The notes under the pieces were generated by a model. The model did not search any database and was not told the DNA's origin. It saw only the letters and a list, made by a program, of their open reading frames with translations. The position numbers were made by a program, and so were the translations under genes. This document shows, one piece after another, positions 1 to 64,000 of a stretch of 64,000 nucleotides of DNA. The DNA is taken from positions 10,753 through 74,752 of the forward strand of contig JBJFGS010000018.1 of assembly GCA_051892935.1 (NCBI GenBank), given 5' to 3'. This DNA comes from Candidatus Coprovivens sp. (GTDB lineage Bacteria > Bacillota_I > Bacilli_A > RF39 > UBA660). Each line of letters begins with the position of its first letter. Within the stretch, counting starts at the first letter, position 1.

Positions 1-1
1 C

Positions 2-424
2 GGAACATTTGGTTGTGGTAAAACTTTTCTTATATCAGCAGTATTTAACGAACTATCTAAAAAGAGAATAAGTACAGAAATAGTATACCTACCTGAATTA
101 TTACGTGATTTAAAAAGTGATTTCGACTCCTTTGCAGATAAAATAGATTATCTAGAAAATGTTGATTTACTTCTAATTGATGATATTGGAGCTGAAAAAG
201 TAACAGAGTGGAGTAGAGATGAAATTTTAGGAACAATCCTTCAACATCGAATGAATAACTATAAAACAACATTCTTCACTTCGAATCTTACTATTGAAGA
301 ATTAGAAGAACATTTAAAAATTAGTTCTAATATCGATGAAAATATAAAATCACGTCGTATTATTGAAAGAATAAAACAACTAACTGTAGACATGGAATTA
401 ATCGGTCAAAATAAAAGAAAATAA
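2..424 (+). CDS. dnaI: Primosomal helicase loader DnaI, 3' part (5'-truncated by window)
   Basis: Frame 2 reads GTFGCGKTFL (Walker A), LLLIDDIGAE (Walker B), WSRDEILGTILQHRM, FFTSN and RIIERIK, then stops at TAA 422-424. Not in the ORF track. Confidence 0.9.
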   Translation, partial: GTFGCGKTFLISAVFNELSKKRISTEIVYLPELLRDLKSDFDSFADKIDYLENVDLLLIDDIGAEKVTEWSRDEILGTILQHRMNNYKTTFFTSNLTIEELEEHLKISSNIDENIKSRRIIERIKQLTVDMELIGQNKRK

Positions 425-448
425 TCAAGATATCCTTGATTATTTTTA
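421..448 (+). terminator. Intrinsic terminator after dnaI
   Basis: ATAATCAAG-atatc-CTTGATTAT followed by a T run. Confidence 0.7.
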
Positions 449-449
449 T

Positions 450-478
450 TTGATATCTTCTATAAAATAGGATATTAT
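450..478 (+). promoter_or_regulatory. SigA-type promoter of surface protein copy 1
   Basis: TTGATA-17bp-TATTAT; the same layout occurs at 2470-2498 before copy 2. Confidence 0.6.
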
Positions 479-502
479 ATAAATAGAATAGGAGAAGTAT
501 AA

Positions 503-2365
503 ATGAAAAAAATATTTTACTTAATAATTACTTTTTTTGCCTTTATTACAATAACAAACGCCAAAGGATGTCAAGTTATTTCAGGAAACGGCTTCAAGAT
601 TGGTGATGAAATAGCTTGTGGAAGTGAACACTTTTATGTAATGTCAAATGATGGGACATATGTAAAAATGTTAGCTAAATATAATTTATTAGTCGAATCA
701 GATATGTATATATTAACGTTAAATGGCTTTTCAAGCAATCATTATAATGGATATTATGAAAATGAAGAAGTTAAAAAATTGTTACTAGAAGGATATTATG
801 TTGATAGTAGTGATTATGATTATGATAATAATACAAATACATATTACAATTTTAAGATTACTTTACTTAGAGACTACTATATTGATAGTAAAGCTGTATT
901 TTTCGATACAGAAAAAACAACTCTAAAAGAAGTATATAACGATGAGGAAATAAAAAAGTATTTAAATAATGACTATATATTAAAGAATACTTTTAATATT
1001 AATAACAAATATATAGGTGCACGATTATATAAATACTATGATAATGAATATGAATATAAAACGATAGTTTTAGATGGAACTCCCAAATCTTATTTTGAAC
1101 TATATAACACAGAAGAAATAAAAACATTATTAGAAAATGGTTATTATATATCATCATACGAATATACTATATGTAATAGTAATTCAAGTTTTAATTTTTG
1201 CGATTTTTATGCAGTTATATTAAAAAAAAATATGTATTACGACTATGTAAGTATTTTGGCTGATATGGAATACTCAAATAGTACTGATTTAACAGAATAT
1301 CTAAAAACTAATACTGATTATCAAAAATATATAGATGATGGATATAACTATGATTATTATAATTATTATAATAACTACGCTGGTGTATTATTATATAAGA
1401 GAATAAGTAGTGAACTTCATTACCAAAAAGAAATACTTCAAGATAAAACTGCCATAGGAAGTCATGGAGTTTCAAAAGAAAGTCCGACATGGCCGGCACG
1501 TGGAATATATGCAATGTCCTATTATGAAGACTATTATAATTATTACAATTATTACTCAGAAGATAAAGTTTATAATGATGGATTTTTTGATGTTACATTT
1601 GATACTGATAGCTATGCACTTTTTTATTTAAATATTTATAAAGATAGCTTAAATGAAAGTGGATATAATATTTCTAATATAGATTTGATTAGTGTTAAAG
1701 AATTGAATATGATACTAAAGGAGATTACTGGTAACGAACTACCATTAAATGAGTATTATCAGCAATTATTAGAATTATGGGAAAATAAAGAACTTGATTG
1801 GTATGACATTGTTACATTAGATAGTATAAAAGACAACATTAGTACTGAGTTACAAGAAAAATATAATTGGTTATGGGGAACGACTTATTGGACAAAAACT
1901 ACAAGTTTGATGAGTAATCGTATATTCATGTACTATGTTGATACATTAGGTGACTTGTGTAGCGCAGGAAACTATTGTCCAGACCCAGTTCCAGTTGGAT
2001 TAAGACCAGTAGTAACAATTTCTACAGATGATTTACTATATAAGATAGAAACAAAAACAGATGGTAATGGAAGTATAGAAACAATAACAGAATCTAAAGC
2101 TGGTAAGGGAGTAACTTTTGTCGTAACACCAAACGAAGGATATACATTAAAAGAAGTAAAAGTAACAGATGCTAATGGTAATGTCCTAACATTTAAGGAC
2201 TATACATTTACAATGCCTGATTCCAATGTTTTAATTGAAGCTACATTTGAAGTTGAATCACCACCGACTACAACAGCTAACATAACTATTGCAATTATCC
2301 TAATTTGTATTAGTTTAATAATAATTTTAAAATACAAAAGAAAAGGAATTTGGCTTATTAATTAA
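503..2365 (+). CDS. Secreted, C-terminally anchored surface protein, copy 1 (split DUF6273/CLec-like domain with 4 inserted repeats, divergent InlB-B-like domain, sorting-like tail)
   Basis: Signal peptide; GDEIACGSEHFYV..LAKYNL and YWTKT..GLRPVV motifs; VTPNEGYTL..FTMPDSNV domain; SPPTT + hydrophobic stretch + KYKRK. Confidence 0.7.
   Translation: MKKIFYLIITFFAFITITNAKGCQVISGNGFKIGDEIACGSEHFYVMSNDGTYVKMLAKYNLLVESDMYILTLNGFSSNHYNGYYENEEVKKLLLEGYYVDSSDYDYDNNTNTYYNFKITLLRDYYIDSKAVFFDTEKTTLKEVYNDEEIKKYLNNDYILKNTFNINNKYIGARLYKYYDNEYEYKTIVLDGTPKSYFELYNTEEIKTLLENGYYISSYEYTICNSNSSFNFCDFYAVILKKNMYYDYVSILADMEYSNSTDLTEYLKTNTDYQKYIDDGYNYDYYNYYNNYAGVLLYKRISSELHYQKEILQDKTAIGSHGVSKESPTWPARGIYAMSYYEDYYNYYNYYSEDKVYNDGFFDVTFDTDSYALFYLNIYKDSLNESGYNISNIDLISVKELNMILKEITGNELPLNEYYQQLLELWENKELDWYDIVTLDSIKDNISTELQEKYNWLWGTTYWTKTTSLMSNRIFMYYVDTLGDLCSAGNYCPDPVPVGLRPVVTISTDDLLYKIETKTDGNGSIETITESKAGKGVTFVVTPNEGYTLKEVKVTDANGNVLTFKDYTFTMPDSNVLIEATFEVESPPTTTANITIAIILICISLIIILKYKRKGIWLIN
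533..687 (+). repeat. 155-bp block identical to 2554-2708
   Basis: Base-by-base comparison, offset 2021. Confidence 0.95.
2028..2299 (+). repeat. 272-bp block identical to 4040-4311
   Basis: Base-by-base comparison, offset 2012. Confidence 0.95.
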
Positions 2366-2435
2366 AAAATAAATATATAATAACTATAATTTAATAAAAT
2401 AACTTCAGCGACTAAATTTTATTCATAATACAACC

Positions 2436-2466
2436 AAAGAATCAAAGAAATATTGATTCTTTTTTT
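2436..2466 (+). terminator. Intrinsic terminator between the two paralogs
   Basis: AAAGAATCAA-7nt-TTGATTCTTT plus T run. Confidence 0.7.
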
Positions 2467-2523
2467 CATTTGATAATATTCATAAAATGAGATATTATAT
2501 AAATAAGAATAGGAGAAGTATAA

Positions 2524-4377
2524 ATGAAAAAACTATTTTATTTATTAATTACCTTTTTTGCCTTTATTACAATAACAAACGCCAAAGGATGTCAAGTTAT
2601 TTCAGGAAACGGCTTCAAGATTGGTGATGAAATAGCTTGTGGAAGTGAACACTTTTATGTAATGTCAAATGATGGGACATATGTAAAAATGTTAGCTAAA
2701 TATAATTTGTTAGTAGGGACTGATTATTTAAAAATTGAATTAGATAACATAGAAGGAACTTCATCAAGTGTTGTCTTTACAGATTCTAAAGTTCAAGAAG
2801 CCATAAAAAACGGATATTATCATTTGTACAATACTAATTGTACTATATCCGATTCAATTTATACATGTGATCAAGCTATATTAACCCGCTCATCAACATA
2901 TTCGTCAAAAGTAATTTTTTTTGAAAAACCAATTTCTTCGATACACGAAGTATTTAAGAGTGAAGAAGTGCAGGAAATATTTGATGATGGCTATAAATAT
3001 AATGAATGTTACTCTTACAATAATTTAATTTATGGTATTTCTTTTATAAATGAAAATACAAATATTTATGATTACAAAACAGTTGTGTTTGATAAAAATT
3101 CAAGAATAACATATTCAGAACTTTTCAAAAAAGAGGAAGTGAAAAAGTTATTAGAAGATGGTTATATTTTTTCAAAAATATATGGAGAATCCTATTATAC
3201 ATGCGGAAATGAAAGTGAATGTTCGACAAATGTATATGCTGCTTTATTATACAAGGATTCTAGATACGAATTTGTAAATATTTTTGCTAATACAATCTAT
3301 AAAGAAACATCGGATTTAATAGATTATTTAACAAATAATGTCGCTGAGTATAATCAGTTACTAGAAAAAGGATATTATTTGAAAAATTATATTTACACTC
3401 CACATTCTATGTCTGGATCAAATATTGTATATACTTCTGATTTTACTTTAGGATTAGTTTTACAAAAAAAAGTTAAAAATCTAAATCTTTATAATTTAAG
3501 GCAAAATGAATTAGCCATCGGGGCTCATGGTAGTCAATATGGTAAACCAGAACCAGAAGAAATTGGAGTAATCAGTTCAGCTTTGATTTGGGGAAAATAT
3601 GAAAACAATATAATTTATGATGAAGGATATATTGATGCTTACTTTGATGAAGATGCAGGTTATTACCTAAATTCCTATTACGATACATTAATTAATGATG
3701 GTTATGACATAGAGGATGTAATTGTTCCTAGCGTAGGGGATTTGAATGAATTAGCTTTTAAATTAACAGAAGCATATTTGCCATTATCTAAATGGTGGTA
3801 TGAATGGGAAGAAAACTATTCGGATATGTTAAATAATAAGTACTATATAGTTGGAAGCATTAAAGATTATATTCCAGAGGAATATTCGTGGATATGGAGT
3901 ACTACATATTGGACAAGAACTTGGGACCCAGATGGAAATCATGCATACTTTGTTGATACTTTAGGAAACTTATGTTCGGCTCATTATTGCAATTATATTG
4001 TAGGTGCCGGATTAAGACCATTAGTCACAATCTCAGCAAATGATTTACTATATAAGATAGAAACAAAAACAGATGGTAATGGAAGTATAGAAACAATAAC
4101 AGAATCTAAAGCTGGTAAGGGAGTAACTTTTGTCGTAACACCAAACGAAGGATATACATTAAAAGAAGTAAAAGTAACAGATGCTAATGGTAATGTCCTA
4201 ACATTTAAGGACTATACATTTACAATGCCTGATTCCAATGTTTTAATTGAAGCTACATTTGAAGTTGAATCACCACCGACTACAACAGCTAACATAACTA
4301 TTGCAATTATCTTAATTTGTATAAGCTTAATAATAATTCTAAAATACAAAACAAAAGGAAAATGGCTTAATAATTAA
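2524..4377 (+). CDS. Secreted, C-terminally anchored surface protein, copy 2 (paralog of 503-2365)
   Basis: Same architecture; near-identical N- and C-termini, divergent middle; YWTRT..GLRPLV. Confidence 0.7.
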   Translation: MKKLFYLLITFFAFITITNAKGCQVISGNGFKIGDEIACGSEHFYVMSNDGTYVKMLAKYNLLVGTDYLKIELDNIEGTSSSVVFTDSKVQEAIKNGYYHLYNTNCTISDSIYTCDQAILTRSSTYSSKVIFFEKPISSIHEVFKSEEVQEIFDDGYKYNECYSYNNLIYGISFINENTNIYDYKTVVFDKNSRITYSELFKKEEVKKLLEDGYIFSKIYGESYYTCGNESECSTNVYAALLYKDSRYEFVNIFANTIYKETSDLIDYLTNNVAEYNQLLEKGYYLKNYIYTPHSMSGSNIVYTSDFTLGLVLQKKVKNLNLYNLRQNELAIGAHGSQYGKPEPEEIGVISSALIWGKYENNIIYDEGYIDAYFDEDAGYYLNSYYDTLINDGYDIEDVIVPSVGDLNELAFKLTEAYLPLSKWWYEWEENYSDMLNNKYYIVGSIKDYIPEEYSWIWSTTYWTRTWDPDGNHAYFVDTLGNLCSAHYCNYIVGAGLRPLVTISANDLLYKIETKTDGNGSIETITESKAGKGVTFVVTPNEGYTLKEVKVTDANGNVLTFKDYTFTMPDSNVLIEATFEVESPPTTTANITIAIILICISLIIILKYKTKGKWLNN

Positions 4378-4395
4378 AAAATTGTTAAATAATAT

Positions 4396-4424
4396 AAAAA
4401 ATAGCGATAATATCGCTATTTTTT
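4396..4424 (+). terminator. Intrinsic terminator
   Basis: AAAAAATAGCGATA-a-TATCGCTATTTTTT. Confidence 0.7.
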
Positions 4425-4448
4425 GTTATAATATTTTTGGTGATATAA

Positions 4449-5384
4449 ATGAGAAATACAAAAGTAATATTTATGGGTACTCCAGACTTTGCTGTACCAG
4501 TATTAGAAGGCTTATTAGAAAATACCAATGTTATAATGGTTGTAACACAACCAGATAAAGAAGTAGGTCGCAATCATGAAATAGTTCCGACTCCAATTAA
4601 AAAAATAGCTCAAGAACATAATGTTGAAGTATTTCAACCAATCAAAATAAGAAATGACTACGAAAAAATTATCAACGCAGGAGCTGATATTATTATAACT
4701 TGTGCATATGGTCAAATTATTCCTGAAATAATTTTAAACAATCCTCCTTTAGGATGTATCAATGTTCATGCATCCCTATTACCTCGATTAAGAGGCGGAG
4801 CACCACTTCACCATGCTTTAATCGATGGTGAAACAAAAACCGGTGTAACTATTATGTACATGGATAAAAAAATGGATACAGGTGATATCATATCCCAAAA
4901 AGAATATATTATTAAAAATACTGATAATGTAGGAATAATTCATGATACTTTAAGCATTATGGGAAAAGAACTATTATTAGAAACATTACCATCCATAATA
5001 GAAAAAACCAATAATAGAACTCCTCAAAATAACGAAGAAGCAACATATGCTTACAACATATCACGTGAGGAAGAACACATCGATTTCAATCGCCCAGCTA
5101 AGGAAATATACAATCAAGTAAGAGGATTATACCCTTGGCCAAAAGCCAATACAATAATAGATGGTTTAGAAGTTAAAGTCCTAGAATGCTTTATAAGTGA
5201 TAAAGATTCAAATTTTTCATCCGGAACAATTTGTGATATTACCAAAGATAGTATAGGTATATGCACTAAAGACAAAGTTATTTATATAACCAAAGTAAAG
5301 CCATTCGGCAAAAAAGAAATGCTTGCCTTAGATTACATAAATGGCTTAAATAAAGAAAAAATACTACATAGTATAGTAGAGTAA
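4449..5384 (+). CDS. fmt: Methionyl-tRNA formyltransferase
   Basis: IFMGTPDFAV, VVTQPDK, NVHASLLPRLRGGAP, MDTGD motifs. Confidence 0.97.
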   Translation: MRNTKVIFMGTPDFAVPVLEGLLENTNVIMVVTQPDKEVGRNHEIVPTPIKKIAQEHNVEVFQPIKIRNDYEKIINAGADIIITCAYGQIIPEIILNNPPLGCINVHASLLPRLRGGAPLHHALIDGETKTGVTIMYMDKKMDTGDIISQKEYIIKNTDNVGIIHDTLSIMGKELLLETLPSIIEKTNNRTPQNNEEATYAYNISREEEHIDFNRPAKEIYNQVRGLYPWPKANTIIDGLEVKVLECFISDKDSNFSSGTICDITKDSIGICTKDKVIYITKVKPFGKKEMLALDYINGLNKEKILHSIVE

Positions 5385-5388
5385 TTAT

Positions 5389-5964
5389 ATGAATAATAAA
5401 AAGTTTTTAAAAATATATGGTTTAATAATACTCCTTCTATTATTAGTTATTTTTATTATACCAGATGAGTTTTATTTAAAATTAGTAACAAAACTTCATA
5501 AACAAGAAATAACAGTTAAAGAAAGCAAAACATATACTTTTACCGAAATATCAAAGCAACAAGAAAAACTACTAACAGATAACTATCAATATGAATATCT
5601 TATGTTAGATAGCATTGGTGAAAAAACAATTACAGTAAGTTGTGAAGGTGAAAAAAAAGGTAACACTGATAACGGATCATGTACTCAATCAGAAGAAAAA
5701 ACATATACTAAAGAAACAAAAAAAGATACAATTCTTAGTATGAATGTTAAATATATAGATTTAGAATATATTTTTAATGCAATAAAAGATATAGAACCAT
5801 CTAAGATAACATATACTAAAACAAGAGAATTATTATATAAAACTAAATTATTAGAATTAGATACAGATATTACAATATATACAGATTTAGAAAATATTAC
5901 ACAAATAAGTATAAGCAACGCCTATATGACATATGTATTTAAATATATAAGTACCAACGATTGA
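5389..5964 (+). CDS. Hypothetical protein with N-terminal membrane anchor
   Basis: 191-aa ORF, hydrophobic N-terminus, no recognised motif. Confidence 0.7.
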   Translation: MNNKKFLKIYGLIILLLLLVIFIIPDEFYLKLVTKLHKQEITVKESKTYTFTEISKQQEKLLTDNYQYEYLMLDSIGEKTITVSCEGEKKGNTDNGSCTQSEEKTYTKETKKDTILSMNVKYIDLEYIFNAIKDIEPSKITYTKTRELLYKTKLLELDTDITIYTDLENITQISISNAYMTYVFKYISTND

Positions 5965-6013
5965 CAATTAATAATTCACTTGATATCATATGAAAATGAG
6001 GGGAAATTTTGGT

Positions 6014-6868
6014 ATGAAAAAGGAAAAAGTTATTAAGATAGAAAAGGAATCTAAGTTAGAAAAAAATCATACAAGAAATAAAATATTAGTAAACATGATA
6101 ACAGGAATCCGTTCTTTAGGAACAATTGCCATAATACCTATATTTCTGCAATGTGGTTCATTTACAACCGCTCTTGCTGCCGCAGGATTCTTTGCTACTG
6201 ACTTCATTGATGGTTTTCTAGCAAGAAAATTAAAAGTTCAATCATTTTTTGGCAGTTTATTAGATGCCTTATCAGACAAAGCATTTGGAATAATTTGTCT
6301 AACTTTATTATCTACACTTAATCCTATATTTATAGCTATTATCGGTATAGAATTAGGAATATTTGCGATAAACTATCATAGTGCTCAAAACAACAACAAT
6401 GTCAAAACAAGTCAAGTTGGTCGTGCTAAAACTCTATTATTAGCAGCCACAATTGTTGGAAGTCTCTTCTGTTATGGCGCACCCACATTAAAAGAAGTTC
6501 TAAATTATATTAATATATCTTCTTTTAATACATTACTAGAAACAAACCCAAATATTTTATCAACAATTCTTGCTATACCACTAATAGGAGCCAATTTATA
6601 TGTTGCAAAAGATTATCTAAATACTGCTAAAAAGCAAGAAAAAAAACAAGAACAATCTAAAGAACCACCAACTTATGAAATAGCTAAAGATAGCCTTTCT
6701 ACAAATTTAGAGCAAATTGCTCAAGAAAGAGAAAAACTTCTCGGTCAAAAAGAACAACTAAAAGTATTAAAGTCACGTGAAGAAATAATCCACGACTTAT
6801 TTGATACAGAATTTTATCTAAAACACAAGGATGATAAAATAAAATCATTATTATATAAACGAAGGTAG
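6014..6868 (+). CDS. CDP-alcohol phosphatidyltransferase family protein with soluble C-terminal extension
   Basis: DFIDGFLARK..FGSLLDALSD signature (DxxDGxxAR..GxxxDxxxD); start chosen after GAGGGG RBS. Confidence 0.85.
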   Translation: MKKEKVIKIEKESKLEKNHTRNKILVNMITGIRSLGTIAIIPIFLQCGSFTTALAAAGFFATDFIDGFLARKLKVQSFFGSLLDALSDKAFGIICLTLLSTLNPIFIAIIGIELGIFAINYHSAQNNNNVKTSQVGRAKTLLLAATIVGSLFCYGAPTLKEVLNYINISSFNTLLETNPNILSTILAIPLIGANLYVAKDYLNTAKKQEKKQEQSKEPPTYEIAKDSLSTNLEQIAQEREKLLGQKEQLKVLKSREEIIHDLFDTEFYLKHKDDKIKSLLYKRR

Positions 6869-6875
6869 TGAAGTC

Positions 6876-7388
6876 ATGAACAAACAGGATATGCAGATTT
6901 TAGTAGAACAATATTTTAAATTCATTGGAATTTCTAAAAAATATCAAAAAAGAATATTTAATATATTAAGTTATTGTAAAGAAGTTAGAGATACTGCATA
7001 CCCAATGAAGAATTCAAATGTAACAGAACTTCAACTAGTAGAGTTTACAGCTCGTAAAGAAAAAGATTTATTCTATATAAATGGTTCCTTATCTTTAGTA
7101 GATGGTGAAAAAAGTGAAAATAGAACTTTTGAAGCTTATGTATTTGAAGATAAAGAAGAAGGTAAAACAAGAGTATATATGGATATTACAAGATTATGCG
7201 TTGAAGATGAACCTAAAATGATTCGTACTAGCGAAGATATTATTGAAGATGAGCAAAACGTTATATCAGTAACAATGTATGCTTCAAGTGATGCTTCTGA
7301 AGAAAAAATGTTTTCTGCTGAATTCCCTAAAAACCCATCTGATGACTACGTTTTTAATCAAAAAGCCAAACAATTAAGTGCTCTATAA
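6876..7388 (+). CDS. Hypothetical cytoplasmic protein
   Basis: 170-aa acidic ORF with AGGT RBS-like sequence. Confidence 0.7.
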   Translation: MNKQDMQILVEQYFKFIGISKKYQKRIFNILSYCKEVRDTAYPMKNSNVTELQLVEFTARKEKDLFYINGSLSLVDGEKSENRTFEAYVFEDKEEGKTRVYMDITRLCVEDEPKMIRTSEDIIEDEQNVISVTMYASSDASEEKMFSAEFPKNPSDDYVFNQKAKQLSAL

Positions 7389-7433
7389 GAAGCACTTATT
7401 TTTATTTATGATATAATGAAATAGGTGATTTAA

Positions 7434-8720
7434 ATGACACAAACAAAAAACATCGTTATTTCAATAATTCTTTTTTGTATAATAATTATCTTTAACATAT
7501 ATCAAAAAAAGAGAGTTAAAAATACATACAAAGACACTTTATATAATAAAACAAAGAATTTAAAGAAGATATTGTACATACTTAGTATTTTTACGTTTAT
7601 TATAGTATTAATCCTAAATATAGTAATTTATGGAAACATTACAGATACAAAAACGACAATATCATATATAGTTAATGCCTTATCTATTTCTATACTAATA
7701 TCTCCAATTACTATAAGCAATCTTTATATTTGTTATTTTAAAGATGAAGAAAAAATATCTCATATAAAAACAATAGTGACTAATAATATTAATTCCAATC
7801 TTTTAAAAAAATTTAAAAAAGCAGATATAAATATAATATATCTTTCTTCAAAAGAAAATGATTTTAAACTAAAAACAATAGAAGAAAAAGATATACAAAA
7901 ATCTCTATTAACAAAAAGTATTCAAATAAAAACAGATAATCTAAATATAATAGATAATTTAATAAATAAGGAAAACACGATTAAAGAATATAAAAATACA
8001 ACTGAATTATATAATAAAATATATAATGCTCGAGGAACACATGATAACTTTATAAGAGGATTAAAATATACTATAAGAACATATTTAGCTATAATTATAA
8101 GCTATATGCTTTTATTAATAATGGGATTCCCATTTACTTATAATCTTCTACTAGTTATCATTTTAAAAATATTTACTATTATAACAACCAATATAATATA
8201 TAAAAAAATGCCCTACGATAAAGACATAATGGAAAGAAAAGTAAAAGATAAAAATGTAATATTAGGTAAACAAGAATTACTATTTACTATAATAGAAAGT
8301 TTCTACATATCATTTGTTATAACATTACCATATATGTATATTATGTCCCAAGGTGGAACTCAACAATTTGCTAATACAACATACTATTTAATCTTTATTT
8401 ATTCAGAATTATTTATAATCTATTCTAATATAAGTGAATCATTTATCTTAATAAATATCTTTAAATCTTTAAAAAATATATATCTAATAGTATATAGTAT
8501 ATTTAATATACTAATAGTATTATTATTAAATTTTACAACAATATTTAATACTAGAAACATCTATTTACATAATAATATATCATGTTTATTATTTGGTTTA
8601 ATACCAATTGTTTTTATTGAACTCACCAAATTAGCAAGATACTTTACTTTGAAAGGAAAGAAAAAAAATGAAAATAAAAATAACAAAAAACAAAGAAGAA
8701 GCAAATCTAATAACTCATGA
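7434..8720 (+). CDS. Membrane protein resembling a P-type ATPase membrane domain, lacking catalytic motifs
   Basis: NARGTHDNFIRGLKY..GFPF..MPYDKDIMERKVKD aligns by eye with EGRTAYSNIRKITLF..GYDIP..EKAEESIMKEKPRD of 21310-23925; no DKTGT, TGES or GDGVND. Confidence 0.6.
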   Translation: MTQTKNIVISIILFCIIIIFNIYQKKRVKNTYKDTLYNKTKNLKKILYILSIFTFIIVLILNIVIYGNITDTKTTISYIVNALSISILISPITISNLYICYFKDEEKISHIKTIVTNNINSNLLKKFKKADINIIYLSSKENDFKLKTIEEKDIQKSLLTKSIQIKTDNLNIIDNLINKENTIKEYKNTTELYNKIYNARGTHDNFIRGLKYTIRTYLAIIISYMLLLIMGFPFTYNLLLVIILKIFTIITTNIIYKKMPYDKDIMERKVKDKNVILGKQELLFTIIESFYISFVITLPYMYIMSQGGTQQFANTTYYLIFIYSELFIIYSNISESFILINIFKSLKNIYLIVYSIFNILIVLLLNFTTIFNTRNIYLHNNISCLLFGLIPIVFIELTKLARYFTLKGKKKNENKNNKKQRRSKSNNS

Positions 8721-9582
8721 TGGAAAATTTCATCCTGATGATATTTTTTCAACAGTTCTTTTATCTAAAATTGTTGAAAAACCATGTCTATATCGTATAG
8801 GAGTAGGTCAAGTAGAAAGTGAAAAAGCTATCATCTATGATGTTGGTTTTGGTAAATTTGATCACCATGGACCAAATGCTAAAAAAAGGCCCAATAGTAA
8901 TTTAAAATATTGTTCATTCGGTCTATTATGGACAGAATATGGCCATAAATACCTTAACAAAGAAAATTATGATTACGTTGAAGAATTATATAATGCTATT
9001 GAAGAAACACTAGTAAAACAAATAGATGGTATTGATAATGGAATATTTCCTGAAATAAAAGCCGAATACAAATTATTAGATTTAGATGAAATAATTGATA
9101 TGTACAATCCAACTTGGGAAGAAACCCCTGATACAGATATTAACTTTGCTAATGCTTTAAATATAGCTGAAGAAATATTTGATAACGTAATAAGAACAGA
9201 ATATTCTAAAATAAAAGCAACGAAAATTGTTGAATCAAAAATTAATAGTGTCAAAAATAATATCTTGATACTTGATAAATATATGCCATATCAGCATGCT
9301 ATCTTCTCATCAACAAATCCATTAGCTAAGGAAATAAAAATTATAATTCTTCCTTCCAACAGAGGTGGCTATTGTATAAAACCTATAACAGTAAGAGAAG
9401 AATCAAAAGAACTATTAATAAACTTTCCTAAAGAATATCGTGGTTTACATGATGAAGAATTAGCTAAAATTTCAGGAATTAAAACTGCTAAATTTGTTCA
9501 CGCAAGTGGATTTTTAGCATCAACGGAAACATTAGAAGATGCAATACTTTTAGCACATAAAGCTCTTGAAAATAAGGAATAA
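8668..9582 (+). CDS. MYG1 family protein (metal-dependent hydrolase/exonuclease)
   Basis: ITHDGKFHPDD, YDVGFGKFDHH, SFGLLW, IDGIDNG, FVHASGF motifs. Confidence 0.9.
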   Translation: MKIKITKNKEEANLITHDGKFHPDDIFSTVLLSKIVEKPCLYRIGVGQVESEKAIIYDVGFGKFDHHGPNAKKRPNSNLKYCSFGLLWTEYGHKYLNKENYDYVEELYNAIEETLVKQIDGIDNGIFPEIKAEYKLLDLDEIIDMYNPTWEETPDTDINFANALNIAEEIFDNVIRTEYSKIKATKIVESKINSVKNNILILDKYMPYQHAIFSSTNPLAKEIKIIILPSNRGGYCIKPITVREESKELLINFPKEYRGLHDEELAKISGIKTAKFVHASGFLASTETLEDAILLAHKALENKE

Positions 9583-9643
9583 AATTCCTTTTTTTTTATG
9601 TATAATAATGTTATAATATATAAAGAATAAGGAGTTGTGCTAC

Positions 9644-12600
9644 ATGAATCTAGAAAAACTATTTAAAGAACTAATAAATGAAAAAGATACTAATAAATTA
9701 ACTAGTATTATAAAAGAAATTAACCAAATACTAGATACAACAGAATATTCTTTTAATAACGAAAGCACAGAAGAACTATATAACTATATGCTTCTTTGTA
9801 ATAAATTAGAAATAAAAGACACCTTAAATAGATTAATAAATAATATAGATTTCATAAAAATATTAGATAACACTAAAATAGATGGATCTATCATACCATC
9901 TTTAACTCAAATATGCGATAAACCACGTGAATGTTTAATAAAGAATTCTAAAAAATTAAAAGAAAGCATTATAAGAGAAAATGGTTTACTAAGTGCAGCA
10001 GATATACTAGAGGATTTAACAGAAGAAGAAATAAAATTACTACGTGAAGATATCGAAATAGATAATTATTTAATAAGTCATGGTTTAAGTTTTTCAACAT
10101 TAAAAGATGAAACAATAAAACGATTATTAGCAGAACCAAATATTTTTAAATTATATAACATTTATACAATAAACCAATTTGCTAATAAATATAAAGATAA
10201 AGAAGAATTAATAAATAATGAACCTTTTTTAAAAATATATTTTGAAAAATTAACTGATAATTATAATTATGAAAACAAAATATTTAAATATTTAAATATT
10301 GATAAAATAGAAGATATTCTAGCCAAATCTCCATCACTTCACATCTTAATTCATCTGTTAAAAGATACTAAAAAAGATATTCAAAAATTACTATTAAACA
10401 ATAAAGAAATTATCGATTATCTAAAAAACTGTGTTGATATAGAAGTATTAGTCAAAATTCCTAAGCATAAATTATTAAATATATTAAAAGAAAGAAAAAA
10501 CCTTTTTCAAAGCCCAAGTTTAAAAATATTGGAACTTTTAAATGAAAAAGATTTACAGCAACTATTTAAAGATAATAAATACTTTTACGAGGAATTAATT
10601 GAAAATATAACCTCTCAAACAGAAGAAAATCTAAAACTTTTAATAAATGCCTTACCGGATACATATTTAAGAGATTTATGTAATAATAAAATAATTAATT
10701 TAGATGTAAAAACAATCAACAAACTTCTAAAAACTGGAAATGAAGAAATAAGAAAAGCAATCCTAAAAAATGTTGAATTAACAAATAGTATTGTTAATAA
10801 AACAACTAATAAAACCTTTGATTTATTTATGGAATTATTAGATATAGGGAAATATACAAACGAAGAAATTGTTAAACTATTAAATAATCTTACAACAATT
10901 AAAGAACCAACAATTCTAAATAAACTAATAAATATTGTTCCTGTATCTTTGAGAAAAGATATATATAATAATGATTTAATTAGAAAGGAAATTTATAAGG
11001 AAGAAAAAGAAAATTTAGATGATTATGCTTTAAATCACTTATTAAACGATCAAACAGAATTAAAAAATCAATCAGCCGGAATAATAGCAACAGTCCTTAT
11101 TGCCTCAGATAACAATTTTGTTAATCAAATAATCGATGATGATAAGGTTATAGAAAAGCTATTATCTGATAAAGAAGCTACTGATAGAATAATTAGTGTT
11201 ATGAACATTCGTAAAAAAGTAATTTCTATTTTAAAGAATAAACACTCTTTAGATAAATACTCAAAAGAAAATATAAAACACATATTGAATCAATTATCTA
11301 TATCAGATAAGATGAATCTTTGTAATAATGATATAGTTAGAAAACTACTAGATAATAATGAAAATGCTTACACTTTATATAAGAAGCTATCAAACAATAA
11401 TAAGTATCTAATTAATACTCTAAATTTTGATTTTTTACTTCTTCCAGATATTTCTGAAATTAAATTAAATACCTTAGAAATAATAACAAAATATCCTAAT
11501 ATTCAAGAAGATATTATTACAATAAATAAACATTACAACATAGTACCTAATTTCTTAAATAACATTTTATACAATACAGATAAACTTAGTTTAAAAGATA
11601 CACTTAGTAAATGTTTAAAAATATTAAGAGAAACAGCTGAAGGATTAAATAGAAAAAAATACGGAAATATTATTAAAATGATTACAAATTATAGTGACTG
11701 CCTATCTAAAAAAGAAGGAAAAGAACTAATTAATTATTTATTGTATTTTATACCTCGATATCAAATTAATAATACATTAGTTGAAAGAACAAACATCATT
11801 GCAACACCAAATTCATTTTATGATATTCTATCATATGAAAAAAATTATGAAGAAAAATTAACTGAATTAATAAAAAATAGTACAGAAGATACAACTAAAG
11901 AATATTTTATAATGAAGCATTTTAAATTAAATCTAGAAGAAGCTAAGATAATGTTAAATATGTATAGCATCGATAGAATAGATAGTTCAATATACAAAAA
12001 AGAATACAATTTATTAAACGATTTAAAAAGAATAATGAACACTGATTCAGAATCATTAAAAGAAATGGATGGCCAATACTATACTATAAGTATGTTTGAT
12101 TCTTTTGTTATCGAAAAACAAATAAAAGAAATGTATGCTAAAATATATAATTATGAAATAAGAAGCAAAACATATTCTAATAAATCATTTATTAAGACAA
12201 TATATGGTAAAGAATTAAAAATATATACATGTCCAAATGACTTCTTATTCTTGATAAGTAATCTAAATATAAAAGAAGAATTCGAATATACTAATAGTTA
12301 TTTTGAAGCATGGCATAATACATTAAATAAACCATCAATTGAATTAAATACTAGTCTAATATCAAATGATAATCTTATTATAAACGATGATATATTATTT
12401 GGTTTTTATGGAGTGTTAGATTCCGGAATCGAAAAAATGTCTAATATAAATCTTTCTTCAAATAATAAGAATAACACAAATGAAAGATATATGACACCAC
12501 GTGAATTAATAGATAATACAAGAAATAACAATAATACTATTATAATAGACATATATGCAGTAAGACCTTATTATAACAATTCGAATATTCCGACTATAGA

Positions 12601-13072
12601 ACCAGACTTTATCTTTGTAGACATTAATAGATTAAATGATAACAAATACCTAGAAATGATTTCACGTGCCAGTGAAGAATTTAAAACCAAAAGAAATAAA
12701 GATGGATTACCAATAATAGCTTATGACATTAATAAAATTTCAGATAATGAAGTAAATAAAATTGAAAAGCTATTAAATAAATATAAGAAAAATTATGATA
12801 TGAATCTATTGCCTGGAATAATTAGTAAGATAGAAAATAACTATACAGCCTATAAACTAAATAATCCAAAGATAGCTGAAAAATTCAAAATATCTACTCT
12901 TATAAATATTGTCTATGAAAGAATTTCTAAAACAAACTCTCTAGCTGAACTTGATTTTATTGAAGAATTATTTACAAGAGAGAATAATAAACTAAAAGAA
13001 CAAACTAGTAACATTAATTTAAAAGAGCTAAAAGAACATATTAAAGAAAGAAAAAATATTATAAGTAATTAG
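9644..13072 (+). CDS. Large hypothetical protein (helical N-terminal region, globular C-terminal domain)
   Basis: About 1142-aa ORF with AAGGAG RBS; no signal peptide or TM segment. Confidence 0.75.
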   Translation: MNLEKLFKELINEKDTNKLTSIIKEINQILDTTEYSFNNESTEELYNYMLLCNKLEIKDTLNRLINNIDFIKILDNTKIDGSIIPSLTQICDKPRECLIKNSKKLKESIIRENGLLSAADILEDLTEEEIKLLREDIEIDNYLISHGLSFSTLKDETIKRLLAEPNIFKLYNIYTINQFANKYKDKEELINNEPFLKIYFEKLTDNYNYENKIFKYLNIDKIEDILAKSPSLHILIHLLKDTKKDIQKLLLNNKEIIDYLKNCVDIEVLVKIPKHKLLNILKERKNLFQSPSLKILELLNEKDLQQLFKDNKYFYEELIENITSQTEENLKLLINALPDTYLRDLCNNKIINLDVKTINKLLKTGNEEIRKAILKNVELTNSIVNKTTNKTFDLFMELLDIGKYTNEEIVKLLNNLTTIKEPTILNKLINIVPVSLRKDIYNNDLIRKEIYKEEKENLDDYALNHLLNDQTELKNQSAGIIATVLIASDNNFVNQIIDDDKVIEKLLSDKEATDRIISVMNIRKKVISILKNKHSLDKYSKENIKHILNQLSISDKMNLCNNDIVRKLLDNNENAYTLYKKLSNNNKYLINTLNFDFLLLPDISEIKLNTLEIITKYPNIQEDIITINKHYNIVPNFLNNILYNTDKLSLKDTLSKCLKILRETAEGLNRKKYGNIIKMITNYSDCLSKKEGKELINYLLYFIPRYQINNTLVERTNIIATPNSFYDILSYEKNYEEKLTELIKNSTEDTTKEYFIMKHFKLNLEEAKIMLNMYSIDRIDSSIYKKEYNLLNDLKRIMNTDSESLKEMDGQYYTISMFDSFVIEKQIKEMYAKIYNYEIRSKTYSNKSFIKTIYGKELKIYTCPNDFLFLISNLNIKEEFEYTNSYFEAWHNTLNKPSIELNTSLISNDNLIINDDILFGFYGVLDSGIEKMSNINLSSNNKNNTNERYMTPRELIDNTRNNNNTIIIDIYAVRPYYNNSNIPTIEPDFIFVDINRLNDNKYLEMISRASEEFKTKRNKDGLPIIAYDINKISDNEVNKIEKLLNKYKKNYDMNLLPGIISKIENNYTAYKLNNPKIAEKFKISTLINIVYERISKTNSLAELDFIEELFTRENNKLKEQTSNINLKELKEHIKERKNIISN

Positions 13073-13083
13073 CAAAATTTGCT

Positions 13084-13126
13084 AATCCTCAACCCAAAAT
13101 GATATAATCTAAATAGGTTGGGGATT
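13084..13126 (+). promoter_or_regulatory. Inverted repeat with extended -10 in loop and RBS in 3' arm
   Basis: AATCCTCAACC / GGTTGGGGATT (11 bp, one G-U); loop contains TGATATAAT. Confidence 0.6.
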
Positions 13127-13130
13127 TTTT

Positions 13131-13769
13131 ATGGAAAAAGAAAAAATATCATTTTATGATATATTCTATATATTTTTATTTGGTTGTTTCTTTGGATGGA
13201 TTGTCGAAGGAATATGGACACTACTAAAAAAAGGAGTATTAATTAATCATTCAGCATTAATTATAGGACCTTTCAATATTATTTATGGTATAGGAGCAGT
13301 TGTTCTAACCTTATGTTTATACAAAGTAAAAGAAAAGAATATAATATCAATATTTGGTATTTCTTTTACAGTAGGAACAGCTTTAGAGTACATCATGAGC
13401 TTTCTTATGGAAAAAATAGTAGGTTTTGTTGCTTGGAATTATAAAAGTAAACTATTTAACATAAATGGTCGAGTATGCTTACTATATTCTATATTTTGGG
13501 GAATACTAGGAATTATTTGGATAAAAATAATGTACCCATTCATCAAAAAAATAATAAATAAATTTAGTAAAATAGAAGCAATAAAAATAATGAAAATAAC
13601 AATAGTATTTCTAATTTGCGATATCTTATTAACACTAGGTGCAATAGATAGAGCAAAAGAAACAGAACAAAATATTCCTCCTGGTAATAAACTAGAAGAA
13701 ATATACGATAAATACTTTGGTGTTGAATACTTAAACAATATGTTTAATAATCGCTGGAATCAAAAATAA
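13131..13769 (+). CDS. Putative ABC transporter permease (CmpB/DUF1113 family)
   Basis: FFGWIVE, GPFNIIYGIG, LEY, WNY..FNINGRVCL, WG motifs. Confidence 0.85.
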   Translation: MEKEKISFYDIFYIFLFGCFFGWIVEGIWTLLKKGVLINHSALIIGPFNIIYGIGAVVLTLCLYKVKEKNIISIFGISFTVGTALEYIMSFLMEKIVGFVAWNYKSKLFNINGRVCLLYSIFWGILGIIWIKIMYPFIKKIINKFSKIEAIKIMKITIVFLICDILLTLGAIDRAKETEQNIPPGNKLEEIYDKYFGVEYLNNMFNNRWNQK

Positions 13770-13881
13770 ATTCCAGCTTTTTTTCTTTAAATTACAAAAA
13801 AAATGTTGTATTATATAAATAGAATATACAAAAATAGACTAAATAGTATATATTTTTGTATAAAAATAGAAGGAGGAAAAT

Positions 13882-15606
13882 ATGGAAGAAGTAAAGCCCA
13901 AAAAGAAAATAGGAATAGGTATTGGTATTAGTGTTGCTGTTTTAATAGTACTTATTGTAGTTCTCGGAATCTTTTTATTAAAAGGGAATAACGATGATAT
14001 AAAACAAAGCAATCTAAATGAAACAGAACAAAAACAGCTTGAAAAATTTAATTCAGCAATGAAAGAAGATTACAAGAAAGCTTCAACAATGGAACTATCA
14101 GATGCTCAAGACTATCTAATAGATAGTGTTTATGAAAATCTTGAGTTATATGGTGGAAATGATAGTGTTGAATACATGGCTAATTCATTGTTAAATGAAA
14201 TACTAAATAGTGTAGAAACTACAGCAAATGAATTAGTTAGTGAAGTTGAAAATCTAGGAACGAGTCTTACAGACCAACTAATGGATGGTTTATTGGGACA
14301 AATTCCTGAAAATGTTACTGTAAAAAACATAACAATAAAATCAAATACAGTATGTAACGACGGAGATATTGATGCTAAATATTGTGTTAACAAATTAAGT
14401 GCTGGAGTATATATTGTTGATGAAAACTCTGACAAATGGGCAGTAGTAGTTCATCCTGTTAATACAAGTGGATCATTAATGTATAGAATTATTGGTACAA
14501 TGTATACTGAACAAGGATATAACGTAATAGCTCCAGATTTAAGGGGTGCTGGATCAAGTGATGGTAGTGTTGCAATGGGATATCTAGAAAGTTTAGATAT
14601 CTATGATTGGATTAAAGATTTAAATTCAAACTATCAATCAACAGATCGCTATGGAGTAAAAGTTGCTCCAAAAACAATTATAGTTCATGGTATATCACTA
14701 GGAGCAGCTACAACACTACAACTTGCAACGAATCCAGATATAGCTGCCGCAAAAGGCGAACCATACACCAAAAATTTAACTCAATTAAATGTTAAAGCAT
14801 TCGTTGATGATTGTGGATATGCATCAATGAGTGACATAATTACAGGAATGCTATCTCTTGGTGATTTAAATCAATTAACTTCATTACTTTCTTCAATGGG
14901 AATTGATAAGGAAGAATTTATGAGTAAATTTAACGAAATCGCTGGATTATTAAATATTCAAGGATTCGAAGGATTTGATTTATCTTCTTTAGAAGGACTA
15001 GATGAAAGTAAAATAAACGAATATTTCAAACAATTTAGTGACTCAATATCACAATTAGAAGATCAATTCAAAAAATATGAAGATAGCAATGGAACAATAA
15101 CAATACCTGGATATGATGAAAACACAATGAAAGATTTAATGGACCAATTTAGTTCAAAAATACCTAGTGGATATCCAATCCCTGATATATCAGATGTTGG
15201 CGATTTAATTCCTAAAAATACTGCTAATACTAATACAACAAATACACCTGATACAAGTGAAATCCTAAATGGTATCATAGGTAAAGTATTAATGGCATTA
15301 GCCGGTGTAGGCCTAAATGATGATAACTACAATTATTATTCTAACTCATTTGCAGAAGGAAGACACTTCCCAGAGGGAGCGAAAGTAATGATTATTCATG
15401 GTACAGCTGATACAATTGTCCCTCATGACAATGCAGAGGAAGTAGCATCTAACATAAGCCCTGCAATATTGGTTCATAAGTGGGATGTTGAAAGAGCACC
15501 ACATGCCTTCATTGTAGTAGGTCAAAAGAAAGATGAATACAAAGCACTAGTTACAAATTTTACAAAATGTGTAAGTGATAATACTTGTACATCAATAACT
15601 AAATAA
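13882..15606 (+). CDS. Membrane-anchored alpha/beta hydrolase with large insertion
   Basis: PDLRGAGSSDG, nucleophile elbow HGISLGA, IIHGTADTIVP, APHA; N-terminal TM. Confidence 0.85.
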   Translation: MEEVKPKKKIGIGIGISVAVLIVLIVVLGIFLLKGNNDDIKQSNLNETEQKQLEKFNSAMKEDYKKASTMELSDAQDYLIDSVYENLELYGGNDSVEYMANSLLNEILNSVETTANELVSEVENLGTSLTDQLMDGLLGQIPENVTVKNITIKSNTVCNDGDIDAKYCVNKLSAGVYIVDENSDKWAVVVHPVNTSGSLMYRIIGTMYTEQGYNVIAPDLRGAGSSDGSVAMGYLESLDIYDWIKDLNSNYQSTDRYGVKVAPKTIIVHGISLGAATTLQLATNPDIAAAKGEPYTKNLTQLNVKAFVDDCGYASMSDIITGMLSLGDLNQLTSLLSSMGIDKEEFMSKFNEIAGLLNIQGFEGFDLSSLEGLDESKINEYFKQFSDSISQLEDQFKKYEDSNGTITIPGYDENTMKDLMDQFSSKIPSGYPIPDISDVGDLIPKNTANTNTTNTPDTSEILNGIIGKVLMALAGVGLNDDNYNYYSNSFAEGRHFPEGAKVMIIHGTADTIVPHDNAEEVASNISPAILVHKWDVERAPHAFIVVGQKKDEYKALVTNFTKCVSDNTCTSITK

Positions 15607-15645
15607 AAAACAAAAAGTAAAACAAATATACTTTTTGTTTTTTTT
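15605..15645 (+). terminator. Intrinsic terminator
   Basis: AAAAAACAAAAAGTA..TACTTTTTGTTTTTT. Confidence 0.65.
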
Positions 15646-15712
15646 ATTGAAAAGAATGGTATAATATAGATAATAGATATAATAGATAATAGGTATAATG
15701 GACGTGATAAGA

Positions 15713-18004
15713 ATGAATAATAAAAAGACAAAATATACAGTATCAATAATTGAAAACGGAACAATAACTAGTTATTCTTTATCATCTTTTTCTAAAAATG
15801 AAATATCTTTTGGACGTGATTCCAAAAATGATATAGTATTAAATTCACCAGTCGTTTCAGCATTTCATGGGCACTTCACAATAGAAAACAATACAGTAAC
15901 TATCCATGATGACAATAGCTTAAATGGTTTTTTTATTAATAGCTTTATCAAAAAAGAAAGCTTTTTATTACACGATGGAGATATAGTAAAAATAGATAAC
16001 CCAGAATATCCTTTATACGAAGGAATTCTAATGTATATAGATACCAATGAAAATAAAAACAAATGGGTAGAATATGATTTGTCCAATAAAAACAAAATAT
16101 ATATTGGAAGAAGCAAAGAATGTGATATTAAATTAGATAAAATAAATATTTCTTCTAAACATGCCAAATTAATAAAAAATGGTAACAATTATAGCATAGA
16201 TTACGAAGGCAATAACATTGGAATACTTTTAAATAATGCTATTCTGTCTTACGAAACGCCATTAAGAGACAAAGATGTCTTTGAAATAAATGGTATAAAA
16301 TTTATATATAGTCAAAACAAAATATTTTATCAATTAAGTTACAATGGTGTTCGCATAGATGCCTTCGACATAGTAAAAACTGTTCGTTTAAAATTCAAGA
16401 AAAAAGACATATCGCAACACATTGATTTTTCAGCCGAACCAGGACAATTTGTCGCTTTTGTTGGAGGCAGTGGTGCTGGAAAATCAACATTTATGAAGTG
16501 TATAAGTGGTGTAACCAAACCAACTAGTGGAAAAGTACTGATAAATGGTAATGACTTATATACTAATTATGATGTACTAAAAAATCTAATAGGGTATGTT
16601 CCTCAAGAAAACATTATATTTGATGATTTAACACTAATAAAAATGTTAAGATATGCAGCAAATCTTCGTATGCCAGATGACTCAAGTAGAGCAGAAAAAG
16701 AAAAACGAATAGAAGATGTTTTAACAATGGTAGAAATGCTTGATAAGAAAGACGTTATGATAAAAAACTTATCAGGAGGTCAACAAAAAAGAGCTTGTAT
16801 TGCAGTAGAACTTATCGCTGACCCTAATTTATTTTTCTTAGATGAACCAACTAGCGGTCTAGATCCAGGTACAGAGAGAAATTTAATGAAAACCTTAAGA
16901 AAAATGGCTGATAGTGGAAAAACCATTATTCTTGTAACTCACAATACATTGAATTTACATCTTTGTGATAAAGTAGTTTTCTTTGGATATGGTGGCAAAA
17001 TATGCTTTGATGGAGCTCCATCAGATGCTCTTAACTTTTTTGAAGTTGATGACTTCGTTGATATCTATAACATTATTACTAATGAACCTGATAAATGGCA
17101 CAAGAAATTTAATGAATCTAAATATGCTACTCATAATACTATTCCACAAAGTCAATCCAATAATTACAAAGGTAAAAAAAGTAAAAAGTTCCTCAAACAA
17201 TTTTTCACCTTATTAACAAGAAAGATTAACATGTTAGTTAATAATAAACAACAAATGCTTCTATTATTTGGCCAAGCTCCATTAATAGCATTCCTATTAT
17301 CATTTGTTGTAACAGATAACTTATTTTATTCCTATGAAGATACCAAAGCTATTCTATTTACTTTTTCAACAGCAGCAATATGGATAGGTCTATTAAATTC
17401 TATTCAGGAAATATGTAAAGAAAGAGTAATATTAGAAAAAGAATACATGGCCAATTTAAGAATATCATCATATATTGCTTCTAAAGTTGTATACCTCTTA
17501 TTAATAGCTTTCATTCAATCTATTTTACTTTTAGTAACATTTACACTAGTTGTAGAAGTACCACAAACTGGGCTATTATATAATTGGTTTATAGATTCAT
17601 TAATAACAATATTCCTAACAATTACATCGGCTTCCACCATTGGTCTTTTAGTTTCAGCATTTTCAAAGGATTCAGCAGTTGCTTTAACTATGCCAGCAAT
17701 CTTACTAGTGCCTCAATTACTTTTTTCTGGAATGCTTTTTCCGTTAGATGGTATTGTTGATAAAGTATCAAATTTCATTTTATCTCGTTGGTCTGTAGAG
17801 GCTCTAGGAACAATTAACGATCTAAATAGTTTAGTTGGACTTGTTCAAGAAGCCATCCCTGGATATGTAAGAACAGCTGAATCATATTATGAATTTACTT
17901 TAGAACACTTATATTCAGATTTAGGAATTATTACTATTATGTCCTTAATATTTATAATAGCAAGCTACATAATATTAAGAATTCAAATGGAAAAGGGGAA
18001 ATAG
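15713..18004 (+). CDS. FHA-FHA-ABC ATPase-ABC2 permease fusion (Rv1747-like exporter)
   Basis: Two FHA motifs (FGRD..VSAFHG..NG; IGRS..ISSKHA), GGSGAGKST, LSGGQ, LDEPTSGLD, C-terminal ABC-2 TM helices. Confidence 0.92.
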   Translation: MNNKKTKYTVSIIENGTITSYSLSSFSKNEISFGRDSKNDIVLNSPVVSAFHGHFTIENNTVTIHDDNSLNGFFINSFIKKESFLLHDGDIVKIDNPEYPLYEGILMYIDTNENKNKWVEYDLSNKNKIYIGRSKECDIKLDKINISSKHAKLIKNGNNYSIDYEGNNIGILLNNAILSYETPLRDKDVFEINGIKFIYSQNKIFYQLSYNGVRIDAFDIVKTVRLKFKKKDISQHIDFSAEPGQFVAFVGGSGAGKSTFMKCISGVTKPTSGKVLINGNDLYTNYDVLKNLIGYVPQENIIFDDLTLIKMLRYAANLRMPDDSSRAEKEKRIEDVLTMVEMLDKKDVMIKNLSGGQQKRACIAVELIADPNLFFLDEPTSGLDPGTERNLMKTLRKMADSGKTIILVTHNTLNLHLCDKVVFFGYGGKICFDGAPSDALNFFEVDDFVDIYNIITNEPDKWHKKFNESKYATHNTIPQSQSNNYKGKKSKKFLKQFFTLLTRKINMLVNNKQQMLLLFGQAPLIAFLLSFVVTDNLFYSYEDTKAILFTFSTAAIWIGLLNSIQEICKERVILEKEYMANLRISSYIASKVVYLLLIAFIQSILLLVTFTLVVEVPQTGLLYNWFIDSLITIFLTITSASTIGLLVSAFSKDSAVALTMPAILLVPQLLFSGMLFPLDGIVDKVSNFILSRWSVEALGTINDLNSLVGLVQEAIPGYVRTAESYYEFTLEHLYSDLGIITIMSLIFIIASYIILRIQMEKGK

Positions 18005-18007
18005 AAC

Positions 18008-20158
18008 ATGGAAGTATTATCATTATTTAATTTTAAACCCCTTAAAACAATCTATGAAAATAGTATTTTCAAAATATACAAAGTTGAAAAAGAGGACGGA
18101 ACAATCGCTGTAGTAAAAAAATTAACACTTCCAATAAGCGATGATGATGCCGTAAAACTAATGGAAAGTGGCAAAATTCTTTTTTTACAAGATGCAACAA
18201 ACTATTATTTACAACAAATGAATAAAGAAATAGAAACATTAAAAAAACTTAATAACGAAAAAAATATTTTGCATTACCAAGATAAATATGAAGAAACAAT
18301 AGATGGCAAAACAAGTTATTACATAATAATGGAATATGCTGAAGATTGTTCATCCTACTTTCAAAGAGAAGGTGTAAGCGAAAGTGATGTTATAAAACTT
18401 GGTATTGATATTTGCAGAGCTTTAGAAGCATGTCAAAAAAATAATATATACCATAATGACATTAAACCAGCTAACATCTTCTATAATGGGGAAGAATATA
18501 AACTAGGAGATTTTGGAAATAGCACACAAGGTTCCGATAATAACATTATCAATTTTGGTAGTATGAACTACATATCTCCAGAAATATATGAAAGAAAACC
18601 AACTACTTCAACAAGTGATATTTACTCATTAGGAATAGTAATGTATCAACTCTTAACTAATCACTTACCATTTACAACTACAGAAGAATCAGAAGAAAAA
18701 GCTTTAGAAAAAAGAATGAGTGGTAAAGAAATACCACCAATTGATACATCAAATAAAGAACTTGCTAATATAGTGTTAAAAGCTTGTTCTTATGATATTA
18801 ATAATCGTTACCAATCAGTATCAGAATTAAAAAAAGATTTAGAACAAATTGTTAATCCAAGTACCGAAAAGAAAGAAATAACTTTTAGCAAAACCAAAAT
18901 GAATGACACAATAAGCGTTTTTGATAAAAGTCTAATCGAAAAACAAGATAAAAAAATGCAGGAAATCTATACCCAACAAAGAAAAAACAAAAAAATGTCT
19001 TCCATCAAAAAAGTGCTAAAAAAAGGATTATTAATAGCTTTATTACTTATCTTAATAGGAGTTAGTTCATTTATTTATGCTTTTAATAGAGAATGTGAAC
19101 CAGGATATATTAATAAAAATGGTATTTGCACTAAAGGATATTATTATTGTGATACAGGATATTCATTAAATGAAAAAAATCAATGTCAAAAAACTATAAA
19201 ATCAATCGATGCAAAAGTAACATATAGCTGTCCGAATGGATACACTTATACAAACGATACTTGTGTAAGCAATGAGATTCAAGAACCAACCTTCACATAT
19301 CAATGTATTGATGGATTTACACTAAATGGCAAAAAATGTGAAAAAACAGAAAGCAACGATGCTGTAGAAACATATACATGTCCTAAAGGATATGCCAATA
19401 TGAATGGTATATGTGTAAAAGGTGATGAAAAAGATGCAACAGCAAAATACAGTTGTCCAAGTGGTTATACTAAAGGTCCATTTAAAGAAGATGGAACATA
19501 TAAATGTTCTAAATATGTAACATCCTCATCATCAATAGATGCCACTCCTAAATATAGTTGTAGTAGTGGTACCCTTAATAGCAATAATAAATGTGTAGTT
19601 GTAACAAACAATGTATCTAAATCATCGTGTAATGGAGTAACAAGCAATGAAAAATGTACAACAACAGGAGGAACATGGTGCGAATATTATCCATATACTG
19701 CAGGTTGTACAAAAACATGTACTTATACTTGTACAGTAACATCCGAACCAAATGTAACATATAGTTGCCCAAATGGTGGAACATTAAACGGAACAAAATG
19801 CAACTTTTCCGGAGGAAACACAATTAAAGTAAATGCAGATGTAACATATAGTTGTCCAAGTGGATACGAACGAATTGGTTCGAAATGCATATACGGAAAA
19901 CAAATAAACGGAACAAAAGTTTATACTTGTTTAGATAGCCAAACACTAGTTGGTAACAAATGTTACACCACAATAACAACAGATGCTGTTGGAATGTACA
20001 CATGTCCAGAAGGCTTTATTGCCAGCGGAGTTACATGTATTCAAAACGACTTCCCTCAACCAGTAAAAAAATATACATGTTCAAGAATATATACCTTAAA
20101 TGGTGATAAATGTGAAGAATATGAAACAAAGCCAGCAAAAGCCGAATATACAAAGTAA
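18008..20158 (+). CDS. Hanks-type Ser/Thr protein kinase with TM helix and Cys-rich repeat ectodomain
   Basis: MEY hinge, HNDIKPANI, DFG, YISPE, SDIYSLG; TM helix; 12 C-x(10-16)-C repeats of Y-x-C-P-x-G-Y type. Confidence 0.9.
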   Translation: MEVLSLFNFKPLKTIYENSIFKIYKVEKEDGTIAVVKKLTLPISDDDAVKLMESGKILFLQDATNYYLQQMNKEIETLKKLNNEKNILHYQDKYEETIDGKTSYYIIMEYAEDCSSYFQREGVSESDVIKLGIDICRALEACQKNNIYHNDIKPANIFYNGEEYKLGDFGNSTQGSDNNIINFGSMNYISPEIYERKPTTSTSDIYSLGIVMYQLLTNHLPFTTTEESEEKALEKRMSGKEIPPIDTSNKELANIVLKACSYDINNRYQSVSELKKDLEQIVNPSTEKKEITFSKTKMNDTISVFDKSLIEKQDKKMQEIYTQQRKNKKMSSIKKVLKKGLLIALLLILIGVSSFIYAFNRECEPGYINKNGICTKGYYYCDTGYSLNEKNQCQKTIKSIDAKVTYSCPNGYTYTNDTCVSNEIQEPTFTYQCIDGFTLNGKKCEKTESNDAVETYTCPKGYANMNGICVKGDEKDATAKYSCPSGYTKGPFKEDGTYKCSKYVTSSSSIDATPKYSCSSGTLNSNNKCVVVTNNVSKSSCNGVTSNEKCTTTGGTWCEYYPYTAGCTKTCTYTCTVTSEPNVTYSCPNGGTLNGTKCNFSGGNTIKVNADVTYSCPSGYERIGSKCIYGKQINGTKVYTCLDSQTLVGNKCYTTITTDAVGMYTCPEGFIASGVTCIQNDFPQPVKKYTCSRIYTLNGDKCEEYETKPAKAEYTK

Positions 20159-20188
20159 AACACATAGAAACAAAACTATGTGTTTTTT
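20157..20188 (+). terminator. Intrinsic terminator
   Basis: AAAACACATAG-8nt-CTATGTGTTTTTTT. Confidence 0.75.
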
Positions 20189-20246
20189 ATTGACTAAACC
20201 AAACTCATAATATAAAATTATATAGATGAAAAAGGGAGTTGATATA

Positions 20247-21104
20247 ATGGATATAATTATTGATATTTTATTAGATACTATATTAGATACAATAAAATTA
20301 ATTCCATTCCTAGTAGTTGCATTTCTTATAATAGAATATATAGAACATAAACTATCTAAAAAAAGTAAAAAAATAATTAGTAAATCAGGAAAATTTGGTC
20401 CAATAATAGGAAGTTTACTAGGATTAATTCCTCAATGTGGATTTTCTGTATTAGCAACAAATCTTTATATAACAAGAATAATATCTTTAGGTACTTTAAT
20501 AGCAATTTATTTATCTACTAGTGATGAAATGTTACCAATCCTTATATCTGAAAATGCTCCCCTAAAAACAATTATTCTTATATTAGGAATAAAACTTATT
20601 GTAGGTTTATTATCAGGTATAGTAATTGATTTAATTTTTAAAAATAAAACTAAAGAAAAAGAGACATATGATATATGTGAACATGAACATTGTGGTTGTA
20701 ATCATGATCACAATATAATAAAATCCAGTATAATTCATACAATCAAAACAATATCTTTTATTTTTATAATCTCAATAATAATAAATGTTATATTCGCCTA
20801 TGGAGAAGAACAATTATTATCTAAATTATTACTAAAAGATAGTCTCCTAGCTCCCTTCATAACAAGTTTAATAGGATTAATTCCCAATTGTGGAGCAAGT
20901 GTTGTTTTAACAGAATTATACTTAAATAATGCTTTAAGCTTAGGTGGTATAATAGGTGGTTTATTAACCAATAGTGGTGTAGCTATATTAGTATTATTTA
21001 AATCAAATGATAACATCAAAGATAGTATAAAAGTATTAGGTATAACATACTCAATAGGAGTTATAACCGGTATTATAATCGAAATAATAACTTTAATAAT
21101 ATAA
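20247..21104 (+). CDS. Putative manganese/heavy-metal transporter (DUF2899-like)
   Basis: Duplicated PQCGFS / PNCGAS motifs, STSDE, His/Cys-rich loop CEHEHCGCNHDH. Confidence 0.8.
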   Translation: MDIIIDILLDTILDTIKLIPFLVVAFLIIEYIEHKLSKKSKKIISKSGKFGPIIGSLLGLIPQCGFSVLATNLYITRIISLGTLIAIYLSTSDEMLPILISENAPLKTIILILGIKLIVGLLSGIVIDLIFKNKTKEKETYDICEHEHCGCNHDHNIIKSSIIHTIKTISFIFIISIIINVIFAYGEEQLLSKLLLKDSLLAPFITSLIGLIPNCGASVVLTELYLNNALSLGGIIGGLLTNSGVAILVLFKSNDNIKDSIKVLGITYSIGVITGIIIEIITLII

Positions 21105-21190
21105 AAGACAAAAGTCTTTTTTTTATTTCCAATATAAAAAACTATATAACTAGAATTTTCCTATCTAATATGATAAAATTATCTTACAGG

Positions 21191-21276
21191 ATAAGGGAGT
21201 ATTTTGCATATTTATATGTTCTATAATCAACAAACTCGAATATTATTCTGGTTATAGATTAAATAAAGAGACTTAT
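21191..21276 (+). ncRNA. yybP-ykoY (Mn2+-sensing) riboswitch
   Basis: P1 ATAAG/CTTAT with GGGAGTA..GAGAC internal loop, TATTT/AAATA, GCATA/TATGT, P3 CTATAAT/GTTATAG with TCAACAAA loop and GAAT/ATTC; upstream of a P-type ATPase; TGATAAAAT extended -10 at 21171. Confidence 0.75.
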
Positions 21277-21309
21277 ATGTAAATAATTATATAAGAAAGG
21301 AATATAAAA

Positions 21310-23925
21310 ATGAAATACTACAATAAAAAAATTGAGGAAGTATTAAAAGAAGTTAATAGTACTGAAGATGGCCTAACAGCAGAAAAAGCCAGTCAATTAC
21401 TAGCAACAAATGGTAAAAATGAATTACCTAAACCAAAACAAGATAGTGTTATAAAGTTATTCTTTGATCAATTTAAAAATCCAATTGAACTAATATTAGT
21501 AGTAACAGTTGTTTTATCTTTCGTAGCCAAAGAAACAGTTGATGCAATAGCTCTTATCTTTATAATAATGGTCGACGTAATAATGGGAACATATCAAGAA
21601 TGGAAAGCACGAAAAGATGCTGAAGCCTTAGTCAATATGATAAAATCAACATCTCGTGTTATAAGAGATGGCAAAGAAATAGAAATAGAATCTTCTGAAC
21701 TAGTCGTAGGAGATATTATCCTTCTAGAAAGTGGTGACAAAATAAGTGCCGATGCTAGAATAATCGAATGTCACAACTTTCAAGTAGATGAATCCGCCCT
21801 AACAGGAGAAAGTGTTAACGAAGTAAAAAGTACAGATATTCTAGATGAAGATACACCATTAGCTGATCGTAGTAACATGGTATATGCTGGTACTGCAGTA
21901 ACTACTGGACGTGCAAGAGCAGTTGTTATTGGTACTGCTCTTAATACCGAAATAGGAAAAATAGCTGATAAAGTAACAAATACTAAAGAAGAAAAATCTC
22001 CATTAACAATAAGAACAGAAAAATTTTCAAGACAAATAAGTATAATAATTATTATAGTAGCAATAATTACAACAATAATTCTAATAGTCAAAGATTATGC
22101 ATGGAATGAAATATTCTTATGTGTAATTGCTCTATCAGTATCAGCAATGCCAGAAGGTCTACCTCTAGCATTAACAATGGCACTAACAGTAGCTTCACAA
22201 AGAATGGCTAAAAAAAATGTTATTGTAAAAAAACTAAATGCTGTTGAATCATTAGGAAGTTGTACTGTAATAGCATCAGATAAAACAGGAACACTAACAG
22301 TAAATGAACAAACAGCTAAAGAAATACTCTTAGCTGATGGTTCAAACTATAAAATAAGTGGAACAGGATATAACGATAAAGGTTACGTTCTACCTATTGA
22401 TGGTGCAGATATCAAAAAAGCAGAATACATTGCTTTATTAGGAGCAATTAACAATGAAGCTCACCTTGAAAAACAATCTAACGGCACATGGGAATCATTT
22501 GGTGATTCAATAGACATAGCCTTTCTAAGTATGGCAGAAAAACTAAAAGTAAAAGAAAAACCCAAAGTAATTGAAAGTATCCCATATGAATCTGAAAATC
22601 AATATTCAGCAGTATTTTATGAAAAAGATGGTGAAACATACTGTACAGTAAAAGGATCACTAGAAAAAGTAATGTCTTTTTCCAAAGAAAATGAAAAATA
22701 TCAAAAACAAAATATCGAATTAACAAGTAAAGGTTATCGTGTTATTGCAATAGCCGATGGTAAAGTAAAAGGAACTAATAAAAAAGATATAAAAAATCTC
22801 GAATTTATCGGTATGGTTGCATTTATCGATCCAATAAGAGTAGAAGTAAAAGACTCACTAAAAGAATGTGATGAAGCTGGAATCAAAGTCGTAATGATTA
22901 CCGGTGACCATCCTCTAACCGCTTTTGCTATTGCCAAAGAACTAGGTATGTGCGAAAAAAAATCAGAAGTCGCAACCGGAAAAGATGTTGAAGAATATCT
23001 TGCTAAGGGAGAAGAAGAATTTGATAAATTTGTTAGCAAAATCAGAGTATTCTCTCGTGTTACCCCAATGGATAAACTAGAAATAGTAAACTCATTCAAA
23101 CGCCAAGGAGAATTCGTAGCAGTAACAGGAGATGGAGTAAACGATGCACCAGCCATTCGCGCTGCAAATATAGGTATAGCAATGGGAAGTGGTACAGATG
23201 TTGCCAAAGAAACAGCTTCAATGATTGTTGCCGATGACAACTTCACATCAATAGTATCAGGAGTAAAAGAAGGACGTACAGCTTATAGTAATATTCGTAA
23301 AATAACATTATTCTTATTAAGTTGTGGCTTTGCCGAAGTATGTTTCTTTCTATTATCAATTGCTTTTGGCTACGATATACCTCTAGTAGCAATTCAATTA
23401 CTATGGTTAAATATTGTAACAGATGGTCTCCAAGATATAGCTCTATCATTTGAAAAAGCCGAAGAAAGCATAATGAAAGAAAAACCAAGAGATACCAAAG
23501 AATCACTATTCTCAAAAGATTTAATGATTGAAGTATCAATATTAGGTATTGCAATAAGTGCTATCATCTTTGGTATATGGAAATATTTAAATGACACAGG
23601 AACAAGTATAGAAGTAGCAAGAGCAGTTACAATGATGTTAATGGTATTCATTCAAAATATCAATGTTCTAAATTGTCGTAGTGAAAAACGTTCTGTATTT
23701 AAAGAATCATTAAAAGACAATCCACTTGTTATTGGAACAATCCTATTATCAATAGCTCTTCAAATAATTATGGCAGAAATACCACTAACTGCTAAATTCT
23801 TAAGCGTTGTTCCATTATCAATAACAACAATCATAAAACTATTATTACTATCATTATTAATAATAGTAGTATTTGAAATATACAAAATAATACAAAGATT
23901 AATAAACAAAAATAAAGAGGTGTAA
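21310..23925 (+). CDS. P-type II cation-transporting ATPase (YoaB/MgtA-like, probable Mn2+/Ca2+ exporter)
   Basis: TGES, PEGLP, DKTGTLT, MITGD, TGDGVNDAPA. Confidence 0.95.
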   Translation: MKYYNKKIEEVLKEVNSTEDGLTAEKASQLLATNGKNELPKPKQDSVIKLFFDQFKNPIELILVVTVVLSFVAKETVDAIALIFIIMVDVIMGTYQEWKARKDAEALVNMIKSTSRVIRDGKEIEIESSELVVGDIILLESGDKISADARIIECHNFQVDESALTGESVNEVKSTDILDEDTPLADRSNMVYAGTAVTTGRARAVVIGTALNTEIGKIADKVTNTKEEKSPLTIRTEKFSRQISIIIIIVAIITTIILIVKDYAWNEIFLCVIALSVSAMPEGLPLALTMALTVASQRMAKKNVIVKKLNAVESLGSCTVIASDKTGTLTVNEQTAKEILLADGSNYKISGTGYNDKGYVLPIDGADIKKAEYIALLGAINNEAHLEKQSNGTWESFGDSIDIAFLSMAEKLKVKEKPKVIESIPYESENQYSAVFYEKDGETYCTVKGSLEKVMSFSKENEKYQKQNIELTSKGYRVIAIADGKVKGTNKKDIKNLEFIGMVAFIDPIRVEVKDSLKECDEAGIKVVMITGDHPLTAFAIAKELGMCEKKSEVATGKDVEEYLAKGEEEFDKFVSKIRVFSRVTPMDKLEIVNSFKRQGEFVAVTGDGVNDAPAIRAANIGIAMGSGTDVAKETASMIVADDNFTSIVSGVKEGRTAYSNIRKITLFLLSCGFAEVCFFLLSIAFGYDIPLVAIQLLWLNIVTDGLQDIALSFEKAEESIMKEKPRDTKESLFSKDLMIEVSILGIAISAIIFGIWKYLNDTGTSIEVARAVTMMLMVFIQNINVLNCRSEKRSVFKESLKDNPLVIGTILLSIALQIIMAEIPLTAKFLSVVPLSITTIIKLLLLSLLIIVVFEIYKIIQRLINKNKEV

Positions 23926-23926
23926 T

Positions 23927-24439
23927 ATGGATTCACGAATCATTGCTTTAATAGCAATTATAATAGGTATTGTTATCTGTCTTGCTGGCTTTAAAATTCA
24001 AAAACTAGTAATAACACTTGCTTGGTTTGCTCTTGGATTTTATATTGCTGGTCAAATAGGTGGTAACTTTATTGAAGCATCAACTACTTTGATAATCATT
24101 CAAGTAGTCACGGGATTAATCCTTGCATCCTTAGGATATAAACTAGAAAAACTAGCACTTGCAATAGCTGTTGGTTACCTAACATATTCATCAATCGGCC
24201 CTTATATTACTGGATTTGAAGAAAATATGGTAATAGCTGTTCAAATAGGTATATCTATTCTAGTCGGAATTCTATCAATGTTATTTATAAAACCAATAGT
24301 AATAGTAGTTACAAGTGTAGCAGGAGCTACCTTAATAAAAACCTATTTACCAACATTTATAGCATTACAATCATCAGTCTTAACCATAATATTTATTGGT
24401 TGTGTAGCAATTGGTATAATAGCTCAATTAAAATCATAA
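23927..24439 (+). CDS. DUF4203-like integral membrane protein
   Basis: Gly-rich multi-TM protein; ICLAGFK and SVAGA patterns. Confidence 0.65.
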   Translation: MDSRIIALIAIIIGIVICLAGFKIQKLVITLAWFALGFYIAGQIGGNFIEASTTLIIIQVVTGLILASLGYKLEKLALAIAVGYLTYSSIGPYITGFEENMVIAVQIGISILVGILSMLFIKPIVIVVTSVAGATLIKTYLPTFIALQSSVLTIIFIGCVAIGIIAQLKS

Positions 24440-24495
24440 AAGATGGAATATTCCATCTTTTTTAATATTATGATAAAATATACATAGGTGATAAT

Positions 24496-25260
24496 ATGAA
24501 AAAAAGAATAATAATTCTTCTAATTATTTTAATCTTTCTTACATCAGGATGTAATAATAAAGAAAAGATAGAAGAAACAACTACTACTAAAGTAAATACA
24601 ACTATTTCAGATATAACTAATATAACACCAGACTATATAAAAGAAAGTTACATATACATAAAAGATAACTATCAAAACTATAAAAAAGACGATATCTATG
24701 AAAATCTTCTATATCACATAAAATACTTAGAAGAATTAGGTAAATATAGTAAAGAAAATGAACTAACAATATTAGCAGATAATGTATCAGATTACCTAAA
24801 AAAAAGTAATAAAGAAAATAAACAAAAAATAATTAAAATAATAGAAGAAATAGAAGAAGATGAAGAAAAAATTATCAAAGAAATTTATAATAATTATTTA
24901 AAACTAAAAACAATAAAAGAAATAGTAGAAAAACAAACACCAATTGTTGAAGGTGACCTTAATGATAAGAATCTAAAAACTATTTCTAATATAAATAAAG
25001 CAATTGATTATTTAAGTAAGCATGGTCAAAACCCTTTTAAAAATGATGAAATCTTAGAAAAGTCTATTTACTATTCAATGTTTCTAAGTAACCAAGGAAA
25101 AAAAGAAAATAATATTACAAAACTAGGTCAAAAAATGTATAATTATATTACAACTTTAGATGAAAAAGAAAAAGATGAATTTACTACTATTTTAAATAGC
25201 ATAAATAAAAATCAACAATCTCAAGTCCAAGTATATTGTAATGAAATAAATACGCAATGA
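24496..25260 (+). CDS. Hypothetical lipoprotein with internal duplication
   Basis: Lipobox FLTSG-C; repeated D-x-I-x-E..Y..L..GK..N..T.L unit. Confidence 0.75.
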   Translation: MKKRIIILLIILIFLTSGCNNKEKIEETTTTKVNTTISDITNITPDYIKESYIYIKDNYQNYKKDDIYENLLYHIKYLEELGKYSKENELTILADNVSDYLKKSNKENKQKIIKIIEEIEEDEEKIIKEIYNNYLKLKTIKEIVEKQTPIVEGDLNDKNLKTISNINKAIDYLSKHGQNPFKNDEILEKSIYYSMFLSNQGKKENNITKLGQKMYNYITTLDEKEKDEFTTILNSINKNQQSQVQVYCNEINTQ

Positions 25261-25294
25261 AAAATTGCGTATTTGTCTGAAAGGAAGTAAAAAA

Positions 25295-26032
25295 ATGTTA
25301 CGTGAATTCTTTGTAAACGAAGAACCAAAATTCTTATTTAAACAATTTGGTCTTATTCATATTATCTTCTGTCTAATACCAGTAATTGCTTTAATAATAA
25401 TCTATCTTAATAGAAATAAGATATCAAAAATACCAAAAGAAAAATCTAAAAAAATCCTAAAAATCTGCGCTATAATTCTCTTATTAAATATGCTTATATT
25501 TACAATAGGATTCCTATATTATGGCGTATTTGATTATAAAAAACATCTCCCATTTCATTTATGTTTCATAGCAAACTACATGTTTATGTACGGTATATTA
25601 TTTGATAAAGAATGGATATTAAAATATACAATATTTCTATGCTTTATAGGGCCAATCCCAGCTATTCTATGGCCTGATATGGTATCAACAATAGATAACT
25701 ACGAATGGTGGCAATATGTAATTTCACACCATTTCTTCATTAGTGTAAGTTTCTTTTCATACTATGCCCTTGGATACAATGTCAACTTTAAAGATTATAT
25801 AAAAGTATTTATATTTACCAATATTTTAATGCTAATAATGTATCCATTCAATATAACATTTGATACTAATTATATCTTCTCAACTAAAATACCTGACAAT
25901 GTAATGATTCTATATCCTTGGCTAAAGTATTTCCCACCAATGTTAGTATTAGAAGTAGTGGGGTTAATTATATCAGGACTAATATATTATTTTATAATTA
26001 GAAAAAGAAATTTAGAATTAACGAGCAATTAA
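25295..26032 (+). CDS. YwaF/TMEM164-like integral membrane protein
   Basis: FGLIH, LPFHLC, YVISHH, NY motifs. Confidence 0.8.
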   Translation: MLREFFVNEEPKFLFKQFGLIHIIFCLIPVIALIIIYLNRNKISKIPKEKSKKILKICAIILLLNMLIFTIGFLYYGVFDYKKHLPFHLCFIANYMFMYGILFDKEWILKYTIFLCFIGPIPAILWPDMVSTIDNYEWWQYVISHHFFISVSFFSYYALGYNVNFKDYIKVFIFTNILMLIMYPFNITFDTNYIFSTKIPDNVMILYPWLKYFPPMLVLEVVGLIISGLIYYFIIRKRNLELTSN

Positions 26033-26084
26033 TTTGCTCTTTTTTAATATTTATGATAAATTAAGCACACGAAAGAGGGATTAT

Positions 26085-26891
26085 ATGGGAAAATTCGTTA
26101 ATAACTTAGATGATTACATAGAGTTAGTTCAAATTCTAGAAATGAAAGAATCTCATCAGCAAGCATTTACAAGATATAATAGACAAGCTTTAGCTAAACT
26201 ATCATTATGTACAGGAGCCATAGCAACCTCAGCATATTTTAGTATACTTTATCAAAAACCAGAAACCATAGTAATAGGTTTAGCAAGCATGGCCTTAATA
26301 ACTTCAGCATTTAGTTTATATAACTCAAGACCATTAAAAAGTGATTATAAAATAGATTATGAAAACTTAGATAAAATAGATTATAAAGCCTTAAAAAGAA
26401 GCCAAAGAAAAAGAGAATTCTATACAGGTAAATTAAAATATACATCACCTAAAAGTCTATATAGAAAAGATGCCGAAAATATTAGTGAATTTTTTGGGTA
26501 TGAAAGCGATAACGATCTTCCAATTCATTTTCTTAAAAAAGAAGATGTCCAACCTCGTTTACTAAGAGAATATGATTTATATAATTTAAAATACAACCTA
26601 CCAGAATTAAAAATATCCGAAAACGAATTAACTATCTTTATAGATACTTTAGAATCTTGGTTAAAACCACTTATTCAAGCTCAAAGAATCTATGCTTATT
26701 CAAGTGAATACCTTAAATACCTATATGCAAAAGGATTATTAAACTACTGGGATGAAATAACTATTGAAGAAATTATTAATCATTTATATATCTTAGAAAA
26801 CGATGATATTTCGATAGAACAAATAAAACAATTACAAGCAAAATTAAAAGACAATCTAAATAATAGTAAAAATAACTCATTAAAGAAATAA
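26085..26891 (+). CDS. Hypothetical two-TM membrane protein
   Basis: ORF with GAGGGA RBS and two hydrophobic segments. Confidence 0.7.
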   Translation: MGKFVNNLDDYIELVQILEMKESHQQAFTRYNRQALAKLSLCTGAIATSAYFSILYQKPETIVIGLASMALITSAFSLYNSRPLKSDYKIDYENLDKIDYKALKRSQRKREFYTGKLKYTSPKSLYRKDAENISEFFGYESDNDLPIHFLKKEDVQPRLLREYDLYNLKYNLPELKISENELTIFIDTLESWLKPLIQAQRIYAYSSEYLKYLYAKGLLNYWDEITIEEIINHLYILENDDISIEQIKQLQAKLKDNLNNSKNNSLKK

Positions 26892-26924
26892 TGAGTTTTT
26901 CTATTATAATATGATATAATCTTA

Positions 26925-27656
26925 ATGAAACAAGGTGAAAATGTGGAAAGTGAAAATAAAAACATCGTAAAAACTTTTGGTTTCATTTCATTTATTATTA
27001 TTTTTACCATAATAGTAATGCTATTAATGAATAAATATCAATTAGTACCAAAAGATTATTACAAAGCCTCTGATTTTAAAATAAAGACTATCTACGGTTC
27101 TGTAGATTATGATAAAGACAATATAGATGATTATACAGACTTTGTTTTAGGAGCTCGAAAAGATGCTGAAAATAATCCTAAATATGTAAGTAAATATTAT
27201 GACACATCATATCCACCTGATAATGAAGGAGTTTGTACAGATACAATATGGCGAGCATTTAAAAATGCTGGATATTCATTAAGAGATATGATTGATAACG
27301 ATATTTCTTTATATCCAGAAGACTATCAAAATATAAAAGATAAAGATATTAATATCGATTTTAGACGTGTTAATAATTTAAATATCTTCTTTTCAAAATA
27401 TGCTCAAAGTTTAACACTAAATCCGAAAGAAATAGAAAGTTGGCAACCAGGTGATATCGTAATATTCGAAGATGACCATATAGGAATAATATCAGATCGT
27501 CGTAATAGTGAAGGAGTTACTTTTGTAATTCATAATGGTGGTCAAAAAAACCGTGAAGAAGACTATCTAACTAAAAGTACTATAACAGCTCATTATCGTT
27601 TTGATGCCTCAAAAATACCAGAAAATGTATTGAAAAAATGGTCAGAAAATAAATAA
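26925..27656 (+). CDS. DUF1287 domain protein (NlpC/P60-like) with membrane anchor
   Basis: GVCTDTIWRAF, NIDFRRV.NL, WQPGDIV, HIGIISD, HN; alternative GTG start at 26943. Confidence 0.88.
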   Translation: MKQGENVESENKNIVKTFGFISFIIIFTIIVMLLMNKYQLVPKDYYKASDFKIKTIYGSVDYDKDNIDDYTDFVLGARKDAENNPKYVSKYYDTSYPPDNEGVCTDTIWRAFKNAGYSLRDMIDNDISLYPEDYQNIKDKDINIDFRRVNNLNIFFSKYAQSLTLNPKEIESWQPGDIVIFEDDHIGIISDRRNSEGVTFVIHNGGQKNREEDYLTKSTITAHYRFDASKIPENVLKKWSENK

Positions 27657-27703
27657 AAAACTTACTTGAAAAATTTAAAAATGTTATAATACAAATATAC
27701 AAC

Positions 27704-27745
27704 GAGTAGCTTATGGCGTAAGTCCAGTTGAGCTACTCTTTTTTT
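27704..27745 (+). promoter_or_regulatory. Leader hairpin/attenuator between promoter and carD-like gene
   Basis: GAGTAGCTTA..TGAGCTACTC stem with inner TGGC-GTAA-GtCCA, then T7; lies downstream of TGTTATAAT (27682-27690). Confidence 0.65.
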
Positions 27746-27761
27746 AAAAGAGGGGATAAAT

Positions 27762-28250
27762 ATGTACAAAATTAACGATATAATCATCTACAAAAGAGAA
27801 GTATGTATTATTAATAAAATAAAAAATAATTACTATAATGGAAAAGACTATTATAGTGTATCACCAATTAGTGATAAAACATTAACATTAAATATTCCAA
27901 CAGATTCACCTCAAATAAAAAATCTCCTAACTAAAAAAGAAGCACTAAATATAATAGAAAAGATACCTACTATAAACGAAATAAAAGCAGATGATAAGTC
28001 ACTAGAAAACATTTACAAAGAATTATTAAGCACAGATAAAGAAGAAGACTTAGTAAAAATAATAAAGACAACGTATTTAAGAAATAAAAAGAGAGTAGAT
28101 TCAGGTAAAAAAATCGGAGATAAAGATGACATATATTTTAAGAAAGCCGAAAGTTTACTATATAATTCACTAGCTACATCACTTAATATGACATTTAACG
28201 AATGTAAAGAATATATAATTAATCACATTGATAAAAAAGAGGTGAGATAA
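27762..28250 (+). CDS. CarD-like RNA polymerase-interacting protein
   Basis: MYKINDIIIY..VC.I Tudor-like N-terminus, IP motif, LLTKKEA, KKI..D..F.KAE..L..LA.SL C-terminal helices. Confidence 0.85.
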   Translation: MYKINDIIIYKREVCIINKIKNNYYNGKDYYSVSPISDKTLTLNIPTDSPQIKNLLTKKEALNIIEKIPTINEIKADDKSLENIYKELLSTDKEEDLVKIIKTTYLRNKKRVDSGKKIGDKDDIYFKKAESLLYNSLATSLNMTFNECKEYIINHIDKKEVR

Positions 28251-28462
28251 TGTATAGTATCAACGACTCAATAACAGAATTAAACCTATCTTCAACATTA
28301 ACAAAAAAACTAAAATCATTAAATTTAAATATAATAAATGATATTTGGATATTAAAAAGAAAAGAATTAAAAGAAAAAGGACTTACTGACAATGAAATAA
28401 AAAGTATTATAATAGCTCTTCAATTAGCAGGTTTAGACCTTAATAAAAAGATATATGACTAA
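28250..28462 (+). CDS. Stand-alone RNA polymerase alpha C-terminal-domain-like protein
   Basis: SITELNLS..LK..INDI..L.RKEL..GL..I..L..GLDL pattern matches the alpha-CTD HhH fold; TAATG overlap with carD-like gene; GAGGTG RBS. Confidence 0.65.
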   Translation: MYSINDSITELNLSSTLTKKLKSLNLNIINDIWILKRKELKEKGLTDNEIKSIIIALQLAGLDLNKKIYD

Positions 28463-28503
28463 TCATATATCTTTTTATGTTATAATCTAATAGGTGAAGA
28501 TAC

Positions 28504-29163
28504 ATGAAATTAAGCAGTTTAAATAAAGAATACGATAAATTACAAAAAATATATGGTGATCCAAATCTACATTCCATATATAATGGTGGATGTGAAGAAA
28601 ACCCTGATATATGTTTTGTCTTTATGAATCCAACAGGTCGAAATATTGCATCCCTCCCTGGTTGGAAAGGACCATACCACCCTTGGTTAGGAACAAAACA
28701 AATATGGGATTTATTCTTCGCTACCAACCTTCTAGATGAAAAAATATATCAAGAGATAAAATCTCTCAAAGGAAGCGAATGGACACCAGAATTTTGTACA
28801 AAAGTCTACCAAAATATAAAAAAACACAAAATATTTATAACTAATTTAGGTAAATGTACTCAAATAGATGCACGTCCCTTAAAAGATAGTTACTTCAAAG
28901 ACTATCTCCCATTACTTGAAAAAGAAATAAAAATAATAAAACCCAAAATAATAATCCTTTTTGGTAATCAAGTGAGTTCAATCTTCCTAGATAAAAAGAT
29001 TTCAGTATCTCAAACAAGAAAAGAATACTATGAAAAAAAACTAAGTAAACAAACATATAAATGTTTTCCTGTATTCTACCCAGTAGGTAATGGTAGATTT
29101 AATATTGATAAATCAATCGAAGATATAAAATATATAATAGATAAATATATAAAGGAGAATTAA
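28504..29163 (+). CDS. Uracil-DNA glycosylase superfamily protein (atypical)
   Basis: FVFMNPTG, ITNLGKC, LEKEIKIIKPKIIILFG, FYPVG. Confidence 0.8.
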   Translation: MKLSSLNKEYDKLQKIYGDPNLHSIYNGGCEENPDICFVFMNPTGRNIASLPGWKGPYHPWLGTKQIWDLFFATNLLDEKIYQEIKSLKGSEWTPEFCTKVYQNIKKHKIFITNLGKCTQIDARPLKDSYFKDYLPLLEKEIKIIKPKIIILFGNQVSSIFLDKKISVSQTRKEYYEKKLSKQTYKCFPVFYPVGNGRFNIDKSIEDIKYIIDKYIKEN

Positions 29164-29164
29164 C

Positions 29165-29701
29165 ATGAAACTAATAATAGCATCCGATATCCACGGATCA
29201 TTAAAATATACCAAAAAATTAGAAGAACTAATTACAAAAGAAAATCCAGATACCATTATTTTACTTGGTGATTTACTCTATCACGGAGCAAGAAACGATT
29301 TACCAGATGAATATTCAACTATGGAAGTAGCAAATATCCTAAATAAATATATGTCTAAAATAATAGCTGTCCGAGGAAACTGTGATTCAGAAGTTGATAA
29401 TATGGTAACAAACTTCGATATAACATCAGATTATAAAACTATTGATATTGACGGAACACTATTCTATCTAACACATGGCCATCTATTAAATAAGTATGAC
29501 TATCTATTTAAAGATAACTACATAATATCAGGACATACACATGTCTACAATCTAGAAGGAAAACATTTAAATCCTGGAAGTGTTGGCATACCAAAAATAA
29601 ACAAAGAACATACTTGTCTATTATATAGTGATAATACTTTTAAACTTATTAACTTAGAAGACTTAAGTATAATAAAGGAACTTAAAATAAATGAAAAATA
29701 A
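29165..29701 (+). CDS. YfcE-family metallophosphoesterase
   Basis: SDIHGS, LGDLLYHGARN, RGNCD, THGH, GHTH, NPGS. Confidence 0.92.
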   Translation: MKLIIASDIHGSLKYTKKLEELITKENPDTIILLGDLLYHGARNDLPDEYSTMEVANILNKYMSKIIAVRGNCDSEVDNMVTNFDITSDYKTIDIDGTLFYLTHGHLLNKYDYLFKDNYIISGHTHVYNLEGKHLNPGSVGIPKINKEHTCLLYSDNTFKLINLEDLSIIKELKINEK

Positions 29702-30446
29702 TATAATATCTATCAATACTACAAAAGAATATTCTCTTCATGTTGATAAACTTCTAGAAAGAGGAAAAAGTATAATCTTAGAATGGTTTGAAAAACCTAA
29801 AACAGATTTTAAAGTGAATACATATATTTATCAAAATAACGAATTACTAAGAGAAGGATTAAAAAGAAGAGGATTAGGTTTATATCCTGCTCATATGGTA
29901 GCATGTATGGTCGATGAAGATGAAGAAAAGGGAATAAGAAGAAGTATTAACTTATATGAACCTCCAATTATATCAGAAATATCATATACAAAGAAAGAAT
30001 ATGATAGCGTAATCTTTCATGAATTAATTCATTATATAACAAATGTTTTATATGGCAAATTACCTGAATGGCTTACAGAAGGTATAGCTAAATACTTAGA
30101 TGGCACATATAAAGAAGATTTAACTAATTTAATAGCAATTATTGAAACCTATGAAATTCCATCAATAAGTGATATGAAAGATGATTTTTTTGTATATAAA
30201 AAATACGAAAAAATCAAAACACCTAATGGTGAAGAACTAAAAGAAATAACCATATATGATGGATATGATCTAAGTTATTTAATGGTAAGATATATAATCG
30301 AAGTATATGGTAAAGACTATCTATTAACACTATTATCTACTAAAGATAATATTACTAAAATAGAGCAACAAACATTAATTGATGCGATAGAATATTATAA
30401 AAATATTTATTTTACAGAAAATACTATAAAAAATAGAAAAATATAG
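29691..30446 (+). CDS. Putative zinc metallopeptidase (gluzincin, HExxH + E)
   Basis: FHELIH followed by LPEWLTEGIA and Y..SYLMVRYI. Confidence 0.75.
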   Translation: MKNNIISINTTKEYSLHVDKLLERGKSIILEWFEKPKTDFKVNTYIYQNNELLREGLKRRGLGLYPAHMVACMVDEDEEKGIRRSINLYEPPIISEISYTKKEYDSVIFHELIHYITNVLYGKLPEWLTEGIAKYLDGTYKEDLTNLIAIIETYEIPSISDMKDDFFVYKKYEKIKTPNGEELKEITIYDGYDLSYLMVRYIIEVYGKDYLLTLLSTKDNITKIEQQTLIDAIEYYKNIYFTENTIKNRKI

Positions 30447-30472
30447 TATAATAATGCTAGGTGGGTGGTATC

Positions 30473-31408
30473 ATGAGGTTGAAGTACATCGACGGACTAA
30501 TGGGCTTCGTAATAGGCGATGCTATGGGAGTACCTTTAGAATTCAAAAGTAGAGAAGAACTATTAAAAAAACCAGTTACCAAAATGATTGGCTACGGAAC
30601 TCATAATCAACCAGAAGGAACTTGGTCAGACGACACATCAATGATGATTGCGACAATCGACTCAATAAATGCCAAAAATGGTATCGATTTATACGATATT
30701 GCCTTAAAGTTTGCTGCTTTTAAAAATCATGCTCAATACACACCAAATAGAGAAGTATTCGACATTGGTGGTACTTGCGCAAAAGCTATAGATAAATTTG
30801 AAGAAGCCCACGAAGATCCAACACAATGTGGTCTAACCGATATAAATTCTAACGGAAACGGCTCTCTAATGCGAATCTTACCAATAGCTTATTACGCAAT
30901 AGCTAAAAAATTAAAAGATTTTGAAATATTAGACTTAGTAAGAAAAATATCATCAATTACTCACGCCCACGATATAAGCGTAATGGGATGTTATATATAT
31001 ACAAGATTTGCTATTTTCCTTTTAAATGGTAAAGATAAGTATTCAGCATATAGCATGACAAAATGTGTAGATTATACAATGTTTAGTGTAGAAGCTCAAG
31101 AAGCATATAGTAGATTATTAAAAGAAGATATAGGTAAACTAACCATTAAAGATATAAAGTCAAGTGGATACATAGTTGATACTTTAGAAGCTGCTATATG
31201 GGTGCTCCTAAAATCAGAAAACTATAAAGAAGCTATAATAGGTGCAATAAACCTTGGAGAAGATACAGATACAATCGGAGCACTAACAGGCGGACTTGCA
31301 GGCATAGTATTTGGATACGACTACATACCTGAAGAATGGAAAAACAAAATAGTCAGAAAAGAATACCTACTAGATATCTTTGAAGAATTTAGCGAAAACA
31401 AATATTAA
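30473..31408 (+). CDS. ADP-ribosylglycohydrolase family protein
   Basis: GDAMGVPLEF, WSDDT, GNGSLMR, THAH, GEDTDTIGA. Confidence 0.93.
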   Translation: MRLKYIDGLMGFVIGDAMGVPLEFKSREELLKKPVTKMIGYGTHNQPEGTWSDDTSMMIATIDSINAKNGIDLYDIALKFAAFKNHAQYTPNREVFDIGGTCAKAIDKFEEAHEDPTQCGLTDINSNGNGSLMRILPIAYYAIAKKLKDFEILDLVRKISSITHAHDISVMGCYIYTRFAIFLLNGKDKYSAYSMTKCVDYTMFSVEAQEAYSRLLKEDIGKLTIKDIKSSGYIVDTLEAAIWVLLKSENYKEAIIGAINLGEDTDTIGALTGGLAGIVFGYDYIPEEWKNKIVRKEYLLDIFEEFSENKY

Positions 31409-31497
31409 TAAGGAGTCATCTCCTTTTTTTTATGTATTTATAATACTTATAAAATAAGATTTATGATATAATTCTAATTAGAAAGTAGGAAAAAAAT

Positions 31498-32172
31498 ATG
31501 TTATTAGAAAGTTATATATACTCAATGCCAGATTTTATAGATATATTTTTATTATTATTAATAACCTTTGTTGTTATAGGTTTATATATTATTCGAAAAA
31601 AAGGTAGTCCAGAAAATGATATATATAAAAGTAATGAAACATTATTAAAAAAATACAACATAACAAATAAAGAAGTGTTAACTAAAGAAATATTTAATCT
31701 TTTTTCATCAACTGAAGAAGCAAGAACTCGTGAGGACAAAAAAGCAATAGAATACCTATGTAGCCAAGAACTATCTAAGCAATATATTAAAGAATTATCT
31801 AATCTTCATGAAATGGAACTAGAATACACAAATAAAAATTATGAACTAGTAACATTAAAATTAAAAGAAATAAAAGAAGAAAATAACACTTTAAAAATAA
31901 CGGCAGTTATCAAAACAAAATGTATATCTTATGTACAAAGTACTGAAGGCGAAATGTTAGATGGAGATATAGATGATAAAGAAGATAGAACAAATACCAT
32001 TATTGTAAAAAAAGATTTAAATAAACCAACAGTAAACTGTTTAAACTGTAATGCTCCTTTAGAAGAACAAGCAGAAAATAAATGTCCATATTGTAATACG
32101 CCATTTAACTATAAATCAACCAAATGGACAATGCTATCTAACAAAAAAGGTGACTTATATGAAGAAAAATAA
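31498..32172 (+). CDS. Membrane-anchored Tim44-like protein with C-terminal zinc ribbon
   Basis: N-terminal TM; NTF2/Tim44-like middle; CLNCNAP..CPYC..W. Confidence 0.65.
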   Translation: MLLESYIYSMPDFIDIFLLLLITFVVIGLYIIRKKGSPENDIYKSNETLLKKYNITNKEVLTKEIFNLFSSTEEARTREDKKAIEYLCSQELSKQYIKELSNLHEMELEYTNKNYELVTLKLKEIKEENNTLKITAVIKTKCISYVQSTEGEMLDGDIDDKEDRTNTIIVKKDLNKPTVNCLNCNAPLEEQAENKCPYCNTPFNYKSTKWTMLSNKKGDLYEEK

Positions 32173-32872
32173 AAATATTTTAATATCCATTTATTTAATA
32201 GGTATTATACTAGTACCATTAATAATCCATGCATTTCCACCAATTATTTTAATCGTAACACTTATATTTATATTTTCTCCAATCTTTGCTTATTTTAATG
32301 AAATACATTGGACTAACGGAAAATACAAAAACAAATATCGTATTCTAAGTGACAAAAGTATTAGTGATTTAGGCATTGAAAACAAAGAAGAAACAATCGA
32401 AGAACTACAAGATTTACTATCAAAATTCTTAATTGAATACACAAAAGTTAATATTGAAGAACTAAAAAAATATAGCGTAGAATTAGCTTTCCATAATGCT
32501 AAGTATCATCTTGAAAACAATGAAAAACCTAATTCTATAAGCAACATAAAATACCTTGATTCTAAAATATTTGAAATTCAATCAACTCACGATCTTATAA
32601 AAATATATATTCTTTTAAAAGCAGAATATAACGTAATAAATAACAAAGAAAAATCAAAACAAACTTCAACATTTGAATGCGTTTTTAAAGCAGATAATAA
32701 AAAAGAATACTTTGATAACTGCCCTAATTGTGGTGCTCCTTTAAAAAAAATATCTAATCACGAATGTGAATTCTGTAAGCAGAAAATATATCATAAAAAT
32801 TGGAAATTAGCTGAACTAAAAGAAATAAAAGAAGATTATAAAGAAATATATGAAAAGGAAAAAGAGTCTTAA
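32159..32872 (+). CDS. Membrane-anchored Tim44-like protein with C-terminal zinc ribbon (paralog)
   Basis: N-terminal TMs; CPNCGAP..CEFC..WKL. Confidence 0.65.
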   Translation: MKKNKNILISIYLIGIILVPLIIHAFPPIILIVTLIFIFSPIFAYFNEIHWTNGKYKNKYRILSDKSISDLGIENKEETIEELQDLLSKFLIEYTKVNIEELKKYSVELAFHNAKYHLENNEKPNSISNIKYLDSKIFEIQSTHDLIKIYILLKAEYNVINNKEKSKQTSTFECVFKADNKKEYFDNCPNCGAPLKKISNHECEFCKQKIYHKNWKLAELKEIKEDYKEIYEKEKES

Positions 32873-32887
32873 AAGACTTTTTTTTAT

Positions 32888-32932
32888 GAATAAAATAAAC
32901 TCCTTTCACCCTAAATACTTATGAAAGGAGTT
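32888..32932 (+). promoter_or_regulatory. sigG leader: SigF/SigG-like promoter plus RBS-sequestering inverted repeat
   Basis: GAATA-18bp-CTAAATA; AACTCCTTTCA (32898-32908) is perfectly complementary to TGAAAGGAGTT (32922-32932), which contains the RBS. Confidence 0.7.
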
Positions 32933-32935
32933 ATT

Positions 32936-33709
32936 ATGTACAATAAGAAAGTTGAAATACCAGGAGTAAATACAAGCGAATTAAAAACCTTGAGTAATGA
33001 AGAAATGACTGAATTATTTATCGCATATCAAAATGGTGATAAAACAGCCAAAGATAAATTAGTAGAAAGTAATCTTAAATTAGTTTTAAGTATCTTAAAA
33101 AGATTTAAAACTAATGAATCTAATATAAATGATCTTTTTCAAATAGGATGTATAGGTTTAATTAAAGCTATTGATAATTTCGATTTATCACTAAATGTAT
33201 GCTTTAGTACATATGCTGTATTTCTAATCAAAGGAGAAATATTACGAGCATTTCGTGATTCAACTCCCATAAGAGTAAGCCGAAGTACCAAAGATATTGC
33301 CAACAAAATCTTAGATTATAAAGAAGAATACTATAATCAACATGGGCATGAACCAACCAACGAAGAAATATCAAAAAAATTAGGAATAGATGAATACTAC
33401 ATAGGCTATGCTCTAACATCACTAAAAGAACCAATAAGTATTTATAGTCCTATATACAATGATGGTGGTGACACAATTTACTTACTAGACCAAATTGCTA
33501 CCAAAGAACCAGTTTATGATAAAGAAACATTACTATCATTAAGAAGAGCCCTAGGAAAACTAAAAGATCGTGAAAAACAAATAATATATAGTAGATATAT
33601 CTATGGTAAAACCCAAACTGAATTAAGTGAAGAACTAAACATCTCCCAAGCACAAGTATCACGAATCGAAAAAACCGCCCTTGAAAACATTAAAAAATTA
33701 GTAAAATAA
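32936..33709 (+). CDS. sigG: Sporulation sigma factor SigG
   Basis: SigG-type N-terminus KVEIPGVNTSEL; DLFQIGCIGLIKAIDNFD; PIYNDGGDTIYLLDQI; ISQAQVSRIEK. Confidence 0.9.
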   Translation: MYNKKVEIPGVNTSELKTLSNEEMTELFIAYQNGDKTAKDKLVESNLKLVLSILKRFKTNESNINDLFQIGCIGLIKAIDNFDLSLNVCFSTYAVFLIKGEILRAFRDSTPIRVSRSTKDIANKILDYKEEYYNQHGHEPTNEEISKKLGIDEYYIGYALTSLKEPISIYSPIYNDGGDTIYLLDQIATKEPVYDKETLLSLRRALGKLKDREKQIIYSRYIYGKTQTELSEELNISQAQVSRIEKTALENIKKLVK

Positions 33710-33731
33710 TGATATAATATTCATAAGAAGG

Positions 33732-34802
33732 ATGATGTTTATGAATAAGAAAAAAATACTAACCATAATAGCAATTATTATAATAATTATCTTATCAATA
33801 GTATTAATTGTAAAAAAAGAAGATGAAAAGAAAGACGAAGAACCAATAAATAAAGATTATATATTTATTAATTCCCAGAAACTAAATCAAGACTTTGAAA
33901 TAAACACTAATAATGATGGATATTCTACATTAGGAATTGCAACTAATCAAGAAGAATACGAAAAAATATTAACTCAATATAATATTAATATCGAAAATGA
34001 ATCAAAAAAAGACTATTCTAAAAATAACTATGCTCTTATTGTTATAAGATATATTGAATGTAATGAAGAAATAGAACCTAAAAACATTACGACTTCTAAA
34101 GATAAAGTAACACTAAAATTCAATGTTATTGGCTTGTGTGGCTTATGTAGCCCAAGTTACAACTTATACGAAGCCGAAATACCAAAAAACATTACATCAA
34201 AAGATAATGTTAATATAGAATATGAATACAAAAAAAGTGATTGTGATATAAATGTCGAATATAAACCAGTATTGTATCTATATCCAAAAAAGACAACAAC
34301 TATAAAAGTTAATTTTGAACATGAAGAAAGACTTACAACAACATATCCAAAATATAAAGAAGAATGGCAAGTAATTGCTAATCCTAATGGTGATTTATAT
34401 GATAGTAATAACAACTATTACTATGCCCTATATTGGGAAGAAGTTTCTAAAAGAAATATCGACTTTAGTGAAGGATTCTACGTAACAAAAGATAATGCAA
34501 TATCATTTCTTGAAGAAAAACTAACTATTCTAGGATTAAATCCAAAAGAAAGAAATGAATTCATTATGTACTGGTTACCAGTATTAGAAAACAATCAACA
34601 AAGTATAGTATATTTTGAACTAACTAAAGAACTTCAAAATAATAACAAATTAATAATAAGTCCAGAACCTGATACATTAATTAGAATAAGAATAAATATA
34701 AAGAAAGTATCAGAAAAACCAATAATCAAAGAGCAACAATTAACTAAACAAGAAAGAAACGGATTTACAGCTATTGAATGGGGTGGCGTAATCCATAACT
34801 AA
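33732..34802 (+). CDS. Hypothetical membrane-anchored exported protein (KPVLYLYP..EWGG family)
   Basis: N-terminal TM; KPVLYLYP, YYALYWE, EFIMYWLP, EWGG; own TGATATAAT at 33710. Confidence 0.75.
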   Translation: MMFMNKKKILTIIAIIIIIILSIVLIVKKEDEKKDEEPINKDYIFINSQKLNQDFEINTNNDGYSTLGIATNQEEYEKILTQYNINIENESKKDYSKNNYALIVIRYIECNEEIEPKNITTSKDKVTLKFNVIGLCGLCSPSYNLYEAEIPKNITSKDNVNIEYEYKKSDCDINVEYKPVLYLYPKKTTTIKVNFEHEERLTTTYPKYKEEWQVIANPNGDLYDSNNNYYYALYWEEVSKRNIDFSEGFYVTKDNAISFLEEKLTILGLNPKERNEFIMYWLPVLENNQQSIVYFELTKELQNNNKLIISPEPDTLIRIRINIKKVSEKPIIKEQQLTKQERNGFTAIEWGGVIHN

Positions 34803-34822
34803 AATATTTAAGTAATAAAATA

Positions 34823-34863
34823 ATAAAAACATATAATTATAATAGGTGATTATATGTTTTTAT
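34823..34863 (+). promoter_or_regulatory. Inverted repeat covering ylmC RBS and start codon, with SigE-like -10 in 5' arm
   Basis: AAAAACATATAAT (34825-34837) / ATTATATGTTTTT (34849-34861), extendable; CATATAAT resembles SigE -10 CATAcaaT. Confidence 0.6.
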
Positions 34864-35078
34864 CTGAATTACAAAGTAAAGATATTATAAGTACAAAAGA
34901 TGGCCGCCGTCTTGGAAGAATAATAGATGCCGAAATAAATAACCAAGGTCAAATAATAACTCTAGTTTTAGAAGAAAAAAAATCATTTAAAAAAATAATG
35001 ATGTCAACAAATGACTCCAAAGTTCCCTTTACCAGTATAACCAAAATAGGTGAGGATGTAATTTTAGTAGATATATGA
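34854..35078 (+). CDS. ylmC: YlmC/YmxH family sporulation PRC-barrel protein
   Basis: LSELQSKDII..DGRRLG.I.D, I.KIGEDVILVD; located downstream of sigG. Confidence 0.9.
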   Translation: MFLSELQSKDIISTKDGRRLGRIIDAEINNQGQIITLVLEEKKSFKKIMMSTNDSKVPFTSITKIGEDVILVDI

Positions 35079-35102
35079 TATAATGTAGCGGAGGTGTAAC
35101 CA

Positions 35103-35609
35103 GTGAATAAAAAAATATTAATAATAGCCATAATTGCCTTAGCACTTGATCAAATAACTAAAGTAACATTTAGCATTTTTCTTACAATAAATCAATCCAT
35201 AAAAGTAATTCCAAACTTTTTTTATTTGACTTTAGTTCATAATAAAGGAGCAGCTTGGGGAATATTTAGTAATAGTCGAGCTATAATTGCTATAGGTACG
35301 ATAATATCTTTAATTCTAATATATCATTTTATATATTGTTTTAAACAAAATAGTAGAAATAATTTAGCTTTTGGGTTATTATTAGGTGGACTAGGTGGAA
35401 ACTTAATAGATCGTATATTATTTGGTTACGTAAGAGATTTTTTAGATTTTTATATTTTTAATTATGATTATCCTGTATTCAATGTAGCAGATATAGCTAT
35501 AGTACTAGGTGTAATCTTATTAATAATAGCAGTAATAAAGGGGGAAGATGTTAATGAAAATAATAGTAACAGAAAACAAAGAAAGACTAGACAAATATCT
35601 AGCAAATAA
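35103..35609 (+). CDS. lspA: Lipoprotein signal peptidase II
   Basis: DQITK, NKGAAWG, GNLIDR, VRDF, PVFNVAD. Confidence 0.96.
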   Translation: MNKKILIIAIIALALDQITKVTFSIFLTINQSIKVIPNFFYLTLVHNKGAAWGIFSNSRAIIAIGTIISLILIYHFIYCFKQNSRNNLAFGLLLGGLGGNLIDRILFGYVRDFLDFYIFNYDYPVFNVADIAIVLGVILLIIAVIKGEDVNENNSNRKQRKTRQISSK

Positions 35610-36450
35610 TACGGAATACTCTCGTTCAACAATTATGAAAATGCTTGATGCTGAATACATAAAAGTAAATGGTAAACAAGAAAAAGCTTCATATAAAGTA
35701 AGAATAAATGATGAAATAGAAATAAAAGATGGTTTTATCGAAGAAAATGATATTACACCAGTAGAAATGCCTATTGATATAGTATATGAAGATGATGATA
35801 TACTTGTTGTAAACAAACCAAGTGGTTTAGTAGTTCATCCTGGTTCGGGAAATTACGATAATACACTTGTAAATGGTTTAATGTATTATACTAATACACT
35901 AAGTGATATCAACGGTGAAGAAAGACCAGGTATTGTTCATCGTATTGATAAAGATACATCAGGTTTATTATTAATAGCTAAGAATAATAAATCTCATGCT
36001 ATACTTACAGAATACTTTAAAGAACATCAAAATATCAAAAGAGAATACATAGCCTTAATATGTGGCAACTTCCCTCATGAATCGGCAACAATAGATGCTC
36101 CAATAGGTAGAGATCCAAAAGATAGAAAAAAAATGACAGTTACTGCAGATAATTCTAAAGAAGCAATAACTCATTTAAAAGTACTAAAAAGATATCACGA
36201 CTACACACTAGTAAGTTTAGTTCTCGAAACAGGTCGTACACATCAAATAAGAGTACATATGAATTATATAGGATATCCTATATATAATGATCCTGTATAT
36301 AATACAAAAAAATGTACAGAATTTGGCCAATTCTTACATTCATACAAAATGGATTTTATTCATCCAATAACCAAAAAAGAGATGCACTTTGAAGCTCCAC
36401 TTCCAAAAGAATTTCAAAACTTTATAGACTCATTAGATAAAGATCTATAA
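35554..36450 (+). CDS. RluA/RluD-family pseudouridine synthase
   Basis: S4 domain RLDKYL, NKPSGLVVHP, HRIDKDTSG, GRTHQIRVH; follows lspA. Confidence 0.95.
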   Translation: MKIIVTENKERLDKYLANNTEYSRSTIMKMLDAEYIKVNGKQEKASYKVRINDEIEIKDGFIEENDITPVEMPIDIVYEDDDILVVNKPSGLVVHPGSGNYDNTLVNGLMYYTNTLSDINGEERPGIVHRIDKDTSGLLLIAKNNKSHAILTEYFKEHQNIKREYIALICGNFPHESATIDAPIGRDPKDRKKMTVTADNSKEAITHLKVLKRYHDYTLVSLVLETGRTHQIRVHMNYIGYPIYNDPVYNTKKCTEFGQFLHSYKMDFIHPITKKEMHFEAPLPKEFQNFIDSLDKDL

Positions 36451-36757
36451 TAAGATAAAATAAAAAAACAATATATATTAGATATGGAATAGATAACAAT
36501 CTATATTTATCATATGTTATCTTAATTTCATAATTCAAAAAAATTGTATTTAAAAGTAAAAAAAACATATTAACTAAACTAAATAAATAATCTTTATAGT
36601 AGAATAAAAAAACTAAAAAAGAAAATGACAAAATAAAATTAGATATAACAAAAAAGACTAAATCATTTTTCATTTTCTTTTCAAAAATAAGCCTACAAAA
36701 AAGAATAGATATCAATAATAAGACAATTAAATAAATAATAACCAATATATTAAACAT
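36422..36757 (-). CDS. Small hydrophobic membrane protein (weak TspO-like C-terminus)
   Basis: GAGGTG RBS on minus strand; about 4 TM segments; LLSIPYLIYIVF resembles TspO LL.PYL.W..F; CATATTAT upstream. Confidence 0.6.
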   Translation of the reverse strand: MFNILVIIYLIVLLLISILFCRLIFEKKMKNDLVFFVISNFILSFSFLVFLFYYKDYLFSLVNMFFLLLNTIFLNYEIKITYDKYRLLSIPYLIYIVFLFYLIIDLYLMSL

Positions 36758-36816
36758 TATCCCACCTCATATTAAATAATATGTAATAAAGATAATTATA
36801 TGAAAACGAGGAAAAC

Positions 36817-38685
36817 ATGAAAGATTATACATTATTAAAAGACAGATTAACAAAAGAAAAACAAATAACTACCAAAGACATAGTTTCTTTAGGCTTTAGC
36901 CAATATGATATAAAAGTATTTATTGAAAACAACATTTTAACTAAAGTATCTAGAGGTTTATATTACTATCGTCCTTCTTTAATTGCAGAAGAAACAGAAA
37001 AAAACAATATAGAAGAACAAATGCAAGAAAAAAAAACAGAAGAACAAGAAAAACAAAATATAAAAGATGACCTAAATTATCAAGTTAAAAATGCAACATA
37101 TCTAATGATAAAAAAAGAAACAGATAAAGCTATTAAATCATTTGAAGAAGTACTAAAAAAAGACCCAAGCAATCAATATGCAAGATTTGCTATCTTTGCA
37201 TGCTTTATGTTTAAAAAAGATTTTGCAACTGCTTATAATAAATTAATTCAATTATATAATAATCGAATAAATGATGAACTTTTATTTAATATATATTATT
37301 ATATGTTACTCTTAAAAGAGTTAATTCCAATAGATGAAAAAATATTAAATGATATAGCAAATATTATAGCAACAGAAGGAACAAATATTAAAAGACCACA
37401 AGAAGGTTCAACCACTAAAAAATTAATAAGAGCTATCAGTAAAGAAGATTGGGAAAAAGCTTTTAAGTATGCAAACATTAATATAAGCATTGATAGAAAT
37501 CAAAGAAAATATCATCTCACTAATCAATGTTATAGATTTTTAGTAATAGCAGTTATTAAAAGTAAAAACTTAATATTCGAAAGAAAACAAGAAGAACCAG
37601 TCCCAGAAATAGAAATTGAAGAAGAACCAACTATCATTGTTCCACAAACTACAATAGATCAAACAATTAAACAAAATTTACTATTAGAAGCAATCAATAG
37701 TAATGATTATCAAACAGCACTAACTCTTTTAGAACAAGAAAAAATAGATAATCCTGAATTAATAATAAAAACTCTATTAACAAAACTTCATAGTATTCAA
37801 AGTCTAATAACCACAACAATCCCAATAAAAGTAACTACTACAGAAAATGTAAGATTAGTAGATGAAAATGAATTAGAAACACCAAAACTAACTGAAAAAG
37901 CTTTTGAGGAAGAAAAAAAAGTTGAACCACCAATAGTAACACCAACTAATCCTGAATCAAGCAAGAGTAATCCAGAACAACTAATAAATACTGCTTATAT
38001 GGCATACAAGGAATTTTTAACTATACAAAACTTCGAAGAAGCTCGACGTAATCTACAAAGATATGAATACTTAATTAATAATAACGGAGCACATCGTAAT
38101 ATAAAATACCACTATAATAGAATAGCATTATTAGAACAAGAATATACTTCCAATCCAAACAGATACTTTCAACATCAAGATTTACAAGAAAAAATTTTTC
38201 AAGCTAAAAAAAGAAAATCTTATAAAGAAGTTTTATCTTTAATATCTGAATATAAAAGATTAGGCGGTATAATCCAGCCAATAGTTCAAGTAATAGAAGC
38301 CGAAATGTACATAATGCAAAACGACCTTGAACAAGCAGAAATAATACTCTCTAATATAAAAGATAATGAAGAACCTGAGTACTTTACTGCTAAAGCACGT
38401 ATTTACTATGAGCAAAGAAAATTTGAAGAATGTATAAAAATGTGTATTGCTTATAATGAGAGAAGACCATCATATAATGCCGCTAATTACATTATGTTAG
38501 CTAATTGTTATAAAAGGTTAAATAAACCAAGTAAAGCATTAAAAGCACTACGTAAAGCAGATGAAATAAATAAAGCAAAAAATTATATTAAAGATTTATC
38601 CAGTGATATAGCTGATTTAGAATATCAATCAGATATTCAAAAAGAAATACGATTATCTATGACCCCTAAAAAAAATAAAAAATAA
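36817..38685 (+). CDS. AbiEi-type winged-HTH fused to TPR repeats
   Basis: ITTKDIVSLGFS..LTKVSRGLY N-terminus; TPR patterns AIKSFEEVLKKDPSNQYA, ARIYYEQRKFEEC, LANCYKRL..KALKA. Confidence 0.7.
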   Translation: MKDYTLLKDRLTKEKQITTKDIVSLGFSQYDIKVFIENNILTKVSRGLYYYRPSLIAEETEKNNIEEQMQEKKTEEQEKQNIKDDLNYQVKNATYLMIKKETDKAIKSFEEVLKKDPSNQYARFAIFACFMFKKDFATAYNKLIQLYNNRINDELLFNIYYYMLLLKELIPIDEKILNDIANIIATEGTNIKRPQEGSTTKKLIRAISKEDWEKAFKYANINISIDRNQRKYHLTNQCYRFLVIAVIKSKNLIFERKQEEPVPEIEIEEEPTIIVPQTTIDQTIKQNLLLEAINSNDYQTALTLLEQEKIDNPELIIKTLLTKLHSIQSLITTTIPIKVTTTENVRLVDENELETPKLTEKAFEEEKKVEPPIVTPTNPESSKSNPEQLINTAYMAYKEFLTIQNFEEARRNLQRYEYLINNNGAHRNIKYHYNRIALLEQEYTSNPNRYFQHQDLQEKIFQAKKRKSYKEVLSLISEYKRLGGIIQPIVQVIEAEMYIMQNDLEQAEIILSNIKDNEEPEYFTAKARIYYEQRKFEECIKMCIAYNERRPSYNAANYIMLANCYKRLNKPSKALKALRKADEINKAKNYIKDLSSDIADLEYQSDIQKEIRLSMTPKKNKK

Positions 38686-38753
38686 TTAAAAAAGGATAGA
38701 GTTATTTGAAAATACTTAAAATTTGATATAATATAATTAATAGGAGGTACAAT

Positions 38754-39914
38754 ATGAGTACTATTGTTATGAATAAAAAAGATGAAATAATTATGAAATT
38801 AGTTCATTATTTCATTACCGAAGAAAATTATAATCCTATAGTAGTTAATGGAGTAAAAGATGAAATATGGTTAGAAAACTCTGAAGGACCATATCGTATC
38901 ATAAGAATTAATTCGAATAATATTTTTAATAAAGAACAATTAAATTATGATTTTTTCAAAATAGAAAGTATTGTTCGTCAAATAAAAAAGAAAACATTAT
39001 CATTTAATGTTAATACTCTAAATATATTATTAGATGTTAATGAAGATTTAAAAATAGAAGCACCTAAAAATATAAAACCAGTACCATTAATTGGAAATGA
39101 TTTAAATATTACTGATGAAGATATCTTAGAAGCTTTTCCAAACATTAATGAGAAACTACTAAAAGATTCAACTGGAGTAGATTTAATAATAAATGTAACT
39201 AAAGATATCAATGAAAAAACAGAAAAAGATAATAGAATATATGAAAAAACATTTAAACCTAAAAAGATTGTTTTTACAAATCTAATAATTATTGCTTGTA
39301 TCATAATGTTTATCATAGAATGCATTATGGATGGAGCAGGTGTTCTATTTAAAGGAGTAACTACTTCTACGGCAATTAATCTAGGAGCTAATATAAGAGC
39401 GCTATTACAAGCAGGAGAAATATGGCGATTAGTTACAGCAGCATTCTTACATGCCAATTTAATTCACTTAGCACTTAATATGTATTCATTATATATAGTT
39501 GGTAGTCAAATAGAAACATTCCTAGGTAAAGTAAAATTCCTTATAATATACTTTATAAGTGCAATAGCCGGATGTTTATTATCAGCAGTTTCTTCAGGTT
39601 CTCCATCTGTTGGAGCATCTGGAGCAATATTTGGTCTACTAGGAGCATTATTATATTTTGGATATCATTATCGTACTTATTTAGGTAATGTTGTTAAAAC
39701 ACAAATATTACCAATTATAGTTTTAAACTTAGCTATCGGATTTATGTCAACAAGTATTGACAACTTTGCTCATATAGGTGGTTTAATAGGTGGAATATTC
39801 ACAACAATGGCTCTTGGTGTAGATGGACGATCTAAAACATATGAGAAAATAAATGGTTTCCTATGTTTAATTATTTTTATAGGATTCCTTAGTTATTTAT
39901 TATTCTTTGCATAA
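38754..39914 (+). CDS. Rhomboid intramembrane serine protease (GluP/YqgP-like)
   Basis: GEIWRLVTAAFLH, HL.LN, GASGAIFG, AHIGG; soluble N-terminal domain. Confidence 0.93.
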   Translation: MSTIVMNKKDEIIMKLVHYFITEENYNPIVVNGVKDEIWLENSEGPYRIIRINSNNIFNKEQLNYDFFKIESIVRQIKKKTLSFNVNTLNILLDVNEDLKIEAPKNIKPVPLIGNDLNITDEDILEAFPNINEKLLKDSTGVDLIINVTKDINEKTEKDNRIYEKTFKPKKIVFTNLIIIACIIMFIIECIMDGAGVLFKGVTTSTAINLGANIRALLQAGEIWRLVTAAFLHANLIHLALNMYSLYIVGSQIETFLGKVKFLIIYFISAIAGCLLSAVSSGSPSVGASGAIFGLLGALLYFGYHYRTYLGNVVKTQILPIIVLNLAIGFMSTSIDNFAHIGGLIGGIFTTMALGVDGRSKTYEKINGFLCLIIFIGFLSYLLFFA

Positions 39915-39944
39915 AAAAACTTAATCACATGATTAAGTTTTTTT
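39913..39944. terminator. Bidirectional terminator between rhomboid and lexA
   Basis: AAAAAAACTTAATC-acat-GATTAAGTTTTTTT. Confidence 0.8.
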
Positions 39945-39965
39945 CTATTCCTTCTTCTTTAATTA

Positions 39966-40586
39966 TTATAAACTTCTATATAAGCCAATAGCTTTACCTA
40001 ATATTGTACAATTATCTAATATAATAGGACTCATTGTATCATTCTCAGGTTGTAATCTAATATAATCCTTTTCTTTATAAAAAGTCTTCAACGTAACATC
40101 TCCATCATCAGTCATAGCAACAACTATTTCACCATTACGAGCAACTTTTTGCTTTTGAACTATAATTATATCTCCATCATAGATACCTACATTTATCATT
40201 GACTCACCACTAGCTTTCAAAGTAAATATAGTCTCCCTAGCAGGAATTAAACTAGCGGGCAATGTAAACCATTCATCAGGATTTTCAATTGCTTCAATTG
40301 GATTACCACAAGAAACAGTACCTAATAACGGAACTTTAACTAATTCTTCATCTTTTTTAGCAAATTCATTATCACCAACAATTTCAATTGTTCTAAATTT
40401 TGAATTAGTTTTTCTTATACAACCAGCATCTTCTAATTTTTTTAAATGTGTATGTACAGTAGCAGGTGATGATAAACCAAGTGCTGAACCAATTTCTCTT
40501 GTTGAAGGTGGAAATCCATGCTCAACTACATATTTTTTTATATAGTTAAGAACATCTTCTTGTCTTTTTGTAATGTTTTTATCCAT
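39966..40586 (-). CDS. lexA: SOS repressor LexA
   Basis: GFPPSTREIG..SPATVH.HL, VSCGNP cleavage region, GESM, VTLK; GGAGGT RBS before ATG at 40586. Confidence 0.97.
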   Translation of the reverse strand: MDKNITKRQEDVLNYIKKYVVEHGFPPSTREIGSALGLSSPATVHTHLKKLEDAGCIRKTNSKFRTIEIVGDNEFAKKDEELVKVPLLGTVSCGNPIEAIENPDEWFTLPASLIPARETIFTLKASGESMINVGIYDGDIIIVQKQKVARNGEIVVAMTDDGDVTLKTFYKEKDYIRLQPENDTMSPIILDNCTILGKAIGLYRSL

Positions 40587-40630
40587 ATGCTTACCTCCAT
40601 TTAAATAATAGCATATCAAGTGTAAAAAGT

Positions 40631-40682
40631 CAAACAAATGTTTTATTATATTATTGACACGAACGAATGTATGTAATATAAT
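40631..40682. promoter_or_regulatory. Two LexA (Cheo-type) boxes over divergent promoters
   Basis: CAAACAAATGTTTT (40631-40644) overlaps the lexA -35; CGAACGAATGTATG (40660-40673) lies in the spacer of a perfect TTGACA-17-TATAAT (40654-40682). Confidence 0.8.
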
Positions 40683-40713
40683 AAAGATGGTAAAAGGAAG
40701 AAGGAGTGATTAT

Positions 40714-40848
40714 ATGAAAAATGAAACTATTAGAAATATGGCAGGAATTATACTATTTTATTTATTTATAGTATTAGGTGTTGTTGCAATTAATGCTAGA
40801 ATGGCAAGTATTTCTGAAAATGCCAATGTAGTAACCATGTCTAATTAA
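40714..40848 (+). CDS. 44-aa single-TM peptide in the yneA/sosA position, candidate SOS division inhibitor
   Basis: AAGGAG RBS; divergent from lexA; one TM; followed by terminator ATATCAGTT/AACTGATAT+T. Confidence 0.7.
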   Translation: MKNETIRNMAGIILFYLFIVLGVVAINARMASISENANVVTMSN

Positions 40849-40906
40849 TATCAGTTTTAACTGATATTTTTTTATGATATAATAAAAAAATAGAAGAGGT
40901 GTTCAT

Positions 40907-42004
40907 ATGAAAGATAACAACGAAAATAATAACGATAATCTATTTACCCAAATGTTCGGAATTGAATCAGAACAACAAACTCCACCGATTACAAAAGAAG
41001 AGCCAATTATGCAAGAAAATCCATTCCAAACTCTCGATTCATCTGAACAACACCCAAATATAAAAGAAGAACAAAATACTCTGGAAGACAACAAATCAAT
41101 TCAATCATTAAATCAAAACAATCCCAATAAACCAAATAATGAACCAGATATAATAACATTAACTTCTACTCCAAAAGAAGAACCAAATACAATAAAAGAA
41201 CAACCTCCACAAGAAAATATCATTCCAAAATTTGATTCAAATGCTATCCCAACAAATCAATATAATCAGTACTCAGATAATAATCAATTAGATAATGATG
41301 ATATATCTACAAACGGAACAGGTTTAAAAATCTCGTTAGTATTAATAGGAATCATAGTTCTCTCATTTGGATGGTTATATTTTTATAATTTTGTTCTTAA
41401 TCCTAGCACAGAAAATCCTAACCAACAATTAGAAAAAAACTCATCAACTGATGAAAAAGAAGACGAAGAAACAGAAGAACCAATTGTAATTAACTTTTCT
41501 CAAAATCTAAGTTTTTATAAAGGTTTAGTAGATGATGAAAACGAACTAAATCAAGAAACACCTTACGAACCAGCAGCCAAAACAGGAGTTATAAAATGTG
41601 AATTAATTGAACCATTAAAAGATAGTTCATTAACTACTAATACAATCACATATTTATATTACGAAAAAAACTTATTAAAAAAATCATATATGCAACAAAT
41701 GATTAATATTAGTGATAAAAATACATTTACTACTTTAGCAAATTACTACAAAGAACTTGAAAGTCAATATACTAACACTGAAAATTTTACTCTTGATATT
41801 CAAATAGATTATATATCTCAAACTATTACTGTCGGAATATTTTCTAATTTAGCATATGGTAGTTATGTAAAATCTCCAATAGAAGGAATGAATCTCCAAA
41901 TAAAACTAAATTATAACGATACAATAAAGAAATCAATGGGAGTTCTTCTTGGTGCTGAAGAAACTCTAGGTAACGTAAAATGTAGTTCAGTTAAAACATC
42001 ATAA
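40907..42004 (+). CDS. Hypothetical bitopic membrane protein with disordered N/Q/P/E-rich N-terminus
   Basis: Low-complexity N-terminus, single TM, C-terminal domain with two Cys. Confidence 0.7.
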   Translation: MKDNNENNNDNLFTQMFGIESEQQTPPITKEEPIMQENPFQTLDSSEQHPNIKEEQNTLEDNKSIQSLNQNNPNKPNNEPDIITLTSTPKEEPNTIKEQPPQENIIPKFDSNAIPTNQYNQYSDNNQLDNDDISTNGTGLKISLVLIGIIVLSFGWLYFYNFVLNPSTENPNQQLEKNSSTDEKEDEETEEPIVINFSQNLSFYKGLVDDENELNQETPYEPAAKTGVIKCELIEPLKDSSLTTNTITYLYYEKNLLKKSYMQQMINISDKNTFTTLANYYKELESQYTNTENFTLDIQIDYISQTITVGIFSNLAYGSYVKSPIEGMNLQIKLNYNDTIKKSMGVLLGAEETLGNVKCSSVKTS

Positions 42005-42078
42005 GCAAATTATCAATTTGCTTTTTTATTTTAAATTAAAAAAATATATTGTATAATCTTAATAAGAGGTTGGTAAAC

Positions 42079-43212
42079 ATGAAAAAAAGAATTTTGTTAA
42101 CTTATGCAATGTATGGTAATGGGCATCGTGCAGTTGCACAATATATTGAGAGTTATTTCAAATCCCAAGATCCAGAACTTGAAATATTAGCAATCGATTT
42201 ACTTAAATATTCAACACCAGTTATAGGAAGACTTAGTCAAAAAGTAACCGACTTTTTTCTTCTAAAATTTCCCGCTGGATGGTCTTTTATATATAATTTA
42301 TTTGATTCAAAATTAAGTGCAGCAATAGCTAGTAAAGCTAGTATGGGCGTTTTTCAAAATAAACATATGAGAAAAGTCATTACAGATTTTAATCCTGATT
42401 TAACGATATCTACCCATTTCTTTGGTAGCAGTTTAATTGACTATTACAATCGTAAAGGTATAACAAATAGTAAACTTATTACAGTAGTAACTGATTACGA
42501 AGCCCACGCGTTATGGTTAAGAGGATACAAAAGGGAACAAGCTATCATAGTAGGTGATAAAGATGAAGTATCATACCTAGTTAAAAAAGGTGTTGAACGC
42601 TCTAAAATCAAACCAATTGGTATTCCGATAAATCCAATTACTAGTAATAACTTTAATGTTGAAAAAGCAACTAAAAAATATGGTTTTTCTGGAGTAAGAC
42701 CAATCTGCTTATTCTTTGGTGGTGGTGGAAATGGTGGTACATTATCATTACCATATATTAAAGGTATAATTAAGAATAATCTAAATATTGATTTTATCTA
42801 TGTTGCCGGTAAAAATCAAAAATCAAAAGAAAAAGTAGATAAGTGGATAGAAGAATACGGAGTAACTAATATCAAAACACTAGGTTTTGTAAATAATGTA
42901 CCAGAACTATTACAAATCTGTGATTTCGTCGTATCAAAACCAGGTGGAGCTCAATCAACAGAAAGCCTATATTTTAAAAAGCCAATTATTATGATTAATT
43001 GTAGTGGTGGTCAAGAAGTAGCTAATTTCAAATACTTTGAAAAAAATGGTTACGGAAAAAGATTCAGAACATCATTTATGTTTAACATATACATGAAAAG
43101 AATATCTGAAAATCCTAGTATAATTGATAAAATGAAAAAGAACATGAGTAAAAATAAAAACAATCAAGCTATGGAAAAACTATATAAAATAGCTCTTCAA
43201 CATCTAAAATAA
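42079..43212 (+). CDS. Diacylglycerol glycosyltransferase (UgtP/MGDG synthase family)
   Basis: YGNGH, STHF, VVTDY..H, IGIPI, SKPGG, GQE. Confidence 0.9.
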   Translation: MKKRILLTYAMYGNGHRAVAQYIESYFKSQDPELEILAIDLLKYSTPVIGRLSQKVTDFFLLKFPAGWSFIYNLFDSKLSAAIASKASMGVFQNKHMRKVITDFNPDLTISTHFFGSSLIDYYNRKGITNSKLITVVTDYEAHALWLRGYKREQAIIVGDKDEVSYLVKKGVERSKIKPIGIPINPITSNNFNVEKATKKYGFSGVRPICLFFGGGGNGGTLSLPYIKGIIKNNLNIDFIYVAGKNQKSKEKVDKWIEEYGVTNIKTLGFVNNVPELLQICDFVVSKPGGAQSTESLYFKKPIIMINCSGGQEVANFKYFEKNGYGKRFRTSFMFNIYMKRISENPSIIDKMKKNMSKNKNNQAMEKLYKIALQHLK

Positions 43213-43317
43213 GTCCTATCAAGGACTTTATTTTAATTTACTACAAAAAGAAACTTAATTTTTTTAATTTACTATTAACTAAAAATTGGTATAATTATAA
43301 AGTAGGAGAGTGATAAT

Positions 43318-45300
43318 ATGAACCCTGAACTTCATTCACTTAATAGTTTAAGAGTCTTAAGTGTCGACATGATATCATATGCCAAAAGTGGACATCCTGG
43401 TATTTGTCTGGGCGCAGCTCCAATTATATTTAGTTTATACACAAATCACTTAATAGCAAATCCAGCTGATCCAAAGTGGCCTAATAGAGATCGTTTTGTA
43501 ATGTCAGCAGGACATGGGTCAGCATTACTTTATGCAATGCTATTCATGGCCGGATATGATATATCAATTGATGATTTAGTTGACTTCAGAAAAATATCAT
43601 CAAAGACACCAGGACACCCTGAATATGGAGTAACACCAGGCGTTGAGGTTTCAACTGGACCATTAGGACAAGGGTTAGCAAACGCAGTTGGAATGGCTAT
43701 GGCTGAAAAATACCTTGCAGCATTAGTTGAAGAAGAAATACCTAAACAAAAAGTTATTAATTATCATGTTTACTGTCTTGTTGGTGATGGTGACTTAATG
43801 GAAGGTATAGCTGATGAAGCAGCTTCTTTAGCTGGTAATCTTGCATTAGATAACTTAATAGTATTATATGATTCAAATGATATAACGTTAGATGGTGAAA
43901 TGAAAAAAACATCTAATACCAACATCATTCAAAAGTATATTAATATGGGTTGGGAAGTAGACTTTGTCGGTGAAGGAAATGAAATAAAAGAAATTGATAA
44001 AGCAATTGAAAGAGCTAAAATAAATCGTAAACCAACCTTAATAGAAATCAAAACTGTAATAGGCCGTGGTTCTCAGCACGAAGGAAAAAACCTTGTTCAT
44101 GGAAAACCATTAAGTAGAGAAGACCTAGTAATTGTAAGAAAAAAATATGGTATAGAAACAAACACAATGGAAATAACAGAAAACGCTGTTAAATATGTTC
44201 GTGAAACAATTAATAGTCGTGTACGTAATCAATACACAACTTGGAAAAAATCCCTTGAACAAATAAAAAGAGATGGACCAACTGAAAAATTAAAAAGTAT
44301 CTTAAATTTCATTGAAACTGGCGATGATGGCTTAAATTTTAGTAGTTCTAGTTTTAAAATACAAAATAACTATAGTGAAGAATTACGTGAATCAAATTCA
44401 AAAATAATGAATATAGTAAGCGATCGCTCAAAATTTTTCTTAGGCGGTAGTGCTGATTTATCTACATCATGTCATACAGCTTTATATAAAGAAGTAGACT
44501 ATAGTAGAAAAGAAAGAACAGGAAGAAACATTTTCTTTGGTGTAAGAGAACATGCTATGGCTGCTATTTTAAATGGAATGTCCTTAAGTGGCTTAAGAAC
44601 ATTCGGTTCAACATTCCTAGTTTTTTCTGACTATCTAAAACCAGCTCTAAGAATGACTGCTCAAATGAACTTACCAGTTACATATATCTTTACTCATGAC
44701 TCCGTATCCATAGGGCAAGACGGACCATCCCATCAACCAATAGAACAACTAGCAATGCTAAGAACAACTCCAAACTTAATAGTATTCCGCCCTGCAGATA
44801 TTAATGAAGTAATTGGCAGTTGGGATTATATCATAAGTAATAAACGTCCAGTAGCTATCGTATTATCCAAAGATGAAGCTCATATCCTTGCTGGAACAAG
44901 TGGAGAACAAACTAAAAATGGTGCATACATAATCAAAAAAGAAACATCAAGATTAGATGCTGTTTTAATAAGTACTGGAATAGATCTAACAACAACTTAT
45001 TTAATAAGTGAAGAATTACGTAGTAGAGGAATAGATACTAGATTAGTATCAATGCCATCTGTCGAAGTCTTCCTAAATCAATCAGAAAGTTATCAAAACG
45101 AAATTATTCCACCAAATGCCAAAGTAATAACCGTGGAAGCATCCTCAACAATGCCTTGGTATCGTTTTGCTTCACGTGGTTGTGCAATAGGTATGGATGA
45201 ATTTGGTTATAGTGGTAAAAAAGATGATGTTTTAGAAAAAATGAACTTTGATTACGATTCAATAATGAAAAAAGTAGAAAACTGTATTAGAAATAACTAA
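43318..45300 (+). CDS. tkt: Transketolase
   Basis: SGHPG, RDRFVMSAGHGS, GDGDLMEG, GVREHAM, THDSVSIGQDGPSHQP. Confidence 0.97.
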   Translation: MNPELHSLNSLRVLSVDMISYAKSGHPGICLGAAPIIFSLYTNHLIANPADPKWPNRDRFVMSAGHGSALLYAMLFMAGYDISIDDLVDFRKISSKTPGHPEYGVTPGVEVSTGPLGQGLANAVGMAMAEKYLAALVEEEIPKQKVINYHVYCLVGDGDLMEGIADEAASLAGNLALDNLIVLYDSNDITLDGEMKKTSNTNIIQKYINMGWEVDFVGEGNEIKEIDKAIERAKINRKPTLIEIKTVIGRGSQHEGKNLVHGKPLSREDLVIVRKKYGIETNTMEITENAVKYVRETINSRVRNQYTTWKKSLEQIKRDGPTEKLKSILNFIETGDDGLNFSSSSFKIQNNYSEELRESNSKIMNIVSDRSKFFLGGSADLSTSCHTALYKEVDYSRKERTGRNIFFGVREHAMAAILNGMSLSGLRTFGSTFLVFSDYLKPALRMTAQMNLPVTYIFTHDSVSIGQDGPSHQPIEQLAMLRTTPNLIVFRPADINEVIGSWDYIISNKRPVAIVLSKDEAHILAGTSGEQTKNGAYIIKKETSRLDAVLISTGIDLTTTYLISEELRSRGIDTRLVSMPSVEVFLNQSESYQNEIIPPNAKVITVEASSTMPWYRFASRGCAIGMDEFGYSGKKDDVLEKMNFDYDSIMKKVENCIRNN

Positions 45301-45314
45301 AAACGACAAAAACT

Positions 45315-45348
45315 AATCACCAAGTTTTATAAAATAAACTTGGTGATT
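45315..45348 (+). promoter_or_regulatory. Inverted repeat burying sirA RBS, with -10-like loop
   Basis: AATCACCAAGTTT-tataaaat-AAACTTGGTGATT (13 bp perfect). Confidence 0.7.
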
Positions 45349-45351
45349 TTA

Positions 45352-45765
45352 ATGAGAACTTTCTACCTATTTAAAATAAAACCAGAATACTCAATACTAA
45401 CAAAAGAAAATCCCTATAACCTATATAAAGCAATAGAAGGAATATACCACTTAAAACAAGAAGAACTAACAAATGGATATAACTTCTTTAATCAAATAAG
45501 AGATACATTTAATAAAGAATACCTAGATAACAACATATTTGAATACTATAAAAATAAGTATACTTATACTAAAGTAAATAACACACATATAATAAATGAT
45601 TATTATACAGAAGAAAAATCAAAACTAATAATAAACAAAACATACCTTATAATTAAAACAACTCTAGAATATTCTTCATTCTTAAAAGCTATAACTAAGA
45701 AAAAAAATATCTTTGTTTGTGATTTTGATAATATAGATTACTTTTGGTTAGAAGAATATCAATAA
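45352..45765 (+). CDS. sirA: Sporulation inhibitor of replication SirA (YneE)
   Basis: MRTFYLFKIK N-terminus, FVCDF.N.DYFWL C-terminus; tkt-sirA-yneF order as in Bacillus. Confidence 0.75.
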   Translation: MRTFYLFKIKPEYSILTKENPYNLYKAIEGIYHLKQEELTNGYNFFNQIRDTFNKEYLDNNIFEYYKNKYTYTKVNNTHIINDYYTEEKSKLIINKTYLIIKTTLEYSSFLKAITKKKNIFVCDFDNIDYFWLEEYQ

Positions 45766-45822
45766 TCACTTGTTAAATACATAAATATTTAGTAAAATAA
45801 ACATACAAAGGAGAGTGCTAAT

Positions 45823-46032
45823 ATGTGGATAGACATCTTATATATAGTAATAGGCTTAGTAGTAGGATTTATTATAGGATTTCTTATTACTAGAAAAATA
45901 TTTAAAAAACAATTAGAGGAAAATCCTCCAATAAATAAAAAAATGATAGAAGCTATGATGAGTAGTATGGGAAGAAAACCAAGTCAAAAACAAGTAAGAC
46001 AAGTAATGCAACAAATGAATAAGTTCAGATAA
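45823..46032 (+). CDS. yneF: YneF family (UPF0154) protein
   Basis: TM then [27 protein letters not shown]. Confidence 0.93.
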
Positions 46033-46170
46033 AAAGATATTTTTAAATATCTTTTTTTAAATATCTTTAAAAAAATAAAAAAATGTCGTACAATATTTTT
46101 ATAAATAACAATTGAGAAATATACATATTTTATGTTATTCTTAATATATAGAATAAAAGGGTGTGCGACA

Positions 46171-46668
46171 ATGAATTTACTAATCGTTTTAAATATAATT
46201 AATCAAATATATGAACATGAACTATTTCCTAAAGTTTTAACATGCGCAATTATACTCCTAATATTTTTATTTATTTTAATCTTTATAATAGGTCTTCGTG
46301 ACGCAAAAAAAACAAAAAATCCCCCTAAAATTGAAGAAGAAGATATAAAAGATATTACATTTGATGTTGTAAAAGAACAAAATCAAATAAAAGAAGATGT
46401 TACATTTGAAATGCCCGTTTTGACAAAAAATCTAGAAGACTTCAAAAAAAACCTTGAAGAAGAAATTCAAAAAGAATCAGAAGTAGAAATAATGAAAACA
46501 ATAAATCCAGATATTCCAGAAGAAAAAGCAACCAAAATTCTTGATATTAAAGAAATAGAAGATACCGCGATACTTCCTGAACTAGTTACTGAAAGAATCG
46601 AGAAACTAAAAGAAAATAGTGAAAAAGAAATGGAATTACCAAAATATTCAAACAAGTCCGAAAAATAA
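46171..46668 (+). CDS. Hypothetical membrane protein with acidic cytoplasmic tail
   Basis: One TM then E/K-rich region; start uncertain. Confidence 0.6.
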   Translation: MNLLIVLNIINQIYEHELFPKVLTCAIILLIFLFILIFIIGLRDAKKTKNPPKIEEEDIKDITFDVVKEQNQIKEDVTFEMPVLTKNLEDFKKNLEEEIQKESEVEIMKTINPDIPEEKATKILDIKEIEDTAILPELVTERIEKLKENSEKEMELPKYSNKSEK

Positions 46669-46747
46669 AGGAGAATTGACATTATCAATCGTCAAATCTC
46701 TTTTTTTTTTCACCAAACTTGTGTTATACTAGCTATGGTGAAAAAGA

Positions 46748-48658
46748 ATGACAACAACAAAATATGACGAAACATCTATAAAAATATTAGAAGGCCTAGA
46801 TGCCGTAAGAAAACGTCCTGGTATGTACATTGGATCTACAGATAAAAGAGGACTTCATCATTTAGTTTGGGAAATTGTCGATAATGCCATTGATGAAAGT
46901 ATTAACGGCTTCGGCGACTACATAAAAATTACCCTTAATAAAGATGGCTCAGTAACAATAGAAGACCATGGTCGCGGAGTTCCAATAGGAAAACACGAAA
47001 GTGGAATGTCAACTCCAGAAGTAGTATACACAATACTTCATGCCGGAGGTAAATTTGAAGAATCAGGATACAAAGTATCAGGAGGACTACATGGAGTAGG
47101 TGCATCAGTAGTTAATGCTCTTAGTAAAAAAATGGAAGTAACAATTTACAAAGAAGGCGTTATAAGTAATATAAAATTTGAAAATGGTGGCCATACTGTC
47201 CAAAAACTAAAACAAATAGGTACAACAAATAGAACTGGTACAACAGTAACATTTTTACCAGATCCAGAAATATTTAAAAGTACTAATTTTTCATTTACAA
47301 CAATTACTGAACGTATGCAAGAAAGCGCATTTTTACTTAGCGGTTTAACTATTGAAGTAATAGACGAAGAAGATAATCGTAGTGCTAAATTTTTCTACGA
47401 AAATGGTTTAATAAACTTCGTTGAATACATTAACGAAGGAAAAACAGTTCTACATAAAGTAATCAGCTTTAATGGTATAAAACAAGGTATAGAAGTAGAT
47501 ATAGCACTTCAATATCAAGAAGGCTATAACGAAAATATTTTATCATTTGTAAATAACGTTAAAACAAGCGATGGTGGTACACATGAAACCGGATTTAAAT
47601 CAGGTATTACTAAAGCTTTTAATGACTACGCAAAAGAAAATAATATCTTAAAAGGAAAAGATGCTACATTCGAAGGCTCAGACGTCCGTGAAGGATTAAG
47701 TGCTGTAATTAATCTAAAAATACCAGAAGCACTTCTTCAATTCGAAGGTCAAACTAAAGGAAAATTAGGTACACCAGAAGCACGTACTGTAACAGAACAA
47801 ATAACATATGAAAATATGAAATTCTTCTTAGAAGAAAACCGTGAAATAGCATTAACTATTGTTGAAAAAGCATCTCGTAGTAAAGTTGCCCGTGAAGCCG
47901 CACGAAAAGCCAGAGAAGCAGCACGAAGTGGTAAAGGTAAAGAAAAGAAAGAAAAAATACTTAGTGGAAAACTAGCTAAAGCAACAGGTAAAGACTTTAC
48001 CAAAAATGAACTGTTCCTAGTCGAAGGAGACTCTGCTGGAGGTTCAGCTAAAACAGGAAGAAATAGAGAAACACAAGCAATTTTACCATTAAGAGGTAAA
48101 GTTCTTAATTGTGAAAAAGCATCTAATAATGATATAAATAGTAACGAAGAATTAAATACCTTAACATATGCTATAGGTGCTGGAATAGGTAATGAATTTG
48201 ACCCAGCAGAATCAAACTATGGAAAAGTAATAATAATGACCGATGCCGATGATGATGGCGCTCATATTCAAATACTTCTTTTAACATTTTTCTATCGTTT
48301 CATGCGCCCTTTAATAGAAGCAGGAATGTTGTATATTGCTAATCCCCCTTTATATGCCCTTGATTTTGGAAAATATAAAGAATACGTAGCAACAGACGAA
48401 GACTTAGAAAAAAGAAAAAAAGAAGTAAAACAAGCATACAAAGTTCAACGATTTAAAGGTTTAGGTGAAATGGATGCCGATGAACTATACGAAACAACAA
48501 TGAACCCTGCAACAAGAAGTTTAATAAAAGTAACCATTGATGATGCAGCATTAGCTGAAAAACGTGTTTCAGTACTTATGGGTGATAAAGTTGAACCACG
48601 TAAAGAATGGATAGAAGAAAACGTTGACTTTACATTAGAAGATGGATTTAGGAGGTAA
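46748..48658 (+). CDS. parE: DNA topoisomerase IV subunit B
   Basis: VRKRPGMYIGSTD, EGDSAGGSAK, PLRGK, MTDADDDG, MGDKVEPRKEWIE; precedes parC. Confidence 0.93.
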   Translation: MTTTKYDETSIKILEGLDAVRKRPGMYIGSTDKRGLHHLVWEIVDNAIDESINGFGDYIKITLNKDGSVTIEDHGRGVPIGKHESGMSTPEVVYTILHAGGKFEESGYKVSGGLHGVGASVVNALSKKMEVTIYKEGVISNIKFENGGHTVQKLKQIGTTNRTGTTVTFLPDPEIFKSTNFSFTTITERMQESAFLLSGLTIEVIDEEDNRSAKFFYENGLINFVEYINEGKTVLHKVISFNGIKQGIEVDIALQYQEGYNENILSFVNNVKTSDGGTHETGFKSGITKAFNDYAKENNILKGKDATFEGSDVREGLSAVINLKIPEALLQFEGQTKGKLGTPEARTVTEQITYENMKFFLEENREIALTIVEKASRSKVAREAARKAREAARSGKGKEKKEKILSGKLAKATGKDFTKNELFLVEGDSAGGSAKTGRNRETQAILPLRGKVLNCEKASNNDINSNEELNTLTYAIGAGIGNEFDPAESNYGKVIIMTDADDDGAHIQILLLTFFYRFMRPLIEAGMLYIANPPLYALDFGKYKEYVATDEDLEKRKKEVKQAYKVQRFKGLGEMDADELYETTMNPATRSLIKVTIDDAALAEKRVSVLMGDKVEPRKEWIEENVDFTLEDGFRR

Positions 48659-48663
48659 TCAAA

Positions 48664-51210
48664 ATGGCAAAGACAAAAGAAGAAAAAAATATCATCGAGA
48701 AAATATATGATTATACTCTAGAAGATATAATGGGGGATAGATTTGGAAGATATTCCAAATCTATTATCCAAGATCGTGCTCTACCAGATGTAAGAGATGG
48801 TCTAAAGCCAGTTCAAAGAAGAATTCTATATACAATGTGGGAAAGTAAAAACACTCACGATAAACCATATCGCAAATGCGCCAAAGCAGTTGGTGATGTA
48901 ATGGGAAAATACCATCCACATGGTGATTCTTCAATATATGGTGCCATGATATATATGTCTCAACCATGGAAAATGCGTGAAATATTTATTGATATTCATG
49001 GAAATAATGGTTCAATTGATGGAGATGGTCCAGCAGCTCATCGTTATACAGAAACAAGACTTACTAAATTAGCTTTAGTAATGCTTAAAGACATTAATCG
49101 TGATGCTGTAGAAATGACCCTTAATTACGCTGATGAAGACTTAGAACCAACAGTTCTACCAGCAAACTTTCCAAACCTATTAGTTAATGGTTCTACAGGT
49201 ATTTCAGCTGGATACGCAACAAACATTCCACCACACAATCTTGGTGAAATAATTGATGCAACAATTCATCGTATTGATAATCCAAACTGCCGTTTAGATA
49301 CGATTTTAAATATCGTTAAAGGACCAGACTTTCCAACAGGTGGTGTAGTTGAAGGAAAAGAAGGATTACTACAAGCATATTCAACAGGACGTGGTCGTGT
49401 TGTTGTAAAAGCTCGTACTGAAATCGTAAAAGAAAAAGGTACTCATCAAATCATTATTCATGAAATACCTTATGATGTTTTAAAAGAACAACTACGCAAG
49501 AAAATTGAAGATATCAAAATAGATAAAAAAGTAGAAGGCATTACCGATATAATAGATGTTTCTGATAAAGAACACATGGCCAAAATTATCATCGAACTAA
49601 AAAAAGATGCTAATGCTGAACTAATTTTAAACTATTTACTAAAAAATACTGATTTACAAGTAAACTATAATTTTAATATGGTAGCAATTGTAAATCGTCG
49701 TCCAAAACAATTAAGTATTTTAGAAATATTAGATGCTTTCATAAGTCATCAAAAAGATGTTATATTACGTCGAACTAGATTCGACCTTGGAAAAGCTAAA
49801 GAAAGATTACATATCGTAGAAGGCTTATTAAAAGCAGTCGATATAATGGATGAAATAATAAAGATAATTAGAGCTTCTAAAAATAAGCAAGACTCTATTG
49901 ATAATCTTGTAAGTAAATTTGCTTTCACTATTGAGCAAGCAACAGCAATCGTAATGATGCGCTTATATACATTATCAAATACAGATATAAATTTATTATT
50001 AGAAGAACAAGAAAATCTTCGTAAAATGATTGAATTCTTAACTTCAATTCTTGAAGATGAAGAAATATTGAAAAAGCAAATGAAATCAAGTTTAATTGAA
50101 ATCAAAAAAGAATTCGGAACTCCACGTCGTACAGAAATAAAAGATGAAGTTACTGAAGTTAAATTCGATCCAAAAGATATGATTCCAAAAGAAAATGTTA
50201 TCGTTGTCGCAACAAATGAAGGATATGTAAAACGTATTCCTATAAAATCATATGTTAGTGCTAGTAGTGAACCTACTACTTTAAAACCAGGAGATTTTAT
50301 AAGAGGTTTATATAGTACAACTACACTTGATACATTATTAATGTTCACTAATCTAGGTCATTATTTATATGTCCCAGTTCATGAGATAGTAGAAACAAAG
50401 TGGAAAGAATTAGGTAAACATATTAGTAATCTAATTCAAATAAGTGCTGAAGAAAAAATTATCTCTGCCATGATTCTTGATAATCCAAAAGATAATATAA
50501 TAATGACAACTAAAAATGGTATTACAAAACGTACAAATCTTGAAAAATTAATAGTAAGTAGATATACAAAACCAATAAATGCTATGAAACTAAAAGATGA
50601 TGATGAAATAGTTTCTGTAGTAAAAGATAATGGCCGCGCTATTTTTGTAACAGAAACTGGATATTATGTAAACATTGATTCAAACGAAATCCCTATTGTT
50701 GGAGCAAAAGCATCAGGAGTAAAAGGAATCAACGTTAAAGACGATCACGTAGTTACATGTATGTCACCTGCACCATATGATGAATACATAACAATATTTA
50801 CTAATAAAAATACATCAAAACGTATTAAAATATGTGAACTTGATACCATGACAAGAGCTAAAAAAGGATCAACATTAATAAAAAAAGTAAAATCTACAAA
50901 TTACAAAATAACAAATGCAATATCAGTTAACAATCGTGATATTGTAAGTATAAAAACTGATGGTGATTTTAAAGAAATAAAAACTACTGAACTACCAATT
51001 ATGGACTTATCATCAACAGGAAGTACTATTTCTAAAACACCAATTGAAGATAGTTTCAAAGTAGCCGAATTAGTTGAACGAAAAATAGAACTTAATGCAA
51101 CAGAAGAATCCCTAAATAAGAATGTAGATAATATAGAAGAATTACCAAAAGAAAAAAAAGAAAATCAAGAACTTACAATTAATGACTTCTTAGAAGATTT
51201 TAAATTATAG
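48664..51210 (+). CDS. parC: DNA topoisomerase IV subunit A
   Basis: [50 protein letters not shown]. Confidence 0.93.
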
Positions 51211-51212
51211 TA

Positions 51213-51255
51213 AAAAAATCACTTATTAAACATAAAATTTAATAGGTGATTTTTT
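51213..51255 (+). promoter_or_regulatory. Inverted repeat burying ylbD RBS, with SigE-like -10 in loop
   Basis: AAAAAATCACTTATTAAA-cataaaa-TTTAATAGGTGATTTTTT (18 bp, one G-U). Confidence 0.7.
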
Positions 51256-51588
51256 ATGTCAAAAGAAACATTCAAAGAATTTGTAAAAACAAAACCAGAA
51301 CTAGCTGACTACGTAAAAGATAATACAATGACATGGCAAAAATTTTATGAACTATATGATTTATATGGTGAAGATAACGAAATATGGTCAAAATATGCAA
51401 CGAGTAAATCTCAAACAAAAGTAACAGACTTTATCAAAAAATTTGATCCTGACACCTTTCAACACCATATTGAAACAGCTCAAAAAGCTCTTGATATATT
51501 TAGTGAACTAGCCACTAAAACAACAGATACAAAAAATCCAATCCCACCAAACGTTGAAAGACCTATAACTAAATTCTTCGGAGATTAA
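51256..51588 (+). CDS. ylbD: YlbD-like spore coat protein
   Basis: FKEFVKTKPEL..V..TWQKFYELY.LYGED..IW..Y. Confidence 0.85.
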   Translation: MSKETFKEFVKTKPELADYVKDNTMTWQKFYELYDLYGEDNEIWSKYATSKSQTKVTDFIKKFDPDTFQHHIETAQKALDIFSELATKTTDTKNPIPPNVERPITKFFGD

Positions 51589-51589
51589 T

Positions 51590-51808
51590 ATGGATAGAAT
51601 AGTTTTAGAAAAAATCAAAAAAGATAAACTATTTGAATATTTCAAATTAAACTCCTTTTATATAAAAGAATTAAATAGAAACCCAGCATACTACGATACA
51701 CTAAAAAAAATCCTAAAAGAAAAATACAATCTAAGAATTACAGATAAAGTATCAAACGTAATTAATGATATAGAATTAGTAAGTTCAATAGTAAGCTCAA
51801 TAAACTAA
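51590..51808 (+). CDS. YlbE-like protein
   Basis: Follows ylbD; Y.KELNRNP and DKV..I pattern. Confidence 0.65.
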   Translation: MDRIVLEKIKKDKLFEYFKLNSFYIKELNRNPAYYDTLKKILKEKYNLRITDKVSNVINDIELVSSIVSSIN

Positions 51809-51863
51809 TATTGTATTTTTTTCTTATTTATATTAAAATAAATATATAGAAAAGATGATAAAA

Positions 51864-52448
51864 ATGGATAAAGCAAAAGAAAAATTAACATTTTCAAAAA
51901 TAGAAATATTATTTATTATAGTAATGGTAGCTCTAGTTATAATAGCTGGTATTACAGTATTTTCTTTAACAACAAGAAATCAAAATATAAAGAACTTTAA
52001 AGAAGATACTATCGAATTAGTAAATCTGGCAAAAAATGCCCATGCTGCTTTTACAATGAGTGATAAAACAAGTGGAATTATATCTAGTACTGATGGAACA
52101 ACTAAAGGAATGTGTATAACTATTAAAGGATTAGAAGCAAATGATTTTCCAACAAGCAATTACAAAGATTGGGATGGCTATATTGTTATTGAAGAAACAG
52201 ATAAACTACAATTCAACTATAGTGTCTGGGTTACTAATGGTAAATACGTTATAGATGGCTATGACTCCAAAAAAATAGAAAGTCTAACAATCGATGACGG
52301 AATAACATCATATAATGATGATAATTTCACAAATAAAGTAAAAACATCATTTACAGGTACTAGTGGTGATAAAGGTGGAACCGGTTCAAGTGATGGTTCA
52401 AGTTTAAAGAGATATGAAGGTGCATGCATCAACGAAAAGGTAGAATAA
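51864..52448 (+). CDS. Type IV pilin-like protein with degenerate prepilin cleavage site
   Basis: KEKLT-FSKIEILFIIVMVALVII: F1 and E5 are kept but G(-1) is T; two Cys in the globular part. Confidence 0.6.
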   Translation: MDKAKEKLTFSKIEILFIIVMVALVIIAGITVFSLTTRNQNIKNFKEDTIELVNLAKNAHAAFTMSDKTSGIISSTDGTTKGMCITIKGLEANDFPTSNYKDWDGYIVIEETDKLQFNYSVWVTNGKYVIDGYDSKKIESLTIDDGITSYNDDNFTNKVKTSFTGTSGDKGGTGSSDGSSLKRYEGACINEKVE

Positions 52449-52488
52449 ACTACCTTTTTTTGATATACTAAATAGCGAAGGTGATAAA

Positions 52489-53403
52489 ATGTTAATAATA
52501 GGAAGCCATGTATCATTTGGTAAAAATCAATTATTAGGAGCTGCTGAAGAAGCAATTAGTTATGGAAGTAACACCTTTATGTTTTATACTGGAGCTCCAA
52601 CTAATACAATCAGAAAAGAAATAGACAAGAAGTATATCAAGGAAGCCCAAGAGCTTATGAAAAGTAATGAAATTGATATAAATAATGTAGTGTGTCATGC
52701 TCCATATATCGTTAATCTTGGTAATGCATCAGATCAAGAAAAATATAATTTTAGTAAGAACTTTATAAAAAAAGAACTTACAAGATGTGATGAAATGGGT
52801 ATATCAAAAATGGTTCTTCATCCAGGTAATGCAATAGGCATTACAAAAGAAGAAGGTTTAGAAAACATTACTAATGCCTTAAACGAAATCTTAGATGGAA
52901 CTACCAAATGTCAAATTCTTTTAGAAACAATGGCCGGTAAAGGAACAGAATGTGGCCGTACAACAGAAGAAATAGCGTATATAATAAATAGAATTGAAAG
53001 AAAAGAACAAATAGGAGTATGTTTAGATACATGTCATCTAAATGATGGTGGATATGACATGACAGACTTCGATAATTATCTTGACGAGTTTGATAAACTT
53101 ATTGGTATAGATAAAATAAAATGTATTCATATAAACGATTCCAAAAACGAAAAAGGAACACATAAAGATCGACATGCTAACCTTGGAATAGGAACAATAG
53201 GTTTCAATACATTAATAAATATAATTTATAATGAAAGACTATCAAGTATACCTAAAATTCTAGAAACTCCATACATTGGTGATACAGACGATTCAAAAGA
53301 ACGACTATATCCACCATACAAATTCGAAATAGAAATGATACGTAATAAAAACTTTAATCCAGAATTTCTAAATATGATTAGAGAATACTACAAAAATAAC
53401 TAG
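52489..53403 (+). CDS. nfo: Endonuclease IV
   Basis: IGSHVS, HAPYIVNL, LHPG, LETMAGKG, CLDTCH, HINDSK, DRH, ILETP. Confidence 0.97.
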   Translation: MLIIGSHVSFGKNQLLGAAEEAISYGSNTFMFYTGAPTNTIRKEIDKKYIKEAQELMKSNEIDINNVVCHAPYIVNLGNASDQEKYNFSKNFIKKELTRCDEMGISKMVLHPGNAIGITKEEGLENITNALNEILDGTTKCQILLETMAGKGTECGRTTEEIAYIINRIERKEQIGVCLDTCHLNDGGYDMTDFDNYLDEFDKLIGIDKIKCIHINDSKNEKGTHKDRHANLGIGTIGFNTLINIIYNERLSSIPKILETPYIGDTDDSKERLYPPYKFEIEMIRNKNFNPEFLNMIREYYKNN

Positions 53404-53405
53404 AC

Positions 53406-53435
53406 AAAAATTCTAGACCACCTAGAATTTTTTTT
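53406..53435 (+). terminator. Intrinsic terminator after nfo
   Basis: AAAAATTCTAG-accac-CTAGAATTTTT plus T run. Confidence 0.75.
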
Positions 53436-53508
53436 ATTTAATTCTAGCAACACTAGGTTGTCAAATTTATTAATGTACTTTAAATTAAAATATGAAAGGA
53501 GAATTAAA

Positions 53509-54018
53509 ATGAATAAAAAAATAAAACTACTAGGCATAGGTATAATTACTTTTATAATAGGATTATTAATTGGCATAACTTCTACAAGCATTATTTATCA
53601 CAATATAAATAATAATCAAAAAAATTTAGAAGATTCCTCAATTAGCAGAGAAGAATCAAAATATCAAGATAAAGACGAATACACTCTAGAAGAGTTATAT
53701 TCAATAGTAGAAAACCCAGAACAATTTTATCAATTAAACGATGAAAAAATGTCTAATTACAATAATGTAATGTTTCACTTTTACGATTATTTTCCAAAAG
53801 ATACAAAAGTAAAAGTAACAACTAGTACTCAAAAGCAATTCGGTAAAGTACAAAAAGTCTTAGAAGTAGAATACATTGATTACAAAGAATATATGACCAG
53901 AATGAAAGACGCATATGATTATGAAGAGAGAAAAAAGAATGAGTACAAAGATAGTAATCAAGAAGAAATCTATGATTACAGATTATTTGTAAGGGACTTA
54001 GTTTATGGTCTTAAATAA
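53509..54018 (+). CDS. Hypothetical membrane-anchored exported protein, paralog A
   Basis: AAGGAG RBS; N-terminal TM; YTLEELY.IV..P..FY..N..M..YN.VMF.FYDYF shared with next gene. Confidence 0.75.
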   Translation: MNKKIKLLGIGIITFIIGLLIGITSTSIIYHNINNNQKNLEDSSISREESKYQDKDEYTLEELYSIVENPEQFYQLNDEKMSNYNNVMFHFYDYFPKDTKVKVTTSTQKQFGKVQKVLEVEYIDYKEYMTRMKDAYDYEERKKNEYKDSNQEEIYDYRLFVRDLVYGLK

Positions 54019-54036
54019 AAAAAGAAAGGAAATAAT

Positions 54037-54522
54037 ATGAAAAAAGAATTAAAAATAATTATAATTCTTGGTGTTCTTTTTATGACAGGTACATTATCAG
54101 GATTTCTATGTACTTATAAATATTTAAAAGATACAAACAAAACTAAAGATACACAAGAAAATTTAGACATAAAAGAATCGCCATATACTTTAGAAGAATT
54201 ATATGCAATAGTAGATGATCCAGTATTATTTTATGAGAATAACTCTGCAGATATGACATCTTATAATACTGTGATGTTTAATTTCTATGATTATTTTAGT
54301 GAATCAACTCCAGTTAAAATTGCATCAAAAGTAAGAAGAAATAATAAAGGGTTAGTAATAGAAGTACTAGAAACTAAATATATAAATTATAGTGAATATA
54401 TGGAATTAATGGAAAGTGCTTATAGTTACGCATCATCTACTAAAGAGTTTTATGAATCAGATAATTTAGAACCGCAATACAATTATAGTTTGTATATCAA
54501 TCGCTTAGTATATGGAAATTAA
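54037..54522 (+). CDS. Hypothetical membrane-anchored exported protein, paralog B
   Basis: Same motif and LVYG C-terminus as 53509-54018. Confidence 0.75.
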   Translation: MKKELKIIIILGVLFMTGTLSGFLCTYKYLKDTNKTKDTQENLDIKESPYTLEELYAIVDDPVLFYENNSADMTSYNTVMFNFYDYFSESTPVKIASKVRRNNKGLVIEVLETKYINYSEYMELMESAYSYASSTKEFYESDNLEPQYNYSLYINRLVYGN

Positions 54523-54533
54523 AGGAGAATAAC

Positions 54534-55412
54534 ATGAAAAAAATAATAATAACTTTAGTAATATTGTTAATAAACATACCATTTATAAAAGCCGAAACAA
54601 TAGAAGAAAAAATACTTGAAAATAAAACTTATATAAATAATGAAGGAGTCGCTATAAGTCAAGAAAATTACGATAAAATAAAAGACTTATTAAAAGATGA
54701 TGAAATAGAAAATATCGATGCAAACATATATGACAAAATAAAAAATAGTGAAAAAGCTGTAGCATATGAAACTACAATTATCAAAACAGAGTACATAAAA
54801 ATAGGAAATGATACTTTTGTAATAGACCAAGAAATAATCGGAAATGATAATTTAAATGATATAAGTGTTACAAGTGCAACAGAAGGAAGTGTCGTACATA
54901 CAACAAACTATAAACAATTACATTTATGGGTATTTTCAAATAGCGATGGAACATACACTTTTGTAATACAAAACTCTTGGAAAAAAATTCCTTCAAATAA
55001 ATCATTTGATGTTTTAGCATTTAGATGGGAAGGAAATGTAACAGAAAATAAAAACACAATTTATGGAGAGCAAAATTATAAAACATCAACATCTCAAGTA
55101 AATCCTCCATATATTGAATATCAATATGGTAATGGTAATTATAAATATGAATCAAATGGAGTAGGATTATCGCAAAATTTAGTTAATGGCGATTATTATT
55201 ACGTAAATCAATTAGAAATAACAGCATCTTGTTCTGGTACAATAAAAATATACGGAACATACCAACACGCTCAAGGAAACTTAACACTTTTAGATTCTAA
55301 ATCCTACTCAATTTCAAGTGGTGGTTTAGGAAATGTACTTTATTATAGCAATAGTACTATCAGAAATACTTATGACAATATGCAAGGACTAAGCGTATCA
55401 TTCATTGCTTAA
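54534..55412 (+). CDS. Hypothetical secreted beta-rich protein
   Basis: Signal peptide ending IKA; AAGGAG RBS. Confidence 0.75.
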   Translation: MKKIIITLVILLINIPFIKAETIEEKILENKTYINNEGVAISQENYDKIKDLLKDDEIENIDANIYDKIKNSEKAVAYETTIIKTEYIKIGNDTFVIDQEIIGNDNLNDISVTSATEGSVVHTTNYKQLHLWVFSNSDGTYTFVIQNSWKKIPSNKSFDVLAFRWEGNVTENKNTIYGEQNYKTSTSQVNPPYIEYQYGNGNYKYESNGVGLSQNLVNGDYYYVNQLEITASCSGTIKIYGTYQHAQGNLTLLDSKSYSISSGGLGNVLYYSNSTIRNTYDNMQGLSVSFIA

Positions 55413-55482
55413 TAAGCATGTTAAAAAATCAGAAAGATCTGATTTTTTTCTGTTATAATATTAGCAGAAAAAGGTGATACTT

Positions 55483-56493
55483 ATGAATGATAAGTTAGAA
55501 CTAGGGAAAAAAATTACCAAAGCCCGAAAAGAAAAAATGTTAACACAACAAGAGCTAGCAATAAAACTCCATGTAACAGATAAAGCTGTAAGTAATTGGG
55601 AAACAGGGAGAAACACTCCAGATATTGAATTATTAAAAAAAATAGAACAAGAATTAAATATCAAATTAATTGATAAAGTAGTAGATAAAAAACAAAATAG
55701 AAATAAAAAAATTTTTATTATTTTAACAATCATTCACCTAGTAATAACTTTGTTTCTTTTTATATATTTTGTAAACAATTACAATAAAATAAATATCTAT
55801 CAAATATCACTAGAAAATAATATATTTACAATAAAAGACAGTTACATAGCCATATCAAACGATGATTTAATAATTGATTTAGGAAGAATAGAAAATACTT
55901 TATTACCATATCAGCCATCATATGAAATAAAACTTTATTACCAAGAAAATAATCAAAAAAAAATAATAGCTACCAAAAATAATTATGAAAACTTAACTTT
56001 AAATTATTCAAAAAGCCAGCCAAATTATAAATTAATAAAAGAAAATCTAGACTATTTATATATTCAAATTTCATATATTGACTATGAAGACCAAGTTCAA
56101 ACAGAACAAATAAAATTAAATTTATCTTCTAAAATAAGCAATAATATATTATTTTATTCAAATAAAGAAAATGTATTTATTCAAGATCAAAATATAATCA
56201 ATTTATTAAAAAATAATAATTATACTGAAATAGGTAATAATACTTGGGAAAAGAAAATAAATAACGATTATTATAGTTATGATGTAAAAAAAGACATATT
56301 TTACTATGAGGGCATATATGAAGATGTGAAAATATATGCCAAAATTGATTCAAATAATATAAAAACTTTTGCTATTATAGAAAACAACGATATAATAACT
56401 TATTCTACTAAAAGTACAAGCAATCTAAATAAATATGAAGACATAGTCTCCGAAAAACTAAAAGAAAAAAATAAATTAATTAATACCACCTAG
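55483..56493 (+). CDS. XRE-family HTH regulator with TM helix and extracellular domain
   Basis: LTQQELAIKLHVTDKAVSNWETGRNTPD then TM. Confidence 0.88.
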   Translation: MNDKLELGKKITKARKEKMLTQQELAIKLHVTDKAVSNWETGRNTPDIELLKKIEQELNIKLIDKVVDKKQNRNKKIFIILTIIHLVITLFLFIYFVNNYNKINIYQISLENNIFTIKDSYIAISNDDLIIDLGRIENTLLPYQPSYEIKLYYQENNQKKIIATKNNYENLTLNYSKSQPNYKLIKENLDYLYIQISYIDYEDQVQTEQIKLNLSSKISNNILFYSNKENVFIQDQNIINLLKNNNYTEIGNNTWEKKINNDYYSYDVKKDIFYYEGIYEDVKIYAKIDSNNIKTFAIIENNDIITYSTKSTSNLNKYEDIVSEKLKEKNKLINTT

Positions 56494-56586
56494 CTAAAAA
56501 GCTAGTTTTTTTGTTAAATGATGTTAAATTGATACTTAGAAATAGTTAGTTATGATATAATAATCTAGAAAAGGTAGGAGAGAGTT

Positions 56587-58836
56587 ATGAATATATATTT
56601 TCAATTATCAGCTTTTATATTTACTTTAATAACAGCAATCGTTTTTTCGTTAAAGAAAAAAGCCAGTACTCTAGAAAACTACATATATCGTGGAATACTA
56701 GTTGTAACATTTATTGAAATTATCTTAGATATTCTAAATATAATAATAAATTATAAATTTCATAATACTATAGTATCATTATTTATTAGTAAACTAGCTG
56801 TCGGTTCAATTTTAACGTGGGTTATAGTATTTGCTTACTATATATATGCTATAACATCTCCTCGTAATGATGGATTTGTTTTATCAGGTGATAATAAAAA
56901 CTTCAAGCATTTCATAAATATGCTTATTATAGCAATTTGTATCATTATAATCGTAAATACCATAATTCTTAACTTACCAATAAGTGTTACACCTTATGAA
57001 GGATACTTAATAATTGATGGACCAGCTTTATACTTCTCATATTACTGCATTGCTATTTCATTAGGAGTAATTTGGTATTTTATTCTATCTAATAGAATAA
57101 ATGTTGCTCAAAAAAAATATACTCCCGTTTACGTATTTAATTTATTAATAATGGTTGGATTAGCAGCTCAATTACTATATATTCAAATACCAATAAATGT
57201 TATTATCACAGCTTTTACCACAACAGTAATTTACTTTACTATTACTAATCCAGATCTACAATTAATTGAAAGCTTAAATATTGCCACACAACAAGCCGAT
57301 GCTGCAAATCATGCAAAATCCGACTTCTTATCAAGTATGTCTCATGAAATAAGAACTCCACTTAATGCTATAATAGGTTTTAGTCAAGCTTTAGCCAAAG
57401 AACCAATATCAGGTTCAGCTAAAGAAGAAGTAAAAGAAATAATCAATGCATCAAATAACTTACTAGAAATAGTTAATGGAATACTAGATATATCTAAAAT
57501 AGAAGCCAATAAAATAGAAATAGTTGAAATTGATTATAGTACAAGAAAACTAATAAATGATATAGGAAATATAATCAATTCTAAAATAGGAAGTAAAGTA
57601 ATTGAATTTAAAACAGAAATAGACGACAAATTACCTGATGTCTTATATGGTGATGCCATTCATTTAAAACAAATCATAACAAATCTTCTAACTAACTCTG
57701 TAAAATACACTAAAAAAGGTTATATCCTATTAAAAATTGAAAGTAAACGGAAAGAAGATAATATAGAATTAGTAATTACTATCGAAGATAGTGGAATAGG
57801 TATGACAAAAAAAGATTTAGAAATGATTTTTACTAAATTCCAAAGATTTGATATGGAAGAAAACATTAATATTCAAGGTACTGGTTTAGGTATGGCTATA
57901 ACAAAAGGCTTAGTTGACTTAATGAACGGAACAATTGATGTAAAAAGTGAATATGGTAAGGGAACTAGTATTAAAGTAACACTAGAGCAAAAAAATAGTA
58001 CCAAAAAAGTTGAAGAACTTAAAGAAGAAAAAGAAACTAATAACATTGTTCCATTCAATGCCTCAGGTCAAAAAGTCCTAGTAGTTGATGATAATAAAAT
58101 AAACTTAAAAGTAGCTGACCGCTTACTAAAAGAATACAATTTAAAAGTCGAACTAGTTAGTTCTGGAGAAGAATGTATTAATCGCATCTTAGACGAAAAA
58201 AAATATGATCTAATTTTCTTAGATATAATGATGCCAAAAATGAAAGGACCAGAAGTTCTTCAAAACCTAAAAAATATAATTGGTTTTAAAACACCAGTCG
58301 TAGCTTTAACAGCTGATGTAATATCCGGTATGGAAGAAAAATATATTAAAGAAGGATTTGATGATTGTCTTGCCAAGCCTATAGTTAATGAAGATTTATA
58401 CTATATCTTAAAAAAATACTTAAAAGAATCGGAAGAAAAAGTATCATCTTCTGAAAAAAAAGAATCAAGAGAAAAAGAAAACAGTATAAGTATACTTGAA
58501 AAAAATGGTATTAACGTTCAACAAGGATTAGAATTACTAAAAGACATAGAAATGTATAATATGACATTAACAGAATTTTATGATGAATTAGAAGATAAAC
58601 TAAATGATTTAAATAACTACAGAAAAGCTAAAGATTGTGATAGCTATAGTATACTAGTTCATTCACTAAAAACAGAAGCCAGATACATTGGATGTAATGC
58701 TCTAGCAGACATGTCATATGAACATGAACTCGCTGCTAAAAATAATAACATTGACTTCATAAATAATAATTATTCAAAATTAAAAATGGAATCTATAAAA
58801 GTTAAAGATACAATAAAAGAATATTTAAAAAAATAA
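56587..58836 (+). CDS. Hybrid sensor histidine kinase (multi-TM, HisKA, HATPase, REC, HPt), copy 1
   Basis: SMSHEIRTPLN, NLLTNSVKYT, DSGIG, GTGLG, VVDD..DIMMP..KP, HSLKTEA. Confidence 0.95.
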   Translation: MNIYFQLSAFIFTLITAIVFSLKKKASTLENYIYRGILVVTFIEIILDILNIIINYKFHNTIVSLFISKLAVGSILTWVIVFAYYIYAITSPRNDGFVLSGDNKNFKHFINMLIIAICIIIIVNTIILNLPISVTPYEGYLIIDGPALYFSYYCIAISLGVIWYFILSNRINVAQKKYTPVYVFNLLIMVGLAAQLLYIQIPINVIITAFTTTVIYFTITNPDLQLIESLNIATQQADAANHAKSDFLSSMSHEIRTPLNAIIGFSQALAKEPISGSAKEEVKEIINASNNLLEIVNGILDISKIEANKIEIVEIDYSTRKLINDIGNIINSKIGSKVIEFKTEIDDKLPDVLYGDAIHLKQIITNLLTNSVKYTKKGYILLKIESKRKEDNIELVITIEDSGIGMTKKDLEMIFTKFQRFDMEENINIQGTGLGMAITKGLVDLMNGTIDVKSEYGKGTSIKVTLEQKNSTKKVEELKEEKETNNIVPFNASGQKVLVVDDNKINLKVADRLLKEYNLKVELVSSGEECINRILDEKKYDLIFLDIMMPKMKGPEVLQNLKNIIGFKTPVVALTADVISGMEEKYIKEGFDDCLAKPIVNEDLYYILKKYLKESEEKVSSSEKKESREKENSISILEKNGINVQQGLELLKDIEMYNMTLTEFYDELEDKLNDLNNYRKAKDCDSYSILVHSLKTEARYIGCNALADMSYEHELAAKNNNIDFINNNYSKLKMESIKVKDTIKEYLKK
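58267..58349 (+). repeat. 83-bp block identical to 60533-60615 (REC domains of the two kinases)
   Basis: Direct comparison; flanks differ mainly at synonymous sites. Confidence 0.9.
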
Positions 58837-58852
58837 AAGGAGAGTAGATAAT

Positions 58853-61111
58853 ATGAATACACATTTGCAAATATCAGTACTATTATACGTTTTACTTATT
58901 GCAGTAATCTACTTTCATAAAAAGAAAATTAATACAATTGAAAATATCGTATTTAAAAGTTTAATTATTCATACAATATGTACAATTATAATAGATATAA
59001 CAAGTAGAATATATGCTATTTATAAACCAATGACATACCTAACAGTATTAATATTTAAAACAAACTTATGGATGCTAGTAAGTTACATTGTAATATTTAC
59101 TTACTATGTTTATTGCATATCTACAAAATTAAATAAAGGCAATATCCCATGGGATGAAAACGAAAATAAAAAACATTTTCAAAAAGGCTTATTATCAATG
59201 TATTTAGCAATGCTATTAGCATATCCAATTATGTTATACTTACCAGTATATTTGTCAGTAGAAGGAAAACACTTTACTCAAACTGGTCCAGCAATGTCGG
59301 CTGCATACATTTTATCAGCAATCTTTATAATTCTTTGGTTAGTTTTCATTTTCAAAAACAAAACAAATTGGAAAAATAAGAAATTTATTCCTATATACAT
59401 ATTCTGTATTATATGTTTAATAGCTGTTATCTTACAACATGTTAAACCAGAAATATGTTTTATAACTCCATCTATTGGTATCATAACGGTCTTAGTATTC
59501 TTTACATTAGAAAATCCTGATCTTCATATGATAGAACAACTAAATATAACAAAAGAAGAAGCCGTAAAAGCAAATGAATCCAAAACAGAATTCTTATCAA
59601 GTATGTCTCATGAAATAAGAACACCACTAAATGCTATAATAGGATTTAGTCAAGCCCTTTCAAAAGAAGATATTTCTGGAACAGCCAAAGAAGAAGTACA
59701 AGATATTTTAACTGCTTCTAATAACTTACTAGAAATAGTAAATGGAATACTAGATATCTCCAAAATAGAAGCTAATAGTATCGAAATAATGAATGTCGAC
59801 TATAGTACGAAAAAATTAATAAAAGATACATGTAGTTTAATAAATGCTAGAATCGGTAGCAAAGTAATTGAATTTAAAACTGAAATAGATGATAAACTAC
59901 CACCAGTTTTGTATGGCGATTGCACAAGAGTTAAACAAATTATAATAAATTTATTAACTAATGCTGTAAAATATACAGATGAAGGTTATATAAAACTATC
60001 TATAAAATCTCGAAAGCGTAATAACAATTGCCGTTTAGTAATAACTGTTGAAGATAGTGGAATAGGAATGACTAAAGAAGATTTGGAAATGCTCTTCACC
60101 AAATTTCAAAGATTTGATATGAGCAAAAATGCTAATGTTGAAGGTACTGGCCTAGGAATGGTAATAACAAAAGGCTTAGTTGAATTAATGAACGGCCAAA
60201 TAGATGTAAAAAGTGAATACAAAAAAGGCTCTATATTTACAGTAGAAATAGATCAAAAAATAAGTTCAAAAAAATTAGAAGAAATTGAAAAAGAAGAAAA
60301 AGTCGGCAAAGTAGAACCATTTAATGCTTCAGGCCAAAAAATATTAGTTGTCGATGATAATAAGATAAACTTAAAAGTTGCTGAACGATTACTTAGAGAA
60401 TACAATGTATCAGTAGAACTAGTAATATCAGGGCCAGAATGTATTAATCGAATACTCGAAGGTAAAAAATATGATCTAATATTCCTAGATATAATGATGC
60501 CCAAAATGAAAGGACCAGAAGTTCTTCAAAATCTAAAAAATATAATTGGTTTTAAAACACCAGTCGTAGCTTTAACAGCTGATGTAATATCCGGTATGGA
60601 AGAAAAATATATTAAGGAAGGTTTTGATGATTGTCTTGCTAAACCGATAGTTGAAGAAGAACTATATTACATCTTAAAAAAATACTTAAGAGAAAATAAA
60701 ACAAAAACAAAAGAAATAACAAGCAAAGACTTATTAAAAAATGATAAAAACAACTTAAAAATACTAGAAGAAAACGGAGTAAATGTTAAACAAGGATTAG
60801 AACTATTAAAGGATATTGAAATGTACAAGATGACTTTAAATGAGTTCTACGAAGAACTAGATGAAAAAATATCTCAATTAAACGATTACCGTAAGAATAA
60901 AGATTTAGATAGTTACAGTATTTTAGCTCATTCTCTAAAAACAGAAGCTAGATACTTAGGTTTCAATGATTTAGCAGATATGGCATATGAACATGAACTA
61001 GCTAGTAAAGAAAATAACCAAGAATTCGTAAATAGTAATTATTCTGTACTAAAAATGGAATCAATTAGAATTTATGATTTAATAAAAAAATATTTAGAAG
61101 GAGAAAAATAA
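58853..61111 (+). CDS. Hybrid sensor histidine kinase (multi-TM, HisKA, HATPase, REC, HPt), copy 2
   Basis: Same motifs as copy 1; divergent TM sensor region. Confidence 0.95.
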   Translation: MNTHLQISVLLYVLLIAVIYFHKKKINTIENIVFKSLIIHTICTIIIDITSRIYAIYKPMTYLTVLIFKTNLWMLVSYIVIFTYYVYCISTKLNKGNIPWDENENKKHFQKGLLSMYLAMLLAYPIMLYLPVYLSVEGKHFTQTGPAMSAAYILSAIFIILWLVFIFKNKTNWKNKKFIPIYIFCIICLIAVILQHVKPEICFITPSIGIITVLVFFTLENPDLHMIEQLNITKEEAVKANESKTEFLSSMSHEIRTPLNAIIGFSQALSKEDISGTAKEEVQDILTASNNLLEIVNGILDISKIEANSIEIMNVDYSTKKLIKDTCSLINARIGSKVIEFKTEIDDKLPPVLYGDCTRVKQIIINLLTNAVKYTDEGYIKLSIKSRKRNNNCRLVITVEDSGIGMTKEDLEMLFTKFQRFDMSKNANVEGTGLGMVITKGLVELMNGQIDVKSEYKKGSIFTVEIDQKISSKKLEEIEKEEKVGKVEPFNASGQKILVVDDNKINLKVAERLLREYNVSVELVISGPECINRILEGKKYDLIFLDIMMPKMKGPEVLQNLKNIIGFKTPVVALTADVISGMEEKYIKEGFDDCLAKPIVEEELYYILKKYLRENKTKTKEITSKDLLKNDKNNLKILEENGVNVKQGLELLKDIEMYKMTLNEFYEELDEKISQLNDYRKNKDLDSYSILAHSLKTEARYLGFNDLADMAYEHELASKENNQEFVNSNYSVLKMESIRIYDLIKKYLEGEK

Positions 61112-61653
61112 TGAAAGAATTATTAGATAGAATTAATGATACATTTAATAAATCATTAGTTAATTCAAGTGAGGAAACTCAATTACAAATTAAAATATTA
61201 AAAAATAACATCAATGCTTTATTTGCAGAATATGAAAAAGAACCAGTCGAGCAGCTAGAAGTGGCAGAAACACCAGATTCATTAGAACAAGCAGATATGA
61301 AATCAGTCCTTATTATCGATGATTCAAGTATAATAAGAAACTATTTAGAAAGAATATTTATTAATGATTACAACGTAAAAATGGCGATAGATGGAAATGA
61401 TGGTATTGAAAAAATAAAATCAAATCCCCATCTTAATATCATACTTTTAGATTTAGTAATGCCTAAAGCAGATGGCTTTGTAGTTCTTGACTATATTGAA
61501 AAAAATAAAATAGATATTCCCGTAATTATAATTAGTGGCGAAACTAGTAAAGATAGTATAAATAGAGCATTCGAATACAATGTAGTGGATGTAATAAAAA
61601 AACCATTTGATGTAGACATCATTAAAGAAAAAATAGATAGATATAGTAAATAA
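61111..61653 (+). CDS. Response regulator: N-terminal helical extension plus receiver, no output domain
   Basis: IIDDS, LLDLVMP, IISG, KKPF; TAATG overlap with kinase 2. Confidence 0.9.
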   Translation: MKELLDRINDTFNKSLVNSSEETQLQIKILKNNINALFAEYEKEPVEQLEVAETPDSLEQADMKSVLIIDDSSIIRNYLERIFINDYNVKMAIDGNDGIEKIKSNPHLNIILLDLVMPKADGFVVLDYIEKNKIDIPVIIISGETSKDSINRAFEYNVVDVIKKPFDVDIIKEKIDRYSK

Positions 61654-61686
61654 TAAAATAGATGATTAGATCTTACTAAGCATCTT

Positions 61687-61950
61687 TTATTTTAAATAAC
61701 TTCCATACTTAACAATTGCATCATTAGCAAGCTTTTTAATCTTAATAAAATTATCTTCACTAAATTTATCTTTATACTTATCAATATCAAATAAAGAATA
61801 ATTTCCCAAAACACTCTTCCAATTCTTTTTAACAAACTTATAAGAAAAATCAAGTTCATCAGGACTTAAATTAATCCCCTTACTAATTGCATAATTATTA
61901 AAATCATAAATACTCATATTATTAATAAATCTCTCTATTAATACAAACAT
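61687..61950 (-). CDS. DUF2624/YqfT-like small protein
   Basis: AGGTGA RBS then ATG at 61950; IN.MS..D..YA..GI.LS pattern; CATACAAT (SigE -10 consensus) upstream on minus strand. Confidence 0.55.
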   Translation of the reverse strand: MFVLIERFINNMSIYDFNNYAISKGINLSPDELDFSYKFVKKNWKSVLGNYSLFDIDKYKDKFSEDNFIKIKKLANDAIVKYGSYLK

Positions 61951-62013
61951 AAAATCACCTACAATATTGTATGAATAAACTATTATTTCTAATACTAATA
62001 ATAGGTGAATTAT

Positions 62014-63897
62014 ATGAAAAAAATATATTTTACTATAATAGCAATTCTTACTACTATAGTTATCTTTCGTTATACATACATATCGGTAATAAAACACGAC
62101 TATTACTACGAAAAATACCTTCAAGTATCTAAAAAAATAGTCTATGGTTTAAATGCTCCAAGAGGTCGAATTCTCGATCGTAACGGAAAAATATTAGTAG
62201 ATAATATAGGTATTAATACCATAGTTTTTCATCAACTAGATGGTATCGATGTTAAAGAAATAGCCAAAACCTTAAATAGTATTATTGATGTTAAAAAAGC
62301 TACTTTAGAAGAACAAAAGAAATACTATTTAAAATATGAAGAAACAGACTCTTTATTAACTAAAGAAGAAATAGAACTATATAATCGAAGAAAACTAACT
62401 ACTAAAGAAATAGAAGATATAAAACTAAGTAGAATCGAACCAACATATACCGAAGAAGAAAAAAAATTCATTAAATTATACTATCTTCTAACTAATGGAT
62501 ATAGTTATGATAGCAAAATAATATCTGAAGATGTTTCAGATGAAATATGTTCTATAGTAAACACCACTAATATACCAGGACTCACCTGTGAATATACAAC
62601 AAAAAGAATATATTTATATGATACTTTAAACGATATATATGGCAAAGTAGGAAGTATATCAAAAGAAAATAAAGAATACTATATTAATAAAGGATACTCT
62701 CTAAATGATCAAGTAGGTCTAAGTTATATAGAAAAACAATATGATGATTATTTAAAAGGAACTAAAGCTAAATACTTAGTAAACTCTGATAATTCATTAA
62801 CTCTACTAGAAGAATCAATAAAAGGAAATGACATTTACTTAAGTATAGATATAGAATTACAACTAAAAATAAACGAAATAATAAAAGACAATATAAATAA
62901 ATCATCTAATCTAAAAAATACAGAATACTATAATACATCATATGTCATAGTAAGTAATCCTAATACTGGGGAAATAATAGCTAGCACAGGATTAATGAAA
63001 GTAAAAAACGAATTCCATGATGTAACAACCAATATACTAACATCTTCATTTACTGTTGGATCTGTTATTAAAGGAGCATCACATACTGTTGGTTATCAAA
63101 ATAATTTAATAGATATAGGTAAAAAAATAAATGATTCATGTGTCAAATTATATTTAGTACCGGAAAAATGCTCATATAAAAAACTCGGTTTAATAGATGA
63201 TATAACTGCTTTAAAAACTTCTAGTAATTATTACCAATTTATGACTGCTATTAAACTTACTGGAAACAGATATAAAAAGAATATGAAACTAAACGCTACC
63301 GAAGAACATTTTAATATATATCGAAATACTTTTGCATCCTTTGGATTAGGTTCTAAAACAGGTATTGATTTAGAAAACGAATCAACTGGTATAAAAGGAA
63401 AAATTATTGCTGATGATCTTTTGTTAAATCTAAGCATAGGTCAGTATGATACATATACACCTCTTCAAATAATGAATTATATAAATACAATAGCAACATC
63501 AGGTACTAGATATTCATTACACTACTTAAAAGAAATAAAAAATAATGATAAAACAATATATGAATATGAACCTACTATTTTAAATACAGTTGAAAACTCC
63601 AATTTTAAAAGAATAATAGAAGGATTTAAAGAAGTATTATATACAGGAACAGGTCGTGGCTATACTGATACAAAATACAAACCAGCAGGAAAAACAGGTA
63701 CTTCCGAAACAGTATATAAAAAGGACATAACAACAATAACTCAAACATACGCAATGTTCGCCCCATATGATAATCCTAAGTACTCGATAGTCGTAATTAG
63801 TCCAAATATTTCTTATAACAATAATAAAGATAACTATATTGCTCCTATAAACCGCTATATTTCCAAAGAAGTTAGTAAATTAGTATTTGAAAAATGA
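62014..63897 (+). CDS. Class B penicillin-binding protein (PbpA/PBP2-like transpeptidase)
   Basis: APRGRILDRNG, GLSYIEKQYD, SxxK (SVIK), SxN (SSN), KTGT. Confidence 0.93.
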   Translation: MKKIYFTIIAILTTIVIFRYTYISVIKHDYYYEKYLQVSKKIVYGLNAPRGRILDRNGKILVDNIGINTIVFHQLDGIDVKEIAKTLNSIIDVKKATLEEQKKYYLKYEETDSLLTKEEIELYNRRKLTTKEIEDIKLSRIEPTYTEEEKKFIKLYYLLTNGYSYDSKIISEDVSDEICSIVNTTNIPGLTCEYTTKRIYLYDTLNDIYGKVGSISKENKEYYINKGYSLNDQVGLSYIEKQYDDYLKGTKAKYLVNSDNSLTLLEESIKGNDIYLSIDIELQLKINEIIKDNINKSSNLKNTEYYNTSYVIVSNPNTGEIIASTGLMKVKNEFHDVTTNILTSSFTVGSVIKGASHTVGYQNNLIDIGKKINDSCVKLYLVPEKCSYKKLGLIDDITALKTSSNYYQFMTAIKLTGNRYKKNMKLNATEEHFNIYRNTFASFGLGSKTGIDLENESTGIKGKIIADDLLLNLSIGQYDTYTPLQIMNYINTIATSGTRYSLHYLKEIKNNDKTIYEYEPTILNTVENSNFKRIIEGFKEVLYTGTGRGYTDTKYKPAGKTGTSETVYKKDITTITQTYAMFAPYDNPKYSIVVISPNISYNNNKDNYIAPINRYISKEVSKLVFEK

Positions 63898-63944
63898 AAA
63901 TTTTATGATACAATAGGAACGGATTAAAAAAGGAGGGCAGTACT

Positions 63945-64000
63945 ATGGCAAAAAATGAAAATAGACCTAATGTAGCTTTAGTTTGTACAGAATGTAAACA
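63945..64000 (+). CDS. rpmG: 50S ribosomal protein L33 (3'-truncated by window)
   Basis: AGGAGG RBS; MAKNENRPNVALVCTECK matches L33 R..V.L.CTEC. Confidence 0.88.
   Translation, partial: MAKNENRPNVALVCTECK

Follow-up and report, generated by a model that had tools for sequence, protein, structure and literature searches.

Hairpins overlap the ribosome binding sites of four sporulation genes

The window analyzed here is a 64,000-nt stretch of Candidatus Coprovivens sp. (RF39; UBA660) DNA (GCA_051892935.1, JBJFGS010000018.1 positions 10,753-74,752, forward strand), from a genome that is 85% co-directional and has 27% GC. The region under study, window positions 32,888-51,255, carries sigG, ylmC and sirA and extends to the start of ylbD (Table 1). 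The gene names given in a first-pass annotation of this sequence held, with SigG and YlbD assigned by profile matches, YlmC as a YlmC-like PRC-barrel protein, and SirA by a match just below the cut-off. As had also been claimed, all four genes sit behind co-directional non-sporulation genes (a Tim44-like gene, an unknown 353-aa ORF, tkt and parC, respectively), for which no match to a sporulation family was detected.

Table 1. Positions in the window of the genes, hairpins and predicted promoter elements discussed in the text
Feature	Position	Strand	Remarks
Stand-alone terminator-like hairpin and T-run	32860..32884	+	3´ end of the gene before sigG
Predicted -35 box, sigG promoter	32888..32892	+	sigma-F/G type; conserved in orthologues (alignment and B. 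subtilis promoter table)
sigG hairpin	32898..32932	+	5´ arm 32898-32908, loop 32909-32921, 3´ arm 32922-32932
sigG CDS	32936..33709	+	257 aa; NCBIfam SigG E 1e-95
Unknown gene between sigG and ylmC	33741..34802	+	353 aa; extended -10-like sigma-A box ahead of it at 33710-33718
ylmC hairpin	34823..34863	+	18 bp, AU-rich; arms 34823-34840/34846-34863; predicted -10 box 34830-34837
ylmC-like CDS	34854..35078	+	74 aa, PRC barrel; Pfam E 1e-8; named from fold and position
tkt	43318..45300	+	housekeeping gene upstream of sirA; no separate terminator before sirA
-35/Spo0A-box-like element	45302..45309	+	conserved ahead of sirA orthologues
sirA hairpin	45315..45351	+	13 bp; arms 45315-45327/45336-45348; -10-like box is the loop (45328-45335)
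sirA CDS	45352..45765	+	137 aa; Pfam SirA E 2e-5, just under cut-off
RBS-pairing stem before parE	46707..46744	+	9 bp, weaker; arms 46707-46715/46736-46744
parC	48664..51210	+	housekeeping gene upstream of ylbD; named from sequence
ylbD hairpin	51213..51255	+	18 bp; arms 51213-51230/51238-51255; CATA-type -10 box in loop (51231-51238)
ylbD CDS	51256..51588	+	110 aa; Pfam YlbD_coat E 2.5e-16
ylbE-like gene	51590-51808	+	3´ of ylbD; YlbE E 0.005

Inverted repeats of 11-18 bp with the RBS or start codon in the 3´ arm were located at each of the four genes. Folding windows spanning -60 to +15 relative to the start gave energies between -15.9 and -16.5 kcal/mol, with z from -4.2 to -6.2, and 0-1 of 200 shuffles per gene were equally stable. 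By the energy needed to open the RBS, sigG, ylmC, sirA and ylbD ranked 25, 5, 13 and 10 of 1,708 genes, and when only the upstream sequence was shuffled, none of 100 shuffles matched the observed opening energy for any of them. All four stems begin 2-25 bases past the upstream gene's stop codon, so that the stop codon is excluded from the stem. The -10-like element, conserved in orthologue alignments, lies in the loop for sigG, sirA and ylbD and in the 5´ arm for ylmC, as had been noted earlier. Also in agreement with the first reading, RNA from the internal promoter, modeled from -13 and thus without the 5´ arm, is predicted by folding to be unstructured (just -0.6 to -2.8 kcal/mol). Set against the B. 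subtilis promoter table (PMC8208050 supplement), the predicted promoter boxes at these hairpins match those of sigma-F/G, those of sigma-E/K and those of sigma-A.

The four loci differ in detail. At sigG, the stem has an 11 bp core whose 5´ arm falls within the promoter spacer, with the RBS in the 3´ arm; the stem is not directly followed by a U-run, and the gene carries both a separate upstream terminator and the RBS hairpin. spoIIGA and a sigE-like gene sit on another contig (C14). The ylmC stem covers the AUG, and the predicted sigma-E-type -10 box pairs with the start-codon region; the 353-aa gene is the likely source of any read-through into ylmC. The sirA hairpin has the RBS in its 3´ arm and a short T-run ahead of the start, and its predicted promoter is sigma-A/Spo0A-like, the upstream element being what we take to be a sequence resembling a 0A-box. 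The ylbD hairpin starts two bases past the parC stop, where there is no other terminator, has the RBS in its 3´ arm and is terminator-like, with six T residues immediately 5´ of the ATG.

The neighboring housekeeping genes fmt, tkt, parE and nfo had been described as having a free RBS. This was borne out for fmt, tkt and nfo, which are unremarkable, but not for parE, which has an RBS-pairing stem with a -10-like box in its loop (z -3.4, 1/200 shuffles as stable). The parE stem competes with an upstream terminator, its RBS-opening rank is 444 of 1,690, and it is absent from all 28 orthologues (0/28 reach the cut-off); for other flanking genes, a hairpin was seen in 1/50 orthologue leaders. parE is thus a partial counter-example and not a clean negative control.

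RBS hairpins are enriched at sporulation genes

We compared a strict list of 32 family-supported sporulation lead genes with 953 other genes; gene 482 and five genes named by position or generic domains alone were left off the list. Strong RBS hairpins were found for 13/32 compared with 31/953, an odds ratio of 20 that is inflated because some of the listed genes were chosen by eye once the top ranks were known. The fair estimate is the ratio of 5.5 from a case-control Pfam scan, in which sporulation-named families alone gave 8/150 vs 3/300 (P=0.008) and the addition of sigma factors and similar families gave 15/150 vs 6/300 (P=0.00045). In an annotation-free set chosen by a CATA-type -10 box (the CATA class), 10/43 genes had a hairpin compared with 35/948 (P=8e-6). 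No hairpin was found for the 13 operon-internal sporulation genes. The enrichment anticipated in the first-pass annotation was thus observed relative to non-sporulation genes, shuffles and swapped-upstream controls, but the suggestion of a regulon-wide design stands only as an enrichment at the level of the regulon, given the 13/32 lead genes and 10/43 CATA-box genes; the 19/32 lead genes without a strong hairpin include spoIVA, spoIVB, cwlD, cwlJ, spoIIP and gerAA. Here and in relatives, roughly one in three sporulation genes that have an upstream region to themselves bears such a hairpin.

Base composition accounts for part of this signal. When upstream halves were exchanged between genes, the mean opening energy of the sporulation class was 6.3-6.6 kcal/mol compared with 9.7 kcal/mol observed, while the background class barely moved (5.0-5.1 vs 5.2 kcal/mol). 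Most of the enrichment is lost on swapping, and the complementarity is thus specific to each gene. The swapped sporulation controls are above background (median 5.9 vs 4.6-4.9), as would be expected if the hairpins were by-products of AT-rich DNA in which CATA in boxes near the start complements the start context and RBSs of head-to-head genes pair. Several top ranks are indeed divergent pairs, divergent cases were no better than controls, and yrbG orthologues equaled the control (3/26; median 7.2 vs 7.2), so divergent-pair hairpins were set aside. Such a by-product is nevertheless improbable as the general explanation: the cut-off was reached by 38% of the sporulation class compared with 4-8.5% after swapping and by 23% of the CATA class compared with 4.5-6%, co-directional genes alone gave 9/25 sporulation vs 19/760 other genes, and the pairing partner in the ylbD, sirA, spoIIR and sigG stems is an anti-RBS arm within the spacer and not the CATA box. 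Composition is insufficient for the co-directional genes and probably explains the divergent pairs. Gene 482, which has the top-ranked hairpin and looked spoIIM-like by eye, was rejected, with no Pfam or NCBIfam match and 0/3 relatives. We also noted three transposase genes among the top 50 of the RBS-opening screen, and the hrcA operator repeat at rank 12.

The hairpin is patchily distributed among orthologues

Hairpins were found in 18/29 sigG orthologues (14-16% in swapped controls), 12/29 ylbD orthologues (13/30 with this genome; 13-15%), 8/28 spoIIR orthologues (2.5-5.5%) and 7/27 sirA orthologues (2-4.5%), as well as in 1/7 relatives for spoVT. The signal was weaker for Clostridia-like matches to sigG (9/27 leaders vs 17% for the control). 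The hairpin is kept patchily by orthologues from other genera, and its state is scattered on the tree, with 11 changes for sigG and 8 for ylbD. At the cut-offs used here, 51 of 142 sporulation orthologue leaders have neither a hairpin nor a separate terminator (the counts by gene, ylbD 13, sigG 6, sirA 9, ylmC 20 and spoIIR 11, sum to 59). Covariation across orthologous leaders, which had been expected, was weak: RNAalifold gave no consensus pairs for sigG or ylbD leaders, and column covariation was as high in 12/500 shuffles for ylbD and in 80/500 for sigG, where it did not exceed that of a slid register. Given the RNAalifold result and these weak counts, we do not claim column-wise covariation.

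This variability bears on whether the repeats act as DNA, either by binding a dimeric repressor as its operator or by forming a cruciform at the promoter. The repeats do overlap the promoter, and the same screen picked up the hrcA operator. However, beyond the RBS complement no sequence is common to the four repeats or to the orthologues, G-U pairs are frequent, and neither the sequence of the arms nor the length of the loop is constrained, making a DNA-level element highly improbable.

For ylmC, the stem reaches the cut-off in only 3/29 orthologues, and ylmC was not recovered at the three closest sigG loci (0/3); judged from these comparisons, the strong stem is lineage-specific. ylmC lies directly behind sigG in 19/29 relatives, and an insulator of any kind was present in 7/10 relatives where the two genes are apart vs 2/19 where they are adjacent (P=0.002). 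RBS hairpins proper make up 2/10 and 1/19 of these cases, and because the insulators are mostly ordinary terminators, the comparison supports a need for insulation and not the RBS hairpin itself.

RBS hairpins alternate with terminators and often resemble them

In this genome, a separate terminator was found at 1/9 hairpin genes vs 12/16 others (P=0.004), using a cut-off of -2 that was picked after the scores were known. Among orthologues, the counts were 3/48 with a hairpin vs 29/94 without. With the cut-off at 0, the exclusivity was not significant in this genome (P=0.18) and gave P=0.01 in orthologues. These sequence patterns suggest that the RBS hairpin and an ordinary upstream terminator are two solutions that can stand in for one another.

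The hairpins themselves often have terminator features. A T-run of at least four before the start was present in 11/12 ylbD orthologues with the hairpin vs 1/17 without and in 13/18 vs 2/11 sigG orthologues, compared with 115/953 background genes, though the T-run can also pair with an A-run after the -35 box and is thus no proof of termination. A terminator-like score was obtained for 38/48 hairpin orthologues, and a stem with a direct U-run is seen for ylbD and for most hairpin-bearing ylbD, sigG and spoIIR orthologues, with sirA borderline. For ylbD, spoIIR and many sigG orthologues, the hairpin thus looks like a terminator and not purely a translational lock. The RNA-binding domain of Rho was not found in this genome (1/1) or in relatives (30/30), while the same search found it in 9/14 controls; with Rho apparently absent, hairpin insulation is likely needed more.

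The elements could then be nothing but space-saving terminators, with short gaps pushing the upstream terminator onto the next promoter and silencing as a side effect. The placement of the ylbD stem, the mutual exclusivity with separate terminators, the terminator-like scores and the short gaps at hairpin genes (24-63 bases for most) all fit such economy, as does the RBS being the sole G-rich sequence at hand at this GC content, and the A-run/T-run ends could stop antisense RNA too. We nevertheless think this explanation unlikely. At gaps of 35-130 bases, RBS terminators were found for 15/571 non-sporulation vs 6/23 sporulation genes, with parE at 0/28; the same economy is open to housekeeping promoters and is mostly unused; the ylmC, gerE and spoVT stems pair over the AUG without a T-run; and sigG has both devices.

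A model for insulation from vegetative read-through

It seems to us fairly likely, on sequence grounds, that RBS-covering hairpins insulate sporulation genes from vegetative read-through, with a predicted internal sporulation promoter providing the escape, in partial support of the interpretation in the first-pass annotation. Read-through RNA would hold both arms. A U-rich spacer follows the RBS in ylbD, spoIIR, many sigG orthologues and, weakly, sirA, and there the hairpin would serve as the intrinsic terminator of the upstream gene and end the RNA just ahead of the AUG; pairing across the AUG (ylmC, gerE and spoVT in this genome) would block initiation. RNA from the sporulation promoter would start within the 3´ arm, lack the 5´ arm, escape termination and be translated. 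The -10 box lies ~17-26 bases before the AUG, which would place the RNA start ~10-14 bases before the AUG. Because the 5´ arm comes from the promoter spacer, which is free in sequence, the device would be easily gained and lost and would alternate with ordinary terminators.

Alternatively, transcription could start upstream of the 5´ arm, so that the hairpin would be part of the sporulation RNA's actual leader and would dampen or time translation, as for the small leader hairpin described for B. subtilis sigG (PMC5942855). We doubt this strongly, given that the hairpin is itself flanked and occupied by conserved -35 and -10 boxes, that start sites listed for B. subtilis lie 2-8 bases past such -10 boxes (PMC8208050 supplement), and that -16 kcal/mol stems would nearly silence the gene and the T-run forms would terminate it. 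The small hairpin had been cited in the first-pass annotation as the precedent; the gene is the same, but the match is a larger hairpin that B. subtilis sigG has in read-through RNA, reported to cover the RBS and to be unable to form when transcription begins at the sigG promoter (Masuda 1988, per PMC5942855). As there, the sigG orthologue here has an RBS hairpin whose 5´ arm is upstream of the inferred start site. Read-through in B. subtilis is described as coming from spoIIGA-sigE, whereas here the upstream gene is unrelated, and no small in-leader hairpin like that of Mearls 2018 is predicted (short RNA -0.6 kcal/mol).

The closest parallel to the proposed insulation is the B. subtilis sigma-B regulon, for which 8/12 genes are reported to have the RBS hidden in a long housekeeping RNA and freed by an internal sigma-B promoter, with weaker structures accompanying an upstream terminator (PMC8208050, McCormick 2021). 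In both systems, a gene behind a co-directional housekeeping gene has its own alternative-sigma promoter (predicted here), and the RBS, paired in the long RNA, is free in the short one (by folding here). For sigma-B, a stable long isoform is described as covering the gene and being poorly translated, whereas the terminator-like hairpins here would leave no long isoform; the sigma-B structures are also described as long-range and typically include the upstream stop. In contrast, our candidates belong to sporulation regulons with promoter boxes that are not sigma-B, have compact stems past the stop, many of which look like terminators made from the RBS and spacer, and come from apparently Rho-less hosts with genomes of 0.7-1.8 Mb. 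McCormick 2021 proposed extension to other sigma factors, and supplement 2 of that paper indicates that growth coverage of B. subtilis ylbD, spoIIR, spoVT and gerE comes mainly from longer upstream RNA and that the RBS is where many sporulation RNAs begin (PMC8208050). Our results lend support from sequence to the prediction that promoter-in-hairpin control of isoforms is also used by alternative-sigma regulons other than sigma-B, with sigG, ylbD, spoIIR and sirA as candidates.

Related arrangements are known elsewhere. In IS10-type self-protection, read-through RNA folds over the RBS, unlike RNA that the element transcribes from its own promoter; those hairpins protect mobile elements, whereas the genes here form a developmental regulon. 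Intrinsic terminators likewise place a stem and U-run right behind the upstream stop, as for ylbD, spoIIR and many sigG orthologues, but here the 3´ arm is the RBS of the next gene, the U-run is the RBS-to-start spacer, and promoter boxes occupy the loop or flank. For phage T4 e, soc, 49 and I-TevI, the early long RNA is silent and the late short RNA is translated (PMC3014915). At the sequence level, both have a promoter specific to one stage (predicted here) within the 5´ arm or loop of a hairpin that sequesters the RBS; the T4 cases are phage timing genes, and a terminator role is not part of the description in that source. The basic trick is thus already known for individual genes and for one regulon of the stress response; the new part is its recurrence across a sporulation programme, for which our search, with most subscription journals outside it, returned no description beyond the papers cited.

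More tentatively, Rho-less, genome-reduced Bacilli may keep sporulation partly off during growth through a repeatedly evolved 40-base terminator/promoter/RBS element, in which the RBS is the 3´ arm, the spacer is the U-run and a near-leaderless RNA bypasses the block; the element could also be widespread and unrecognized in B. subtilis sporulation regulons. It would offer one way for a compact genome with no detectable Rho to hold developmental genes, among them those for a replication inhibitor and a late sigma factor, silent in growth, and its selective pattern argues for continued regulation of sporulation genes in these uncultured gut Bacilli. Such a terminator-promoter-RBS overlap would also make a compact, low-leak switch part.

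RBS-covering hairpins precede four sporulation genes

The genome containing the window (1.81 Mb in 53 contigs, 92% complete, GC about 27%) belongs to the order RF39, for which sporulation has been predicted (PMC10868615). Using the 1,721 genes obtained for the whole genome with a simple calling script, each gene was scored by the energy for opening positions -16 to +6 within a long RNA, with at least 11 kcal/mol as the cut-off for a strong hairpin. The upstream neighbor was co-directional for 1,412/1,670 genes. The inverted repeats described over the RBSs of sigG, ylmC, sirA and ylbD in the first-pass annotation are present, and the gene names also hold. The four hairpins have folding energies of -15.9 to -16.5 kcal/mol (z -4.2 to -6.2), while a short RNA starting 13 bases before the AUG folds with only -0.6 to -2.8 kcal/mol. 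By RBS-opening energy the genes rank 5, 10, 13 and 25 of 1,708, and none of 100 upstream shuffles matched the observed value for any of them. The neighboring housekeeping genes had been described as having a free RBS. This is true of fmt, tkt and nfo, but parE carries a 9-bp stem on the RBS whose loop contains a -10-like box (z -3.4). That stem competes with an upstream terminator and is found in 0/28 orthologues, and parE ranks 444 of 1,690.

We also noted that the end of a pseudouridine synthase gene is overlapped by a small membrane ORF resembling TspO/MBR (Pfam E 4e-4). Unlike in B. subtilis, spoIIGA-sigE lies apart from sigG, and an unknown 353-aa gene separates sigG from ylmC, which are adjacent in 19/29 relatives.

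Coordinates of the features discussed (G000, whole genome; C, contigs; L, loci)
Feature	Location	Other locus	Strand
sigG	window 32936-33709		
TspO/MBR-like ORF	window 36422-36757		-
sirA upstream -35-like element with TATAAT-like box	window 45302-45335	L210-L236 (orthologues)	
spoIIGA-sigE	G000:C14:19145-19834		
Top-ranked hairpin gene (482)	G000:C25:86915-87481	L013:7935-8498	
spoVB-like ORF	G000:C25:122429-123286		
phi29-like phage genes	G000:C23	L103	
CRISPR Csn2 gene	G000:C31	L020	

Hairpins are enriched at sporulation genes and are mostly gene-specific

A case-control Pfam scan, run in shuffled gene order with each protein cut to 420 residues, covered the 150 highest-ranked genes together with a random sample of 300 of the other 1,540 (450/1,690). 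Enrichment at sporulation genes was observed with sporulation-named families only (8/150 versus 3/300, P=0.008) and with a wider set that adds sigma factors, ylmC, yrbG, gerE, cotJC, spmA, spoVT and sirA (15/150 versus 6/300, with an odds ratio of 5.4 and P=0.00045); the random sample owes its six to spo0A, spoVS, sigF and three operon-internal genes. For lead genes, those with their own upstream region, the cut-off was reached by 13/32 sporulation genes versus 31/953 others in a list biased to top ranks, chosen by eye and family-checked on 150 and 22 candidates. In an annotation-free comparison, the proportion was 10/43 among genes whose start is preceded at a distance of 20-31 bases by a CATA-type box, versus 35/948 (P=8e-6). 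From these counts, between about 25% and 40% of the sporulation lead genes have a hairpin. None of 13 operon-internal sporulation genes exceeded the cut-off, nor did spoIVA, spoIVB, cwlD, cwlJ, spoIIP, gerAA and others.

Because the CATA of the promoter box complements the common start context, some pairing comes free at sporulation genes, and composition could thus produce the signal. When start regions of sporulation genes were joined to upstream parts taken from other sporulation genes (37-gene list), the mean score was 6.3-6.6 versus 9.7 observed, and 4-8.5% versus 38% exceeded the cut-off; background genes changed little (5.0-5.1 swapped, 5.2 observed). Composition therefore accounts for a small part of the pairing, most of which is gene-specific. 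Divergent pairs differ in that the RBSs of the two genes form a head-to-head pairing, and divergent yrbG orthologues (3/26) did no better than their own swapped control. If the device were purely a way of saving space, housekeeping genes with similar gaps should share it, but they use it in 15/571 cases versus 6/23 for sporulation genes.

The hairpin ranked first, at an unnamed membrane gene, is a perfect 17-bp repeat that spans the gene's RBS and start; it has a sigma-E-type -35 box inside the 5´ arm and is not kept in three relatives. By eye the gene resembles spoIIM, but it had no family match. Transposase genes 479, 288 and 1689 rank 16, 45 and 18; RBS hairpins are expected at such genes from insertion-sequence self-protection. 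hrcA ranks 12 through an operator-like repeat. The match of a spoVB-like ORF begins only at model position 145, reflecting either a mis-called start or a broken 5´ end.

Predicted transcription start sites lie within the hairpins

At 17/37 sporulation lead genes, a CATA-type -10 box precedes the RBS by only about 5-9 bases, a spacing that implies leaders of 10-14 bases. For B. subtilis promoters of this type, supplement 2 of PMC8208050 gives starts 2-8 bases after the -10 box, several right at the RBS. The RNA is therefore predicted to start 10-14 bases before the AUG, within the 3´ arm. The CATA box is kept in ylbD and ylmC orthologues, and those of sigG and spoIIR keep a sigma-F/G-type -35 box, the loop containing their -10 box. 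The CATA-type box is common to 26 other genes, several of which (for example ids 52, 89, 292, 1178 and 1316) are probably unrecognized sporulation genes. In most of 27 orthologues, sirA is preceded by a conserved -35-like element, which lies about 19-21 bases ahead of a TATAAT-like box. Read on the other strand, this element is presumably a Spo0A box, which suggests that Spo0A may activate sirA directly.

Hairpins and separate terminators are nearly mutually exclusive

Terminators were scored with a B. subtilis formula, with a cut-off of -2 set at a gap in the observed scores. Among co-directional sporulation genes of this genome, a separate upstream terminator precedes 1/9 hairpin genes versus 12/16 others (P=0.004), and in orthologues 3/48 with a hairpin versus 29/94 without; at a cut-off of 0 the values are 1/9 versus 7/16 (P=0.18) and, for orthologues without spoIIR, 2/40 versus 18/74 (P=0.01), all P values overstating the significance because kin are not independent. 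In 38/48 orthologues with a hairpin, that hairpin also passes as a terminator by this score. Independently of folding, at least four T precede the start in 11/12 hairpin versus 1/17 other ylbD orthologues and in 13/18 versus 2/11 for sigG (background, 115/953), with no excess for sirA (1/7 versus 4/20). The T-run can alternatively pair with an A-run after the -35 box. The sigG of this genome lacks a T-run but is preceded by a separate terminator, while a 91%-identical relative has six T and no separate terminator. By the cut-offs used, 59/142 orthologous leaders have neither device (ylbD 13, sigG 6, sirA 9, ylmC 20, spoIIR 11), most of the ylmC leaders lying directly 3´ of sigG. Searches for the Rho RNA-binding domain were negative in this genome and in 30 relatives (24 at least 90% complete) but positive in 9/14 controls; the 31 genomes of the family keep a large sporulation gene set.

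The vegetative RNA of the upstream gene would probably fold the hairpin and either terminate just before the AUG or be inaccessible to ribosomes, while sporulation polymerase, beginning inside the hairpin, would escape. This refines the first-pass interpretation of a read-through insulator, which fits the enrichment and the gene-specific pairing but extends to only a fraction of lead genes. Much less probably, the hairpin is a dampener within the leader or an operator acting as DNA.

Hairpins are repeatedly gained or lost

ylbD was located in 105/120 genomes, each another genus of the family, and the 29 best ylbD matches gave a fixed set of 30 genomes (29 plus one), which favors closer ylbD. 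Orthologues exceeded the cut-off for sigG (18/29), ylbD (12/29), spoIIR (8/28), sirA (7/27) and ylmC (3/29), each more often than its swapped control; one sigG and two spoIIR loci with a short flank or no start call were left out. The corresponding values are 0/28 for parE, 1/50 for other flanking genes, 1/7 for spoVT, 0/3 for gene 482 and 27/45 for further Bacilli-like sigG loci. Stem sequence and register vary between genera. Covariation across orthologous leaders was weak: RNAalifold gave no consensus structure in formal alignment tests, and 12/500 shuffles matched the ylbD score and 80/500 the sigG score. In some spoIIR orthologues, by eye, the RBS region and its pairing partner changed together. 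On a five-protein tree we counted 11 state changes for sigG (19/30), eight for ylbD (13/30), seven for spoIIR and five for sirA, so the hairpin is repeatedly gained or lost rather than one conserved RNA.

Relation to known designs

In B. subtilis sigG, a hairpin of more than 20 bp stops read-through translation and cannot form from the gene's own promoter (PMC5942855), and T4 has cases of a promoter-in-hairpin design (PMC3014915). For sigma-B, PMC8208050 demonstrates the design for 8/12 genes, mentions that weak structures go with terminators and suggests the same for other sigma factors. Judged from sequence, the sporulation hairpins would work like these designs, though they differ from the sigma-B class in two tested features. 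Our literature search found no sporulation-wide version, nor terminators built from RBS and spacer. Counted by eye, the PMC8208050 table has about 200 rows for sigma-E/F/G/K promoters, of which 40 are covered mainly by longer RNA in growth, including ylbD, spoIIR, spoVT and gerE. Also by eye, the yqfC and sspN rows of supplement 2 have an RBS complement between the -35 and -10 boxes, a hint that B. subtilis has this design too.

Elsewhere in the genome, we observed phi29-like phage genes (tail knob, encapsidation protein and holin) on one contig and a CRISPR Csn2 gene on another.
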